NCBI GenBank assembly: GCA_002269645.1
Contig: NIVC01000895.1
Coordinates: 1-64,000 of the forward strand
Length of the DNA: 64,000 nucleotides
Source of the DNA: Macrostomum lignano
Lineage: Eukaryota
Reading direction: 5' to 3'
This document shows, in pieces, positions 1-64,000 of this stretch (within the stretch, counting starts at the first letter, position 1; each line of letters opens with the position of its first letter). The translations under genes were made by a program, and so were the position numbers. Under the pieces are notes generated by a model. That model saw only the letters and a list, made by a program, of their open reading frames with translations. It ran no database searches and was not told the DNA's origin.

Positions 1-1191
1 CAAAAAAGATTTGGTGAAAAAAAATTGGCTGATAAGGCAATGACAAGCAAAAATATTGACTTTTTCTATTTTCCAAATATGTCCATCTTATATAGAATGG
101 CCTGGACAAGATCTCAATCTTGATCTTAGTTGTCAAGATCTTGACACTTTTTAAAATCTCAATCTTAGTTTCAAGATCTCAAAAAAATCAAAATTTGTGA
201 TTATATGACTATTTGTGACTATGATATTATATGCTTATAGCAACTTTTCACTTGTTTCTTGATATTATTTTCAAGTTTGAATCAATGCTGCAATAAAACA
301 ACATATCTTGAGACTGTAGTGCCATAATAGAAAATGATATCTATGGCCAAAAGGGATAGGAAATGGTATTAGAAAATGCTCTAGCCTCTAGCTCTTATCT
401 ACTGATTTATATATTGCTATATCTATTGCTTTATCTACTACTCCATATATTGCTACTTTTACTGCCTTACTATTACTCTATCTACTCATACATGTGCAAC
501 CCGCCTGATTTATACTGGCCATGTGACTTACTTTTTGACCAAAAATGCAACTTACCTGTGAAAAAACCCTAAAGCAAAATTGATGCAGTTTTGGGAAAAT
601 GGCAGGAGTAACTATGACTGTCTTATCAACATGCCTGCCTCAGCATCTAATTAGTACTAGGTCCATATTCTTTGGGGTGGCATTTTTGCGACTTACCCCT
701 GGTCCACCACAATTTACGGTGGCCAGATTGGCTAGGTCAGCCAACAGTTGCGCATGTATATTAGAGGCACTTTGTTGTAGTATCAACTCAAACAAAATAA
801 AATCACAAAACAAACTAGAAGCTTGCTGATGTTATTATACTTATATTTGATATAAAACAAGTTATTAACAAGCTCAATATAAAATAATCAATGTTTTTCT
901 TTCTATTATCATTGTATATTATCATTGTATATTTAACAAGTAATGTCAATATTAATATTGATCAATCATGCCAACACCTGTCCAACCTATCTGAACTAGA
1001 CAAGTGAAATGATTGCCGGCCAAGGTAAGTTGCAAAATTAAAAAAGATGAAAAAAAACTTGGGGGAAGAAAAAAAGGAAAGAGAAAAGGAAAAGAAAGGA
1101 GGGAGAAGAGAGAGAGGGGGAAAGAGGAGAGAGAAAGAAAAGAAAATAAAAGAGAAAAAAGCAAGAAAAGTCATAGGCCTATACAAAATGA

Positions 1192-1312
1192 AAATTAAGT
1201 TGCAATCAGGAGAACTAAGTTGCAATTAAGAGAAACTAAGTTGCATTTGGGAAGAACTAAGTCGCAATTAGGAGAACTAAGTTGCAAATCTGGACAAAAC
1301 TAAGTTGCACTG
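1192..1312. repeat. Short degenerate tandem repeat of about 20-21 bp (core AACTAAGTTGCA)
   Basis: About 6 copies visible. Confidence 0.7.
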
Positions 1313-2238
1313 GATAGTTGAAATTTTGAGGTTGGGCATATATGATATTGATAGATAATAGAGTATAAATATAGGCCTAGAGTATAGGCCTAGTAGATGC
1401 AAGTTAGGCTTAATATTGAATCTTAATATTAAGAAAATTAGACAAGAATGAATTGTAAAATAAAACTAGAATTTTTTTCTGTCATATGCTTGCCTTGATT
1501 TGGATTATAGCTAATATCTAGGCCGAGCCTAGCATATATAGCATATATATATTTATATGATTATGAGTCCAATTTCTATTTAGAAAAAAAATCTATAAAA
1601 ATTAAGCCCTAGAAATTAAGACAGGAAAGTAGAACACTGTGACTGAAGTCTATTAAAATTATCTAGGTGAAACTATAGTCTATCATTTTTAGTTAAACTG
1701 CACTCTATAAATTTTTATTAGGTAAATTGTCACATGGTTTATTGGCCTTCTACTGTTAAGATACCAATGTAGCTAACTTGTCCACTATTCCAGAAAATAC
1801 AGTTCAAATAAAAGGAGCAAATAATGGTTACCCAGCCTCTTCAGCATATAATCATTAAAATTTAATTGCATTCCTAAGGTTTTATTTGCATTGAATTCAG
1901 TGTGTCATCTACCCCCTCTAATACATAGCAGAACATTAAAATAGCCTATTTGTTGCATAGGAAATTTTTGCATATATAAGTCCTACATTTGAGTTACTAG
2001 CCATCTAGGAGATAAGTGTTTAACCAAGCTGACTGGCTAGCTTAGCTTAAGCTATGAGATAAGATATGGTTTTTTGGAGAACTCTACCATATTTTGATAT
2101 ATAGCTTTTTTGTTTTTGCTGTTTATTAGTGCTAGATGTAATTTGGAAATATTAATCTCATTTTATGCATCTTTAGCTAATTAGCTACAATCATTTTTAT
2201 TTGTGAATTAATTAATTTGTCACCATCATCAGTGAGTC

Positions 2239-3381
2239 ATGTCATCTGACAACAATAAGCCTTTAGATCAGGCTCGATGCGACGCAGCTGCAGTTCGTTT
2301 CTGCACAATGTACTACAAAAGAATGAGCGACACTAGACAGAATTTGACTCCACTATATGCCGATCAGGCTGTGCTAGCTTGGAATGGTCACAGGCATTCA
2401 GGGAAACAGGTTTGATAATTTTATTTTCATTTTATTTTTTGTTGTTTGATTTTTTGAAAAGTTGTAGTCTTAAGGTTTTTACGATCATGTGAAGAGTTGT
2501 ACAGTTTTGTGAAGGTTTGTAAAGTGTTGGGAACGTTTTGTACAGTCTTGTAAAGGGTTGTGCAGTCTTGGGAAGGTTTGTGCAGTCTTAGGAAGATTTT
2601 GCAGTCTTGGGAAGGTCTGTGCAGTCTTGTGAAGGGTTGTAACGTCTTTCAAAGGTTTGTACAGTTTTAGGAAGGTACAGTCTGAAAGTATGAAGTCGTG
2701 AAAGTTTCGTAGGATTGCAATTTTAAAAGATTTAAGATTCTGGCGTCATAAATGATTCAAGGCGATGTTTTATGTTGTGTGCTATCATATTCCAAGGACA
2801 TTATCCTGAAGGGTAGCAGTATTTATCTGTTTTGTACTATACAAATTAGCATTTTGCCCCATTAAATTAGCGCGTTGATCCAGTTTTACAGACTCCACCC
2901 TGTCTCAGGCTCGAAATTATTCAAGAAAAGAAAATTAGAAGATTACAGGAAGACTTCAAAGAGCCAAATCCAGTGCGAGAGCATAACGTGTAAGAGAAAA
3001 GCCCCCCCCCCATCAGCCAAGCCGATAAACAGTGGCTTTCTTCTTGTCCGCTTGGATCTGACTTTGCCCTCTCTCCTTACTGCTCTCCCATTGGCTGAGC
3101 TAGATTAGGCCTGCCCACTGAATTCTTACCCGCAGGAGATCGGGCAGTTCTATGCTCAACTACCCAATTGCATAGCGCAGCCCTACAGCGTTAGCGCTCA
3201 ACTCCTTGACGGCGACATATTTCCGCCGAACTCGCTGCTTGCTACCTGCCACGGTCAGGTAAAATTTCTACGCTGCGAAGATCGCCGGCATAAATTATTT
3301 TCTCAAGCGTTCGTCCTGTCACGCCAGTCCGACGGCACCTTCGTCATCTTATCCGACACATTTCGCACTAGCGAGCCCTGA
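2239..3381 (+). CDS. NXT1: NTF2-related export protein (NXT1/p15), 2 exons: 2239-2409, 3136-3381
   Basis: Hand translation gives MSSDNNKPLDQARCDAAAVRFCTMYYKRMSDTRQNLTPLYADQAVLAWNGHRHSGKQ|EIGQFYAQLP...FSQAFVL...ILSDTFR. This matches NTF2/NXT motifs (F...YY, LY...A.L.WNG, F.Q.F.L, SD.FR). Phase-0 GT..AG intron. Missed by the ORF track. Confidence 0.88.
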
Positions 3382-3894
3382 CTGTTGCGCGTCTGTTTGC
3401 TTGGAACTTGTTGCTTTATTATACAGTAGTAACCGTGTTAATCCCATTGTAAGTGTGTACTTTTGTTACCATAGTGACGAAATGTTATTCGTCTACACGA
3501 TACAATGGTGTAATAATAAGAGTCAATCTTTGTTCCTATGCTGATTGCTACACTTTTAAATTCTGGCTTAATTAAGTTTTAATATGCGCGTAGGTAATAC
3601 AGTATTTATGTATGTTGTATTTTAAAAGTACATGTTCTCATTTGTACTATATGGTGTTTAACTGCATTTCTTCTGCACGATGATGATTTGATTTAACCCA
3701 GATTTTTTCAATTGACTCTTTTTACAATTAAATTAGCTAACTAGTATATGTGGATGTCGACACCTACTAAAAACGACCTGCCCCTAAAAAATTCCCTTAT
3801 TAACTCCTTTAGGAAGAATCACCCCTTCATCCTAAAGATTCGACCCTTTACCCAGGAAAGTTAATAAATCCTATTAATTGACCCTGAATAATGG

Positions 3895-6800
3895 CCTTTT
3901 TTCCTGAGAAATCACCACTTTACCTGCTAGGATCACCACTTTACCCGGTAGGATCATCACTTTACCTGGTAGGATCACCACTTTACCTAGTAGGATCACC
4001 ACTTTACCTGCTAGGATCACCACTTTACCCGGTAGGATCACCACTTTACCTGGTAGGATCACCACTTTACCTAGTAGGATCACCACTTTACCTGCTAGGA
4101 TCACCACTTTACCTAGTAGGATCACCACTTTACCTGGTAGGATCACCACTTTACCTGCTAGGATCACCACTTTACCTAGTAGGATCACCACTTTACCTGG
4201 TAGGATCACCACTTTACCTGGTAGGATCACCACTTTACCCGGTAGGATCGCCACTTTACCTGGTAGGATCACCACTTTACCTAGTAGGATCACCACTTTA
4301 CCTGCTAGGATCACCACTTTACCCGGTAGGATCACCACTTTACCTGCTAGGATCACCACTTTACCTGCTAGGATCACCACTTTACCCGGTAGGATCACCA
4401 CTTTACCTGGTAGGATCATCACTTTACCTGGTAGGATCATCACTTTACCCGGTAGGATCACCACTTTACCTGCTAGGATCACCACTTTACCCGGTAGAAT
4501 CACCACTTTACCCGGTAGGATCACCACTTTACCTGCTAGGATCACCACTTTACCTGCTAGGATCACCACTTTACCTGCTAGGATCACCACTTTACCTGCT
4601 AGGATCACCACTTTACCCGGTAGGATCACCACTTTACCTGGTAGGATCATCACTTTACCCGGTAGGATCACCACTTTACCTGCTAGGATCATCACTTTAC
4701 CCGGTAGGATCACCACTTTACCTGCTAGGATCACCACTTTACCCGGTAGGATCACCACTTTACCCGGTAGGATCACCAATTTACCCGGTAGGATCACTAC
4801 TTTACCTGCTAGGATCACCACTTTACCTAGTAGGATCACCACTTTACCTGGTAGGATCACCACTTTACCTGCTAGGATCACCACTTTACCTAGTAGGATC
4901 ACCACTTTACCTGGTAGGATCACCACTTTACCTGGTAGGATCACCACTTTACCCGGTAGGATCGCCACTTTACCTGGTAGGATCACCACTTTACCTGGTA
5001 GGATCACCACTTTACCCGGTAGGATCACCACTTTACCCGGTAGGATCACCACTTTACCCGGTAGGATCACCACTTTATCTGGTAGATTCACCAATTTACC
5101 TGAAAGAATCACCACTTCACCTCGTAGAATCACCACTTCACCTCGTATAATCACCACTTCAGCTGGTAGAATCACCACAACTTCACCTGGTAGAATCACC
5201 ACTTCATCTGAAAGAATCACTACTTCACCTGGTAGAATCACCACTTTACCTGGTAGGATCACCACTTTACCCGGTAGGATCACCACTTTACCTGGTAGGA
5301 TCATCACTTTACCCGGTAGGATCACCACTTTACCTGCTAGGATCACCACTTTACCCGGTAGGATCACCACTTTACCCGGTAGGATCACCAATTTACCCGG
5401 TAGGATCACCACTTTACCTGGTAGGATCACCAATTTACCTGCTAGGATCACCACTTTACCCGGTAGGATCACCACTTTACCCGGTAGGATCACTACTTTA
5501 CCTGCTAGGATCACCACTTTACCTAGTAGGATCACCACTTTACCTAGTAGGATCACCACTTTACCTGCTAGGATCACCACTTTACCTGGTAGGATCACCA
5601 CTTTACCTGCTAGGATCACCACTTTACCCGGTAGGATCACCACTTTACCTGGTAGGATCATCACTTTACCCGGTAGGATCACCACTTTACCTGCTAGGAT
5701 CACCACTTTACCCGGTAGGATCACCACTTTACCCGGTAGGATCACCAATTTACCCGGTAGGATCACCACTTTACCTGGTAGGATCACTACTTTACCTGCT
5801 AGGATCACCACTTTACCTAGTAGGATCACCACTTTACCTGGTAGGATCACCACTTTACCAGCTAGGATCACCACTTTACCTAGTAGAATCACCACTTTAC
5901 CTGGTAGGATCACCACTTTACCTGGTAGGATCACCACTTTACCCGGTAGGATCGCCACTTTACCTGGTAGGATCACCACTTTACCTGGTAGGATCACCAC
6001 TTTACCCGGTAGGATCACCACTTTACCCGGTAGGATCACCACTTTACCCGGTAGGATCACCACTTTATCTGGTAGATTCACCAATTTACCTGAAAGAATC
6101 ACCACTTCACCTCGTAGAATCACCACTTCACCTCGTATAATCACCACTTCAGCTGGTAGAATCACCACAACTTCACCTGGTAGAATCACCACTTCATCTG
6201 AAAGAATCACTACTTCACCTGGTAGAATCACCACTTTACCTGGTAGGATCACCACTTTACCCGGTAGGATCACCACTTTACCTGGTAGGATCATCACTTT
6301 ACCCGGTAGGATCACCACTTTACCTGCTAGGATCACCACTTTACCCGGTAGGATCACCACTTTACCCGGTAGGATCACTACTTTACCTGCTAGGATCACC
6401 ACTTTACCTAGTAGGATCACCACTTTACCTGGTAGGATCACCACTTTACCTGCTAGGATCACCACTTTACCTGGTAGGATCACCACTTTACCTGCTAGGA
6501 TCACCACTTTACCCGGTAGGATCACCACTTTACCTGGTAGGATCATCACTTTACCCGGTAGGATCACCACTTTACCTGGTAGGATCACCACTTTACCTGG
6601 TAGGATCATCACTTTACCCGGTAGGATCACCACTTTACCTGCTAGGATCACCACTTTACCCGGTAGGATCACCACTTTACCCGGTAGGATCACCAATTTA
6701 CCCGGTAGGATCACCACTTTACCTGGTAGGATCACTACTTTACCTGCTAGGATCACCACTTTACCTAGTAGGATCACCACTTTACCTGGTAGGATCACCA

Positions 6801-7312
6801 CTTTACCTGCTAGGATCACCACTTTACCTAGTAGGATCACCACTTTACCTGGTAGGATCACCACTTTACCTGGTAGGATCACCACTTTACCCGGTAGGAT
6901 CGCCACTTTACCTGGTAGGATCACCACTTTACCTGGTAGGATCACCACTTTACCCGGTAGGATCACCACTTTACCCGGTAGGATCACCACTTTACCCGGT
7001 AGGATCACCACTTTACCCGGTAGGATCACCACTTTATCTGGTAGATTCACCAATTTACCTGAAAGAATCACCACTTCACCTCGTAGAATCACCACTTCAC
7101 CTCGTATAATCACCACTTCAGCTGGTAGAATCACCACAACTTCACCTGGTAGAATCACCACTTCATCTGAAAGAATCACTACTTCACCTGGTAGAATCAC
7201 CACTTCACCTGGTCGAATCACCACTTCACTGGTAGAATCACCACTTCACCTAGTAGAATCACCAATTCACCTGGTAGAATCACCACTTCACCTGGTAGAA
7301 TCACCACGAAAC
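3895..7312. repeat. 21-bp minisatellite (ACTTTACCTGGTAGGATCACC) with a roughly 1-kb higher-order period
   Basis: Direct reading; a diverged marker block recurs at about 5074, 6064 and 7033. Confidence 0.97.
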
Positions 7313-7389
7313 CCTGGAAAATAGCCAAGTTGTACTCTTGCCAGGTAGCGAGGTCAGTGCTCAAACAAACTCAGAATAATAATTAGTCC

Positions 7390-7671
7390 TCAGAATGATG
7401 ATGAAGCGCAAAGTCTGACGCAGAAATGGCGGAGCCTTGAAAACGCGGAAGCGAATTGCGTCAACGCAAGAATTGTCAGAATGCCTATTCGATAGTCAAT
7501 ATTTCGCAGAATTTGACGGTCGCCTGTGTTGGCGATCTCTTCTTGGACTTTCCGGCTTTCGCAATCATTCTGACTTCTTGGTTTAGATGCTCGCAACCGA
7601 ATTTTTAGGGCTCGCCTAATTTTGTTTTGGCTTAGATTAACTGATCTTTGTCCAAAAACACGTTTGCGCAT
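7390..7671 (-). CDS. Unassigned 93-aa ORF (basic N-terminus, hydrophobic C-terminal stretch), head-to-head with GLRX5
   Basis: ATG-initiated ORF in unique, GC-balanced sequence 120 bp upstream of GLRX5. No family recognised. Confidence 0.25.
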   Translation of the reverse strand: MRKRVFGQRSVNLSQNKIRRALKIRLRASKPRSQNDCESRKVQEEIANTGDRQILRNIDYRIGILTILALTQFASAFSRLRHFCVRLCASSSF

Positions 7672-7791
7672 GACTTCTAGTTTTCAATCTGACTGAGGGC
7701 ACACTGTTACACTTTGTCAACTTATTGCACTTTGTCTACTTAAGTCACTTGAGATGCTCGTACACACTCATTTCAGAACTTTGCAATCAGC

Positions 7792-8265
7792 ATGTTTAAT
7801 TTACGCTGCCTAGTCAATACGACAGCTTCGCTGCGTCAATGTAAGCTATCGCCAACCCTGTCTTCACTGCTTACGTCATCGCTATCGACTTCCAGCACCG
7901 CCGGTTCTATGCACAATAAAATAGCCGAAATGGTCAAAGCCAACAAGGTTGTCGTCTTTATGAAAGGCGTGCCGGAGGAGCCACGTTGCGGTTTCTCCAA
8001 TGCCGTTATTAAAATTCTCGAATTTCACGGCTTAAAACCGGACGTGTATTCCGCGCACAACGTTCTCGACAATGAGGAGCTGAGACAGGATATTAAAACG
8101 TTTAGCGATTGGCCAACTATTCCTCAGGTGTACTTTAATGGCGAGTTCATCGGCGGCTGCGATGTGCTGATTAAAATGCATCAAAATGGCGAATTGATTG
8201 AGGAGTTGAAGAAGATTGGTATCAAGTCCGCTTTGCTGGCTGCTCAGGAGGAGAAGAAGGAATAA
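7792..8265 (+). CDS. GLRX5: Monothiol glutaredoxin 5, mitochondrial
   Basis: CGFS active site, [23 protein letters not shown], and an N-terminal Ser/Arg-rich transit-like peptide. Single exon. Confidence 0.96.
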
Positions 8266-8550
8266 GTGAAACTTTATGGATCTGAGGAACTTCGTGTTGT
8301 TTCGTGGGTTTTTAACGGAAACATGCTAAATGTTTTGTAACTTCATTTGATCTGTAGTAAATAGCACATTTGATAGTTGAGTCTGACTACATAAAATCAT
8401 ACAGTGTTTACTAATAATAGTTTTCATCAAACTGTTTTCATTGCTGCTCATCTGTGAAGAAAATAAAAAACGACATACATGCTCATAATTGATCATAATT
8501 GTATTTCTCACTAATTTTTCATCGAGCTTAAAAATGATATAGAATTCCTT

Positions 8551-10958
8551 CATAGGCGTAGGAACATTTCAAAAAGTGGGGAGAGGGGCAGGTTCAGTGA
8601 CGGATTTAGGGTGCACGCCCCCGTTGAGTTAGATTTTTTATATGGAAAATGCACATTATCATGCACCGATTATTTTCAGAATCCATCTTGTCAGCACTCA
8701 TTTTATAAAGCGCCGCAGGTACTCATTTTAGCGCCGCAGGTACTCATTTTAGCTCCGCAGGCACTCATTTTAGCGCCGCAGGCACTCATTTTAGCGCTGC
8801 AGGCACTCATTTTAGCGCCGCAGGCACTGATCTTGGCGCCGCAGGCACTCATTTTGGCTCCGCAGGCACTCATTTTGGCGCCGGAGGCACTCATTTTAGC
8901 GCCGCAGGCACTCATTTTATCTCCGCAGGCACTCATTTTAGCGCCACAGGCACTGATCTTGGCGCCACAGGCACTCATTTTGGCGCCGCAGGCACTCATT
9001 TTGGCGCCGCAGGCACTCATTTTGGCGCCGCAGGCACTCATTTTGGCGCTGCAGGCACTCATTTTGGCGCCGCAGGCACTCATTTTGGCGCCGCAGGCAC
9101 TCATTTTAGCGCCGCAGGCACTCATTTTGGCGCTGCAGGCACTCATTTTAGCGCCGCAGGCAATCATTTTAGCGCTGCAGGCACTCATTTTAGCGCCGCA
9201 GCCACTCATTTTAGCTCCGCAGGCACTTATTCCGGCGCCGCAGGCACTCATCTTTGCGCCGCAGGCACTCATTTTGGCGCCGCAGGCACTCATTTTAGCG
9301 CCGCAGGCACTCATTTAAGCGCCGCAGGCACTCATTTCGGCGCCGCAGGCACTCATCTTGGCGCCGCAGGCACTCATTTTGGCGCCGCAGGCACTCATTT
9401 TGGCGCTGCAGGCGCTCATTTTGGTGCTGCAGGCGCTCATTTTAGCGCTGCAGGCACTCATTTTGACGCCGCAGACACTCATTTTTGCGACGCAGGCACT
9501 CATTTTGGCGCCGCAGGCACTCATTTTAGCGCCGCAGGCACTCATTTTGGCGCTGCAGGCACTCATTTTAGCGCCGCAGGCAATCATTTTAGCGCTGCAG
9601 GCACTCATTTTAGCGCCGCAGCCACTCATTTTAGCTCCGCAGGCACTTATTCCGGCGCCGCAGGCACTCATCTTTGCGCCGCAGGCACTCATTTTGGCGC
9701 CGCAGGCACTCATTTAAGCGCCGCAGGCACTCATTTTGGCGCCGCAGGCACTCATATTTGCGCCGCAGGCACTCATTTTGGCGCCGCAGGCACTCATTTT
9801 TGCGACGCAGGCACTCATTTTAGCGCCGCAGGCACTCATTTTGGCGCCGCAGGCACTCATTTTTGCGACGCAGGCACTCATTTTAGCTCCGCAGACACTC
9901 ATTTTAGCGCCGCAGGCACTCATTTAAGCGCCGCAGGCACTCATTTTGGCGCCGCAGGCACTCATCTTTGCGCCGCAGGCACTCATTTTGGCGCCGCAGG
10001 CACTCATTTTAGCGCCGCAGGCACTGATCTTTGCGCCGCAGGCACTCATTTTGGCGCCGCAGGCACTGATCTTTGCGCCGCAGGCACTCATTTTGGCGCC
10101 GCAGGCACTCATTTTAGCGCCGCAAGCACTTATTTTAGCGCCGCAGCCACTCATTTCGGCGCCGCAGGCACTCATCTTGGCGCCGCAGGCACTCATTTTA
10201 GCGCCGCAGGCACTCATTTTAGCCCCGCAGGCACTCATTTTGGCGACGCAGGCACTCATTTTAGCTCCGCAGACACTCATTTTAGCGCCGCAGGCACTCA
10301 TTTAAGCGCCGCAGGCACTCATTTCGGCGCCGCAGGCACTCATCTTGGCGCCGCAGGCACTCATTTTTGCGACGCAGGCACTCATTTTAGCTCCGCAGAC
10401 ACTCATTTTAGCGCCGCAGGCACACATTTAAGCGCCGCAGGCACTCATTTTGGCGCCGCAGGCACTCATCTTTGCGCTGCAGGCACTCATTTTGGCGCCG
10501 CAGGCACTCATTTTAGCGCCGCAGGCACTGATCTTTGCGCCGCAGGCACTCATTTTGGCGCCGCAGGCACTCATCTTTGCGCCGCAGGCACTCATTTTGG
10601 CGCCGCAGGCACTCATTTAAGCGCCGCAGGCACTCATTTCGGCGCCGCAGGCACTCATCTTGGCGCCGCAGGCACTCATCTTGGCGCCGCAGGCACTCAT
10701 TTTGGCGCTGCAGGCGCTCATTTTGGTGCTGCAGGCGCTCATTTTGGTGCTGCAGGCACTTATTTTGGCGCTCCAGGCGCTATGTTTTGTCGCCCTGCAG
10801 CAAAATGCATTCATGCAAAGCAGCAAAAACTAAAAATAAGTCTACATTTTACATTTTAAATGTGGAGGGGACAGATACCATTACTGCCCCCCCCCCATTT
10901 TAAAAAGTAGGGGGGGGGGCATGGCCCCACTGCCCCCCCTTCCGTTCCTACGCCTATG
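8551..10958. mobile_element. Non-autonomous TIR element carrying a 21-bp satellite
   Basis: CATAGGCGTAGGAAC at 8551-8565 and its exact reverse complement GTTCCTACGCCTATG at 10944-10958, with G/C-run subterminal sequence. Confidence 0.7.
8707..10790. repeat. 21-bp minisatellite (CTCATTTTGGCGCCGCAGGCA)
   Basis: Direct reading; about 100 units. Confidence 0.97.
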
Positions 10959-11038
10959 AGATCCTTTGTTTTGTTCTAAAAGCAGATATATTGTGCTATT
11001 TGCAGAAATAAACCAAGTTTTTTTGCAACATCTTTCAG

Positions 11039-12280
11039 GTCAAGCAACGCCAACCAATACGCGTGTTCATTCGCGAGCCGCACCACGAGGTGCTATTGGA
11101 TATCTACCGTTTAATCGGTTCAAAGCGTTTGCCGTTTTCTCGTTTAACACTGTTGCACCTGGACTCGCATCCTGATCTGCAGTTGCCGCCTAAGTTAACA
11201 GCCAACGATTGCCTCGACGCTGGAGTTGATGGCGCGTTGCAATCGCAACTTAGTATTGGGAGTTGGATCCTGCCAGCTGCCTATGCTGGCCACTTTGATA
11301 GCGTTGTTTGGCTGCGACCGCCTTGGTCGGACCAGCTGCCGGATATAAAGCGTCGTCTAGTTCGTATTGGTCCTTGTCCAGTTGAATCGTCAGCCGCTGC
11401 TGCTGTTGAAGCACCTTTACGTTTAGACTGCGGCTTGCCTTATTTTGCGGCCGAGTGTATGTACTGTCACCATTTGACCTCCATACCCGAAGCAGAGATA
11501 GGCAAGAATAGTAATAAGATTAGCCAATTTCACCTGTGCTCGCACGAGTTTAGCAGTGCACTGGATTGCGATTGTGTCGGCCAATCGGGTCTCGGTCAGG
11601 CTGCCGCTTACGTTGTCGATGTTGACTTGGACTATTTCTCTACGCAGGACGCTCCGTCGAAGTGGCTACCAGCTGATCTGATTAGCGCCGCTCGTAGCGT
11701 CTACGGCTGGCGCGGTGGCGAAATTGTCGAAGAGGGCCCGGCTCTTGAGACGGCTTGCAGGCGAAGGGAGCAACGCTTGGAGCGGTTGGGTCAAATCATG
11801 ATGGAAGTTTCCAGTGAATCGGATGGTAAAACTGAAGCTAGTACGAGTAGCGAGGCTATCAACGTTGATGAAGTTGATGACGCCGAGAAGGATGATGCTC
11901 AAGATCGAACTGCTCTTCGTTCTCTGTTCGCGTGGGCTCGTCGTCATGGAAACGGCGATAGTAGCGCTACTGCTAATGCTACAACATGGACGCCAGAAGA
12001 TTTACACGAAGTACTCAGTGGTCAAGACGGTCTTGGTGGCGACCTACCGCATCGAGTCTCTTCGCCAGACGAGATTCGCCTGATGATTGACAGTTTTGGC
12101 AATTGGTTGAGTGAGTTGTCAGCTCGATACGGTCCTCCTGCTTGCGTCACCATTGCCAGATCGTCTCTAGACGATTACTGCCCAACTGAACAGGTGGAGC
12201 TCATTCAGACTGAGTTAATTGCCAGTCTGCGTAAAGTACTAGAGCCTTACTATCGCGTTGATGTTGTTTGCAATTATTAA
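11039..12280 (+). CDS. C5orf22: UPF0489/C5orf22-like protein; no in-frame ATG at the 5' end
   Basis: HHEVLLDIYRLIGSKRLP, LLHLDSHPDL, LSIGSWILPAAYAGHF, VDVDLDYFS, LPHRVS and VTIARSSLDDYCP match the family throughout. The frame is open from the acceptor TTTCAG (ends 11038); there is an in-frame TAA at 11009-11011. Confidence 0.9.
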   Translation, partial: VKQRQPIRVFIREPHHEVLLDIYRLIGSKRLPFSRLTLLHLDSHPDLQLPPKLTANDCLDAGVDGALQSQLSIGSWILPAAYAGHFDSVVWLRPPWSDQLPDIKRRLVRIGPCPVESSAAAAVEAPLRLDCGLPYFAAECMYCHHLTSIPEAEIGKNSNKISQFHLCSHEFSSALDCDCVGQSGLGQAAAYVVDVDLDYFSTQDAPSKWLPADLISAARSVYGWRGGEIVEEGPALETACRRREQRLERLGQIMMEVSSESDGKTEASTSSEAINVDEVDDAEKDDAQDRTALRSLFAWARRHGNGDSSATANATTWTPEDLHEVLSGQDGLGGDLPHRVSSPDEIRLMIDSFGNWLSELSARYGPPACVTIARSSLDDYCPTEQVELIQTELIASLRKVLEPYYRVDVVCNY

Positions 12281-12735
12281 TGCGAAAGAAAATTTATCGA
12301 GGAAGAAGTGAAATAACTTATTTTACTAAAGCATTTTAAATTTGTGTTCATTTACTAAGATTCATACGCGCTTTCAAGTAAAATTAGTGTTGTAGTGTTA
12401 GTATGAAAGAGGTCCATTTAAATCGGATTGTGTTTTGCTTTTTTTGTTGGATTAACAAGATTTTCCCATGGCACACGAGGCCCTTCAATTTTCACTAGGG
12501 AGACAGCTGACCATCATGACCTTTCCTTGAATGGCTCCGGCATAGGTTCTCTTGATATTTAATATTTATACTGTCTTAGTATTTAGCTGCCTCCACCCTA
12601 CCCTAGCCAATGTTGCAATAACATGGACTGTAGGTAAAGTACACATTCATAATTTCAAGGCACCTTAGTAGTCAATTACAAGTGCTACATTTTATGAATC
12701 GTCAATTGTCAATGTAAATTTTTATATTCAGCCAA

Positions 12736-15049
12736 ATGTCGCATCAACAGCTGCCTCGTAGTCAACAACACAAGCAAGAAGCAACGAAGACGCCAATTTA
12801 TTTAGACTACAATGCTACTAGTCCAATGTCTTCGCAGTCTCGCGATGCCGTTATTGAAGCTATGTACACCGGCTGGCAGAATCCGAGCGTTTGCAGTCGG
12901 ACTCGCAGCATAGTTGAAGTTGCTCGCAAATCTGTAGCAGATCTGATTGGCTGTCAGCCAGCAGAGTTGATTTTCACATCCGGCGGTACAGAGAGCAATA
13001 ATTGGGCTGTGAAACAGGCTGTTTGGATGTACCGGAATTTGGATAGAGCTGAGAATGCTATTGTTGGTCGGCCTCATGTTGTAGCCAGCTGTATTGAACA
13101 CGACTCGATTCGTAAACCTATTGAACGACTGTTGGCTCTAGGTTTAGTTGATGTAACCTGGTTGCGCATCGACTCAAGCACTGGCGCTCTGGCAAATGTT
13201 GGCGATCTCGTTGCTGCATTGCGCTGGCGCAATACCTGTTTAGTGACCGTGATGTGGGCAAATAATGAGACTGGGGCCATATTTCCCATAGCCGAGGTAT
13301 AAACCAGTGATGTTTACAAAAAGTGTCTGTAAAAACAACTTTTAAGTGCCTCGCTTGACACTTAAGGGAGGTTTCATATAATGCGTAAATTTCAAAAGTC
13401 GCCAAAAATCAAATCAACATGCCAATTATGAAAAAAGCAGAAAACAAGAAGAAACAATACCTAAATTATGAGGCTTAAAACTTTTCTGTGATGTGAAATT
13501 TAGGTCTTGGGAAAGCACCCCATCCTAATCGCAGCCGGTTAGTCCTCGAGTCCTCTTCTCCCGCCTCATCTTCCTAATTTCCTCGCTCCTCTTATATTCT
13601 CTCCTGTCATCTCCCAACTCATCTCTCATCTCATCTTCTCTCTCCCCTTTCATCTCTTATCTCTAGTCTTTAGTCTCTCCCCTCTCCTCTCTTCCTTCTC
13701 CTTTCCTTTCTCACTAGGCCCGCGGCCATGAGCTGGATTCTTTATCTGGCCCCTAAGGTAAAAAAATTGCCGACCCCATGATTTAAAGACTTGAACTAAG
13801 ACGTCCGTTAAAAAACTCAACATCGCACACACTTAGTTGAAAAAATCACGCGAACAAATAATTTCGCAGATTGCAAATGCGCTCTCGGAATGGCGTCGCC
13901 TAAATAGCCTGACAGTCGATTCGTCGTGTTCCTCCTATGCCAACTCTGGCCTGCCATTGTTCCACACTGACGCTTGTCAAGCTGTCGGCAAAGTGCCTGT
14001 CAAAGTTCCCAATGGATTAGATCTCCTAAGCTTGGCTGGTCATAAATTTCAAGGACCCAAAGGTGTTGGGGCGCTGTATTGTAGCGCTAGATTGCGCGCT
14101 AAATTGGCGCCACTGCTGCTTGGCGGCGGACAGGAGAATGGCGTCAGGGCTGGCACTGAGAATACACCGGGACTTGCCGGTCTGGGGGCAGCCGCGCGTC
14201 TGTCGAAGACTCAGTTGGATGATGTTGATGGCAGACAGCCTCTGATGGTACAGCTGGCTGAGATTCGAGATCAGCTGCGGGATAGACTGGTAATTCTGGG
14301 TGTTGAATTGGATTTCCTCTGTGTGTCATTCCTCCTTCGAAACCACCGAAAGTCAATTCGATATCCCAGTAATATGTCAGTCGCTCAATAAAAGCTTCAA
14401 TTCCAATGGCTAGATATCTCAATAGTCATAACGTCACTTTGATTCCAATCCGATGGCTAGATATCTAGATATCTCAATAATCGCTCTGATTCCAATGGCT
14501 AGATATCTCAATAATCGGTTTGATTCTAGTAGCTAGATAATTAAATAACCGCTTCAATTCTAGATTATCTTTAAATGCTATAATTTTCCCTAACATTTCA
14601 CGCAGCTGAACTCCATTAACGATCCGGAGATGTCAGAATTCACCGGCTTTCGACTAATCGTGAACAATAATTTTCCAAACGGTCCCACTCTGCCAAACAC
14701 GCTCAACGTGTCAGTTGTATCAACAAAACTATTGCAATCAGCTGGTCAGAGTAAAGAATTAGCAACTGATAATAATACTGACGATATGGAACTGCGCGAA
14801 GCTGCTTTAGCTAGGAACTATCTACTTAGTAGAGGCCGCATTCTTGCCAGCGCCGGTTCAGCTTGTCACGCCGCCGCCAATTCCGGCGCATCCGCTGTTC
14901 TGTTAGAATCTGGCGTCAATCCTATGGCTGCCAGATCAGCTGTTAGGCTGAGCGTTGGACCGGATACTACCATAGACGATGTTCTGGGCGCGGTTGAGGA
15001 ATTCAATGCGGCTCTGCTGCAGTGGCGAATTGAGCATCCTTCTCGTTGA
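12736..15049 (+). CDS. SCLY: Selenocysteine lyase (NifS-like, PLP class V aminotransferase), 3 exons: 12736-13296, 13870-14289, 14606-15049
   Basis: [48 protein letters not shown] (PLP lysine), GGGQE...GTEN and SAGSACH. It lacks the NFS1-type SGSACTSASLEPS motif and a mitochondrial presequence. Both introns are phase-0 GT..AG. Confidence 0.85.
14395..14570. repeat. Short degenerate tandem repeat (ATTCCAATGGCTAGATATCTCAATA) in SCLY intron 2
   Basis: 3-5 diverged copies. Confidence 0.65.
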
Positions 15050-15624
15050 AAATGTTACCGCGACAAGAGTCTTGTGACTTTTTAACGACTCAAATGACTT
15101 GTTTGATTCTACAGCGACTCAGTCTCAAATAGACTTTTAGGCGACTTGTACTGCGAAATCTTATCGTTTTAGAGTTGTCTGAAGTCACTTTTTTTTCTAT
15201 TTTGTTGATTTGCAACGATTCTGGAGCGACGAAAGTCGTGGCTCTGGGACGCTTCTTTGGCCTGGGTACCATTTTAATCGGATTTATTAATGATTGTTTT
15301 ACGGTAGCCACATTTTATGTGTTGCACATACAGCATTTCTGATTCTAGGCTTGTACAGATCTGAAATACTAACAACAGTTGAATTCATGTACAGTAGTTG
15401 CTTGTTGACTGAGTCTCACTTTTTTCTATGCCAAAATATGCTTTTTTCGTGCTAAATACACAGAAGTTTTTGTTTTTCTTTTTATTGGGATTTTAATTAT
15501 AGTTGCATAGTTATTGGTTTTCTTATTTCATTTGCTCGTAGAAACGGTAAATTAAAAAAAATTCGATGATTGTCTGTCTTTTGGGTTTCTTGTCTTAGTT
15601 GATTTGTGTCCTTTTTTCCTATGC

Positions 15625-15905
15625 ACATTTGTCTCTCTGTTACTGTGTGAGTGTCTCTGTCTATGTCTGTCTGTCCGTCTGTCTGTCTTTCTCTTAGTTT
15701 CTGTCTGTCTGTCTGTCTGCCTGCCTATCTGTCTGTCTGTCTGTCTCAGTGTCTGTCTGTCTTTCTCTTAGTGTCTGTCTGTCTGTCTGTCTGCCTGCCT
15801 ATCTGTCTGTCTGTCTGTCTGTCTCAGTGTCTGTCTGTCCGTCTGTCTGTCTTTCTCTTAGTGTCTGTCTGTCTGTTTGTCTGTCTGCCTGTCTAGCTGT
15901 CTGTC
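15625..15905. repeat. (CTGT)n microsatellite
   Basis: Direct reading. Confidence 0.92.
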
Positions 15906-16066
15906 TCCCTAGAAAATTGTTATTTTTCTCATCTCTACTATGAACTTTACTTGAGCAATCAAAGAATCAATATCAAGTCTTCTACAAAAACGCACTCCCA
16001 CAGCGAGCAGCAGCTCAGTAGCAAGTTGTCAATCAAGCAAGCCATCCATCAGCAGTGCAGCTTGGC

Positions 16067-19000
16067 ATGGCCTCAAACAGCGTGATCAAGCCGAAGACTC
16101 AAGCCGGCAAGCGAGCATTAGCCAGGCGAGAAGAGAAGGTGATAGAAAACACAAAGTCATGCTTACTCATCCGCGGCGGCAATACTAGCGAAGCCATTGG
16201 TTCCTGTCTAAAAGATTTGTACAGCTTAAAAAAGCCGCACGCTCTGATGCTGAAACGCCGCAATCCAATTTTACCATTCGAAGAGATTAGCTTTGTTGAA
16301 AAGATGAGTCGAAAGTACGACTGCTCGCTATTCGCTTTTGCAAGCCATTCGAAAAAGCGACCGAATAATCTGGTGCTAGGCAGGCTATTCAACTACCAGC
16401 TGCTGGATATGATTGAGTTTGGCGTTGAAGGCTACCAGCCATTGTGTACTTTTCCCGTTGCCAAGGTGCCTGTTGGCACTAAGCCATGTCTTAGCTTTCA
16501 GGTGAGTCTAATTGCTGAACATTATTCAAATATTATTTTATTGTAGTTTGGCTTAGACAGGATGACTGTGATAACTGTGATCTAGACATGTGGCTACTGT
16601 AATCTAGACGTGTGATTGCTGTCATCTAGACATTCTGATTGCTGTCATCTAGGCATTGTGATTGCTGTCATCTAGGTTTTGTGATTGCTGTCATCTAGGC
16701 ATTGTGATTGCTGTCATCTAGGCATTGTGATTGCTGTCATCTAGGCATTGTGATTGCTGTCATCTAGGCATTGTGATTGCTGTCATCTAGAGATTATGAT
16801 TACTGTTATCTAGACATTGTGATTGATGTCATCTAGGCATTGTGATTACTGTTATCTAGACATTGTGATTGCTGTCATCTAGACATTGTGATTGCTGTCA
16901 TCTAGACATTGTGATTGCTGTCATCTAGACATTATGATTACTGTTATCTAGACATTGTGATTGCTGTCATCTAGACATTGTGATTGCTGTCATCTAGACA
17001 TTATGATTACTGTTATCTAGACATTGTGATTGCTGTCATCTAGGCATTATGATTACTGTTATCTAGACATTGTGATTGCTGTCATCTAGGCATTGTTATT
17101 GCTGTCATCTAGACATTGTGATTGCTGTCATCTAGACATTGTGATTGCTGTCATCTAGGCATCTAATGAGTGAAATCTAGATGGGATATGGCCGATCAAT
17201 ATATTTAAATATGTTTTGGCCATCTTAGCCAATAATCTTGGCATCTAGACATCCTAGGCTATGATTTAGACAAATTAGTGTGCTATGACTGATTTGATTA
17301 AACCTGGTGAATGCGATCTGAAAAATCTCTCCTACACCTTAAAACAATTATTTTAAGGGCGAAGAGTTCGACAGCGACCCAACTCTGATGGCTATTAAGA
17401 ACCTGCTGCTGGACATGTTCCAAGGTCCTCGGGTTGAGAAGATTCGTCTCCAAGGCATTGAGCACCTGATTCAATTCTCCTATTGCGATGGCCAGATTCT
17501 TGTCAGGTGAGGCTTTTGTGACGCATATCATTGATGCGACTCCTACTTTCTTAATGATATCCCAGAATATTCCCAAAAAGAAAGCAAATCTGGGGGCGAC
17601 TTGTGACGATTTACCGGCAGACTCGAATTTAACTGACGAAGACAAATACAGCAGAGGCAAATTGTGTAGCGGTAGCACTCGATGATAGTGACGAATGATG
17701 CGGGCGGTGGCCGCAGTTCTCATTTATTGTAACGGTATGAGTGGATAGTTAGGGCTCATTATTATCAATTCCGTCTGGGTAGTTAATAGAGATGAGCCGG
17801 AGTATTTGCTGAATCAGTAAGGAATGCACTGGGCGGCTGCGCAACAATAAGATAGATGATAGATGATAGAGCGAGTCGATGAGCCTGAGGCAGTGGCGAT
17901 GATGTGATGACAGTGATCGTGTGGTGGCGGTACTCGTAGCGAGAACCCTTTACAGACGGTAGTGGTGGCGTGGTCGAGAATTGGCAGAGGCGTGGTTTAG
18001 AACTGTGGCAGAGCGAGACGGGTAAACAGCAAACAAGGGTGAAAAACAGGGGTCTAAAAACAAATGTCTAACCACGGGCGCCCCAGCCAGACAGGACTGA
18101 TAAGGAGCGGGCTGGGGTGGGTGCGCGAGGAGAGCTTAATATCAGGCTAGCATAATATATGCGCGGCTTTTCTATTGGCCGGCGAGAAAAACCAACTTGA
18201 AAACAGAAATTATCGATCGCATTGTACATAGGCTTTACAAACGCACGCAATGTTGTTTAAAATTCTTTGGGCATTATTATAAGCAGACGTTAGAGTACGA
18301 GACCATTAAATTAACAATATTATAGCTTTCGCTAAAACGGCCCTTGTCGGGGCTACCTCAACTGACAACGTCACAGACTCAAGCGACTGTAAATGCGACG
18401 GATATGCGACTGTTGAGTCACGAGCGCATCATATAACAGCTCCTGTGATGGATGACCCTTGTTCAATCGCATCAATCAGCCGCTGGCGATCTGCTACAGG
18501 AATTGCTGGCGCCACTGAATGGCGTCGCTTTCAGGCCAAAGACGAGCAAACCGGGGAGGAGGGAGGGACAGAGAGCCATAAAATCTCAGTCCGATTCCCG
18601 TTTTGAATGGATTTTTCCCATATTGAATGTCCAAAGTTATAGTCTATGGCCAAGCCTCCCTCAGTAGACTTTGCTAAACTGCTTAAGTTCATGACTAGGG
18701 TGCGATCTGTGGCCTGGCTTGAATGTCTATGGCGTCCCGTTTTGATTGTCTCTTGACTCTTGGAGGAATTTTTTTGGCGACTTGTACCGTGACATCTTGC
18801 TGTTTTAGAGTCTTCTAGAGGAACTTCTTTCCTATTTTTTACCTGTGTTACCTACGACTCTTGAGGCGACGCAAGTGACTGGGGATCAGTCGTCAGATCA
18901 ACCATCCCAAACCGAACCCGCAGATCCTATCGCATCCTGCTGAAGAGCTCCGGTTCGAAAATTCCCCGAGTCGAGCTGTTCGAAATGGGTCCGCGTTTCG

Positions 19001-19284
19001 GTTTGCGGCTGCGCAGGCACAAGCTGGCAACGCCGGAGCAGTTTAAGCAGGCTCGCCGTCAGCCCAAAGTTGCCACGATCAAGAAGATCAAGAACATTGT
19101 GCCGGACGATGGTCTGGGCAATCGTCTCGGTCGTGTGCACGTCGGCCGGCAAGAGTTGGACAAACTGCAGACAAGAAAGGTCAAGGCTTTGAAACGACCT
19201 CGAGAGGATTTCAATGCCGCCGATGGGAAGAAGATTAAAAAACGACGTTTGTCGGATAATAAGAAGCAAAAGAATAAGGGATGA
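16067..19284 (+). CDS. RPF2: Ribosome production factor 2 (Brix domain), 3 exons: 16067-16501, 17358-17506, 18924-19284
   Basis: KPKTQAGKRAL, SHSKKRPNNLVLGR and DMIEFG; a middle exon found by hand (GEEFDSDPTLMAIKNLLLDMFQGPRVEKIRLQGIEH); then RSYRILLK..PRVELFEMGP and LDKLQTRKVKALK. Intron phases 0 and 2 are consistent. Confidence 0.93.
16565..17170. repeat. 23-bp minisatellite (TGTGATTGCTGTCATCTAGRCAT) in RPF2 intron 1
   Basis: Direct reading. Confidence 0.93.
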
Positions 19285-19407
19285 AATTGATTTGGGAAGG
19301 TATCCTGTACCTCTGTTATGCAGTTTAAATTGCTTTTGCTTTAAGGCATCTTGGTAATATTGCAAGACCAATCATTAACGATCACATTGAATAGCTATTA
19401 TCAACCA

Positions 19408-19790
19408 ACCATAGCAACCAATTGATTACATCCACGCCATAGCAACCGATTAATTACATGCACTCCATTGCAACCGATTAATTACATGCACTCCATTGCA
19501 ACCGATTAATTACATCCACTCCATAGCAACTGATAAATTATATCCACTCCATAGCAGCTGATTAATTATATCCACTCCATAGCAACCGATTAATTACATC
19601 CACTCCATAGCAACCAGTTAATTACATCCACTCCATAGCAACCAGTTAATTAAATCCACACCATAGCAACCAGTTAATTAAATCCACTCCATAGCAACCA
19701 GTTAATTACATCCACTCCATAGCAACCAGTTAATTACATCCACACCATAGCAACCGATTTAACTACATCCACTCCATAGCAACCAACCCA
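19408..19790. repeat. 28-bp minisatellite (CCATAGCAACCGATTAATTACATCCACT)
   Basis: Direct reading. Confidence 0.92.
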
Positions 19791-20322
19791 TAACCTTTAC
19801 AGGAAATTCATCAAACAAACAACCTAAACAAGAAAAAAGAATCTAGGTTTCTCTTAGTCTAGGTGGGTGCTTCTTAAACTTGGCAATATTCATGAACTGC
19901 ACTTCAGTAGCTACAATGTAAGGACCGGTTTGTTTTCAAAACATTTTCCCACTATGCGCATTTTCATTAATTGCTAAAAGCAAAGTTTTGAAAGCAAAAA
20001 TTTCAATTGTCTGCCGTCTTGTCTGTTATTGTCAGCTGGACAAATTTAAATACACGCGCAAACTGGCGAGGAATTTTACTCGCTGTAATGTTTTTGAATA
20101 TTGTTTCTGCGATTTACAATTTTTTTATAAATCGTTATCTAGGCTTTGTGATCAGGGATATTTTGTAGAAACTCCCATTCATTTCGAGGTGTCGACTTGA
20201 ATAAAAATACAAACAATAATATCACCCGGCCAGTCAGTGGGATTTAATAAGGAGATGAACTCTAGAAGTATACTACTAGTAGTAGTTAAGCCCACAACTC
20301 TTAAGTAATAATACTACTACTT

Positions 20323-20355
20323 CCACGACTACTACTACTACTAGTACTAGTACTA

Positions 20356-20398
<43 letters not shown>

Positions 20399-20416
20399 TT
20401 GCTACTACTACTACTG

Positions 20417-20458
<42 letters not shown>

Positions 20459-20660
20459 TTGCTACTACTACTACTGCTACTACTACTACTAATACTACTA
20501 CTACTGCTACTACTACTACTACTACTACTGCTACTACTACTACTACTACTAGTACTACTGCTACTACTACTACTAATCCTATTACTAATACTTCTACTAC
20601 TACTACTGTTATCATTATTATTTTTTTTTGTTACTATTATTATTATTGGTATTATTACTG
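20323..20660. repeat. (ACT)n/(ATT)n microsatellite
   Basis: Direct reading. Confidence 0.95.
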
Positions 20661-20729
20661 CTATAAGGATCGTTAAATTCCAGTTTTTACGCGTCACCCA
20701 TTAAATCCTGGCTAAACTTGATCAAATTC

Positions 20730-21371
20730 ATGCCAATCATCTCTATGGCTCGACTCGTTCTCATTCGCCGACTTTGCACGGCAGCCTTAGAGACCCAGCA
20801 GCAGGAAAAGTTGAAAGCAAATTTCTGGCATCGTCAGTATTCGAATCTGTCCTCTTATCTACGCCGGCTTCTAGTAGATTACCGACAAGCTGCCGCGGAA
20901 GCCCTGGCCGACATGGAGTCTGCACCGCGTAAAACTCTGGCTTACCTGTTTGTGGCCTCATTAGGCATTGTGGCTTGGCGAAACAATCCAAGCTACGGGG
21001 ATTACACTAATCAGTTGCGACAGTGCAGCCTACAGTTGGGACAATTATCCCCATCGGTTAGAAGTCCCCGATGCGCTGAGTTTATTAACCGACTGTGCCA
21101 ATTGAGAGATGCTCAACAATTGAGACGGTTGAATCTGGGATTTGTCTCGTTGCTATGGGCTACGGAGCTGAGCTCGGACTGTCGACTGCCCGATCACACT
21201 TGCGAGCATTTGAAACCGCGCTGGACTCGATTGAGACCAATTGATGTTGGCTGTTTCTCTCGCTGGATTCTGCTGTCGGGTGCCCTCAGGGACTCGGATG
21301 TCAACGAGGCGGAGTGGGGACAGTTGAGGCTTTCACCGGCTGATCCTGTAATTAGCGATGCCTGGGACTGA
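20730..21371 (+). CDS. TIMM29: Mitochondrial TIM22 complex subunit Tim29
   Basis: LLVDYRQAA, a transmembrane segment, LRRLNLGFVSLLW, CEHLKPRW and DVGCFSRWILL..RDSDVNE.EW match C19orf52/TIMM29 as I recall it. First ATG at 20730. Confidence 0.8.
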   Translation: MPIISMARLVLIRRLCTAALETQQQEKLKANFWHRQYSNLSSYLRRLLVDYRQAAAEALADMESAPRKTLAYLFVASLGIVAWRNNPSYGDYTNQLRQCSLQLGQLSPSVRSPRCAEFINRLCQLRDAQQLRRLNLGFVSLLWATELSSDCRLPDHTCEHLKPRWTRLRPIDVGCFSRWILLSGALRDSDVNEAEWGQLRLSPADPVISDAWD

Positions 21372-21633
21372 TGTGTCTGAGGCTATGCTAATTTTAGTTA
21401 TTAAACTGTTTCAAACTGTTTAGAAAAATACATATGGAAATCGGCATTTTTGTTAACGAAAAGTTTTTTTTGTGTTGTAGCATCTTCCAATTTTATATCG
21501 ATTGGCGTTGGTATTAAACAGAATTTAATAGCTAATAATTTCTGTATTGATTTTTCAAGTGTGTTTGTATTTAAACAAACTAATAGAACCATGCCATTCC
21601 GCTTACCGTTTAGCGAGCATGCATAACTTTGCC

Positions 21634-22575
21634 ATCCATAGCAACAACACTATAGCAACCACACCATAGCAACCAATCCATAGCAACCACACCATAGCAA
21701 CCACACTATAGCAACCAACCTATAAAAGCCACACCATAGCAACCGCACCATAACAACCGCACCATAGCAACCACACCATAGCAACCACACCATAGCAACC
21801 AATCCATAGCAACCGCACCATAGCAACCACACCATAGCAACCGCACCATAGCAACAACACCATAGCAACCACACCATAGCAACCACACTATAGCAACCAA
21901 CTTATAAAAGCCACACCATAGCCACCGCACCATAACAACCGCACCATAGCAACCACACCATAGCACCCACACCATAGCAACCATACTATAGCAACCAACT
22001 TATAAAAGACACACCATAGCAACCGCACCATAACAACCGCACCATAGCAACCACACCATAGCACCCAACCTACAAAAACTACACCATAGCAATCGCACCA
22101 TAGCAACCACACCATAACAACCAAACCTACAGCAACCACACCATAGCAACCAACCTGTATAAACCACACCTTAGCAACCGCACCATAGCAACCAATCCAT
22201 AGCAACCGCACCATAGCAACCACACCATAGCAATCGCACCATAGCAACCACACCATAACAACCAAACTTACAGCAACCACACCATAGCAACCAACCTGTA
22301 TAAACCACACCTTAGCAACCGCACCATAGCAATCACCATAGCTACCAACCTATAGCAACCACCATAGGCACCACCATAGCAACCAACCTATAAAAACTAC
22401 ACCATAGCAACCGCACCATAGCAACCACACCATAACAACCAAACCTACAGCAACCACACCATAGCAACCAACCTGTATAAACCACACCTTAGCAACCGCA
22501 CCATAGCAACTGCACCATAGCAATCACACCATAGCAACTGCACCATAGCAATCACACCATAGCAACCAACCTATA
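21634..22575. repeat. Minisatellite of about 15 bp built on CACCATAGCAAC
   Basis: Direct reading. Confidence 0.93.
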
Positions 22576-22734
22576 TATCTAACCGCCGCCATCAGCATGA
22601 ACCTCATGGTAGGAACCTATAATTACAAACCATTCGTCTAGTATGCATACTAGCTATCTCATATTAGAAGTCATAAATGTAAAAGGTCAAAGCACTTCAC
22701 GCACTGACTTTAACTACATGTACATCTTACTGCC

Positions 22735-23969
22735 ATGAGCTCGCAACGGGGCAACGCCAATCGAAGTAGGCCTCAGAAACACCAGAATAGTCATGCATTC
22801 AAGAACAGCATCCATGACACTTCTCAGCGTACAAAAACTGTCAATCAACTGAATTTTGGCGGCCTCACCTGTCAGCGCTGCAAAGATATTTTAGACTGGA
22901 AGGTGAAGTATAAAAAGTACAAGCTGCCTACTCAGCCAAGGAAGTGCGTGCGTTGCGAGAAACGGTGCATACAGAGCGCTTATTTCACTGTGAGTTGAAC
23001 TTCTGTACGGATTCTATGGGTTGCTTTTCAAGCTTTTGATTTAGTCATCTATTTTGGTATAGTGAATGAGCTCCCACACTATGACCAGTTTTTATGGGCA
23101 TGACTAGTAGCACTATGACCAGTTTCTATGGGCATGACTAGTAGCACTATGACCAGTTTCTATCGGCATGACTAGTAGCACTATGACCAGTTTCTATGAG
23201 TATGACTGGTAGCACTATGACCAGTTTCTATAGCTATGACTAGTAGCACTATGACCAGTTTCACTATGACCATTTTCTATGGGTATGACCAATTTCTATG
23301 GGTATTAAAAGCAGCACCATGACCAGTTTTTATGAGTATAACAAGTAGCACTATGACCAGTTTCTATAGCTATGTCTAGTAGCACTATGACCATTTTCTA
23401 TGGGTATGACCAGTTGCACTATGACCAGTTTCTATAGCTATGACTAGTAGCACTATGACCATTTTCTATGGGTATGACCAGTTGCACTATGACCATTTTC
23501 TATGGGTATGACCAGTTGCACTATGACCATTTTCTATGGGTATGACCAGTTTCTATGGGTATTAACAGTAGCACTATGACCAGTTTCTATAGCTATGACT
23601 AGTAGCACAATGACCAGTTTTCTATGGTATCTCTTCTCTCTCTCTCTCTCCTAGGTGTGTCAGAGCTGCGCCCGTGAACGAGCCGAATGTCAGAAGTGCG
23701 CCCAGCAGCGAGAGCTGACCCCCGCAGAGGCGCCATCGGTGGCAAATCAGTCAGCCGGAGCGGCAGCGGCCGCAGCTGCCAACCTCGACTCGGAGATGCA
23801 GCAGCTGCGCGAACGGGACAAGCGAACGTTTCTGCGACTGTTGCAGGCGGAACGGTTCGAGACTGCCGCACAGGCTTCGGCTTGGATCCGGCACCGGCTG
23901 GGAGAGTCAGATGATGGGTCAGGTGATGACGGAGAGTACGAAGAAGAAAGCGAAGAAGACAATCAATGA
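22735..23969 (+). CDS. C9orf85: C9orf85-like (DUF2039) Cys-rich protein, 2 exons: 22735-22989, 23655-23969
   Basis: MSSQRGNANRSRPQKHQN, CQRCKDILDWKVKYKKYK, KCVRC, VCQSCA...CQKCA and an acidic tail. Phase-0 intron. Confidence 0.9.
23078..23620. repeat. Minisatellite of about 34 bp (CACTATGACCAGTTTCTATGGGCATGACTAGTAG) in the C9orf85 intron
   Basis: Direct reading. Confidence 0.9.
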
Positions 23970-24112
23970 AAAATGCCTGCAACTTGGAATTGTTAAACTG
24001 ACATGCTTTTAGTAATAATCTTGTACCCGATTCAAATATATACGTAACAGTCAGTTTATGGTATTATGGAATTGAAAATGCTTTTTTACCTTTTTAATTT
24101 ATTAATCCATGT

Positions 24113-24477
24113 AGAGCCCAGTGGTCCAGTGCGGCGCTCTGATGTCCCAGCGGCCCAGGCTCGATTCCAAGTGCAGTCACATTAATTTGGGGCTGAATTG
24201 GAATCTCATCTTGGCTCTGCTCGTGCAATTAACGCCTTTGAAGGGCCAACCCCCAAGGCGCAGTGAAGTGTACATGCCTAACGATAAATAAAGTTAGGGC
24301 CGCTGTACACTCCTGTGTGAGTGTGTGCCTGTGCGTCTGACTGCGTACGTATCCGCGCGCTTGTGTGCCTGCTCAGGGGAGTCGGCGGAATGGGCAGCAA
24401 TGCCTCTCGCCGGTTGTGTGACAATGTCGCTTAAAGTGCGCCAGGGTGCACCCAGCCCCTGCCTGTAATCTAAAAAG
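24113..24477 (+). mobile_element. tRNA-derived SINE-like element, near full length
   Basis: A-box-like GAGCCCAGTGG and B-box-like GGCTCGATTCC, followed by a body shared with copies at 41873, 44430, 46776, 50320 and 51895; A-rich end. Confidence 0.72.
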
Positions 24478-24491
24478 GGTTCCCTAGTATT

Positions 24492-24624
24492 GTTGCTATA
24501 GCAACTAGCGTGATTGATCCGGGCCGAGTTATCTCTAGACCCCTTATCGTCTTTAGACTGCTGGTTTCTGGTCTACAAATTCGGGATTCTAGAATAGGCA
24601 CCTCAGCAGTATTGCCATGGCAAC
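24492..24624 (+). promoter_or_regulatory. Two RFX X-box-like palindromes upstream of the SDR ATG
   Basis: GTTGCTATAGCAAC at 24492-24505 and ATTGCCATGGCAAC at 24611-24624. Confidence 0.5.
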
Positions 24625-24665
24625 TAGCGCACATTGAAAAGTACAAGTATACGCTTCCCTCATTC

Positions 24666-25451
24666 ATGGACTCCCTATCCCTAACCGATCGCGTTGCCAC
24701 AGTAACCGGGGCCAGTTCTGGCATCGGTAGAGCAGTGGCTGTCCAGCTGGTTCGCCTCGGCGCTCAAGTCCTGCTGGTCGGCCGCAGCCAGACCGCTCTG
24801 GACGAGACTCTGGCCGCCTGCAAGCAGGTCGGATCGTACAGCTCAGCAGCCACTCTCTCCGCTGATCTGCTTCAACCAGCTGATTTGGCCAAAGTCGTGC
24901 CAGCAGCCGTCAACGCGTTCGGCCGCTTGCACATTCTTGTCAACGCTGCTGGAGCTCTTATCAACGACACCGTCGAGACTTATTCGCCTAGCGCTGCTGA
25001 AGGGCTTCGCCGATTGAATGTTGACACAGCGATCGAGCTGACTCAAGCCGCCGTGCCGCACCTGATCGCCTCCGGTCGGGGCAGCGTTGTTAACGTGTCC
25101 TCCGTAGCTGGTAATTGCGCTTTTCCAAACGTCATGACCTACTGCATGACTAAAGCCTCTTTGGACCAGTTCACCAGGTGTACAGCGCTCGACTTAGCGT
25201 CTAAGGGTGTTCGCGTGAACTCGGTAAATCCTGGCGTGATTGTCACGGAGATTCACAAGCGATCGGGCATGTCCGATGAAGCTTATGCCGCCTTCCTGGA
25301 GCGGTCCAAGACCACGCACGCTCTGGGCAGGGCCGGCCAACCGGAGGAGGTGGCCACTGTGGTGGCCTTTCTAGCCTCGGATGCTGCGAGCTTCATCACT
25401 GGCACCATCGTTCCCGTAGACGGAGGCCGGCATATCATGACACCGCGTTGA
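24666..25451 (+). CDS. Classical short-chain dehydrogenase/reductase (FabG-like), single exon
   Basis: TGASSGIG, ILVNAAG, VNVSS, YCMTK (YxxxK), VRVNSVNPG and ASFITG..VPVDGG. Probable ATG at 24666. Confidence 0.92.
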   Translation: MDSLSLTDRVATVTGASSGIGRAVAVQLVRLGAQVLLVGRSQTALDETLAACKQVGSYSSAATLSADLLQPADLAKVVPAAVNAFGRLHILVNAAGALINDTVETYSPSAAEGLRRLNVDTAIELTQAAVPHLIASGRGSVVNVSSVAGNCAFPNVMTYCMTKASLDQFTRCTALDLASKGVRVNSVNPGVIVTEIHKRSGMSDEAYAAFLERSKTTHALGRAGQPEEVATVVAFLASDAASFITGTIVPVDGGRHIMTPR

Positions 25452-26604
25452 GTTTGCCAACTCGATGACTCTGAAATGCTTGACTTATTTGATGCTTAGG
25501 ATCCTTCCTTCCATTGACACCCCCTGCAATTGAAGATAGTAGCTATTTATCACTTTGAGCAAATAAATCTAAAGAATTCGAAGCAATCAGGAATAACAAA
25601 ACCGACTTTTTAAAGTGAATCATTTTTTTATTGTTGTTCCTGCAGTGTCCCTCAAAACAGTTGGTAGCCAACGACCAAACTGTGGCTGGTAACGTCTCGT
25701 GAAAACGTTATGATTATCAATTAGACACGAATTTGACAGGTGTCAACAACTAGAGGTGTTAGCCTTTCGATTTTTAATTCAATCTTTTATGCACATGTAC
25801 TCATAAGCAGTGATTGCTAACAAAACTTGCAAGTTTTACGTGCATTGACTTCTTCCGGATATGAAGCACGAATGATCCTGTTGAGCTTGGATGCCTGATC
25901 TCGCGAAAAGACATTGGGCCCGTTCTATGTTGAGATCGTTCTTAGCTTCTATCTCCGCAGTGTAGAAGTTTCGACGTACGATCAAACTTGCGCTACGACA
26001 GCTTTATATTGTAGTACGATCCCGTTGTGGAAGAAATTGAAATGGAGATCGGGAAATGCAAACGTTATAAAAATTATTCACAAGATGAAATCGATTGTTA
26101 GTTGACACAAGGATAAATACCTATGCGCAGTTAAAACTGTTGAGCTTCAGTCCAGAATTCATGGCGACGACTGAAGGCACTTAATAGCACAGAATATATA
26201 TATTTCGAACCTACCCAAAGTTAACTAAATATCTAGAAAACCCTTGGTTAGAAAGTAAAATTAGATTAAAATTTCAATTATAGAATTCTACAGTTGCTGT
26301 CCTTACCTAGCCGTGCATGAATTGTCTTCCTATCCGTATCAAAATGCAGGTGTTTTTTTCATTCTCTACCCCCTTTTCCGTCCTCTGTACGTAGTCTTCC
26401 CCTCCATATACGAGAGTTTTGCGCATATTTGCACGTGTTTGTACATAAATGTATGCACATTCACGAGAACTGCGGGCGCTTGCAGAAGCAAATAAGAGCT
26501 ACGCGCGTTACACTTAAAAGCCATTTACGCTTGTAGCTATCGTAAACAGCATTTTTATCTGACTCTGCAGTCTGAGGAAGTTAAACTGCCAATTTAGGTC
26601 TGCA

Positions 26605-29600
26605 TCAGCTGCGACTGAGTCAGTAGCAAGGAGAAAGCACCGGTGACTGAGACAGTAGCAAGGAGAAAGCACCGGTGACTGAGACTGCAGCAAGGAGAAA
26701 GCACCGGTGACTGAGACAGTAGCAAGGAGAAAGCACCGGTGACTGAGACTGCAGCAGGGAGAAAGCACCGGTGACTGAGACTGCAGCAAGGAGAAAGCAC
26801 CGGTGACTGAGACTGCCGCAAGGAGAAAGCACCGGTGACTGAGACAGTAGCAAGGAGAAAGCACCGGTGACTGAGACTGCAGCAAGGAGAAAGCACCGGT
26901 GACTGAGACTGCAGCAAGGAGAAAGCACCGGTGACTGAGACTGCCGCAAGGAGAAAGCACCGGTGACTGAGACTGCCGCAAGGAGAAAGCACCGGTGACT
27001 GAGACTGCCGCAAGGAGAAAGCACCGGTGACTGAGACTGCAGCAAAGAGAAAGCACCGGTGACTGAGACTGCCGCAAGGAGAAAGCACCGGTGACTGAGA
27101 CTGCAGCAAGGAGAAAGCACCGGTGACTGAAACTGTAGCAAGGAGAAAGCACCGGTGACTGAGACTGCAGCAAGGAGAAAGCACCGGTGACTGAGACTGC
27201 AGCAAGGAGAAAGCACCGGTGACTGAGACTGCAGCAAGGAGAAAGCACCGGTGACTGAGACTGCAGCAAGGAGAAAGCACCGGTGACTGAAACTGCCGCA
27301 AGGAGAAAGCACCGGTGACTGAGACAGTAGCAAGGAGAAAGCACCGGTGACTGAGACAGTAGCAAGGAGAAAGCACCGGTGACTGAGACTGCAGCAGGGA
27401 GAAAGCACCGGTGACTGAGACTGTAGCAAGGAGAAAGCACCGGTGACTGAGACTGCAGCAGGGAGAAAGCACCGGTGACTGAGACTGTAGCAAGGAGAAA
27501 GCACCGGTGACTGAGACAGCAGCAAGGAGAAAGCACCGGTGACTGAGACAGCAGCAAGGAGAAAGCACCGGTGACTGAGACAGCAGCAAGGAGAAAGCAC
27601 CGGTGACTGAGACAGCAGCAAGGAGAAAGCACCGGTGACTGAGACAGCAGCAAGGAGAAAGCACCGGTGACTGAGACAGCAGCAAGGAGAAAGCACCGGT
27701 GACTGAGACAGCAGCAAGGAGAAAGCACCGGTGACTGAGACAGCAGCAAGGAGAAAGCACCGGTGACTGAGACAGCAGCAAGGAGAAAGCACCGGTGACT
27801 GAGACAGCAGCAAGGAGAAAGCACCGGTGACTGAGACAGCAGCAAGGAGAAGCACCGGTTACTGAGACTGCAGCAAGGAGAAGCACCGGTTACTGAGACT
27901 GCAGCAAGGAGAAAGCACCGGTTACTGAGACTGCAGCAAGGAGAAAGCACCGGTGACTGAGACAGCAGCAAGGAGAAAGCACCGGTGACTGAGAAAGCAG
28001 CAAGGAGAAAGCACCGGTGACTGAGACAGCAGCAAGGAGAAAGCACTGGTGACTGAGACTGCAGCAAGGAGAAAGCACCGGTGACTGAAACTGCCGCAAG
28101 GAGAAAGCACCGGTGACTGAGACTGTAGCAAGGAGAAGCACCGGTGACTGAGACTGCAGCAAGGAGAAAGCACCGGTGACTGAGACTGCAGCAAGGAGAA
28201 AGCACCGGTGACTGAGACTGCCGCAAGGAGAAAGCACCGGTGACTGAGACTGCCGCAAGGAGAAAGCACCGGTGACTGAGACTGCCGCAAGGAGAAAGCA
28301 CCGGTGACTGAGACTGCAGCAAAGAGAAAGCACCGGTGACTGAGACTGCCGCAAGGAGAAAGCACCGGTGACTGAGACTGCAGCAAGGAGAAAGCACCGG
28401 TGACTGAAACTGTAGCAAGGAGAAAGCACCGGTGACTGAGACTGCAGCAAGGAGAAAGCACCGGTGACTGAGACTGCAGCAAGGAGAAAGCACCGGTGAC
28501 TGAGACTGCAGCAAGGAGAAAGCACCGGTGACTGAGACTGCAGCAAGGAGAAAGCACCGGTGACTGAAACTGCCGCAAGGAGAAAGCACCGGTGACTGAG
28601 ACTGCAGCAAGGAGAAAGCACCGGTGACTGAAACTGCCGCAAGGAGAAAGCACCGGTGACTGAGACTGTAGCAAGGAGAAGCACCGGTGACTGAGACTGC
28701 AGCAAGGAGAAGCACCGGTTACTGAGACAGCAGCAAGGAGAAGCACCGGTTACTGAGACAGCAGCAAGGAGAAGCACCGGTGACTGAGACAGCAGCAAGC
28801 AGAAGCACCGGTGACTGAGACAGCAGCAAGGAGAAGCACCGGTGACTGAGACTGCAGCAAGGAGAAAGCACCGGTGACTGAGACTGCAGCAAGGAGAAGC
28901 ACCGGTGACTGAGACTGCAGCAAGGAGAAAGCACCGGTGACTGAGACTGCAGCAAGGAGAAGCACCGGTGACTGAGACAGCAGCAAGCAGAAGCACCGGT
29001 GACTGAGACAGCAGCAAGCAGAAGCACCGGTGACTGAGACTGCAGCAAGGAGAAGCACCGGTGACTGAGACAGCAGCAAGCAGAAGCACCGGTGACTGAG
29101 ACAGCAGCAAGCAGAAGCACCGGTGACTGAGACTGCAGCAAGGAGAAAGCACCGGTGACTGAGACAGCAGCAAGGAGAAAGCACCGGTGACTGAGACAGC
29201 AGCAAGGAGAAAGCACCGGTGACTGAGACAGCAGCAAGGAGAAAGCACCGGTGACTGAGACAGCAGCAAGGAGAAAGCACTGGTGACTGAGACTGCAGCA
29301 AGGAGAAAGCACCGGTGACTGAAACTGCCGCAAGGAGAAAGCACCGGTGACTGAGACTGTAGCAAGGAGAAGCACCGGTGACTGAGACTGCAGCAAGGAG
29401 AAGCACCGGTTACTGAGACAGCAGCAAGGAGAAGCACCGGTTACTGAGACAGCAGCAAGGAGAAGCACCGGTGACTGAGACAACAGCAAGCAGAAGCACC
29501 GGTGACTGAGACAGCAGCAAGGAGAAGCACCGGTGACTGAGACTGCAGCAAGGAGAAGCACCGGTGACTGATACTGCCGCAAGGAGAAGCACCGGTGACT

Positions 29601-30023
29601 GAGACAGCAGCAAGCAGAAGCACCGGTGACTGAGACAGCAGCAAGCAGAAGCACCGGTGACTGAGACTGCAGCAAGGAGAAGCACCGGTGACTGAGACAG
29701 CAGCAAGCAGAAGCACCGGTGACTGAGACAGCAGCAAGCAGAAGCACCGGTGACTGAGACTGCAGCAAGGAGAAAGCACCGGTGACTGAGACAGCAGCAA
29801 GGAGAAAGCACCGGTGACTCAGACTGCAGCAAGGAGAAAGCACCGGTGACTGAGACAGCAGCAAGGAGAAAGCACCGGTGACTGAGACAGCAGCAAGGAG
29901 AAAGCACCGGTGACTGAGACTGCAGCAAGGAGAAAGCACCGGTGACTGAGACAGCAGCAAGGAGAAAGCACCGGTGACTGAGACAGCAGCAAGGAGAAAG
30001 CACCGGTGACTGAGACAGCAGCA
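26605..30023. repeat. 31/32-bp minisatellite (GAGACTGCAGCAAGGAGA(A)AGCACCGGTGACT)
   Basis: Direct reading; the 32-bp form dominates the left part and the 31-bp form is frequent on the right. Confidence 0.96.
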
Positions 30024-30776
30024 GTAAAGGTGAGCGCCTTTTCTCTCTTAACTGTCCTTATCAGTTTGTTCTATCTCAACCCACGTGTCTCATTCACTTC
30101 CACTCTCACTTTCCTATATTGCTATTTTTATCGGTGCAGGTATGCTTAAGCGAACACGTGATTCGTTTTTCAAGAACAGCTTGAAAAGCGTCTCCAGATA
30201 TTAATCTGAGTTAAGATTACTCGCGTGCCACAGTACAGTGCACAACTACAAATTTTGCAGCTGAGTCACGGCTGATGCGCGCTATTCTTGAAAGTTTGAC
30301 AGCACAAATACAAAGTACGCATGCTAAATAAAGTCTCGACTCCTAGCAAAATGATGAGGTTAGCAAACAGACTCAACAAACTTGCATATGAGCGATAGAG
30401 TAATGCTAAAAACAAGAGATTAGAAGATAAAATTTACTCAAAGTAAGAGCAAAGTTAAAGCATGACTTTTTTACCGCAAGATTTTTTATTCTATCAGAAA
30501 CTTTTGGTGTAGATAGTAGCTAAATGTAGTTTTACAAGTTTCAAGACCAGTGAGCTATCTGGCCGTTGTCTCAGCGGGTGCTTGACTTTATCTGAAAGTC
30601 GACCAAAAGCGAGAGCGAATCAGAAGTCTTGACTGTGACTTATATTTACAATAAAATTTTGTGAGTCACTCGGTGATTGACTTTTCTTAGAGTGCTACCA
30701 ATACCTTTTAATGGATAAGTAAAACCATTTTTATCTTTACAGGGCCCAGAAATTCAGTAGCGAAATCATAAAGAGG

Positions 30777-33700
30777 ATGGATCAAACGCCAAGCATTGAT
30801 GAGGCAGTCACCACCGGAATAATGGCGACTGTGAAAGCTCGATTTCAGCATCTGCAAAGTGAGCAAAGTAAGACAATGTTCTGCGCAACTAACTGCCGTT
30901 TGGCAGCCCAGCATGGCCAGTTGGAAGTGGTTAAACTTCTGGTGGAAGCCATGCCTAACCAAAGTGTAAGAAATCAGTGCTGCATGAATGCTGCGCTTTC
31001 TGCTGCAAGCGAGGGTCACTTGGAAGTGGTGAAGTATTTCTATCTTCGTCTCAAAATGGATACTCGTATTGAGACCGAAGACTTCCGATTTCGTTGCACA
31101 CTGGCTGCATGCTCTCGCCTAAGAGAAAATGTTGTGTCGGAGTTTGGCCTCGAGCCTGACTGGCTCTTCCAATTCAGCCCCATCCTCAGCTTCACCGCAG
31201 CGATGGCCATCGAAGGCAGGAACTCTGTTCTCACCGACACGCTCTCTCGAATGCAGCCAGCTCAGGTCACTCAGCTGCTCCGTGTCGCCATCTCTCAAAG
31301 ACACGTCGCTCTTGCTGTCACACTGATCAATGATGAGAGATTCAGCTCAGAGCATGTTGATCAGTCAGACAGCACTGAAGCCACTGCCCTCATGCTGGCA
31401 GCTGATGCAGGTCATCACGAGCTCGTTGAGAAACTGCTGGATCTCGGTGCGTCAGTGCGTGCCGAAGACAGTCAGGGTCGGACTGCTCTGTCGCGAGCCT
31501 GCGAAGCCGGTCACGTGCGAGCAGCCAAGGCTCTGATGGACAGAGGAGCGGATGCGAGTCATCGAGACGGTCGGGGTCTGACGTGCGCACAGCTGGCAGA
31601 GCGACTCGAGCAGCGAGAGGTGCTGCGCCTGCTGGACCCTAGTAGATTAATGCAAGTGGCATGCGACCCTGCATCGATCGTGCACTAGATTTACTTACGG
31701 CACAGAAACATTAAAATACAAGAGTTCCATTGTACATTGCAGATGCTCAGAAACCCAGCAGGCAGCCGCTACTCCCAATTCGGTTCTTCTCCGGTGGGTT
31801 TCATTGCTTTTGGTTCGACAGCGTGTGTTGAGCAGTTCGTCTGCAGTTTCCTGTATTGGAATTTTGCCCCACAGGCCCACAGACAGTTCTCAGCGAGACA
31901 GACAGCTGAGTGAGGAATTGCATCAACTGCTCAGCGAGGCGGGATTTACAAAGGAGAGAGCAAATTTTCAACAGACTTTGGCTCACTGGCTAAAAGGAGT
32001 CGCTGAAGTGCTCACGCAGGATGACAGGCAGATGACGGGCAGCTACGCAGAGGGCTGGGCCAACAGTCTGGCCCAAGTGAACGGCAGGACAGCTGCAGAC
32101 TCGGACATCGACTGGACTGTGCTGGTTGCTGGGCAGGAGTTCCATCTGGAAGGAGGTTGCAACAGATCTCGAAGCTCCTGCAGAGATGCCACAAAGCTGA
32201 TAGTCAAGGAGGGTCACGCACAAGTGGCAGTGGGAGCAGGTGAGTGAGCTACAGCTTATCGCATATTTGCTTTTATTTTAATGCACTCTCCGCTCTCTGC
32301 GCTCTGCAGGCAGCCAACCTGCAGTGACCGCCAGGGCGTGCGGTGTGCGGCCTGCACAGGACACGTGCCACGCCATCTGGTGCTGCAGCAGTTTCTGTGA
32401 TGACATGATCAGAAAAATTCTGAAATACTTTCGCGACGTTCATCTCGTGAGGGCGACCAGACCGAACTCGACCAACGAGCTCAGAGTGAGTTTCGGATTC
32501 CAAGAGAAAGAGATCATGGCGGACCTTGGCACAGTGCAGGGCCAGCTGTTCACAATGATCAAGTTCATCTTCAAGAGACACTTGCCTCACACTCTGGGCA
32601 CACCTGGACTCAAGACCTACCATGCAAAGACTCTGCTGTTCTTCATGCTGGAGAAGAACGGCACAGACCCTTCGGCTGAGGCTTGGCAACCTCAGAATCT
32701 GATCGCACGGCTTGTGGAGTCCCTCGACATGATGCTGAACTTCATCAGCTCACGCAGCTCGCCCGATGAGTGCATGCCGCACTTCTTCATGCCCGACGCT
32801 CCAATTTACTTCAAGAACGCTGGAATCGGCGGCGACTTCGACAACACGAAGGCAAGGGTTCGAAACCGACTGAACGAGATGAGAAGCGACATCGGTGGAG
32901 TGGTCGAGCAGCTGAAGAGGCTCGTGAGACCTCTGCAGTCAGAGAGCTTCTACTTTCACCCGTTCACCCTGCTGCCTCTGACAGCGCCACCCGCTGCGAC
33001 GAAGATCAGAGAAGGTACTTCTTACCCTGATATGCATTTCAAGTTCGCTGACGTGTACAGTGTGGTGCACCAGTGTGTGAGCGAGTTGCAGTTGGAATCG
33101 AGCAACAGAGACACACTGACGAGGCAACTCAGTCTCCTGAATGAGCAGCAGTGGTGCAAGTGCGCAGCCCTGTGTCTGACCGCCATGGCGCATTTGAAGT
33201 TCGGAGAATCTGAGGAGGCTGAGAAACTCGCGATGGAGCTCCAGAAGGCCAGAGTCAAATGCGGTTTGAGTCCAGAAGAAGTTGATACTTTGTGCTCTCT
33301 TGATTCCGACTGGGCGTGGAGGTTCTGCTTCCCCTGCGACTCTCCGCCTCGCTTCCCATTCCTCCCCGAGTTCACACAGACTCTGCTCACAGCCAGACTG
33401 TCGCAGCCTCTCTCCTCCCACCTGTACGTGAACTTCCGCTGCCTGAGCTGGAGTCTCCAAGCTGAGCTGCTCCAAGCATTCCAGCCAATCGCATTCGATG
33501 CGTGGCTCGAGGAACTGCAAGAAGACCCGGACTTGGAGGAGCTGCTCACTCTGGCTCGCTATAGCGACTGCCGCGAGCACGTGGAGCTCAGCCTGCGTCT
33601 TATGGAGACCATCAAGGACGAGAGACGCGTTGCCATGGAGACGCAGGATGAGGAGAAAATCAGATGGGTGAAGGAGAAGTTGGAGAATATCGATCTATAA
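30777..33700 (+). CDS. Ankyrin-repeat plus cGAS/Mab-21-like nucleotidyltransferase (cGLR-like); at least 3 exons
   Basis: Ankyrin motifs LAAQHGQLEVVKLLV, TALMLAADAGHHELVEKLL and GRTALSRACEAGHVRAAKALM. NTase motifs GSYAEG and DSDID. Mab-21 motifs LKTYHAKTLLFFMLE and CMPHFFMP. The intron 32240-32309 is clear; the junction at 31640-31880 is unresolved; an acceptor at about 30742 hints at further upstream exons. Confidence 0.8.
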
Positions 33701-35466
33701 GCGAATAGAAAATTGAAGAAGAATGCAATTACGCTCATATATATCGATATTATTCAGAAATAGTACTTTACCATATAGACTATTGCAAAGATGGAGTGTT
33801 TTAAATTCTTAGGCGTTCTTAATGCATGAATTTAAGTAGCGATGCATTTTTTATTTTAGCTGTACTTTCACTGTCCTTTAGATCCTAACGAGTATACCAG
33901 ACTAATGTACATTAATTTGCATACCTTATGAAACTATTGTTAATTCAATTAAACAGCAATTGTTAGTTTAGCGTTTTTGCATGCTTTTAAATTATCAAAC
34001 ATATTGCATAAAGTAACATAATGCTCCGGAATTTTCAGAAAATTTCAGATAATAAGCATCAACCAAACCCAGTCAATCCACAAGGCCTCCTATCCATAGA
34101 GGTGTCCATAGTCACAGCTGGTGTCATCTATTGAATGACCAGCAGCTCCACCTGGGGTGAAGCCAGAGCTGATCTCTTGAGGCATGGCAAAACCGCACTG
34201 AGGCGCTGTGCTTATTGGCGCAAAGGGTTTATTAAAGGGGGGTATTACACTAGCGCTAATGGGAAAAATCAGACATTCTGGCAGAATTGTTGAATATCTC
34301 GACGGTCTCCAAGGCAGTTTTTGAAGGTGTGCAACAAAAAGTTAGCCTGCAGGTGGTCTTCAATATCGTGTGCCTGCGTTGCTCGGTTCCCGCACAGCGA
34401 AAAATGTTAGGAAGAAAAATAACATAAAAAACATAAAAAGCAAACTTCTGTCGAGTTGTTTTTCAGACTTTTTTAATGATTTTCCTAAGGACCTTAACCG
34501 AAGCTCAATTGTGTGTACTAATAAGTAGTGTATCTAGCATTATCTTTCATTCTGCTTGATTTAGGAAATAATTCTTTAAACCTCGGAAAGTTCATTCAAA
34601 AAGATTGTAAATCAAGTTATTTTTGTGGTAAAGGAAATCAAAACCAAGAAAATATGCAAATAATTTTCAACAGGAATAATAATAATAATCGTTGATTGCA
34701 TCTCTCCTAATTAAAGTTCGGAAAAAAGCACTTGGATTCAGGTATTCATCTGTTTTTAACATAAATGAGTAACCAACCTCACTTCGCTTGGCAATATTTC
34801 ACTATGGTTTTTTATGTGGCCTATTCTTACGGATTTCTAACCTTATATCTACACACGAAGTTTACTGTACATACGTGCAGATGACGAACAAAAAAGTCTT
34901 CACTGCAATGGCTGCTGCCTCGGCTCACCGTACGCAAGATGCGTAGTTTTGGTAAGGCCAACTAACCATAAGATCCGACAGCACGCTTAAGGCTTATGAG
35001 TTTTTTCTTTTGTATGAGCAATGATGCTCGCTCAACAACTGCCTGAGGCGCATGAGACCTGCATGCTATAAGTGGAGACTGAGAGCTGTGCAGGAAATTT
35101 TCTTAATCCGAGCCATGGAGAATTTCAACGACAATCTGGAATTGCCCACTTCGTACAAACCTTCGTTTTCGGGCGCTATTGTTTTTCTTCCTTTTCACAC
35201 ACAGCCTATAGGCGGCTTTCTGGTTCCTTTGTAAGTCTGAAAACTCGTTCCCCCGATCTCCATGGCAGGGCCCCCAGCCAACCGCTGAAGATCAAGTTGA
35301 CCAGTTGCAGTGCAGACGGAGGGTGGGGCTTACTAAAGTATACCACACAGACACTGCATCTCTGCACCGTCGCGTCTCCCAATCTGCTAGTTAAATTTTC
35401 TTTAGGCTAAGAAAGCTGACTCTATTTGCCAACAGAATATTATTAATTGATCCAAATACCGAACAA

Positions 35467-38400
35467 ATGAATAAATTATTAACTGTACTGACCGCTGGCC
35501 TGTCGATAGCGACACTGTTTTCAATCCTATGCTTCCATGGCAAACTCAGAGGCACGCCGGAAGAACTGACGACAGCAGTTCAGCATGACGGCTTGGAGCC
35601 ACCGATGATGATGCGACCTGCAGCGATTGACAGTCACGTGTCTGACAGCCGGAACGACTCCACTGCAAACAAATTAATTTATTTGAGCGTTCGGCTGCCT
35701 TCGGTTTGCTCGGTGGAGACTTGCCGAGCTGACTACATCAAGCACCTGCAGCAGGTTGGCGATGCGTTCCCCATCCCGAAGATTCGTCACATCCTATGGA
35801 AGAGCAAACTTGTGTCCAGCTACTTTGCCGAGCAGCTGCTCTCCTGGAAGAGAATTCATCCGGACTGGACCTACGTGTTGTGGCGCGACGAGGACTTGGA
35901 ACCGTTTGTTGCTACCCAGTTCCCCGGGTTGCTAAGCAAGTACAAGTCGCTGCAGCATCACATCATGCGCGTTGATATGATCCGCTACATGTTGCTATTC
36001 AAGGTGAGAGCATATCAACGTGTAATTGCACTGAAAGCAATGTCCATGTCAATCATTTATCGATGGCTGATTGAGAAGCGTATAATCTTAAAAGTACAAC
36101 TACATTAAGTTTTTGGTTGCAAGTGTCAATTTACTGTTTAAACTGCTTCTGTTCAAACTCCTATCCTTCATTTTTAGGAAATTTGCATGTAGTACTTGCT
36201 ACTAGCTGAGACATCGATTTTTGGACTTTATGAGTAAAGGATTATTGCACTAGATAAGAAAATGATTATTTCACCAGCTGAGAAGCTGATTATTGCGCTG
36301 TCTAAAAAGAGATCATTGCGCTAGCTGAGACGTGGATTGTTGCACAACCTGAGAAAGCGATTATTGCATTAGCGGAGGTAACATTTGAACTAGCTACTTG
36401 CTTGCTATCTGGGGGATGCTTGCTCTCGAGGGGGGATGGGTACTTGCTACTTAGGAGAGGGGGGTTACTGGCTACGTGTATGGGATTCTTTTTATCCAGG
36501 GGTGCTTGCTTTTTAGGGATGCTTGCTATCTGCAGGATGCTTGCTATCTGCAGGATGCTTGCTATCTGCAGGATGCTTGCTATCTGGGGGGATGCTTGCT
36601 ATCTGGGGGATGCTTGCTATCTAGGGGATGCTTGCTATCTGGGGGATGCTTGCTATCTGGGGTTGCTTACTCTTGGAGGGGGTGCTTGCTATCTGGGGTT
36701 GCTTACTCTTGGAGGGGGTGCTTGCTATCTGGAGGATGCTTGCTATCTGGGGGGGATGCTTGCTATCTGGGGGATGCTTGCTATCTGGGGGATGCTTGCT
36801 ATCTGGGGGATGCTTGCTATCTGGGGTTGCTTACTCTTGGAGGGGGGGTGCTTGCTATCTGGGGTTGCTTACTCTTGGAGGGGTGCTTGCTATCTGGGGG
36901 ATGCTTGCTATCTGAGGGGGATGCTTGCTATCTGGGGGATACTTACTATCTGTAGGATGCTTGCTATCTGGAGAAATGCTTGCTTTCTTGGGATGTTTTC
37001 TATTTAGGGAGGATGTCTGTTATCTTTGTGAAAGCTTTATTTTGTCGTCTTAGTTAATTTTCGAAAAAAAGACATTCATTGCAAACATTTTTGCCCGTGA
37101 CAATTTTACTTGAATAAGGTGACTTTCTGAAGAAGGAATTGGTTCTTAAGAAAATGAGCTTTTTAATTTTTCCATCAATAATTTTTGCTCTTTGCTTATT
37201 GGACGCCCCTTGTCAGCTAATTTCCATCAAAGCGCAGTGCTGTACCCATGCAGCCTTCAAACTCATATTTTTCTCTCGTAGTTACACTGAGTCAGACTCA
37301 ATCCAAGGACTACTTAAGTAGATATATAGATTACTTCAGTCGTCCTTGACTCAGTCGCGCGTATACGATCTACCTTTCTCTTCCTTTTTCTCCAAACAAA
37401 CTCTTTCCTATAAATTTTTAATGTGTGGTATAATTGGGCCAAAGTAGGCAATAACCTTCGCCCTCTGATTCCCATGCCATGTTGTTAGCATTCTAGTTGA
37501 GTTGACGTTTTCCAGAGCGCTCTCCTCCCGATTCGTACTTGAAAGCATAGCAAATAATCTACGTGCACTGCCAAATCATGCGTTGAACTCTTAAAGCTCA
37601 TAAACATAATCTACCATATACATATAGGTTGCTCGGGCAGCAACGGCCACGATTCACATGCGCTAAGCCCCTTAAACCCCATACTGCTAGTCGTCCCTGC
37701 GCTGGCCTTGAAAATAATCGTATCACGTCCACGATTTGCGTGGACAAACTGGTCTAAAATCAGCAAATTTATTTGCCACTTCATTGACAGTTTCTACGAC
37801 GCATAGATACGAGTAAGCTGTAGGGCTTCTACAGATTATCTTACGTAGATTGCTATGATTTTTTTGAAAAAAAACGCGCTACTGAAGAGTAGTAAGATGT
37901 AAATAAATGAAGAAAAAAGACAGGTAATTTAAAAAAAAACTAAAGACACCAAACTTAAAAGATGCCAATTGTCTGTCGATTCTCAACGTGTACTTCTAGA
38001 TTACTAAAACATTTTCCTACTCGACAGTCCTGTTTATCAGCATCTCTAGCAATGACTCTAAAATCGCTCACAAACAGCCAACGCCCTCTTTATTCTCCCG
38101 ACCCGCAGTTCGGCGGCGTCTACGCAGACCTGGACTACACCCTCGTTCGCAGCATCGACCAGTTCCGCCGCTTCCACGCCGTGGTGACCAGAGAGCCCGA
38201 TCCGCACTCGCTGCAGTTCCTCGGCATGCACTGGCCCGTGAAGCCGCTGGCGAGTCCCGCCTTCCTCATGTCCACCCCCGGCCACGCATTCCTGCACTCC
38301 GTCATGCAGCAGCTGGAAAGTCGGACTCTGACTTCGTTTAGCGTTGCAGGACCGTTCGGTCTGACCGAGTTCTTGGAGCGATACCAGCGAATCTTCCCCG

Positions 38401-38762
38401 TGGCCAACCACCCTCTGGAGACCGTGTACATACCGCCAGCTCACAGCTTCTATCCCTACGGTGACAACCGCCTCAGCAGCAGCAGAATTCCCTACACACA
38501 GGAGCGACTGAGGGCGCTGAAGGGAGCCTGCCAGTCGCTTGTGGGCAAATCAGTGAGCAAAAACCTGACCCAATACTGCTCCAATGTGGACAACCTGGAC
38601 CCAATCACAGACCGCAATCAGCCCGTGTACGCTGTGCACGACCTGAAGAAGACCGGCTCAATCTGGTACGGCGCTGGGACGAAGTTTTACAACGACAATT
38701 TGACGGACTGCAGTAAAATCTTTCAGCGGTTCGTGCTGGGCCCGGAGCTCTATAAGTCTTAG
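35467..38762 (+). CDS. GT32 (DXD) glycosyltransferase, SUR1/OCH1-like, type II membrane protein; 2 exons: 35467-36003, 38109-38762
   Basis: N-terminal signal anchor, IPKIRHILW, WKRIHPDWTYVLWRD, RVDMIRYMLLFK|FGGVYADLD (DxD), then PGHAFL and AGPFGLT. Phase-0 intron. Confidence 0.87.
36400..37005. repeat. Minisatellite of about 17 bp (GGGGATGCTTGCTATCT) in the GT32 intron
   Basis: Direct reading. Confidence 0.9.
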
Positions 38763-39662
38763 ATTAGATCTGGTATCCAATGATTACCTATGCTGGTCAT
38801 TGTCTGGTTGTGAGATATCTTTTGATAAGCCAAATTCTCTGTGTCTTATGGCTGTGCAATTTTGGTTAGTTTAGTTTAAATTTTTCCAACATACAAAAAC
38901 AGTTTTTTTTTACTTTTGTAATTATTTATAAATGAGACTGCGTGTTCGCTAAACTATTTAATTTTACTTTTATATTGTATACCTGTGTGGTTGTGCCTAT
39001 GTCTGCCAAAATATAGATATGATTTTCATGTTCTGTGTACTATTTTGTCATACATCAAATCTGCGATCGAAATGATGAGCTCTACTTGTTTGTACATCAT
39101 TTTTGCTTCTATTTTGAGTGAAGTGCGATAATATTGATTCAGCGTACATAAATGCGCAGATTCTTACAGCAGTAAACTGGAAGATTCTTAAATTTGAAAC
39201 AGGTGCCATAGCCAACGAATTTTTAAACTTATACAGTTTTATATTCTGGATGGTTTAAGAGGACTTCTAAGGAGAGAAAATCCATGAAGATGATAACCAT
39301 AGACAAAAAATGAACAGTAATTATATAAAGCAAAGGTTATATAATGTTCGGTACACGCGCTCATATAAACTTATGTTTTTGGGTAGCAATCATAGACATT
39401 GCTGTTGGTTTATATCTGTACTATCGTTATATTGTCTTACTTGGGCTTGAGATATTCCTGCACGACAAAGACTGCGTATATGGTCTATGGCCACTGATAA
39501 ATTACTCAACACAAAACGGTTCATTAAATGAAATAGTCTATGGCCACTCCGAGTGTCACTCAACACAGCGTTGAGGTCTGATTAGTGTTTCAGCAATCCC
39601 GTACCAAAAGTTCGTTTACGCCAAACTTAGAAATCATTCTATTGTTTTTTGGCTTTACAGTA

Positions 39663-40412
39663 TCAAAACACTTCCTGACACTCGCAGATGTATTTATGCT
39701 GATCGGTACAAGCGAAATCGTCAATACCAATGTTATGATTGCTGTTAGTGCGAATGCATCCCTCAATGGGCAAGCCTTTGTTGGGCCTGCCCGGTTCCCA
39801 CACTTCGGCTCGGATGCTCTCGTTGCACGCGTCCCAGATCCAGCCTTCACTGATACTTTCTGAGCCTGGGATCTGGTGGCCTCCCAGGAACAAGCTCTCA
39901 ACCGGAACGTTCGACACGTTCTTGATCCACATTAGGTGGCCAGTTTCGTCGGTGTCCCGAGCGTCAGCGAATTTTGACAAGCCGGCCTCCTCGTTGCATC
40001 TGGCAAAGGCTTCTTCCCAGCTGGCCGCGGCCGAACCCGACACCTTGTAGGCCGTGCCGAACCGAGCGAACTCGTATCCGGGAGGACACAGGCGACCCGC
40101 CGCTACTCCGGCCATTGATCTCACGTACACGGTCACCAGGTGAGCACAGTTGGGCTCTGACTGTACTCGGTGACTGCACTTGTCGAACAGGAACAGCTTG
40201 CAGACACAGTCACCAGAGGGCAGCGTGAAGGCCTGGCAATTGGACGTCTTGGCACAGAAGAGGCTGCAGGACAGCGGGTCGCACAGGCCCCACACGATGT
40301 TGGTGAATTCGGGCCGAACGCAATCAGCTCCAGTGGTCTTGTGGAAGGCGGCCTTCTGTATCGTGCAAGCGGCAGCAGCAGTCACAGCCACGCAGAACGT
40401 CATAAAAGTCCG
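39663..40412 (-). CDS. Secreted PAN/apple plus C-type lectin domain protein
   Basis: Cys pattern C..FC....NCQAF....C.L (PAN-like), followed by CTLD motifs CPPGY, SWEEAFARC, LFLGG, W.W, WEPGRPN, EGC and DDFAC....YICE. Acceptor TTTCAG before 40412; in-frame ATG at 40403. Confidence 0.78.
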   Translation of the reverse strand, partial: RTFMTFCVAVTAAAACTIQKAAFHKTTGADCVRPEFTNIVWGLCDPLSCSLFCAKTSNCQAFTLPSGDCVCKLFLFDKCSHRVQSEPNCAHLVTVYVRSMAGVAAGRLCPPGYEFARFGTAYKVSGSAAASWEEAFARCNEEAGLSKFADARDTDETGHLMWIKNVSNVPVESLFLGGHQIPGSESISEGWIWDACNESIRAEVWEPGRPNKGLPIEGCIRTNSNHNIGIDDFACTDQHKYICECQEVF

Positions 40413-40949
40413 CTGAAAGCAAAGAAGCATGTCGGAAAATTTTTACGCAATCTTTAGTTAGGCGGAGAGTAAGTTTTCTTGAAGCTTTGAAGCTTTAAAG
40501 TAAAATCTACATACGAGCTATATATATTATCGTATATAGTATCGTTTTAGCTGCGATTGCCTCCACTGATGGACGCTGTTTGCATCCTACCGGACGTGTT
40601 ACTTTGCACACAATAGCTTAGCTAGCAGATCTACCATCAAGTTTCTTCTCAAATCTACCTGAAGAAAACATCACCTGCCTCCCAAACGTTTACTCAGCTC
40701 TCCGGAACCTTAATCGTCTTCTTTCTTTTTGTGATCCATTTCCTGAGTCAACAGAATGGGTAAAAACTGTTCGACTCATTGTTTCCGTTGCGATCTTTTG
40801 TTTTTTTAGTTTCCGTTTTCAGGTTGCTTCCTCCAGAGCCTTCATCGACAAGCTGCTAGACTTCTCGGCCTGGTGAAATTTACAATTAAAGAAGCTTGGC
40901 GGCTTAAAAACACTGCGAATGAAGATGCAATGCATTTTAGCAAGATTGA

Positions 40950-41290
40950 CTAACGGGTAAACCTACCTGACTAACGGGTAAACCTACCTGACTAACGGGT
41001 AAACCTCCACCTGACTAACGGGTAAACCTACCTGACTAACGGGTAAAGCTACCTGACTAACGGGTAAACCTCCACCTGACTAACGGGTAAAGCTACCTGA
41101 CTAACGGGTGAACCTACCTGACTAACGGTAATGAGTGCCTGCGACGCCAAAATGAGTGCCTGCGGCGCTAAAATGAATGCTTGCGGCGCCAAAATGAAGT
41201 GTCTGCGGCGCCAACATGAAGTGTCTGCGGCGCTAAAATGACTGCCTGCGGCGCCAAAACGAGTGCCTGCGGCGCCAAAATGAGTGCCTC
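40950..41290. repeat. Two abutting 21-bp arrays: ACCTGACTAACGGGTAAACCT, then an inverted copy of the 8.7-kb satellite (AAAATGAGTGCCTGCGGCGCC)
   Basis: Direct reading; junction at about 41130. Confidence 0.88.
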
Positions 41291-41872
41291 TATTGATGCA
41301 GTTCGACGATTTAAACGTTTAAATCTGGTTTAACAAACAATTGATAAACGGAGACACACAAGTTATTATAATAGATAATTGCTGGTTTACAAAATATTTA
41401 AAATACAATTAAATGTAATTTGCATGGTAAAATATACCACAAAATATATCAATACGAGCTCGAACGTTCAACACACGCATCCAATGCAAAAAATTCTTTT
41501 CTATGTTTGTTTGTTTGTTTGGTACATGATTTACATTATTGTTAAATATATGAGACGTAACTTTAAAGCAGACGCAGCAAAAAAATTCAGTACAGGGATT
41601 AAGAAACATCTTTGTGTTGCATGTTTTTCTGATCTACTAGAGGAGCGATTTTACAGTACTATCAGTAGATTGATTGGGACATATTTACTATAGATGAATA
41701 TTTCGTGTGTTTTATAGCTGCATGTAGTACTCACGCTGTCAAAGCGGTGATGACTCCCGACAGACCGTCAGACCTGTTCTGCACGATGTCTGGAGAGCTG
41801 AAGCGGTAGGACACGTTGTTTCTACTGGGGATAGGCTAGGTGCTTTCGGTGCCGAGTTCCTAGTCTGCAAAG

Positions 41873-42058
41873 GGGCCGTAGCCCAGTGGTCCGCTGGCTC
41901 TGATATGTGCCAGCGGCCCAGGCTCGATTCCAAGTGCAGTCGCTTTAAATTTGTGGCTAAATTGGAATCCCGGCTTTGGCTCTGCTCGTTCAATTAACGC
42001 CCAGCTTGCGGGCCAACCCCCAAGGCACAGTGAAATGTGCAGCTTAACGACAAATAAA
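41873..42058 (+). mobile_element. SINE-like element, 5' (tRNA-related) part
   Basis: GGGCCGTAGCCCAGTGG (A-box) and GGCTCGATTCC (B-box); homologous to the copy at 24113. Confidence 0.72.
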
Positions 42059-42574
42059 GAAATTCTGTTCCAAACATGAAAATGGCTTTCTAATTAAGAA
42101 GCGACCCAGCATTCAAGCTGAATCCAAAATTTGCGAACAGTACGAGGACTTGAAAATTTACGCTGTTCGATTTTTCTTCGAAGTATTCAGACTGCTCTGA
42201 GCTTCCGAAACAGTGACTGCCAAATCTGAAAAGAGATCGCATGCCTGTCACTCAAATTGTATTGTGATCGTGATCTGTTCATTCAATGCCTCATTGTAAG
42301 CCTCAAAGAAGAATGGGCAAATCAGCTGCAGCATCCCCTGTAAAAAATGAAGTAACCTGTTTTGGATAGGTTCAGCCTACTTCATTCCAGTAATTATTTT
42401 CTGCTTTGTTCTACTCGTAAAATAATTTGGGCCAAAAAATCAAGCGGCTAGAGAAGCATAAAAGTGTGCACCCCCATGACAGCTTCTTCGTAGAGGATCT
42501 GTGTCTGAATTTCAGCATTCTCTTCGTTAGAAAGTGTGTGCATCTCTGCATCTCCAGTTTGCGCTTTAGTTGCT

Positions 42575-43240
42575 ATGGATGAAGCTCGAATTCTTCTGAT
42601 CATTCTTGTAGTGCTGCTTCTGCAAGTTGGCTTGTCCCAGCAGCAAGCCGCGTGCCCTTCACCGTTCAACATCGAGGCCGGCAAGTGTGCATCTTCGTGA
42701 ACGATTCTAAAGATTTCACCTGGTGCGAGGCCAACCGACAGTGCGCAGCGATCGGAGGCAACCTCATCAACTCGTATGAGCATGTACAACTCAGGCCAGT
42801 TGTGGCTCGGAGTGACCGACCTCGCGGACGAGCGACTGGCATCTCGGTCAGGCTGGCAGACGGTCAACGACAAGGGAGTTCTGCCGCTGGACGACATGCT
42901 GTGGGCACGCGGGATGTCGAACAGCAACGGGAATCAGGACTGCGTGCTCCTGTCAAACGACAACAGCCATCAGCTTGTCGATCAGCAATGCCAAAATAAG
43001 CTGATGACCAAGGGTTTTGCAGGCGAATTGGCTCTTGCGCCAACTGGGTGCAGGTGCCCTTCAAACGCACTGAATACAATAACCAGTACTGCTACATCGA
43101 GCTGCAGCAAGTGCTCGAACAGTAGGAGCGTGCTGTACAACAAAAACCTTCGCAAGTGCCGACTGCTGCAGTTCAGTGAAACCCAGGTTGAGCAGGAGAT
43201 CGAGAACAGCGACGACTGGGTGAAGTTTGTGCTGCAATAA
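42575..43240 (+). pseudogene. Frameshifted C-type lectin plus PAN/apple gene
   Basis: Signal peptide MDEARILLIILVVLLLQVGLS and CPSPF, then a frameshift near 42687 into CIFV...TWCEANRQCAAIGGNL, a second frameshift near 42770 into LWLGVTD...W...QDCV...DQQC, and a degraded PAN end (RSVLYN...CRLL). Confidence 0.7.
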
Positions 43241-44429
43241 GAACGCATGCAAGCTCATCCAGCATCTGGTCACGATATGTCAAATATGAACTTGAACTCA
43301 ATGAGGTTTATAAAGAAATATTTCCAACTCGCATATTTTTAAACGAATCTCTGCACATTCTATTCTGCATGCATATTCCTCAAGATATGTATGTCCCACC
43401 AGCAGTCTTTCGCTGATGCATTCCGCAGAAATAACGCTTATTGATCAAATTACCTACTGTTAATTAATTTGCTATTTCTATTTACACTCCCTCCTAATTC
43501 GCTTTTTTTCTGACTGCGCGTGCATCGGTAGTAAATATTAATGCTGAGGAACAACTTCAGGACGTAAAATGAGCATTGCACAACCGTATTTGAATGTGCT
43601 TTTTTATTTTGGATAGCTGGATTCAACCTACTCCTTGACTTAAACTTGCAATTCAAGCCAAAATTCTACTAAAAACTACTAAAGACATACCTGCAGTTTC
43701 CACACATCAAATACACTTGAGCAGTTCAGCAAGAAACAATTTCAATTGGCATCTCTAAATTTTTTTTACTGAGTCGCATTAAATAAAGCAGCTGGATTTC
43801 ATTCACTAAACTTTGATTGACAGGGTCTCTGTTGCTTCTCATTCAGGATTCGAACACAATGACTCAATTGGACTTTCAGGATTTGCAATCCCCGTGTCCG
43901 CAGCACGAACCCAGACTCCTTAAAAAGCGTTTCTGTCAGTCCAATGTCTGGAAAGCTCTGTCTGGACGCCATAACGCTAGTAGTCTCTAGAAATCTCTAG
44001 AAAGACACATAGATTGGAAGAAGCATTTCCCTAATAGATCTGTGAATTTCTCTATTTTCTTACGAGAAGTATTGTAGACATCGACTTTTGCATAAATAGA
44101 TAGCACACTGTTATTACTAGCCTAAAAGTATACACAATATTATATTACTAGCTATATCGCAACAGGATCCCGGGTGTCTCAGATACCAGCGTTGGAGAAG
44201 GTCAAGATGTACTGAAGACCTACCGGTAATCAAAGATCCATTCATTAATACGTCCAAATTAGTATCAGTAACTATATTGAATTGTTTCCGGATGTTTTAA
44301 CCAGAAAATGTTTACCCTTCAAAAATCAAACAATTTAGATGAATTAAAATGAATTGCAGTCTTGTTGAATACGACGATTTTTACCTTGACGGTGGATTAT
44401 CTGGATTAATCAGGATTAGCGATATATAT

Positions 44430-44545
44430 TGAACTTTGCCTTGGGGTTGGCCCTCAAGCTGCAGGGCCAAGATTCCAATTTAGCCCCAAATTAATGTGAC
44501 TGCACTTGGAATCGAGCCTGGGCCGCTGGCACATCAGAGCACCAC
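44430..44545 (-). mobile_element. SINE-like element fragment
   Basis: The reverse complement contains CAGCGGCCCAGGCTCGATTCCAAGTGCAGTCACATTAATTTGGGGCT, as at 24150. Confidence 0.7.
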
Positions 44546-45084
44546 TTGAATGGCGCGGAACTGCCCCCCGTCTGCTTTCAACGCATGAATTTCAACAATA
44601 AGCATGGACCTTAACTGGAGAAAGAGACAGTTTTTAAAAGTGCTTAAAATTTTCTATCTTAAAAACCTTGAATACTACAAAGGCTAAAGTACTCGTATTG
44701 TACCTAATGACCCAAGAAGTTCGAGACAGTGAAAATTCTAGCAGAATTCATCAAAAACATTACACATGTTAGGATAAAACTACCATGAGCATATTTCCTT
44801 CGTTGTATGAATTAGTTCAACTAATTCTAATAATCATAGAAATAGAATACAAAAAACCAGCATTAATAAAAATAATAATAAGATTTTCCAAAAATGGATA
44901 TTAGTTAGAATTGTATTCAATAAAACACGCAATAAAATGTAGAAATAAAATTAGCTGTTAGAGATTCGAGCTGTTAGAATTAGCTGTTAGAGTTATAGAG
45001 ATTCGTTACTTTTTTAATGAACGTAAGAACTTTGTGAAGCACATTGTCAGTCGAAAAAGGACAAGTTTTTTAAAAACCACAAAG

Positions 45085-45700
45085 TACTAGAATAACTAGA
45101 TGGGCCACTAAGCACATTTGTGTTTAAGCTACTTTCAGTTCAGTAGCAAGTTAAACAGAAGCATTTTACTATATTTTTAAAGCCAAAGCTCATTTTATTG
45201 GCTCCTACCGCCTAGCTTAAACCCTACAACCGCGTTTTCCACACTACCCCCGCCCCGCCCCAATTTTTATTGCCTTTCTCGGAATTCCAGCCTATACCGC
45301 CTAGCTTAAACCCTACAACTGCGCCTTTCCACACTACCCCCCGCCCGCCCCTATTTTTTATTGCCTTCTCGGAATTTCAGCCCTATACCGCCTAGCTTAA
45401 ACCCTACAACTGCGCCTTTCCACACTACCCCCCGCCCCGCCCCAATTTTTATTGCCCTTCTCGGAATTCCAGCCAAAAGCTGCAATGTACATTTTAGTGG
45501 ACTGGCTAATGTACATTATTGCTCAACCAATTAGCAAGTTGTTTACGCCTACAAAGCTTGGGGCTTCTCAAAGTCATTTCAGCTGCCTTTATTTTTATAA
45601 AATTAGCTTATGCATTCTTCTTTGCTACTGAACTGAAAGTATATAGAAAGCTGTTTTACCAAGTATATATGCCTGAGTGGCCCATCCAGTTATTTTAGTA
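45085..45700. mobile_element. Foldback/MITE-like element with bipartite inverted ends and three internal tandem units of about 95 bp
   Basis: AATAACTAGATGGGCCACT (45091) pairs with AGTGGCCCATCCAGTTATT (about 45676-45694), and ACTTTCAGTTCAGTAGCAA (45131) pairs with TTGCTACTGAACTGAAAGT (45622). Tandem units at 45205-45470. Confidence 0.65.
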
Positions 45701-45820
45701 TCTTCAAACTAAACCAAATGGAGATTCGTAGCGTTATTCTTCGCGTCTATTATTTAAAACAAAACGGAACGTAAGAACTTCACGACACAAATCGTTTGTC
45801 AAAAAGGACAACAAGTTCTT

Positions 45821-47488
45821 TTAAAACTGGATAGCAACCAGCTTCTTGGACCAGGCTTCATCAGACTCGGCACAGTCCAGCATGAACTTGGCCACGTTAG
45901 CCCTGGACATTCGTCTGTCAGCAGCTTCCGGCACGAATTGCCCTTCGGCAGCTTTCAACTCTCTCTGCTCGTCCAGCGGCTCATTGGTTAAACCTGGCGG
46001 CTTCACCACGGTGAAGTTGATGTCGGAGCACTGTTCAGTCAGGTGACACTCAGCGCGCCAAAAGTCGTCCATGTTTCGGCCGATTAGAAGCGGCTTGATC
46101 AGCCATTCGACCAGCTTCGGGTGCTCGGGACGATAGACGGTGCACTGCGCTGTCAGCAGGATGAACCGGGACACCTTGGCTGATCGCATGGCTGTCACGA
46201 TTGCTGGCACAGCGTCCGTCATCAGGTCGATGCGGAACAGGCTGACTGTGGCGCCCAGGGCTGACAGAACCGCGTCGCAGCCTGCGGATTTCAACATGTA
46301 GGAAGCAAAGCTGGAGCATCTGAGATCTGAGCATGATGCACATTGCACCACTCATGACTTACGACCCGGTCTGTCTATGACCTAAACTGTCGATGAACCA
46401 AACTTTCTATGAACCAAACTGTCTATGACCTAAACTATCTATGAACCAAACTGTCTATGACCTAATCTGTTTATGATCTAAACTGTCTATGACCTAAACT
46501 GTCTATGACCTAAACTGTCTATGACCTAAACTGTCTATGACCTAAACTGTCTATGACCTAAACTGTCTATGAATCAAACTGTCTATGAACCAAACTGTCT
46601 ATGACCTAAACTATCTATGACCTAAACTGTCTATGACCTAATCTGTCTATGTTATAAACTGTCTATGACCTAAACTTTCTATGACCTAAACTGTCTGACC
46701 TAAACTGTCTATGACCTAAACTGTCTATGACCTAATCTGTCTATGACCTAAACTGTCTATGACCTAAACTGTCTAGGCTCCTGTGTGAGTGTGTGCCTGC
46801 GTACGTATCCGCGCGCTTGTATGCCTGCTCAGGGGAGTCGGCGGAATGGGCAGTAATGCCTCTCGCCGGTTGTGTGCCTATGTCGCTTAAAGTGCGCCAG
46901 GTTGCACACAACCCCCCTGCCTCTAATAAAAAAAACTGTCTATGACCTAAACTGTCTATGACCTAAACTGTCTATGACCTAAACTGTCTATGACCTAAAC
47001 TGTCTATGACCTTAACTGTCTATGACCAGATCTATCAATTACCGAATCTATTTTATGACCAATGAATAATTTTAAGCATGCATAAATCTATTTATGATCG
47101 AACCTATCAATGACGAAATCTATCTATGAACAAGTTTTTTATGACCAATTGTATCAATCGTCAAATCTATTTTTCCAAATCTATTTATGACCAAATGAAT
47201 GAGCAAGTCTTTGACCAAATCTACCCAACCAAACACAGCACAAGCTATACAGAAAATCAACCAACCATCGAAGGCCTCAGCCAGAAGTTTCTGCTCGGCC
47301 TCTCCAGCGGCAGCCGACATGTCAGGCACCTGTTTGACTGTCAGGCCAGGCTGTGTCAGCCTGTCAGAGCCCAGCTTATCCGGGCTGCGGACCACAGCGA
47401 CCACCTGGTGGCCCCTGGCAAGTGCCTGATCTACCAGCAGCAACCCAGTGGGGCCCGTGGCTCCCAGGATGGCAAGCTTCATCGCCAT
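45821..47488 (-). CDS. BLVRB: Flavin reductase/biliverdin reductase B-like, copy 1 (intact); exons 47488-47266, 46281-45821
   Basis: KLAILGATGPTG (GxxGxxG), GHQVVAVVRSPDKL, GCDAVLSALG and FTVVKPPGL...MSRANVAKFML. Phase-1 GT..AG intron. Confidence 0.85.
46372..47030. repeat. 16-bp minisatellite (CTATGACCTAAACTGT) in the copy-1 intron
   Basis: Direct reading; interrupted by a SINE fragment. Confidence 0.93.
46776..46935 (+). mobile_element. 5'-truncated SINE copy with A-tail inserted in the satellite
   Basis: Matches the 3' part of the 24113 element (about 24310-24475) and ends in AATAAAAAAAA. Confidence 0.75.
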
Positions 47489-47694
47489 TTTATATCAGAT
47501 TTAAGAAAAAAATTAGAGTTTATTGACTGATTAGCTGAACGTAGGGCTTCGATTTGATGGAGTTCGTCTGCAGCAGAGTTGCATGAATTGGTTAGTTAAG
47601 CCGAGCAAGCATTTAGAAATTGTTTTGCATTTTTTTAAATCGAAAGGTGAATTTACTGGTTTAATCGGTTCATGAACGAATCTTATCGTACGAC

Positions 47695-48725
47695 TGACTG
47701 TCTATGACCGAATCTGTCTATAACCTAATCTGTCATGACCGAATCTGTCTATGACCTAATCTGTCTATGAACTAACCTGTCTATGAACGAACTTGTCTAT
47801 GACCGAATCTGTCTATGACCTAATCTGTCTATGACCGAATCTGTCTGTGACCTAATTTGTCTATGACCTTATCTGTCTATGAACTAACCTGTCTATGACC
47901 TAATCTGTCTATGACCTAATCTGTCTATGACCTAATCTGTCTATGACCTAATCTGTCTATGAACTAACCTGTCTATGAACTAACCTGTCTATGAACGAAC
48001 TTGTCAATGAACGAATCTGTCTATGACCTAATCAGTCTATGACCGAATCTGTCTGTGACCTAATTTGTCTATGAGCTTATCTGTCTATAAACTAACCTGT
48101 CTATGACCTAATCTGTCTATGACCTAATCTGTCTATGACCTAATCTGTCTATGACCTAATCTGTCTATGACCTAATCTGTCTATGACCTAATCTGTCTAT
48201 GACCTAATCTGTCTATGAACTAACCTGTCTATGACCTAATCTGTCTATGACCTAATCTGTCTATGACCTAATCTGTCTATGACCTAATCTGTCTATGAAC
48301 TAACCTGTCTATGAACTAACCTGTCTATGAACGAACTTGTCAATGAACGAATCTGTCTATGACCTAATCAGTCTATGACCGAATCTGTCTGTGACCTAAT
48401 TTGTCTATGAGCTTATCTGTCTATAAACTAATCTGTCTATGACCTAATCTGTCTATGACCTAATCTGTCTATGACCTAATCTGTCTATGACCTAATCTGT
48501 CTATGACCTAATCTGTCTATGAACTAACCTGTCTATGACCTAATCTGTCTATGACCTAATCTGTCTATGACCTAATCTGTCTATGAACGAACCTGTCTAT
48601 GACCTAATCTGTCTATGACCTAATCTGTCTATGACCTAATCTGTCTATGAACTAACCTGTCTATGACCGAATCTGTCTATGACCTAATCTGCGTGTGACC
48701 TAACCTATCTATGACCCAACCTGTC
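47695..48725. repeat. 16-bp minisatellite (CTATGACCTAATCTGT) between copies 1 and 2
   Basis: Direct reading; higher-order duplication of about 335 bp. Confidence 0.93.
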
Positions 48726-48954
48726 TATCTGGCTCAACATGTACTTATTAAATGAGAGCGATAAATCTGTTTTTGCAGTAGGGTAAACGATTTAAAAAGT
48801 CGACAAACAGCCGAATTTCTCATATATAAAAAAGGCCTATGATTGATGACAACTAAAATCGAAATTAAATAATAATAATCATTACGGTCTATTGTTATTG
48901 TGACCTGATAAAAAATTGGCATTAACTGAAAAATCAATGAATATATTCAGTTCA

Positions 48955-49969
48955 TTAGTACTGGATAGCCACCAGCTTCTTGGACCAGGCTTCATCAGAC
49001 TCGGCACAGTCCAGCATGAACTTGGCCACGTTGGCTCTAGGTACGTAAAGCTCCGAAGCATCCGGTACGAATTGCCCTTCGGCAGCCTTCATCTCTCTCT
49101 GCTCGTCCAGCGGCTGGTTGGACAAACCTGGCGGCTTCACCACGGTGAAGTTGATGTCGGAGCACTGCTCATTCAAGTGACACTCGGGACGGTAGACGGT
49201 GCACTGCGCTGTCAGCAGGATGAACCGGGACACCTTGGCTGATCGCATGGCTGCCACAATTGCTGGCACAGCGTCCGTCATCAGGTCGATGCGGAACAGG
49301 CTGACTGTGGCGCCCAAGGCTGACAGAACCGCGTCGCAGCCTGCGAAAGTTTGATAGTAACAAACCATGCGACACATATTACTACGAGTAGTAGAAGCAT
49401 TAAGTAAATATATTAAGAAAAGCTAAAAGCATACGATTGATGATCTTTGAGGAAGAATCCCTAGTTGGGAAGAATCCAGGTAGTGTTGGAAATTAGAATC
49501 CCTTAGCTTTGTGGAAGAATCCTTTAACCTAGTGTTGGGAAGAATCCCTTAGCGTTGGGAAGAATCCCTTAGTCTTGGGAAGAATCCCCTTAGTGTTGGG
49601 AAGAATCTCTTTTAATTTTGGGAAGAATCCCCTTAGTGTTGGGAAGAATCCCTTTTAATTTTGGGAAGAATCCCCTTAGTGTTGGGAAGAATCCCTTTTA
49701 ATTTTGGGAAGAATCCAGCTAGTCGGGAAGAAGCTGAGCCACATACCCTCGTAGGCCTCAGCCAGAAGTTTCTGCTCGGCCTCTCCAGCGGCAGCCGACA
49801 TGTCAGGCACCTGTTTGACTGTCAGGACAGGCTGTGTCAGCCTGTCAGAGCCCAACTTATCCGGGCTGCGGACCACAGCGACCACCTGGTGGCCCCTGGC
49901 AAGTGCCTGGTCTACCAGCAGCAACCCGGTGGGGCCCGTGGCTCCCAGGATGGCCAGCTTCATCGGCAT
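48955..49969 (-). CDS. BLVRB: Flavin reductase/BLVRB-like, copy 2, with an in-frame 25-aa deletion; exons 49969-49747, 49340-48955
   Basis: Same exon structure as copy 1, but exon 2 is 386 bp instead of 461 bp and lacks HPKLVEWLIKPLLIGRNMDDFWRAE. Confidence 0.75.
49455..49725. repeat. Minisatellite of about 20-22 bp (GGGAAGAATCCC core) in the copy-2 intron
   Basis: Direct reading. Confidence 0.88.
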
Positions 49970-51447
49970 CTTGTTGGCACTTGAAGAAAAGTACTTTTAT
50001 TTAATTGCTGCTTTTATTTATTGAATTTCTCGAGGCAAAAGTGGCTTCACTGAAAAATCGACAGCTCATGTTGATTCACAGAGGCCGCGTTTAAGCAATC
50101 AGTTTACATTAGCAGGTGGTTTACTCAAATTATGTTATGTTTTAAGCAGTTTTATAGTTAGATTTAAAAAATTCCATGACAACTCCAGCTGAGGCTTAAG
50201 CGGTGAATAGAATGTCAGCCATGACCATGTGTGAACATTAAGTTAAAGGTTATATGTACACGTCAATCCATTAATTTTTGTATATGAGCGTATGAATTAG
50301 ATATTCCCATGATATGTAGCGATTTGGCGCCGCAGCTCAGTGTTAAACTGCACATGCCTGATTAGAAAGCCAGGACCGCTGTACACCCGGTGTGATTGTG
50401 TGCATGAGTGCGTGTGCCTGCGTGCAGTATTGCATCACATTGCAGGTTATTGGACAATGTGCCTTCAGCAATTTTTGTTATAAACGATAAGTTTCCAATC
50501 CAGATGTCATCATTTTGACTCCATGATCAAGCAATAGAAAACTCCTTAAAACTTCTCTAATAATGTCAATCGTACGCTCTGATGAAAGCAGAAAAGAAAC
50601 ACAACATAAAATACGAAATATTGTATCAATTTATTAAATGTAAACAAATTAACAATATCTATTTATGTTGCTTTAATTCGCAGATAAATTTATTAGAAAA
50701 AAAACATTTTTGTCAATGAATTATGCTAAAAAAATATCCGTCGATCAAAATATTTCATAAATGTAAAACGTTTTCATTGGTAGAAAAAAATTATAAAGAA
50801 TCAAATTTTGTAAATTGCATAATTAAATCAAACACCAATAAATCAAAGTTGACTGTTTCTGCAGAACATTTTTTCTACTAGAAGACGTAAAAACTGTTCA
50901 GAACTGGATAGCCACCAGCTTCTTGGACCAGGCTTCATCAGACTCGGCACAGTCCAGCATGAACTTGGCCACGTTGGCCCTGGAAATTCGCCTGTCAGTA
51001 CCTTCGGGCACGAACTGACCTTCGGCAGCCTTCACCTCTCGCTGCTCGTCCAGCAGCTCATTGGTTAAACGGGGCGGCTTCACCACGGTGAAGTTGATGT
51101 CGGAGTACTGCTCATTCAAGTGACACTCGGCACGCCAGAAGTCCGCCAGATTCCGACCAATAAACAGCGGCTTGACCAGCCATTCGACCAGCTTCGGGTG
51201 CTCGGGACGGTAGACGGTGCACTGCGCTGTCAGCAGGATGAACCGGGACACCTTGGCTGATCGCATGGCTGCCACAATTGCTGGCACAGCGTCCGTCATC
51301 AGGTCGATGCGGAACATGCTGCCCGGAGCGCCCAAGGCTGACAGAACCGCGTCGCAGCCTGCGGATTTCAACATGTAGGAAGCAAAGCTGGAGCATCTGA
51401 GATCTGAGCATGATGCACATTGCACCACTCATGACTTACGACCCGGT

Positions 51448-51790
51448 CTGTCTATGACCTAAACTTTCTATGAACCAAACTGTCTATGAACCAAACTGTC
51501 TATGACCTAAACTATCTATGACCTAAACTGTCTATGACCTAATCTGTCTATGACCTAAACTGTCTATGACCTAATCTGTCTATGACCTAAACTGTCTATG
51601 ACCTAAACTGTCTATGACCTAATCTGTCTATGAACCAATCTGTCTATGAACCAAACTGTCTATGAACCAAACTGTCTATGACCTAATCTGTCTATGAACC
51701 AATCTGTCTATGAACCAAACTGTATGACATAAACTGCCTATGACCTAGTCTATGAACCAAACTATGACCTAAACTGTCTATGACCAGATC
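51448..51790. repeat. 16-bp CTATGACC minisatellite in the copy-3 intron
   Basis: Same family and same flank as the 46372 array. Confidence 0.9.
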
Positions 51791-51894
51791 TATGAATGTT
51801 ACGAGTTGATAAAATGTCAAGTATATTACTGACAGTAGACAAGCAGTAACTCAATAATTATTTTAACAATTGATACGCGTACTGCAAATAATAT

Positions 51895-52165
51895 ATTTGG
51901 GCTGCAGGGCACCCTGGTGCAACGCCTTCGGTGACACCGTCCCGCAGCCAGCGCTGACGGCAATTCTGCCCATTCCGCTGACTGCTGAGCACATGCAAGG
52001 GCGCTTATACAACACGCTCACACACGGTGTACACAGCATCCTTGACTTTCTAATCCTCAGGCATGTAGACTCCCTGTGTCTTGGAGGTTGGCTGTCACGG
52101 GTTTGAATCGCTCATCTCCAAATTAATGAGGTCGCATACCGGGACGAATTCGAGCCCCAAACAAG
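51895..52165 (-). mobile_element. Diverged SINE-like copy in the copy-3 intron
   Basis: The reverse complement shows GGCTCGAATTC..CATTAATTTGG, GCTGTGTACACCGTGTGTGAG, GCGGAATGGGCAG and CCAGGGTGCCC, collinear with the 24113 element. Confidence 0.55.
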
Positions 52166-52184
52166 AGCAGCAAACAGAGAATCT

Positions 52185-52454
52185 GAAGGAAAAAATCCCT
52201 CTTAAAGTTGAGAAGAATCCCTTTTAGTCTTGGGAAAACCCCTTTTAGTCTTGGAAAGAATCCCTTAGTCTTGGGAAGAATCCCTCTTAGTGTTGGGAAG
52301 AATCCCTTAGTCTTGGGAAGAATCCCTCTTAGTGTTGGGAAGAATCCCTTAGTCTTGGGAAGAATCCCTCTTAGTGTTGGGAAGAATCCCTTAGTCTTGG
52401 GAAGAATCCCTTAGTCTTGAGAAGAATCCCTCTTAGTGTTGGGAAGAATCCCTT
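52185..52454. repeat. GGGAAGAATCCC minisatellite in the copy-3 intron
   Basis: Same family as the 49455 array. Confidence 0.88.
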
Positions 52455-53252
52455 GTTTCTGCTCGGCCTCTCCAGCGGCAGCCGACATGTCAGGCACCTG
52501 TTTGACTGTCAGGCCAGGCTGTGTCAGCCTGTCAGAGCCCAGCTTATCCGGGCTGCGGACCACAGCGACCACCTGGTGGCCCCTGGCGAGAGCCTGGTCT
52601 ACCAGCAGCAGCCCGGTGGGGCCCGTGGCTCCCAGGATGGCCAGCTTCATCGGCATCTTGTTGGCACTTGAAGAAGACTTTTGCTTTAATTGGAGTTGCT
52701 AAGGCCTGTGGTGAGGCTAGGAAGCCTGCATAAATATATAAATCAATGGTGATGAATAAGACGCAGCAGATTCTGGATAAGGCAGAGCCTGTGTCTCTTT
52801 GAAAGGAACTTCTGTCTATTTGCTGTCAGTAGCTCGTATGCTCAGTGCTCCAATGGAATCAAGCTTTTCCAAGAAAGAAAATCCAAGAAAAAACACAATT
52901 TTATCCAAAATCAGCTTCAGACCTATTAATTGGTCTTGTTGTTTGCTTGCTGTTTTATTAAAGTGCAACGGTGATCGACAGACAGATGATCTACAAGATT
53001 ATTCGAACGCGAAACAATACAATTCACAATGCACAAGGTTACTCAGCTTAAAATGCGCAGAAATCACACCCTAACAACCGGCCACAAAGAGATGGAGAGA
53101 GACAAACAGTTGTCCTTATTTTTCTTTTAGTTTATTTTTGAATTGTCAAATGCAATATAAAAAAAACACGATTATTTTTGTTTAAAACAAGACTTTTTAA
53201 CGCGATTTTATATTAGTAAATAGTGACGACCGCATCACTTTTGAACGATCAT

Positions 53253-55956
53253 TTAATCAGAATCGGAATCGAACTTCTTGCTTTTATTGCCGTCGCCGGT
53301 GTCCGTCGACATTCGCGGCTTCTTGTTGAACGGCGCTCCGTCCTCGCCGCCGCCGAAACGTTTGCCGCCTCCCCCGAAGCCGCCGCGACCTCCGCGGTCG
53401 CCGAAGCCTCCACCGCGACCTCCTCGACCGCCTCCTCGGTCACTGAAGCCACCGAAGCCGCCGCGACCTCCGCGGTCGCCGAAGCCTCCACCGCGACCTC
53501 CGCGACCTCCTCGACCGCCTCCCCGGTCACCGAAGCCACCGAAGCCGCCGCGACCTCCTCCGCGACCTCCAAATCCACCGCCGCGGCCGCCGCCCTCTTT
53601 GGGCGGTCGGTCATCGCGATATTCCAGCCGGATCTGACGCCCGTCTAGAGACAGCGAAGCGTTGTCCGACATCGCTTTAGTGGCTGCTTCGTCCTGATAG
53701 GGTTAAATGCAGAACTAGACAGTGAGACTGTTTTTTTAGTTCTAGGTCAAGGTTAATATTGAGAAGTTTCGACTGGAGTAAACAAGTAAACAGACCTCCA
53801 AGACAGGTGAGAGACAGACTCTCTCAGACAGGTGAGAGACAGACTCTCCAAGACAGGTGAGAGACAGACTCTCCCAGACAGGTGAAAGACAGACTCTCCC
53901 AGACAGGTACGTGAGACAGACTCTCCCAGACAGGTACGAGAGACAGACTCTCCCAGACAGGTGAGAGACAGACTCTCTCAGACAGGTGAGAGACAGACTC
54001 TCCCAGACAGGTGAGAGACAGACTCTCCCAGACAGGTGAGAGACAGACTCTCTCAGACAGGTGAGAGACAGACTCTCCCAGACAGGTGAGAGACAGACTC
54101 TCTCAGACAGGTGAGAGACAGACTCTCTCAGACAGGTGAGAGACATACTCTCTCAGACAGGTGAGAGACAGACTCTCTCAGACAGGTGAGAGACAGACTC
54201 TATCAGACAGGTGAGAGACAGACTCTCTCAGACAGGTGAGAGACAGACTCTCTCAGACAGGTGAGAGACAGACTCTCTCAGACAGGTGAAAGACAGACTC
54301 TCTCAGACAGGTGAGAGACAGACTCTCTCAGACAGGTGAGAGACAGACTCTCTCAGACAGGTACGAGAGACAGACTCTCCCAGACAGGTGAGAGACAGAC
54401 TCTCTCAGACAGGTGAGAGACAGACTCTCCCAGACAGGTGAGAGACAGACTCTCTCAGACAGGTGAGAGACAGACTCTCTCAGACAGGTGAGAGACAGAC
54501 TCTCTCAGACAGGTGAGAGACAGACTCTCTCAGACAGGTGAGAGACAGACTCTCTCAGACAGGTGAGAGACAGACTCTCTCAGACAGGTGAGAGACAGAC
54601 TCTCTCAGACAGGTGAGAGACAGACTCTCTCAGACAGGTGAGAGACAGACTCTCTCAGACAGGTGAGAGACAGACTCTCTCAGACAGGTGAGAGACAGAC
54701 TCTCTCAGACAGGTGAGAGACAGACTCTCTCAGACAGGTGAGAGACAGACTCTCTCAGACAGGTTAGAGACAGACTCTCTCAGACAGGTGAGAGACAGAC
54801 TCTCCAAGACAGGTGAGAGACAGACTCCCAGACAGGTGAGAGACAGACTCTCTCAGACAGGTGAGAGACAGACTCTCTCAGACAGGTGAGAGAGAGACTC
54901 TCTCAGACAGGTACGAGACAGACTCTCTCAGACAGGTACGTGAGACAGACTCTCCCAAACAGGTGAGAGACAGACTCCCAGACAGGTGAGAGACAGACTC
55001 CCAGACAGGTACAAGACAGACTCTCCCAGACAGGTGAGAGACAGACTCTCCCAGACAGGTGAGAGACACTCTCCCAGACAGGTACGTGAGACAGACTCTC
55101 CCAGACAGGTGAGAGACAGACTCTCCCAGACAGGTGAGAGACAGACTCTCCCAGACAGGTGAGAGACAGACTCTCCCAGACAGGTGAGAGACAGACTCTC
55201 CCAGACAGGTGAGACAGACTCAAAACTGGTAGCTTACGGTCTCAAAGGTGACAATAGCGAATCCCTTGCTGCGTCGATCCTGATCCTTGGGTATGAACAT
55301 GTCGCTAGCCTCGGGAAAGTGCTCTCGCAGCGAGTCTGTTGTAGCGCTAAACGGCAGATTAAACACGCCAATAGTTTTAGTCTGAGGCTTGTTCGAGTTG
55401 CCTGGCAACTGTCTCTGCGGTGCAAACCGAATCCCAATCTCGCGGCCGTCCATCTTACTGGCCGAGCCGAATCGATCGAATGCGTCCGAGCAGGCTTGCT
55501 CAGATTCGAATTCAACAAAACAGGCGCCGAATTCTTGACCGGGCCGAGCCTTGGCCGAGTAGCGAACTCCGCCGGGGAAAGCAGTTCGAATACTGTCCGA
55601 CGAGTCGCGACCGCAGGCCTCGGCTGGCAGGTTGGTGAGCATTAGGGTGCGAGTCTGGCCGCGCAACTCCGACTGGTCGGAGGCTTTGCTTGCTGGCGAC
55701 GGCGACGAGGACTTCTGAGTTTTTTTATAGGACAGAGGAGGGTCGGGATGTTTGCCGGTTACAGAACAAGAAATGCCGAGAAAATCAAAAGCGACAGTCG
55801 ATAAGCAACAAGCAGAGGCGGAGGTCGCAGTAAGTCGCCATGCCAATAATTAGACAGACAGACAGAAAGGCAGACAGGCAAGCAGGACAGAAAGACAGAA
55901 ACTAAAACAGACAGACACACTAAAACAGACAGACAGGCAGGACAGACAGACAGATT

Positions 55957-55996
<40 letters not shown>

Positions 55997-57613
55997 TTAA
56001 AACAGACAGACACTAAGACAGACAGACGGACACACACAGAACAGATAAGCGACACCCCAGCGCACCTTAGCAGTGTCCGGCTTGCCCTCCTTGTTACTAG
56101 CAGCGGCCTTGGCCTGCTCAGCCTTGCCAACATAATAGCTGGCCTTGACAGGCTTGCCAGCCAGCAGGTGACCGGACAGACTCTCCAGCAGAGTCTGAGC
56201 TGCGGCGGTCCCAGCCAGCCGGACAATGGCTTGACCTCTGTGCGCATTGCCCGAGCCTTTCTTAACCAGCAGTTGAGCAGACAGAAGCTCGTCAGCTCGG
56301 CCGCCAAGTTTAGATTTCACCAGACTGGTCAGCGACGAGTCGTTCATTTCAGCTGGCAGATTCGACACGAACAGAGCGGCATTGTCCGTGTTGCCTGGCA
56401 ACGGGCTGCTGCCAGTCTGTTGCAGCAGTAGGTCAGGCTTCCCAGCCAGTTGGCAGGCGGCCAATTGGCGACTTTTATAGGCGGCGCCTTGGCATTTGGC
56501 CAGAGCCGACGCGGCGTCCTGGGCGGTTGACAAGCCCAGGATGGCTACGGGAGAGTCGAGAACGGCAGCGCTAACGTATGGTACGCCTCGCCTGCTCAGG
56601 TAGTTCTTTAAATCCGACACGCTTGTGTGAGCCTCTAAATTGCCTAGCAACAGATACTGCGTTGCCTTGGCAACTGGCACTTTGGCGCCGTTGGTTACAG
56701 TTTTGGTCGGCTTTGAGTCGTTCTCAGCTGCTTCTTCTTCTTCATCAGATTCTTCAGAATCGTCTTCATCGTCCTCATCAGAGTCGTCTTCATCATTATT
56801 AGCTGGCAATTTCTGCTTCTTAGCTGCTGGCATCTGCTGCTCTTCTTCTTCTTCCGAATCTTCTTCTTTCTCGTCTTCTTCGTCAGATTCGTCATCATCT
56901 TCATCAGATTCGGCCGAATCTTTCTGCTTGCCAACCGGCACCTTAATGACTTTCTGTTGCTTAGCAACCGGCTCCTCTTCCGAATCATCATCCTCATCCT
57001 CATCCTCATCGTCATCTTCTTCATCGTCGTCTGAGTCGTCATCGTCTTCATTCGGTATGATCTGCTTTCTAATTGCAGGATTCTGTTGCTTAGCAACCGG
57101 AGTCTGTTGCTTAGCTACCGGAGTCTGTTTCTTAGCAACCGGAGTCTGTTGCTTAGCAACCGGAGTCTGTTTCTTAGCAACCGGTGTCTGCTTCTTACCA
57201 GCCGGCGTCTGTTGCTTAGCAACCGGAGTCTGTTGCTTAACAACCGGAGTCTGTTGCTTAGCAACCGGTGTCTGTTTCTTACCAGCCGGCGTCTGTTGCT
57301 TAGCAACAATGGGTGACTTCTTTGGAGCGGGCGCAGGTGCATCATCAGAGTCGTCGCTATCGCTATCGCCGACGTCCATAAGCTGCTGCGCTGGTTGCTT
57401 AGCAACTGGAGACTGCTTCGGCTTGCCTGGCGACTGCACAACCTTAGGCTGCATGACTGTCGCATTATCCGAGTCCGAGTCGCTCTCGTCGGAATCTGCA
57501 GCGGCCAGAGGTGCCGCAGCCTTCTTAGGCGACGGAGTTGGCTGGGCCTTTGGGTTCGGCGACTTCTTGCCGCCGGCTTTGCCCTGCTGCTGCTTCTTTT
57601 TCATCATCACCAT
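53253..57613 (-). CDS. NCL: Nucleolin; exons 57613-56066, 55714-55238, 53693-53253
   Basis: Basic/acidic N-terminus with TP..K repeats, four RRM-like domains (YLLLGNL, LFVSNLP, LMLTNLP, IGVFNLP..KGFAIVTF) and a C-terminal RGG/GAR domain. Both introns are phase 0. Start MVMMKK at 57613. Confidence 0.9.
53790..55218. repeat. 25-bp minisatellite (GAGAGACAGACTCTCTCAGACAGGT) filling nucleolin intron 2
   Basis: Direct reading. Confidence 0.95.
55850..56045. repeat. (GACA)n microsatellite in nucleolin intron 1
   Basis: Direct reading. Confidence 0.9.
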
Positions 57614-57761
57614 GGCAACGTTGCTTGGATCTTTTTTATTACGACAAGCAAACTTGAATTTATGTTCTACTTTTGTTGCGACTGGTCTCTTTAATGCCTG
57701 AAAGCTGAAAAAATGAAACAAAATATTGTTTGTTCACCGGTGTGTTTTAATCAATAATAAA

Positions 57762-58195
<434 letters not shown>

Positions 58196-58988
58196 ATTCG
58201 CAGATATTAACAAATGAAAAATGCTTTTTTAGAAAAACAGAATTCAATAATATTATTTTTTAATTTTGTTTATGCGATAGTTTTGTTGAAAAACAATTTA
58301 TCTGTAATTGACTTAAATATTTAAAAAGAAGGCAAAACCAACACAGATCAAAGGGAATACTGTATAAATGAATAATGTGGAGACTGTCACAGTTATATAA
58401 AAAATCACAGCACCAATTACTACTGAAAAAAATTTTTTTTGCTAAAATTTTCGTAGCAGAAAATATAAAGAGCAAAATATGATCAAGTTCCGTGAATATA
58501 ATATATGAATTTTCTGAAAGAGTTTCTCATGAGCCAAAAAACATAGTTCTGTTAAAATTGCCTTTTTTACATAAACAAAATAATATTGTGATGGCATGCT
58601 ACGCTGAATAAATACTGTTCAAATGTGTTTTCTGTAACTTTAGAAGACTTAACTTAAAAAAAAACTTTGGAAAACAACAAAATGAGCGACTGATGCGCAT
58701 GTTTTGCAGATGAAACGATAGGAGCTCTTCAGAACTTTGACAAGTTACTCTAATTGGCCAAGCTTAGCGTAGGGGGCCTTATGTAAGTGTATCTGTATCG
58801 GAAACTTTGATCTCTAGTCTAAAATCATAAAATTTCTTTTTGTAAACTAAGCGTTGCGTAGAGAGCCTCATTGCGTCATTACTCATCAAAAGATATTCTA
58901 ATTAGCTTGACTTTACGTAGAGAGCCTTCTGTACCCCAAGAGAAATAACCGACAGCCCCAACACACCGTAGTCTAATAAAACAATCAA

Positions 58989-61900
58989 TCATTCTAGTTG
59001 GCTAAGTCTAGCGTAGAGAGCCTCATAGAATCGCCTCTGTTCGGCTTTAGACACCCTGGCAAGGCTGCTGCGCTCCTTGGGTAATCTTCCAAGTCGTTTG
59101 CCCAAGCCCATCAGCGCCTGCGCACCATTACTAATAACCGGAATACGATCAACGATGCCTTCCCAAAGAAGGCCGCGAGCACAGATGACGTCGCAATGAT
59201 CCCAGTGCTTGGTGACAGATTGTGCTACTGAAGCCATTGACTCGGTATACCAAATGCCTCGTTGATTTTTTTCCGAATCGTGCTCGCCATTGTTGGTGGA
59301 AGATTTAGCTAAAATAGTAAAAAGTTTTCTTCTAAGTTATATTGACCTAAATATTATAAATTCAATTAGATAGCCAGCTAACGTAGAGAGCCTTAAATTA
59401 GCGGAGCTAAGCATAGTATAAATCGTGCTATTTAAACTAAACAGATGCCTCTTGAACAAAAATCGAGAAAACTTTTTTATCAAGCCTACGTAGAGAGCCT
59501 CAAATCAGCTGAGCAATTTAAACGTAGAGAGCCTTAAGTTAAGTTAAAACGTAGAATTAATCAAACTTTTAATATTCCAGGCAGTCTTGTAAATTTAAAA
59601 GCTGTGAAACAAAGCACTATAAATTCAAGTAACCTAGCAAATTTACCCCGTAGAGAGCCTCAAAATATAGGTTCAGTAAACTTAGTAGTAATAAGAACAA
59701 CTGATTCTGGGGGAGCCTTGCCAAATGAAAGGTAAAGAACCACAATCAGCAAAACAGTCTAAAAATTAATTGAGACTCAAACGTAGACAGCCTCAAAAAT
59801 CGATGGGTAAACTTAGTAATATTAGTTTTCTGGCAAAAGATAAGATCCTCAAACTCCTTCCAACCTAGAATCTAGACAAATAACGTGAAAACTAAAACGT
59901 ACCGGACTTGTCAGCAGCGTTCGCGGCGGATTCTTCCGGCACGGACAGACAAACCATTGTCCTAGGCAGAGGGCCAGAAGGCGACATTTGACTCGCTAGC
60001 GGCACTAAACCGTCGCTAATTTGCCAGTCACGTGACCAGGACCAGCCGGGGGCATGGCGGAAAATTTGCGATTCCGCATATACAGGTAAGGCCCGGCCAT
60101 GAAGGTCTTCACCTGCGATTGGGGCGTGGAATAGTGGGCTGGTTGTACAGTCACGACAATGACATTTGGACTGAATAATAGTGTGAGGAGGGTAAACGAC
60201 AGGGGATGCGGATAAATGACATGGGGTTAGGAGGGTAAATTACAGGGGTCTGGGGGTAAATGACGGATGAGAAGGGCTTGTCGGGGTCTCATGTTAAGTA
60301 AGAAGGCTGCACACGAACCAACAACAAATATCCCTATAAGTAGTCACCTGTGTATACGTAGAGCAAGACGCAGTATAGCTCAGATAATAAGTATTCGGAA
60401 AATCAGGCACCAGAGCGTTGAACTTTTCGCACGATTGCAACGTTAAATCGTAGGCTAGATTGTCTTCTCCTAGTAGGAAACCGCTTTCCGACATGCGCTG
60501 TCGTAACCGATTGAAATCGGAAAAATCGTCCTGTGGATAGTGTGTCGGTTCAAGAGAACTGGCTTCGACTAACGGTAATTGTAAACAGATTCTACACTAA
60601 GTGGAAGCACGACTCCAGGAGTGATACAATAAGACAAAGAAGAACATAAGACACAGTGACAGAAGTGAGTGACCAAATAACCGAGTTAAACAAGGACACA
60701 ACAATACCGGATTAAGACAGGTAAGGGAAGAATGATAGCTCATGTCTAGAGCATTAAAATAGCAGACTCACTTGGCTAATATTAAAGTGCTCCAATTTCC
60801 ATAACAACATGCGCCGTCTCTCATTAACGGGAAATCCAAACGCCGCGCCAAGAGTATCAACCATGCTAATTAAAGGTACAATATTGGACAGTCCAAATAG
60901 GCCGGTTTCAACATTGCAACCGGCTAAATAAGACGCCGTTGAACCGTTCATTGGCGCCATAATGCAGGTGACTGATTTCACCCACGATGCATTCGTACCC
61001 CGATCCCAGAAGTCCAATTGGAGCAGGTGCTGCAGTTGGCGAATTGTATTACCGCCAGCCGAGTGACCCACAAAGTGCAACGGTCGGTCCTCGCTCCACC
61101 AGGGATATAGCGGCTTGTCGGAGAAGTCGCGACCGTATCTGTACCAGTTGTGCGAAAGACAAGAGGTTTCTTTTATCTGTCTATTTGATACTGCGTATGC
61201 TTTGCTTTTCCTAAGGGGTGAACAACTGTATGCAAAATCTACAGCATTTTTCCCGTCGATCGCGGAGTGTCCTGGATGTCCGTCTGTCTTCTATCTGTCT
61301 GCCTGTCTGTATGTGGTGTGATGTTTGCGTGTGAGGATGGGCCTTTGCACTTGTTTGTTATTCCTTTAGTTGGTCACGTGCTTTTTGTATGTGTGGCTGT
61401 GTACGTTTTAACCTCTGCCCCTCAGGGGCGAGTCATTTGTATTCTAATTCGTAATTCTATAGTCGGCATTTTATAAATTGAATGCCATTGATCATTAATG
61501 CCAAATATGCTTCGTTTATTTTGTCCTATATTCTCGGCTATTACATTGGTGGCAGCGGTGGAATTCAAACCCACGCCATTTCGGACAGTGTCTGTATCTG
61601 TAACTTTAGTTTCTTTTCTTTTGTAACTTTAATTCTGTCCCCGTTAGCTCTATAAAGTGCCGCGTGCAGTCCTACATTCAGCCAGTCAGTGCAAAGTTGC
61701 TTACTTAGACTGAGTTCTCAGTCAACAAGCACCATAAGCCACCCGCTCACCTATCGTGCCGGTGAGTCAAACTGTGCTGCTCTCCATAATCAACCCGACA
61801 GCCGACAATCTGGGCGAACAATTCACAAGCTCGATCGTGATAAGAACTAATTGGACCAACCGATGCTTCCAATACTAGCAGGCCGTGAAAATTTGTGTCC

Positions 61901-62985
61901 CGATCAATCGCAGTCTCCCAATAGTGCACTCGACCTTTCGGTGTGAGCATCTCGTCGGGCCCAAAGCCAAATAGACCGTGAACTAGCACCACAGGCGGCT
62001 GAGTGCAGTCACGAAGCTGCTCAAGCGTCGGACGCACCGGGACAATGTCAGTGAGCGGCTGTGGCTCTGCACCCCCTCTGGACTGCGACGATGAATCGCC
62101 AAACAGAGGATCGGCTTTGTGACGAATCTCTGAGAAACTAGACAAACTATAGCTAACCGCTGCCCAAAGATGCGCACCTGAACGCTTTCTATAAGACTCG
62201 GACGATTGGTTTGAGCTAGGAGCTCGATTTGGATCAGGGTTTGAATCTTGAGTAAAACCCAGGTTCGAATTTTGTGTCATGCCTGGGTTCGAATCTTGCA
62301 TCAAGCCTGGGTCTTGCATCGTGCCCGGGTTCGAATCTTGCATCAAGCCTGGGTCTTGCATCATGCCTGGGTTCGAATCTTGCATCATGTCTGGGTTCGA
62401 ATCTTGCATCATGTCTGGGTTCGAATCTTGCATCAAGCCTGGGTTCGAATCTTGCATCAAGCCTGGGTCTTGCATCGTGCCCGGGTTTGAATCTTGCATC
62501 AAGCCTGGGTTCGAATCTTGCATCAAGCCTGGGTTCGAATTTTGTGTCATGCCTGGGTTCGAATCTTGCATCATGCCTGGGTTCGAATCTTGTGTCATGC
62601 CTGGGTTCGAATCTTGCATCATGCCTGGGTTCGAATCTTGCATCAAGCCTGGGTTCGAATCTTGCATCAAGCCTGGGTTCGAATCTTGCATCATGCCTGG
62701 GTTCGAATCTTGCATCATGTCTGGGTTTGAATCTTGCATCATGTCTGGGTTCGAATCTTGTGTCATGTCTGAGTTCGAATCTTGTATTAAGTCCGGCTTC
62801 GATTCCCTATTTGAACTAATCTGCGGAGGCGGCGGTCTTGGAGGAGGCTGTCGGACAATTTGCGCCGATGATGAAGAATTAATTAATGGCGCTGGTGCGG
62901 CCGTAACGATGCTATTTTGATTTATATCTGATGTTTCAGTTTCCGTTTGCAAGATTATTTCTGATTCTTCCGTCTCTGCTGACAT
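58989..62985 (-). CDS. Lipase of the Geobacillus/Staphylococcus (family I.5/I.6) type with a repetitive N-terminal extension; exons 62985-61751, 61138-60772, 60530-60348, 60170-59903, 59308-58989
   Basis: VVLVHGLFGFG, SVGPISSYHDRACELFAQ, VDYGEQHSLTHRH, HFVGHSAGG (Ser), VTCIMAPMNGST, AYDLT...PNTYYLSY, WQISDGLVP (Asp), RGIW, WDHCDV (His) and FYEALYARL. All four introns are GT..AG with consistent phases 2, 0, 0 and 1. Confidence 0.88.
61550..61590 (-). pseudogene. tRNA-Leu 3'-half remnant in lipase intron 1
   Basis: The reverse strand reads GGCGTGGGTTTGAATTCCACCGCTGCCA, versus eukaryotic tRNA-Leu GGCGTGGGTTCGAATCCCACCGCTGCCA. No D-arm or anticodon half is visible. Confidence 0.6.
62235..62810 (-). 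repeat. In-frame 24/18-bp repeat encoding (QDSNPGxM)n in the lipase N-terminus
   Basis: All unit lengths are multiples of 3 and the frame stays open into the lipase core. Confidence 0.85.
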
Positions 62986-63165
62986 GTCTTTATTGTTTTT
63001 TACATACGACGTAAATACTGCGTTAATTGTGCATTAATTAGTAGTTGACAATGATGCTCTCAAGGCGAATCTGAAAGTCAATAAATTGAACTAAAATCAA
63101 TAATGGGATGTCTCTCCTTAAGGTAGGGCTATTTTAAATTAGCTATATTTTTCATTGACATAGAC

Positions 63166-63787
63166 TATCGCTTTTGACTCTCTAGATAAGACTTTAGACA
63201 TTCAAAATAAGACTGCATAGGATCGCAAGCAAGGCCAGGCTAGCCACGGCCAGAGCATGCCCAGTCTTGGCTGCAGGAATGGCTTGGCCATAGACTAAAA
63301 AATGGAATATCAAAATGAGAATAAGACGCTCAATATGAGACCGGGAGTGAACGTAATTTATTTGCTTTTTGGCAGTCACCATACAAACAGCTAAGGAGAA
63401 ATTAGGCAATAAACAAGAAGCAGAATTTGAGCGGCAGCTAGGATGGTTGATCCATTGTTTACTGCGTCGATCAGACGTTGACGGTCTGCTGCAGGAATCG
63501 ATGGTGCCATCACAGTGAAATCCAAGGGGTCAGATGCAACCCAAGGGGTGAAGAAGGAGAGCTGGCTGAAGGTCAGAGGGTTAGAGCGATATCTGAAGGC
63601 TTTCACACTCAGTCTCATATTGAGCGTCTTATTCTCATTTTGATATTCCATTTTTTAGTCTATGGCCAAGCCATTCCTGCAGCCAAGACTGGGCATGCTC
63701 TGGCCGTGGCTAGCCTGGCCTTGCTTGCGATCCTATGCAGTCTTATTTTGAATGTCTAAAGTCTTGTCTAGAGCGTCAAAAGCGATA
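63166..63787. mobile_element. Internally deleted TIR transposon (IS630-Tc1-mariner-like) with arms of about 175-185 bp
   Basis: Near-perfect inverted repeats 63166-63341 and 63612-63787, with TA at both outer ends. The spacer encodes an HTH-like start MAPSIPAADRQRLIDAVNNGSTILAAAQIL on the - strand (63510-63421). Confidence 0.75.
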
Positions 63788-64000
63788 CTAATAATTACTT
63801 ATACTATAGTCACGTAACAAAAAACAACAAAAGAAATATTGGTAATGCATATTAATTTGGCAGTTTGTATTTGTTTCAATTTCTTACCGGTATAAAATAG
63901 CAAGTAATTAATAGTAGAAATGCTTTTAAATAAAATGAAAAGTAGCATAATAACAAGTAAACCTATAATTCAACAAGATTGTAATTTTTACGAAGGCTTA

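What the first reader, a model, noticed from the sequence alone, without database searches (positions are those of the whole stretch)
2239..25451. Candidate polycistronic (operon-like) run of eight co-oriented housekeeping genes
Seen: NXT1, GLRX5, C5orf22, SCLY, RPF2, TIMM29, C9orf85 and the SDR all lie on +. Once repeats are subtracted the spacers are a few hundred bp to about 1 kb (C5orf22 to SCLY is 455 bp). Several starts have a pyrimidine tract plus CAG acceptor just upstream with no obvious upstream exon (TTTCAG 15 nt before the GLRX5 ATG, ATTCAG 4 nt before the SCLY ATG, TTTCAG at the C5orf22 frame start). Known: nematodes, flatworms and tunicates resolve operons of conserved housekeeping and mitochondrial genes by SL trans-splicing. 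Inference: most of these genes form one or two operons.
Basis: partly seen in the sequence, partly recalled or inferred. Interest (0 to 1): 0.7.

Follow-up and report, generated by a model that had tools for sequence, protein, structure and literature searches.

The report
Flatworm trans-spliced operon-like gene cluster
This is a run of eight same-strand housekeeping genes in the flatworm Macrostomum lignano whose messages receive a spliced leader and are at least partly made from shared precursor RNAs, an arrangement already described genome-wide for this species, so it is an ordinary if tidy example.

Summary
The window is bases 1-64000 of contig NIVC01000895.1 of the published Macrostomum lignano assembly Mlig_3_7. 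All eight genes are real, correctly named and on the + strand, and the three quoted acceptors sit exactly where stated.

- The deposited CDSs of GLRX5, C5orf22 and SCLY start exactly at those acceptors.
- C5orf22 has no start codon of its own, so it needs the AUG that ends the SL.
- The assembly was polished with RNA-seq. In paralogous copies this overwrote CAG acceptors with the SL's last bases, a footprint of SL-joined reads. The footprint is strong at NXT1, GLRX5 and SCLY, and weaker at C5orf22, C9orf85, TIMM29 and SDR.

Polycistronic transcription is supported for only part of the run. Locus-tag prefixes name transcriptional units, and they join C5orf22+SCLY in two copies (implied in the window) and TIMM29+C9orf85 in one copy. 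NXT1, GLRX5 and SDR carry separate unit names.

Stop-to-acceptor gaps after removing repeats are 428-998 bp. That is under the published 1 kb operon rule but well above its roughly 100 bp mode.

The phenomenon is already known in this species (15% of genes in operons, up to nine genes each). A single eight-gene operon is not shown.

The parts
2160..2167 (+). Probable SL trans-splice acceptor of NXT1, overwritten in the assembly. The window reads ATTTTATG; both paralogous copies read ATTGCATG, which is the last 8 nt of the SL. The exon would start at 2168, 71 nt before the ATG.
   Evidence: This is the only 8-nt SL-suffix match in either paralogous copy.
2239..3381 (+). NXT1 (NTF2-related export protein), 138 aa, exons 2239-2409 and 3136-3381
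3911..7307 (.). 21-bp minisatellite filling most of the NXT1-GLRX5 spacer
7771..7776 (+). GLRX5 trans-splice acceptor TTTCAG. In copy A the same six bases read TGCATG, the SL 3' end.
7777..8265 (+). GLRX5. The deposited CDS starts at 7777, so the SL AUG is in frame and adds MNFAIS. The gene's own ATG is at 7792.
8710..10778 (.). 21-bp minisatellite in the GLRX5-C5orf22 spacer. Spacer length differs among the three copies: 2773, about 4600 and about 1160 bp.
11033..11038 (+). C5orf22 trans-splice acceptor TTTCAG (TTTCTG in copy A)
11039..12280 (+). C5orf22 / UPF0489, 413 codons with no genomic start codon. There is an in-frame TAA 9 codons upstream, the first Met is at residue 141, and the Pfam domain begins at residue 9. 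The initiator AUG must come from the SL.
12726..12731 (+). SCLY trans-splice acceptor ATTCAG (ATTATG in copy A)
12732..15049 (+). SCLY (selenocysteine lyase), three exons, own ATG at 12736. The SL AUG is out of frame and opens a 10-codon upstream ORF. Locus tag Mlig033541g2, the second gene of its transcriptional unit.
15996..16003 (+). Candidate RPF2 acceptor TCCCACAG (CTG in copy A). Weak evidence only.
   Evidence: Single-base changes of this kind are common noise between the window and copy A.
16067..19284 (+). RPF2 (Brix domain), 314 aa, multi-exon with a minisatellite in an intron. Its trans-splicing status is unresolved.
20730..21371 (+). TIMM29. Deposited CDSs start at 20733, right after an 'ATG' whose upstream base varies among copies (TTCATG / TTTATG). 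It is probably a TTTCAG acceptor overwritten by the SL, with the SL AUG acting as initiator.
22727..22732 (+). C9orf85 acceptor. Copy B reads TTACAG; the window and copy A read TTACTG. The exon starts at 22733, 2 nt before the ATG.
22735..23969 (+). C9orf85 / DUF2039, 189 aa, exons 22735-22989 and 23655-23969. Its copy-A orthologue is Mlig015320g3, next to TIMM29 = Mlig015320g2.
24666..25451 (+). Short-chain dehydrogenase, 261 codons. Not annotated on this contig. The copy-B CDS starts right after the ATG (TTCATG|GAC). It carries its own transcriptional-unit name (Mlig004297).

Best explanation
The region is a cluster of conserved housekeeping genes in Macrostomum lignano. Their pre-mRNAs are processed by SL trans-splicing, and they are transcribed, at least in part, as polycistronic precursors.

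How it works: RNA polymerase II reads through two or more adjacent genes. Each upstream message is cleaved and polyadenylated. Each downstream message gains the 35-nt SL at a YTNCAG-type acceptor a few bases before its coding region. The SL ends in AUG, so it has different consequences for different genes:
- It supplies the start codon for C5orf22, and probably for TIMM29 and the SDR.
- It extends GLRX5 in frame.
- It opens short upstream ORFs on NXT1, SCLY and C9orf85.

The units with direct support are C5orf22+SCLY and TIMM29+C9orf85, probably led by RPF2. Whether NXT1, GLRX5 and the SDR are joined to them across the minisatellite-filled spacers is inferred only from distance.

Shown: gene identities, acceptor positions, SL footprints, and shared transcriptional-unit names.
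Inferred: the extent of each primary transcript and the number of promoters.
For: - The window is M. lignano contig NIVC01000895.1. [quoted passage not shown] Operons there are defined as same-strand neighbours less than 1 kb apart after subtracting repeats.
- The deposited CDSs of GLRX5, C5orf22 and SCLY begin exactly at the acceptors. The annotation pipeline cut transcripts at peaks of SL-containing reads.
- C5orf22 has no AUG of its own.
- The assembly was Pilon-polished with RNA-seq. In copy A the GLRX5 acceptor TTTCAG became TGCATG and the SCLY acceptor ATTCAG became ATTATG. These are the only multi-base changes of this kind in about 19 kb of alignment on either strand. An 8-nt SL suffix lies 71 nt upstream of NXT1 in copies A and B.
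- Locus-tag prefixes name transcriptional units. They are shared by C5orf22 and SCLY in copies A and B, and the window's SCLY is g2 of its own unit. They are also shared by TIMM29 and C9orf85 in copy A.
- All seven spacers are under 1 kb after repeat removal.
- No minus-strand genes interrupt the run.
Against: - Spacers of 428-998 bp (stop codon to acceptor) are well above the roughly 100 bp mode reported for operonic pairs.
- NXT1, GLRX5 and the SDR have separate transcriptional-unit names. The C9orf85|SDR break lies in a 699-bp gap without tandem repeats, which suggests an independent start for the SDR.
- Evidence for trans-splicing of RPF2 is a single-base difference of a kind that is common noise.
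- Evidence for TIMM29 and the SDR rests on 3-4-nt SL matches that also arise by chance, and on annotation 5' ends that are imprecise in copy B.
- No reads, TSS data or poly(A) data could be inspected directly.
Confidence: 0.75

Rival explanations
1. There is one operon. A single promoter upstream of NXT1 drives a precursor of about 23 kb covering all eight genes, which is resolved entirely by SL trans-splicing. The published transcriptional units are split only because short reads cannot be assembled through the minisatellites.
For: - All seven repeat-adjusted spacers are under the published 1 kb rule.
- The authors state that transcriptional units tend to split in repeat-rich operon spacers.
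- SL evidence, or suggestive SL evidence, exists at seven of the eight genes.
- The 4.5-6.4 kb upstream of NXT1 is gene-free in the other copies.
Against: - The first gene, NXT1, also appears trans-spliced. That is allowed, but it gives no TSS.
- The unit break between C9orf85 and the SDR lies in a repeat-free gap.
- RPF2 trans-splicing is not shown.
- Eight genes would sit at the extreme of the published size distribution, where 75% of operons have two genes and the maximum is nine.
Confidence: 0.15
2. There are no true operons. Each gene has its own promoter in the spacer upstream of it. SL trans-splicing only trims the outrons. The shared transcriptional units reflect read-through or overlapping UTR coverage merged by the assembler.
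For: - Spacers of several hundred bp are long enough to hold promoters. In this species regions up to 2 kb upstream suffice for tissue-specific reporters.
- 60% of trans-spliced genes are not assigned to operons.
- Most genes here have separate unit names.
Against: - C5orf22 and SCLY share a unit in two annotated copies, and the window's SCLY is numbered g2.
- The authors describe such units as precursor mRNAs with several trans-splice sites.
- The C5orf22-SCLY gap of 451 bp must also hold the C5orf22 3' UTR.
Confidence: 0.1

Closest known systems
Macrostomum lignano operons and transcriptional units (Wudarski et al. 2017, PMC5730564; Ustyantsev & Berezikov 2021, PMC8629364)
   Same: Same species and same assembly. 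The SL is the same 35-nt sequence ending in ATG. The acceptor motif [T/C]TNCAG matches. Spacers are inflated by repeats and fall under 1 kb once repeats are subtracted. The genes are conserved housekeeping genes. Transcriptional units were cut into .g1/.g2 genes.
   Different: Nothing in kind. This locus would be a large example (up to eight genes against a typical two). Its spacers are well above the roughly 100 bp mode.
Caenorhabditis elegans operons (SL2-type)
   Same: Co-oriented housekeeping genes, a polycistronic precursor, and downstream genes that receive an SL.
   Different: C. elegans uses a dedicated SL2 and intercistronic regions of about 100 nt. Here there is a single SL, the spacers run to hundreds of bp plus kilobases of minisatellite, and the SL carries an AUG. 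The C. elegans details are from my own knowledge and from the comparison.
Flatworm SL 3'-terminal AUG used as initiator methionine (Cheng et al. 2006, J Biol Chem; recalled from memory, not read here)
   Same: C5orf22 has no genomic AUG and is in frame with the SL AUG. GLRX5 is in frame too.
   Different: Translation from the SL AUG was not tested here. For TIMM29 and the SDR the case depends on reading the assembly's ATG as a polishing artefact.
Ciona / Oikopleura operons
   Same: A single SL type serves both monocistronic and operonic genes, and housekeeping genes are enriched.
   Different: Tunicate operons have almost no intercistronic spacer (from my own knowledge). The spacers here are long and repeat-rich.

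Membership tests
M. lignano operon as defined by Ustyantsev & Berezikov 2021 | Immediately adjacent genes share the same orientation and are not interrupted by a gene on the opposite strand | tested here: met
   Deposited annotation; minus-strand ORFs have no domain match
M. lignano operon as defined by Ustyantsev & Berezikov 2021 | The downstream gene of each pair is SL trans-spliced | tested here: inconclusive
   Strong for GLRX5, C5orf22 and SCLY. Probable for TIMM29, C9orf85 and the SDR. Unresolved for RPF2.
M. lignano operon as defined by Ustyantsev & Berezikov 2021 | Intergenic distance is under 1 kb after subtracting repeats | tested here: met
   Stop-to-acceptor distances minus TRF arrays are 428-998 bp, and distances from the transcript end would be shorter. 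The next gap, SDR to Ank, is 1874 bp, so the run would end at the SDR.
Operon in the strict sense (one promoter, polycistronic precursor) | A precursor RNA spans two or more genes | tested here: inconclusive
   Indirectly met for C5orf22+SCLY and TIMM29+C9orf85 through shared transcriptional-unit prefixes. No such link for NXT1, GLRX5 or the SDR. Reads were not inspected.
Operon in the strict sense (one promoter, polycistronic precursor) | No independent transcription start in front of the internal genes | not testable with these tools
C. elegans-type (SL2) operon | Intercistronic region of about 100 nt and a specialised downstream SL | tested here: not met
   Spacers are at least 428 bp. The species is described with one 35-nt SL.
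SL-donated initiator AUG | The SL ends in AUG, and the coding frame opens at the acceptor with no AUG of its own | tested here: met
   SL sequence. For C5orf22 there is an upstream in-frame stop, the first Met is at residue 141, and the domain starts at residue 9.

The most novel reading that the evidence does not exclude
The SL-derived bases found at the acceptors (TGCATG at GLRX5, ATG at SCLY, ATTGCATG upstream of NXT1) could be real germline sequence rather than polishing artefacts. That would mean acceptor sites in some gene copies were overwritten by gene conversion from reverse-transcribed, trans-spliced mRNAs, which would silence trans-splicing of that copy. A tamer alternative is that all eight genes form one operon, near the largest reported in the species (my estimate about 0.15).
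Probability: 0.02. Interest if true: 0.75.

Novelty: already known. Interest (0 to 1): 0.22.

Why it matters
For biology, the locus is a clear worked example of flatworm gene organisation. It shows conserved housekeeping and mitochondrial genes strung on one strand, an SL that ends in AUG and supplies or shadows start codons, and intercistronic spacers that tolerate kilobases of fast-changing minisatellite. None of this is new for M. lignano.

The practical point concerns the reference itself. Mlig_3_7 carries SL-derived bases at trans-splice acceptors because it was polished with RNA-seq:
- This destroys CAG acceptors. An example is position 22731 in this window.
- It probably creates false ATG start codons, at TIMM29 and the SDR.
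- It may help explain why the acceptor motif was found at only 9,551 of 21,754 annotated trans-splice sites. That link is my inference.
- The footprints can be used, as here, to locate trans-splice sites from the assembly alone.

Tried and rejected
- Transcript contigs carrying the SL: exact-product look-ups for GLRX5, the SDR and TIMM29 with their own ATGs found nothing. The protein clusters hold only NCBI/UniRef entries and no RNA-seq assemblies. SL-joined transcripts could therefore not be read directly.
- Cross-species synteny: the nearest non-Macrostomum GLRX5 contig (P0002) carries zf-AD neighbours, which from memory is an insect-type domain, so it was set aside as uninformative.
- Gene tables in supplements: the locus-tag numbers were not found in the files held for PMC5816591. 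PMC8629364 has no held supplement.
- RPF2's transcriptional-unit name: the last homology search returned nothing at E<=1e-40, so whether RPF2 is g1 of Mlig015320 remains a guess.
- SL RNA gene or other ncRNA in the window: none found.
- Single-base AG-to-TG differences as evidence: rejected as standalone proof. They occur about 20 times on both strands between the window and copy A.
- 4-5-nt SL-suffix matches (for example GCATG at the RPF2 and GLRX5 ATGs): rejected, because they are frequent by chance.
- The upstream TTCCAG at 20678-20683 as the TIMM29 acceptor: not favoured. The deposited CDS is 5'-partial from 20733, and no footprint lies at 20683.
- The bacterial promoter/terminator scan was not used, because it does not apply to this organism.
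Full report
**Identity of the window.** The GLRX5 ORF is 97% identical to a Macrostomum lignano protein. A look-up of the product that starts at the acceptor (7777-8265) returned contig NIVC01000895.1 of GCA_002269645.1 (assembly Mlig_3_7), with coordinates identical to the window.

The same assembly holds two more copies of the whole locus. Copy A is on NIVC01000032.1. Copy B is on NIVC01000056.1. Outside tandem repeats, the window differs from copy A at 3.7% of aligned bases and from copy B at 0.5%. Gene order and orientation are the same in all three copies.

**The observation.** All eight genes are real and correctly named:

| Gene | Evidence |
|---|---|
| NXT1 | NTF2 domain; best solved-structure hits are NTF2-related export proteins |
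| GLRX5 | glutaredoxin; GLRX5 orthologues as best hits |
| C5orf22 | UPF0489 domain |
| SCLY | best solved-structure hits are selenocysteine lyases, ahead of NFS1 |
| RPF2 | Brix domain; best hits are RPF2 |
| TIMM29, C9orf85, SDR | Tim29, DUF2039 and adh_short domains |

The deposited CDS coordinates are:
- NXT1 2239-3381
- GLRX5 7777-8265
- C5orf22 11039-12280
- SCLY 12733-15049
- RPF2 16067-19284
- TIMM29 20733-21371
- C9orf85 22735-23969

The SDR (24666-25451) is annotated only in the other two copies. No gene is called on the minus strand within the run, and minus-strand ORFs there have no domain match.

The spacers are dominated by minisatellites. After subtracting these, the stop-to-next-acceptor distances are 998, 704, 451, 711, 774, 428 and 699 bp. 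The SDR-to-Ank gap is 1874 bp. The + run continues beyond the finding with two more genes.

**What is already published for this species.** M. lignano adds one 35-nt spliced leader (SL), CGGTCTCTTACTGCGAAGACTCAATTTATTGCATG, to about 30% of its genes. The acceptor motif is [T/C]TNCAG.

Operons were defined there as same-strand neighbours less than 1 kb apart after subtracting repeats, with the downstream gene trans-spliced. By that rule 15% of genes lie in operons. Most operons have two genes and the maximum is nine. The modal spacer is about 100 bp.

The annotation pipeline built 'transcriptional units' from RNA-seq and cut them into genes at peaks of SL-containing reads and at poly(A) reads. 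About 7% of units held several trans-splice sites. Genes cut from one unit share its name prefix, for example Mlig030697.g1 and .g2.

**Evidence for trans-splicing at this locus.**

First, the deposited CDSs of GLRX5, C5orf22 and SCLY are 5'-partial and begin at the first base, or first full codon, after the three acceptors.

Second, C5orf22 cannot start on its own. An in-frame TAA lies nine codons upstream of the acceptor. The first genomic Met is residue 141 of 413. The UPF0489 domain already starts at residue 9. Joined to the SL, the AUG that ends the SL opens the frame as MVKQRQPIRVF. In copy A, where the acceptor is damaged, the annotators fell back on the internal Met and called a 273-aa protein.

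Third, and unexpectedly, the assembly itself records SL-joined reads. Mlig_3_7 was polished with Pilon using RNA-seq as well as genomic reads. Reads that carry a few SL bases and are aligned end to end can outvote the genomic bases just upstream of a trans-spliced exon. Comparing the three copies shows exactly this:

| Gene | Intact reading | Altered reading |
|---|---|---|
| GLRX5 | TTTCAG\|AAC (window, B) | TGCATG\|AAC (A) |
| SCLY | ATTCAG\|CC (window, B) | ATTATG\|CC (A) |
| C5orf22 | TTTCAG\|GTC (window, B) | TTTCTG (A) |
| C9orf85 | TTACAG\|CCATG (B) | TTACTG (window, A) |
| NXT1, 71 nt before the ATG | none | ATTGCATG\|CATC (A, B); ATTTTATG (window) |

**Controls for the footprints.** I aligned about 19 kb of non-repeat sequence per pair and screened both strands. 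I looked for positions where one copy ends in AG, the other ends in TG, and every other difference in the last 8 nt matches the SL.

Changes of two or more bases occur only at the GLRX5 and SCLY acceptors, both on the + strand. The only 8-nt SL-suffix matches in copies A and B are the NXT1 sites. These three sites are therefore solid.

Single-base AG-to-TG changes are common between the window and copy A (about 20). The C5orf22 and RPF2 (16003) cases therefore add little on their own. Between the window and copy B there are only 95 differences in all, and one of them is the A-to-T change in the C9orf85 acceptor. That case is suggestive.

For TIMM29, the deposited CDSs start right after an ATG (20733 in the window and copy B, 20748 in copy A). 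The base at -4 varies between T and the SL's C at both sites. For the SDR, all copies read TTCATG|GAC, and the copy-B CDS starts at GAC. Both patterns fit TTTCAG acceptors overwritten to (C)ATG, with the SL AUG as the real initiator. However, 3-4-nt matches of this kind also arise by chance, and the annotated 5' ends in copy B are imprecise. I rate both cases as probable, not shown.

**Evidence for polycistronic transcription.** The locus-tag names are:

| Gene | Copy A | Copy B | Window |
|---|---|---|---|
| NXT1 | Mlig012923g1 | Mlig012923 g2/g3 | Mlig012923 g2/g3 |
| GLRX5 | Mlig030987g1 | not obtained | not obtained |
| C5orf22 | Mlig005709g1 | Mlig016861g1 | not obtained |
| SCLY | Mlig005709g2 | Mlig016861g2 | Mlig033541g2 |
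| TIMM29 | Mlig015320g2 | Mlig032364g1 | not obtained |
| C9orf85 | Mlig015320g3 | Mlig018840g1 | Mlig018840g3 |
| SDR | Mlig004297g1 | Mlig004297g2 | not annotated |

Given the naming convention, C5orf22 and SCLY were assembled as one transcriptional unit in copies A and B, and the window's SCLY is numbered g2 of its own unit. TIMM29 and C9orf85 were one unit in copy A. Its g1 is presumably RPF2, but I could not confirm this.

NXT1, GLRX5 and the SDR have their own unit names. The authors warn that units break in repeat-rich operon spacers, which could explain the breaks around GLRX5. The C9orf85|SDR break, however, lies in a repeat-free gap of 699 bp, which hints at a separate start for the SDR.

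**Interpretation.** The best-supported picture is a cluster of SL-trans-spliced housekeeping genes that contains at least two polycistronic units: C5orf22-SCLY and (RPF2?)-TIMM29-C9orf85. By the published distance rule the whole NXT1-to-SDR run would count as one operon if RPF2 is trans-spliced, or as two four-gene operons if it is not.

The rule is a heuristic, though. The spacers here are four to ten times the modal operonic spacer, and no TSS data could be seen. I put about 0.75 on 'partly operonic cluster', 0.15 on a single eight-gene operon, and 0.1 on fully independent promoters.

**Consequences of the SL's terminal AUG.**
- In frame and required for C5orf22.
- In frame for GLRX5, adding six residues.
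- Probably required for TIMM29 and the SDR.
- Out of frame for NXT1, SCLY and C9orf85, giving upstream ORFs of 3, 10 and 2 codons. The SCLY and C9orf85 upstream ORFs overlap the main AUG.

Use of the flatworm SL AUG as an initiator has been reported before (Cheng et al. 2006; recalled from memory, not read here).

**Novelty.** The phenomenon, the species-wide operon census, and even the transcriptional units at this very locus are in published data, so the finding is already known in kind.

The by-product worth passing on is the polishing artefact. SL bases written into the reference at acceptors damage splice sites and may create false start codons. I did not find this described in the papers I read.

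Noticed in passing
window 2160-2167, 22727-22732, probably 20727-20732 and 24663-24668; copy A (L001) at the GLRX5, C5orf22 and SCLY acceptors: The reference assembly carries bases of the spliced leader's 3' end in place of the genomic acceptor. This is most simply explained by the documented Pilon polishing with RNA-seq. It destroys CAG acceptors and may create false ATG start codons.
   Followed up: yes
window 55826-55851, minus strand: Inside the nucleolin-like gene and just after a (TGTC)n tract, the sequence reads TAATTATTGGCATG|GCGACTTACTGCGACC. The first part resembles the SL 3' end with one extra G. The second part has a 10-nt identity to SL positions 7-16. It is unexplained: it could be a deep polishing footprint at an internal trans-splice site, or chance.
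   Followed up: partly
window 45821-52656, minus strand: Three tandem copies of a two-exon NAD(P)H-binding (PF13460) gene, separated by arrays of a 16-bp minisatellite (CTGTCTATGACCTAAA).
   Followed up: partly
window 3911-7307, 8710-10778, 26613-30023 and others: Kilobase-long minisatellites (21-32-bp units) fill the spacers and produce spurious ORFs of up to 1116 codons. Their lengths differ strongly among the three locus copies; for example, the GLRX5-C5orf22 gap is 2773, about 4600 and about 1160 bp. The 21-bp unit of 8710-10778 recurs inverted at 41130-41289.
   Followed up: partly
window 30777-38762, + strand: The co-oriented run continues past the finding with an ankyrin/Mab-21-like gene (893-954 aa in the annotation) and a glycosyltransferase-like gene. 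The strand switches only at about 39.6 kb. The SDR-Ank gap is 1874 bp after repeat removal, above the published operon threshold.
   Followed up: partly
copies A and B (L001 15480-16301; L003 11630-12673, 13343-13885; L004 12603-13701): The deposited annotation of the paralogous copies is uneven. C5orf22 is called from an internal Met in copy A, is frameshifted near its end in copy B, and SCLY is truncated to 180 aa in copy B. Several copy-B CDSs start a few codons inside the true 5' end. The SDR is not annotated at all on the window's contig.
   Followed up: partly

Follow-up and report, generated by a model that had tools for sequence, protein, structure and literature searches.

How can a conserved protein be made from a gene that carries no start codon of its own? 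[quoted passage not shown] The first-pass annotation had proposed that the missing AUG is donated by the spliced leader (SL), giving a mature mRNA that reads SL-AUG-GTC-AAG-CAA and that depends on trans-splicing to be translated. This proposal is supported by the analyses presented below, in particular by the deposited CDS start at 11039 and by SL-like base changes in a paralogous locus, and we regard it as probable that this homologue, devoid of its own start codon, takes its AUG from the trans-spliced SL.

A conserved reading frame without a genomic initiator

Direct reading of the sequence bore out the initial description of the locus, with an in-frame TAA at 11009, no ATG before the conserved N-terminus, and a first in-frame ATG located about 140 codons downstream and after conserved motifs (11459, codon 141). 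The position of the TTTCAG ending at 11038, followed by GTC in frame, was also exact. This GTC at 11039 shares its frame with the upstream TAA, and the frame, which reads VKQRQPIRVFIREPHHEVLL, continues without a stop through 413 codons, up to a TAA whose last base is 12280 (Table 1). ATG is absent in any frame from 10960 to 11228, while the codons at 11012-11038, upstream of the ORF start, are open. Early in-frame near-cognate codons are ATA at 11057, GTG at 11063 and ATT at 11069. Taken alone, the chance of the acceptor being in frame is 1/3. A start at 11459 would deprive the product of the HLDSHPD motif. Because of the stop at 11009, the position of the first in-frame ATG past the N-terminal half of the domain, and the lack of a plausible cis-spliced exon (see below), no genomic in-frame AUG can yield the conserved full-length C5orf22 protein.

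Table 1. Features of the C5orf22 locus and its neighbourhood (window coordinates; a slash marks the acceptor junction)
Feature	Position	Strand	Remarks
GLRX5-like gene, upstream neighbour	7777..8265	+	CDS right after tttcag/; SL AUG in frame; own ATG 7792
Repeat element in the GLRX5-C5orf22 spacer/outron	8550..10959	.	Perfect 16-nt terminal inverted repeats TCATAGGCGTAGGAAC around a 21-bp satellite
In-frame upstream TAA	11009..11011	+	Direct reading; kept in all three paralogous loci; ends the frame ahead of the gene
Pyrimidine-rich tract and 3' splice acceptor TTTCAG (11033-11038)	11018..11038	+	Proposed SL trans-splice acceptor; matches [T/C]TNCAG
CDS of the UPF0489/C5orf22 (peptide-arginase-like) homologue	11039..12280	+	Single exon, 413 codons plus stop; no genomic initiator
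In-frame GTG, codon 9	11063..11065	+	Rival near-cognate initiator; direct reading
HLDSHPD motif, codons 40-46	11156..11176	+	Family-conserved; seen in orthologues and in the OspR alignment
First in-frame genomic ATG, codon 141	11459..11461	+	Start adopted in the annotation of L003, a frameshifted paralogue
Acceptor ttcag/ (ends 12731) of the selenocysteine-lyase-like gene	12727..12738	+	SL AUG out of frame; own ATG 12736

Protein family and expected N-terminus

The ORF matches the full length of Pfam UPF0489 (PF12640; residues 9-200, model positions 1-167 of 167, E = 1.3e-35, 123.7 bits for a cut-off of 27), and this conserved domain begins 8 codons past the acceptor. Searches of the protein collection revealed 122 homologues at E <= 1e-5, the best match being a Macrostomum lignano protein. 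Homologues from arthropods, annelids and an acoel display 28-36% identity over 95-100% of the query. Most of the 122 are labelled 'UPF0489 protein C5orf22 homolog' or 'misexpression suppressor of ras 6'. Among relatives, only OspR (PDB 8brp), a bacterial peptide arginase, has a solved structure; its residues 5-101 align to residues 7-100 of the ORF, so that the folded domain starts about 7 residues after the acceptor. The EPHHE, HLDSHPD and DVDLDYFS motifs of the ORF align with orthologues and with OspR. Human C5orf22 has been placed in the same Pfam family as OspR and hypothesised to be a peptide arginase, and metal-coordinating Asp/His residues are retained in the peptide-arginase family (PMC10028609); by analogy, the HLDSHPD motif of the present homologue may have a metal-coordinating role. 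The protein resembles the UPF0489/C5orf22 family (bacterial OspR, FlmR and OhkR) in its full-length domain match, in its N-terminal ExH and HxDxHxD-like motifs, in its DxDxDxFS block and in its C-terminal RSxxDxYxP block, but for the animal proteins an enzymatic function is so far a hypothesis (PMC10028609).

The SL-dependent model predicts an N-terminus that is normal in length for the family: the ExH motif near the N-terminus would have its conserved Glu at residue 14, as compared with residues 7-45 in 90 Met-initiated orthologues. Tick proteins have the N-terminus MVRPVPVYVVEPHHH. When orthologues were checked for a genomic ATG, as had been suggested initially, the Fasciola gigantica protein (MQKPISVVIVEAHNE...) was found to begin at one. 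SL-AUG dependence is therefore not universal among flatworms.

A start codon probably donated by the spliced leader

The M. lignano SL has the sequence CGGTCTCTTACTGCGAAGACTCAATTTATTGCATG; a GTAAG donor comes immediately after it in the SL RNA gene, where the boundary reads TTGCATG/GTAAG (PMC8629364). According to the M. cliftonense and M. hystrix genome paper, the final ATG is likely part of the SL and provides a start codon for translation (PMC10468722). Published data thus bear out the assumption of an AUG at the end of this species' SL (PMC8629364; PMC10468722). The top motif at M. lignano trans-splice acceptors is [T/C]TNCAG (PMC8629364). In a computed model, joining the SL to position 11039 creates a 414-aa ORF, MVKQRQPIRVFIREPHH..., that opens at SL nucleotide 33; the only AUG upstream in this SL-exon model (nucleotides 33-35) is in frame, with a G at +4 and no intervening stop.

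Based on these elements, the pre-mRNA of the C5orf22 homologue, probably transcribed within a cluster of co-oriented genes, would be SL trans-spliced at the TTTCAG ending at 11038. Since the 35-nt SL ends in AUG, the mature mRNA would read UUGCAUG/GUC AAG CAA at the junction, and reads spanning it would be expected to join ...ATTGCATG directly to GTCAAGCAACGCC. SL reads would join at 11039, and ribosomes would start at the SL AUG, predicted to be the first AUG of the mRNA and to open the 414-residue protein in frame. With no other usable start in the genome, the full-length protein would be obtained from the trans-spliced mRNA only. The SL AUG falls out of frame on many mRNAs, such as that of the next gene, for which leaky scanning is needed, and this counts against the model. 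No SL RNA gene was detected in the window when the SL sequence was searched with up to 3 mismatches, and TTGCATG is present there at chance level (5 and 4 occurrences per strand for about 3.9 expected). The protein collection contained no transcript-derived MVKQRQ... product, the corresponding 90% cluster having only three members, all derived from NCBI genome records.

The deposited Mlig_3_7 annotation (GCA_002269645.1) is consistent with this model. On NIVC01000895.1, whose record and window coordinates coincide, the CDS has 11039 as its very first base and opens with VKQ instead of Met, and the deposited product (P0121, VKQRQ...VVCNY, 413 aa) is identical to the window ORF. This annotation was produced by cutting transcripts at experimentally mapped SL sites (TBONE) before running TransDecoder (PMC5730564). 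Because the 5'-partial ORF was not extended into the open codons at 11012-11038, a transcript 5' end at 11037-11039 is implied. The contig carries three ATG-less CDS starts located at [TC]TNCAG (7777, 11039 and 12732/12733), a motif whose density in the window is 0.0029 per base; a fourth ATG-less CDS, that of Tim29 at 20733, is not at such a motif.

Paralogous loci and SL-like base changes

Two more copies of the gene were identified in the assembly, hereafter designated as L001 (NIVC01000056.1) and L003 (NIVC01000032.1). All three copies lack the ATG and have the upstream TAA, and as the ATG-less state is common to all, it predates their divergence. Variable columns among the three loci number 33 in 258 nt of upstream sequence and about 20 in the 1242-nt CDS, the CDS being several-fold less divergent than its flanks. 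This drop in variability sits at the acceptor, with the last upstream difference at 11037. The window copy is the sole intact one of the three: L001 has a D42N change in HLDSHPD together with a 2-nt deletion, and L003 a 1-nt deletion. The synonymous to non-synonymous ratio among paralogues (6:10) shows no departure from neutral expectation, on numbers too small to prove purifying selection. In the annotation, L003 was called from a downstream Met (273 aa) and L001 was deposited as 5'-partial. Gene models of L001 (4372, 6001 and 7714) begin 21, 6 and 28 nt past their acceptors, and two of them exclude a genomic ATG; owing to these ragged 5' ends, annotated starts in the assembly are not uniformly reliable and do not always coincide with exact SL sites. 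For the same reason, a second in-frame acceptor suggested by the L001 CDS start (GTCAAG/CAA) was considered weak.

Differences between L003 and the other copies just 5' of three junctions follow a particular pattern: 7 of 7 correspond to the SL base in exact register. TTCAG is changed to GCATG at the GLRX5-like gene, CAG to ATG at the lyase-like gene, and CAG to CTG at C5orf22 (A to T at -2), the last 1-4 bases being altered at L003 sites 496-500, 7272-7273 and 5580 (window equivalents 7772-7776, 12729-12730 and 11037, respectively). As Mlig_3_7 was polished by Pilon with RNA-seq in addition to DNA reads (PMC5730564), these changes are probably polishing artefacts, footprints left at the three junctions by RNA-seq reads that bear the SL. 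End-to-end alignment of such reads would produce exactly these changes, extending more or less far according to expression level; changes of this kind destroy acceptors and create spurious ATGs in the assembly. The C5orf22 footprint consists of one base and could alternatively be a real mutation that killed the acceptor in a decaying copy already bearing a 1-nt deletion. A further prediction, that positions 20730-20732 upstream of Tim29 would read CAG in paralogues, failed, all three having ATG. With a single base at C5orf22 and this failed prediction, the footprint argument is supportive rather than decisive.

Alternative explanations

Loss of function would offer another explanation for the missing start, the locus being either decaying and untranslated or the source of an N-terminally truncated product initiated at ATG 11459. 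The frame-breaking deletions in both other paralogues and the neutral-like substitution ratio given above are compatible with such a decay, as is the 273-aa product that annotators called from the equivalent of ATG 11459 in L003. Yet the window copy keeps an unbroken 413-codon ORF with a full Pfam match and a conserved C-terminal TIARSSLDDYCP block, the CDS has diverged far less than its flanks, and the ATG-less state is older than the three copies. Moreover, a product initiated at codon 141 would be devoid of the first strand and HLDSHPD motif of the arginase-like fold, and decay is thus improbable. Less probable still is initiation at one of the three genomic near-cognate codons instead of the SL AUG, even though these share the frame of the ORF and shortly precede the conserved EPHHE motif. 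Initiation at near-cognate codons is as a rule inefficient, and ribosomes scanning the trans-spliced mRNA would first encounter the in-frame AUG, which has a G at +4 and is located 8 codons further upstream. The GTG at 11063, which had been named from the outset as a competing initiator, is not favoured because it lies downstream of that AUG. Non-AUG initiation has been documented in SL-bearing organisms (PMC9851317), but so has the role of the flatworm SL AUG as an initiator.

The same acceptor could also be joined in phase 0 to an upstream cis-spliced exon supplying a genomic ATG, for which one candidate was found (ATG 10805 to aat/GTGGAG at 10861, 19 codons). However, none of the five ATG-to-phase-0-GT candidates in 8266-11008 matches the donor consensus GT[AG]AG, and the best of them lies inside the repeat element and is broken by a 7-nt insertion in L003. 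The remaining spacer is made of the GLRX5 3' region and satellite, and the transcript-based annotation places the CDS from 11039 without an upstream exon, so that this route to an ATG, named at the outset as one that would refute the proposal, is very unlikely. The least likely of these explanations is an assembly error hiding a real genomic ATG. The assembly is PacBio-based, and RNA-seq polishing appears to have altered junction bases in one contig, but three independently assembled loci agree over 60 nt around the acceptor, with the exception of one T-run length, one G/A difference and the L003 base at -2, and the nearest upstream ATG (10956) meets a stop within 7 codons. Initiation at an AUG donated by the SL is thus the preferred reading of the locus.

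Comparison with known systems and implications

Every reported flatworm SL has a 3'-terminal AUG (PMC12582326). That this AUG serves as initiator methionine was shown by Cheng et al. (2006, J Biol Chem 281:733), as summarised in later papers (PMC9851317; PMC12582326). According to the same summaries, more than 40 Schistosoma cDNAs require the SL AUG (Cheng et al. 2006; PMC9851317; PMC12582326), and 28% of the transcripts that are trans-spliced in S. mansoni have the SL AUG in frame (PMC9851317; PMC12582326). The present locus resembles the SL-AUG mRNAs described in those accounts (Cheng, Cohen, Ndegwa & Davis 2006; 'slORFs' in PMC9851317) by an SL ending in AUG and by a proposed acceptor that puts this AUG in frame with a conserved ORF having no usable AUG, and since these two properties are combined the N-terminus would be supplied by trans-splicing. 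It differs in that the cases covered by these summaries are mainly from Schistosoma mansoni and supported by cDNA evidence, whereas the present one concerns the free-living macrostomorph M. lignano and is known from genome sequence, annotation and indirect evidence. The case fits the SL-AUG-dependent class on every feature that this analysis could test, and the mechanism itself was already published in 2006; no report of a C5orf22 homologue in an SL-AUG-dependent role was found.

With three ATG-less copies in M. lignano as opposed to a Fasciola orthologue with an ATG, reliance on the SL AUG might be a lineage-specific state fixed in Macrostomum, a 'start-codon outsourcing' that evolved after SL acquisition; separately, Mlig_3_7 may carry systematic SL-derived changes at junctions. 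Taken jointly, these two proposals are speculative and somewhat more likely to fail than to hold. If true, translation of a conserved peptide-arginase-like enzyme would require prior trans-splicing, and the SL-derived polishing changes could be used to map SL junctions across the genome. The locus would also add, from a free-living model flatworm, a clear example of a conserved gene translated only via trans-splicing, and would support a functional role for the conserved 3'-terminal AUG of flatworm SLs. From a practical point of view, genes of this kind are deposited as 'partial' or cut to a downstream Met, as illustrated by the paralogue reduced to 273 aa, and adding the SL AUG to their models would yield the correct full-length protein. 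Constructs designed for such genes in M. lignano transgenesis would need an added ATG, and the apparent SL footprints are a warning on RNA-seq polishing of assemblies in organisms with trans-splicing.

Neighbouring genes and spacer repeats

Six consecutive annotated genes occupy the + strand from 2239 to 21371 (NTF2-like, GLRX5-like, C5orf22-like, selenocysteine-lyase-like, Brix and Tim29), three of which have acceptor-defined 5' ends, and this gene row looks like a polycistronic, SL-resolved cluster. It shares with the operon-like SL clusters described in M. lignano (Wudarski 2017; Ustyantsev & Berezikov 2021) the co-orientation of neighbours with [TC]TNCAG at their 5' ends, as well as a repeat-inflated spacer of the type reported by those authors. 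While the full spacer between the GLRX5-like and C5orf22 genes (8266-11008) spans 2.7 kb including the repeat element, it is reduced to about 360 bp without the repeat, under their 1-kb operon threshold; this spacing would point to an operon for the C5orf22 cluster. A functional Fe-S theme for such an operon (GLRX5 with NFS1) was rejected, as the Aminotran_5 gene is closest to selenocysteine lyase and not to NFS1.

At the GLRX5-like gene (7777-7794), the in-frame SL AUG would stand five codons upstream of the genomic ATG and could lengthen a presumed mitochondrial presequence by six residues. In the mRNA of the selenocysteine-lyase-like gene, a 10-codon uORF (12732-12765) beginning with the SL AUG would overlap the gene's own ATG, and because of this overlap the mRNA would need leaky scanning past the SL AUG. 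The annotated Tim29 CDS directly follows a genomic ATG (20730-20732) without an AG acceptor. All three Tim29 paralogues (window 20730-20747, L007 and L008) have ATG at this place, with C or T at -4, and in L008 the CDS begins right after the next ATG instead. This start may reflect SL footprints shared by every copy, an artefact of trimming, or genuine 5' ends.

The element in the GLRX5-C5orf22 spacer looks like a terminal inverted repeat (TIR) transposon. Its 21-bp satellite comprises 98.5 copies (8710-10778), and a C10...G10 palindrome is located within the element at 10887-10918. All three paralogous loci contain the repeat, at copy numbers that vary widely among them. On the minus strand, the satellite is open over 8703-9713, with a heptad MSACGAK and ORFs of 203 and 132 aa, and the weak match of a satellite ORF to Pfam DUF6944 is probably a low-complexity artefact. 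Very long minus-strand ORFs with a strong base skew also occur at 3874-7224 (1116 aa) and 26514-30003 (several overlapping, 400-730 aa); their Pfam matches had no aligned stretch over threshold, and they are probably low-complexity repeats rather than genes. Finally, repeats also inflate the spacer between the co-oriented Brix and Tim29 genes, which contains two more tandem arrays (19400-19790 and 20280-20640): a satellite with a period of about 28 bp and a long microsatellite of TAC/TACTGC.

What the first reader, a model, noticed from the sequence alone, without database searches (positions are those of the whole stretch)
58989..62985. Intron-containing lipase of the bacterial thermoalkalophilic type: horizontal transfer candidate
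Seen: complete Ser-Asp-His triad motifs plus residues matching the family's zinc site (D in HDRAC, two H in QHSLTHRH, D in AYDLT), split by four canonical introns. Known: this architecture defines Geobacillus/Staphylococcus family I.5/I.6 lipases. I recall relatives in plants, fungi and oomycetes, but not as a standard animal lipase family. Inference: an old, domesticated horizontal acquisition or a rare retention. The introns and the animal neighbour (nucleolin) argue against contamination.
Basis: partly seen in the sequence, partly recalled or inferred. Interest (0 to 1): 0.75.

Follow-up and report, generated by a model that had tools for sequence, protein, structure and literature searches.

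The report
Bacterial-type zinc lipase gene in flatworms
A flatworm (Macrostomum lignano) gene with four introns encodes a lipase whose nearest relatives are bacterial; related genes occur in schistosomes but in no other named animal, so it looks like an ancient bacterium-to-flatworm gene transfer.

Summary
On the minus strand, 62985-58989, five exons joined by four GT-AG introns encode about 790 aa. The protein has a 300-aa low-complexity N-terminus and a PF24708 (Lip_C) lipase domain. The Ser-Asp-His triad and the D/H/H/D zinc ligands of family I.5/I.6 lipases are all present.

The window is 100% identical to Macrostomum lignano contig NIVC01000895.1 and carries ordinary animal genes, so this is not contamination.

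The gene is not unique to Macrostomum. M. lignano has at least three diverged paralogues. One is intronless and also lies just upstream of a nucleolin-like gene. Schistosomes carry single-exon relatives (S. mansoni Smp_037780), and three unidentified samples join the same clade.

PF24708 is also widespread in fungi, oomycetes, plants and unicellular Holozoa. The flatworm genes do not group with those. HMM scores, distance quartets and a home-made likelihood placement (weight 0.94-0.999) all put them with a purely bacterial subgroup (Methylocystis, Chloroflexia and others).

Best reading: one ancient bacterium-to-flatworm transfer, then duplication, with introns and an N-terminal repeat gained in this copy.

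Caveat: the annotated exon-4 acceptor gives a frameshift in this assembly.

No prior report was found. Moderate interest.

The parts
58989..62985 (-). Whole lipase gene, from start codon to stop codon: five exons and four GT-AG introns
   Evidence: It corresponds to the public models P0001 and P0002. It is 100% identical to M. lignano contig NIVC01000895.1.
61751..62985 (-). Exon 1. It encodes the low-complexity N-terminus (about aa 1-300), then the start of the lipase domain with the oxyanion HG (H336, 61978-61980) and three zinc ligands: D384 (61834-61836), H404 (61774-61776) and H410 (61756-61758).
   Evidence: residue equivalence to T1 lipase
62262..62784 (-). 24-bp tandem repeat, 22.5 copies at 85% match, inside exon 1. 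It encodes the octapeptide repeat MQDSNPG(M/L). This repeat is absent from paralogues, schistosome relatives and bacterial relatives.
61139..61750 (-). Intron 1 (612 bp, phase 2, GTGAGC...ACAG). It splits HRHD|RYGRDF, which is continuous in intronless homologues. It contains a (TGTC)n microsatellite.
60772..61138 (-). Exon 2, with the nucleophile elbow GHSAGG (S438 at 61060-61062)
60531..60771 (-). Intron 2 (241 bp, phase 0, GTGAGT...CACAG)
60348..60530 (-). Exon 3, with the fourth zinc ligand D562 in AYDLT (60447-60449)
60171..60347 (-). Intron 3 in my model (177 bp). The annotated alternative acceptor at 60113/60112 would make it 235 bp.
59903..60170 (-). Exon 4, with the catalytic Asp D648 in SDGLV (60012-60014). 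With the alternative acceptor at 60112, the reading frame depends on a G-run at 60046-60052.
59309..59902 (-). Intron 4 (594 bp, phase 1, GTACGT...TTTAG, 33% GC). It holds five copies of the CGTAGAGAGCCT motif.
58989..59308 (-). Exon 5, with the catalytic His H722 in WDHCD (59196-59198), and the family-conserved C-terminus Q..FYEALYARLSQLE followed by the stop codon
53253..57721 (-). Downstream neighbour on the same strand: a nucleolin-like gene with an acidic/Ser-rich N-terminus, an RRM and a Gly/Arg-rich tail, carrying introns. Its paralogue lies in the same position next to the intronless lipase paralogue on another contig.

Best explanation
**What the gene is.** It is a nuclear gene of the flatworm Macrostomum lignano. 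It encodes an alpha/beta-hydrolase lipase/esterase of the Lip_C (PF24708) family. It probably acts inside the cell, because it has no signal peptide.

**How the enzyme most likely works (inferred from homology; no activity was tested).**
- Ser438 in the GHSAGG elbow attacks the ester carbonyl.
- His722 and Asp648 activate Ser438.
- The backbone amides around the HG motif stabilise the oxyanion.
- Four ligands (D384, H404, H410, D562) hold a structural zinc ion. In family I.5 lipases this zinc braces the sub-domain that carries the lid.

**Where it came from (inferred).**
- A bacterium carrying an uncharacterised subgroup of this family donated the gene. Today that subgroup is found in Methylocystis, Chloroflexia, Gammaproteobacteria, Nitrospirales, Planctomycetota and others.
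- The recipient was an early flatworm, living before the Macrostomum and schistosome lineages split.
- The gene then took on host base composition and duplicated in Macrostomum. One duplication copied the lipase together with its nucleolin-like neighbour.
- In this one copy it acquired four spliceosomal introns and a repetitive, probably disordered, N-terminal extension.
For: **Family membership**
- Pfam PF24708 scores 107 bits against a cutoff of 27.
- A profile of the domain aligns end to end with T1 lipase 2z5g at E 2.5e-73. The triad and the four zinc ligands fall in register.
- The AlphaFold model has pLDDT 78 and pTM 0.84.
- The 43 best Foldseek matches are all I.5/I.6-type lipases (target-normalised TM 0.60-0.68). 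The next matches are 12 orders of magnitude weaker.
- Triad and zinc residues are conserved across the flatworm clade.

**A real host gene**
- The window is 100% identical to M. lignano contig NIVC01000895.1.
- The neighbours are animal-type genes: RRM/nucleolin-like, Mab-21, UPF0489, glutaredoxin and SDR.
- GC is 51% and GC3 is 51%, within the range of neighbouring genes.
- Paralogue P0004 (42-44% identity) on contig NIVC01002832.1 is an intronless ORF. It also lies directly upstream of a nucleolin-like gene that is 49% identical to the window's.

**Other flatworms**
- Relatives occur in Trichobilharzia, S. mekongi, S. curassoni, Heterobilharzia, S. mansoni (Smp_037780) and S. rodhaini, on chromosome-scale records.
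- The S. mekongi gene is a single exon.

**Bacterial affinity**
- After the Macrostomum sequences, the best hits in an exhaustive search of 1.84 billion representatives are metagenomic sequences of about 390 aa that fall in the bacterial subgroup. They score 281 bits, against 218 bits for the best named non-flatworm eukaryote.
- The nearest hits sit in gene-dense contexts rich in toxin-antitoxin genes and transposases.
- Eighty loci lie in named bacterial genomes or MAGs.
- In an NJ tree of 346 sequences the flatworm clade has bootstrap 0.78. All 84 other eukaryotic sequences fall on the opposite side.
- Macrostomum, P0127 and P0314 score 50-85 bits higher on the bacterial-subgroup HMM than on the eukaryote HMM. 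Held-out Holozoa, plants and oomycetes do the reverse by 40-110 bits.
- In distance quartets, Macrostomum pairs with the bacterial subgroup in 71% and with eukaryotes in 14%. The Holozoa control pairs with eukaryotes in 80%.
- In the likelihood placement on a 32-taxon backbone, summed weight is 0.94-0.999 inside or at the stem of the bacterial subgroup. The best eukaryote-side edge is 10-18 lnL units worse.
Against: - Deep nodes are weak in the NJ trees (bootstrap 0.23-0.30). An earlier Kimura-distance tree with fewer taxa put the flatworms near eukaryotes.
- The likelihood placement used my own code, a BLOSUM62-derived rate matrix, a fixed NJ backbone and 339 columns. It is not a full ML search with topology tests.
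- Schistosome sequences are so diverged that the HMM and quartet tests are neutral for them.
- The family does exist in unicellular Holozoa, so vertical descent with many losses cannot be formally excluded.
A non-flatworm animal homologue could have been missed.
- Three members of the flatworm clade (P0127, P0135, P0314) come from unidentified samples.
- No expression or splicing data were available.
- With the annotated exon-4 acceptor, this copy is frameshifted in this assembly.
- Lack of a signal peptide was judged by eye only.
Confidence: 0.65

Rival explanations
1. Vertical retention. The gene descends from an ancient eukaryotic PF24708 gene that was present in the holozoan ancestor. It was lost in nearly all animals and kept only in flatworms. 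Its similarity to bacterial sequences would then reflect slow or unusual evolution.
For: - The family is present in Ichthyosporea (Sphaeroforma, Creolimax, Ichthyophonus) and in Syssomonas, the unicellular relatives of animals. It is also present in fungi, plants and oomycetes.
- Deep-node support in the NJ trees is weak.
- One early NJ tree grouped the flatworms with eukaryotes.
Against: - Flatworm sequences never join the Holozoa.
- The HMM test, the quartets and the likelihood placement (dlnL -10 to -18 for any eukaryote-side edge) all favour the bacterial subgroup.
- Held-out Holozoa behave as eukaryotes in the same tests.
- Macrostomum shares motifs such as EASVGP and GC(N/D)xxTGL with the bacterial subgroup and not with eukaryotes.
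- This reading needs independent losses in every other animal lineage.
Confidence: 0.12
2. Transfer from another eukaryote, such as a prey organism, symbiont or parasite, that itself carried a bacterial-subgroup-type gene. A variant is two or more independent transfers into different flatworm lineages.
For: - Many database relatives are unnamed metagenomic or Logan sequences, so an unsampled eukaryotic donor cannot be ruled out.
- Monophyly of the flatworm clade has only 0.53-0.78 NJ bootstrap.
Against: - Every subgroup member whose origin could be checked is bacterial: two genomic contexts and 80 named genomes or MAGs.
- Flatworm sequences share features beyond what the bacteria have. These are the W-DH-D-x(3)-R-x-L extension after the catalytic His, and HG changed to PG in P0003, the schistosomes, P0127, P0135 and P0314.
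Confidence: 0.08
3. This particular copy is a decaying or truncated allele. This is compatible with any origin. On this reading the real transcript uses the acceptor at 60112, is frameshifted, and ends after 630 aa without the catalytic Asp and His.
For: - The NCBI model for this exact contig (P0002) has that structure.
- The stretch read from acceptor 60112 (TFMAGPYLYMRNRKF) resembles the homologous stretch of relatives (LFMMPSAFMLHKKF in P0127; my reading of the sequences).
Against: - An upstream acceptor at 60170 with a good pyrimidine tract keeps the frame open through all catalytic residues. That model scores the same on the family HMM.
- The near-identical UniRef model P0001 is in frame with one extra G in a short G-run. 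This is the kind of difference long-read assemblies often get wrong.
- Everything downstream, including the conserved C-terminus, is intact.
Confidence: 0.25
4. Bacterial contamination or a chimeric assembly.
For: The nearest non-flatworm relatives are bacterial.
Against: - The gene has four spliceosomal introns and host-like GC.
- It has a eukaryote-style repeat extension.
- It is flanked on one contig by animal genes.
- It has a paralogous lipase-nucleolin block on a second contig.
- Relatives lie on schistosome chromosomes of 65-217 Mb.
- Identity to any bacterial protein is only 33-44%.
Confidence: 0.01

Closest known systems
Family I.5 thermoalkalophilic lipases (Geobacillus T1, L1, BTL2/P1; PDB 2z5g, 1ku0, 1ji3)
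   Same: - Same Pfam family.
- Full-length profile alignment at E about 1e-71 to 1e-73.
- Same Ser-Asp-His triad.
- Same four zinc ligands in register (D61, H81, H87, D238 of L1, numbering from my own knowledge).
- Same fold, target-normalised TM 0.60-0.68.
   Different: - Only about 22-25% identity in the structural alignment.
- The elbow is GHSAG, not the AHSQG (AxSxG) that marks the Bacillus I.4/I.5 families (Arpigny & Jaeger classification, from my own knowledge).
- No signal peptide.
- Flatworm-specific insertions lie between the catalytic Asp and His, and after the His.
- There is a 300-aa repeat N-terminus.
- In the trees it falls in a different bacterial subgroup from the Bacillus/Clostridium group.
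Family I.6 staphylococcal lipases (S. hyicus SHL 2hih; S. aureus SAL2/Geh 8s9r, 6ksi)
   Same: - Same family and fold. These are among the top Foldseek hits (E 6e-24) and sequence hits.
- Same GHSxGG elbow.
   Different: - The staphylococcal enzymes are secreted pre-pro-proteins with a long propeptide.
- The profile score is lower than for I.5 (205-212 bits against about 245-250 bits).
Uncharacterised bacterial Lip_C subgroup (about 380-400 aa; Methylocystis rosea, M. suflitae, Crenothrix polyspora, Ca. Uabimicrobium, and Chloroflexia, Nitrospirales and Haliangium MAGs)
   Same: - Nearest relatives by score, HMM test, quartets and likelihood placement.
- 33-44% identity over nearly the whole domain.
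- Shared motifs EASVGP, GC(N/D)xxTGL and the Q..FY..L..RL C-terminus.
- Most start directly at the first strand, without a signal peptide.
   Different: - The bacterial genes have no introns and no N-terminal repeat.
- They lack the flatworm insertions.
- No member has been characterised, as far as I could find.
Schistosome 'Lipase' Smp_037780 (UniProt G4V647) and its orthologues in S. mekongi, S. curassoni, S. rodhaini, Trichobilharzia and Heterobilharzia
   Same: - Same flatworm clade (NJ bootstrap 0.78).
- Triad and zinc ligands are kept.
- No signal peptide.
   Different: - About 30% identity, so very diverged.
- Single exon in S. mekongi.
- PGLPGWG in place of HGLFGFG.
- No N-terminal repeat.
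Eukaryotic PF24708 clade (Ichthyosporea, Syssomonas, many fungi, oomycetes with tandem double domains, Chara and grasses, protists)
   Same: Same Pfam family and the same catalytic and zinc residues.
   Different: These form their own clade, in which the Holozoa, the land plants with Chara, and the oomycetes each form their own group. Flatworm sequences are excluded from it in every test.

Membership tests
Pfam PF24708 Lip_C (zinc-site lipases, including families I.5 and I.6) | Score above Pfam's gathering threshold | tested here: met
   107.3 bits against a cutoff of 27, E 9e-31
Pfam PF24708 Lip_C (zinc-site lipases, including families I.5 and I.6) | Catalytic triad Ser (nucleophile elbow), Asp and His, in register with solved members | tested here: met
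   S438 (GHSAGG), D648 (SDGLV) and H722 (WDHCD) align with the Ser, Asp and His of 2z5g, 8yye and 5ah1. The Asp and His are in frame only with the 60170 acceptor or a 1-nt correction.
Pfam PF24708 Lip_C (zinc-site lipases, including families I.5 and I.6) | Four zinc ligands Asp, His, His, Asp | tested here: met
   D384, H404, H410 and D562 align with WDRACE, AAH, GHARFG and RYDLS of T1 lipase. The first three are invariant in all 129 bacterial-subgroup sequences. Metal binding itself was not tested.
Pfam PF24708 Lip_C (zinc-site lipases, including families I.5 and I.6) | Three-dimensional fold | tested here: met
   AF2 model pTM 0.84. The top 43 Foldseek PDB matches are all I.5/I.6-type lipases, E 1e-19 to 4e-24, target-normalised TM 0.60-0.68.
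Family I.5 in the strict sense (Geobacillus-type thermoalkalophilic lipases) | AxSxG pentapeptide (Ala replaces the first Gly), secreted about 43-kDa enzyme, closest phylogenetic affinity to Geobacillus/Bacillus lipases | tested here: not met
   The pentapeptide is GHSAG. No N-terminal signal peptide is seen (by inspection). The gene is placed with a different bacterial subgroup from the Bacillus/Clostridium group.
Family I.5 in the strict sense (Geobacillus-type thermoalkalophilic lipases) | Thermo- and alkali-stable triacylglycerol lipase activity | not testable with these tools
   This needs expression and an enzyme assay.
Bacterium-to-animal horizontally transferred gene | Physically integrated in the host genome next to host genes, in more than one assembly or species | tested here: met
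   this contig; paralogous block; schistosome chromosomes
Bacterium-to-animal horizontally transferred gene | Phylogeny places the animal genes with bacteria, apart from other eukaryotes' homologues | tested here: met
   HMM test, quartets and likelihood placement with weight 0.94-0.999. The NJ topology agrees but with low deep support. A standard ML analysis with topology tests is still needed.
Bacterium-to-animal horizontally transferred gene | Absent from the recipient's sister lineages (other animals) | tested here: inconclusive
   No non-flatworm animal appears among the named proteins of four searches. Only the best 120-150 hits of each search are listed, and most proteins are unnamed. 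Three clade members come from unidentified samples.
Bacterium-to-animal horizontally transferred gene | Domestication: host-like composition, introns, expression | tested here: inconclusive
   Composition is host-like and there are four GT-AG introns. Expression and splicing were not testable here.

The most novel reading that the evidence does not exclude
Flatworms, including the human-infecting schistosomes (Smp_037780), carry a zinc lipase captured from bacteria before the Macrostomum and schistosome lineages split. It has been kept ever since, and no counterpart was seen in any other named animal, the hosts included. In Macrostomum the family also records what happens after a transfer. One copy is still intronless. 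Another, duplicated together with its nucleolin-like neighbour, has since gained four introns and a minisatellite-encoded N-terminal tail. That would make it a dated example of intron gain in a transferred gene.
Probability: 0.55. Interest if true: 0.6.

Novelty: new member of a known kind. Interest (0 to 1): 0.5.

Why it matters
Well-supported bacterium-to-animal transfers that survive for hundreds of millions of years are few. This one would be shared by a free-living model flatworm, in which RNAi and transgenesis are available, and by schistosomes.

A bacterial-type lipase that the vertebrate host lacks would be a natural candidate for a parasite-specific function in lipid handling. It would also be an ordinary target to test.

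The contrast between intronless and four-intron paralogues in one genome offers a clean case for studying how transferred genes acquire introns and new N-terminal sequence.

The result also shows that the Lip_C family has two separate histories in eukaryotes: an old eukaryotic clade and a separate flatworm acquisition.

Tried and rejected
- **First exon-3 acceptor (60596).** It gave an in-frame 812-aa protein. I dropped it because it inserts 22 aa that are absent from all relatives and from both public models.
- **Genome scan with a single protein.** The scan of bacterial genomes with the protein alone found nothing. It worked once an alignment was used.
- **NJ trees with Kimura-corrected distances.** They were unstable at depth: the flatworms sat next to eukaryotes in one tree and next to bacteria in the next. 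I replaced them with Scoredist NJ, HMM scoring, quartets and a likelihood placement.
- **Look-ups of P0003 and P0001 loci.** These would have shown the third paralogue's gene structure or a spliced transcript. They returned nothing.
- **Introns as copies of a mobile element.** No copies were found elsewhere in the window or in the other M. lignano loci held.
- **Lipase-nucleolin synteny in schistosomes.** It could not be assessed within 6-kb flanks.
- **Organisms behind DRR639055, SRR33002330 and ERR14224706.** They could not be identified.
- **Literature.** Five searches found no report of this gene, of Smp_037780, or of horizontal transfer of it.
- **Contamination.** Considered and rejected; see the rival explanations.


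Full report
**1. What is in the sequence**

Reading 58500-64000 and translating the minus strand shows a gene that starts at the ATG at 62985 and ends at the stop at 58989-58991. These are exactly the coordinates given.

Five coding blocks joined by four GT...AG introns give one open frame. I moved the exon-3 acceptor from 60596 to 60530. The two public models of this gene use 60530, and the paralogues have no room for the extra 22 residues.

The final model has exons 62985-61751, 61138-60772, 60530-60348, 60170-59903 and 59308-58989. It encodes 790 aa, and the introns are 612, 241, 177 and 594 bp.

Residues 1-300 are low-complexity. They include 22.5 copies of a 24-bp repeat that encodes MQDSNPG(M/L). 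The remainder is a lipase domain.

**2. Which family**

- The domain passes Pfam PF24708 (Lip_C) at 107 bits against a cutoff of 27.
- It hits only family I.5/I.6-type lipases in the PDB.
- A profile built from it and its relatives aligns end to end with Geobacillus T1 lipase at E 2.5e-73. The oxyanion HG, the GHSxGG elbow, the catalytic Asp and His, and the four zinc ligands (Asp, His, His, Asp) all fall in register.
- In window terms these residues are H336, D384, H404, H410, S438, D562, D648 and H722.
- An AlphaFold model (pLDDT 78, pTM 0.84) finds the same lipases as its 43 best structural matches (target-normalised TM 0.60-0.68). The next matches are far weaker.

The protein is not a strict I.5 member. 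Its pentapeptide is GHSAG rather than AxSxG, it has no signal peptide, and it falls in another branch of the family (section 5).

**3. Whose genome**

The best database hits are Macrostomum lignano proteins. The window is 100% identical over 13,996 bp to contig NIVC01000895.1 of assembly GCA_002269645.1.

The rest of the window carries ordinary animal genes: an RRM/Gly-Arg-rich nucleolin-like gene directly downstream, Mab-21-like, UPF0489, glutaredoxin, a short-chain dehydrogenase and three tandem NmrA-like genes.

The lipase's GC (51%) and GC3 (51%) lie within the range of those neighbours. Contamination is excluded.

**4. Relatives in flatworms**

M. lignano has at least two further, diverged paralogue groups (P0003 and P0004, 42-44% identical).

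P0004 lies on contig NIVC01002832.1 as a single uninterrupted 451-codon ORF. Directly downstream, on the same strand, is an intronless nucleolin-like ORF. That ORF is 49% identical to the window's nucleolin-like gene over the RRM region. The lipase-nucleolin pair was therefore duplicated as a block long ago. One block has introns in both genes and the other has none.

An exhaustive profile search of 1.84 billion representatives, followed by cluster look-ups and a search started from the trematode hit, shows relatives in these schistosomatids:
- Trichobilharzia szidati
- Schistosoma mekongi
- S. curassoni
- S. mansoni (Smp_037780, UniProt G4V647, annotated 'Lipase')
- S. rodhaini
- Heterobilharzia

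These lie on chromosome-scale records. The S. mekongi gene is a single exon.

Three more members of the same clade come from unidentified sequencing runs (P0127, P0135, P0314). P0127 is a single ORF with AT-rich flanks.

Triad and zinc ligands are kept throughout. The exceptions are Ser to Cys in P0135, and Asp to Glu at the fourth ligand in P0127 and P0314.

**5. Transfer or retention**

The family is widespread in non-animal eukaryotes:
- oomycetes, often as tandem double domains
- many fungi
- Ichthyosporea and Syssomonas, which are unicellular Holozoa
- Chara, Digitaria and Genlisea
- several protists

No non-flatworm animal appeared among the named hits of any search. The presence in Holozoa makes 'rare retention' a serious rival, so I tested it four ways.

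(a) NJ tree. I used Scoredist distances on 346 sequences and 339 columns with 100 bootstraps. The flatworm clade has support 0.78, and Macrostomum alone has 1.0. All 84 other eukaryotic sequences lie on the other side of the midpoint root. The flatworms attach to a group of 129 bacterial-type sequences, with weak deep support of 0.23-0.30.

(b) HMM scoring. Macrostomum, P0127 and P0314 score 50-85 bits higher on an HMM of that bacterial group than on an HMM of the eukaryotes. Holozoa, plants and oomycetes, each left out of the eukaryote HMM in turn, score 40-110 bits higher on the eukaryote HMM. The schistosome sequences are too diverged to discriminate.

(c) Four-point quartets. Macrostomum pairs with the bacterial group in 71% of 20,000 quartets and with eukaryotes in 14%. 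The Holozoa control pairs with eukaryotes in 80%.

(d) Likelihood placement. This was my own implementation: a BLOSUM62-derived exchange matrix, empirical frequencies, four gamma categories, and a 32-taxon backbone in which the 15 eukaryotes and the 4 Holozoa are each monophyletic. The flatworm subtree gets a summed weight of 0.94-0.999 within or at the stem of the bacterial group. The best eukaryote-side edge is 10-18 log-likelihood units worse.

That group is genuinely bacterial. The two nearest hits sit among toxin-antitoxin, transposase and other bacterial genes. Eighty relatives lie in named genomes or MAGs: Methylocystis (including cultured strains), Chloroflexia, Gammaproteobacteria, Crenothrix, Nitrospirales, Planctomycetota, Haliangium, SAR324 and others.

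Macrostomum also shares short motifs with this group and not with the eukaryotes: EASVGP and GC(N/D)xxTGL.

I conclude that a single old transfer from bacteria into the flatworm lineage is the best explanation, and I give it 0.65. Vertical retention gets about 0.12. Transfer through another eukaryote, or multiple transfers, gets about 0.08.

**6. Introns**

Introns occur only in the window copy. The paralogue P0004 and the S. mekongi gene are single-exon in genomic DNA, and P0127 is a single ORF on an unidentified contig. The simplest history is an intronless ancestor with four later gains in this copy. The alternative, loss of introns from both genes of the other block, cannot be excluded.

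The introns are AT-richer than the exons (33-47% GC) and have no detectable copies elsewhere in the sequences I hold.

**7. A problem in exon 4**

The NCBI model for this contig (P0002) uses an acceptor at 60112. In this assembly that frame hits a stop after 630 aa, before the catalytic Asp and His.

The UniRef model P0001 comes from another sequence of the same species and differs by one residue elsewhere. It uses the same acceptor but implies one extra G in the GG at 60046-60047 (minus strand), which restores the frame.

My model uses an upstream acceptor at 60170, which keeps the frame open without any change.

The two intact versions score the same on a family HMM (364.4 and 363.9 bits) against 326.5 for the truncated one. 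Either there is a one-base assembly error or allelic frameshift, or the upstream acceptor is the real one. Only transcript data can tell.

**8. How it probably works**

By homology, it is a serine hydrolase of lipid esters. Ser438 is activated by His722 and Asp648, and a structural zinc ion braces the lid-bearing sub-domain. It probably works inside the cell, since this protein and the other flatworm-clade members whose N-termini I examined show no signal peptide (P0314 has an extra N-terminal extension), and nor do most of the bacterial subgroup (by inspection).

The repetitive N-terminus is specific to this paralogue and its role is unknown. None of this has been tested experimentally.

**9. 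Novelty**

Five literature searches found no mention of this gene, of Smp_037780, or of its horizontal origin. The library is incomplete, so this is not proof.

It is a new example of a known kind of event in a known protein family. What adds interest is its age, its presence in schistosomes, and the intron contrast between paralogues.

Noticed in passing
window 58766-59800: The 12-mer CGTAGAGAGCCT (minus strand AGGCTCTCTACG) occurs 8 times with at most one mismatch, all within 58857-59793. Chance expectation is 0.23. One copy is the coding sequence for the conserved C-terminal EALYA. Two lie in the 3' flank, with a further degenerate copy there, and five lie in intron 4. The 3'-flank copies extend to about 33 nt of similarity with the end of the CDS. 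It looks like repeated local duplication of the gene's last 35-40 bp. The meaning is unknown.
   Followed up: partly
window 63166-63351 and 63602-63787: A 186-bp inverted repeat (97% identical arms, about 250 bp apart) lies just upstream of the lipase start codon. It resembles a MITE or hairpin element.
   Followed up: no
L004 8085-14353 (M. lignano NIVC01002832.1): This paralogous block holds three consecutive single-ORF genes on one strand: uracil-DNA glycosylase, the lipase paralogue and a nucleolin-like gene. They are separated by only 0.6-0.8 kb. In the window, the equivalent lipase and nucleolin-like genes both carry introns. No UDG homologue is found upstream of the window's lipase.
   Followed up: partly
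window 3911-7307, 8710-10778, 26613-30023, 53790-55221 and others: The window is very rich in long minisatellites: 21 bp x 161 copies, 21 bp x 98, 32 bp x 107, 25 bp x 57, and about a dozen smaller arrays. These create long spurious ORFs on both strands. The 25-bp array lies inside an intron of the nucleolin-like gene.
   Followed up: partly
window 45821-51428: Three tandem copies of an NmrA-like / NAD(P)-binding gene, each split by an intron-like gap that contains a 16-bp minisatellite (CTGTCTATGACCTAAA). The middle copy appears shortened.
   Followed up: partly
P0135 (L006, run SRR33002330); P0003, schistosome proteins, P0127, P0314: In one unidentified member of the flatworm clade the nucleophile Ser is replaced by Cys (ICHCVG). 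In P0003, all schistosome sequences, P0127, P0135 and P0314, the oxyanion motif HG is PG (PGLPGWG), which is rare in bacteria (2 of 129). This may mark altered catalysis or a sub-lineage.
   Followed up: partly
P0136, P0151, P0310-P0313 (oomycete proteins): Oomycete members of the family often carry two complete Lip_C domains in tandem in one protein of 770-1010 aa.
   Followed up: no
L001 8001-12793 (ENA metagenome contig): In one bacterial contig, two Lip_C genes each follow a nucleotidyltransferase/HepT toxin-antitoxin pair, within a region dense in TA modules and transposases. At least some bacterial copies therefore sit in mobile, duplicated cassettes.
   Followed up: no
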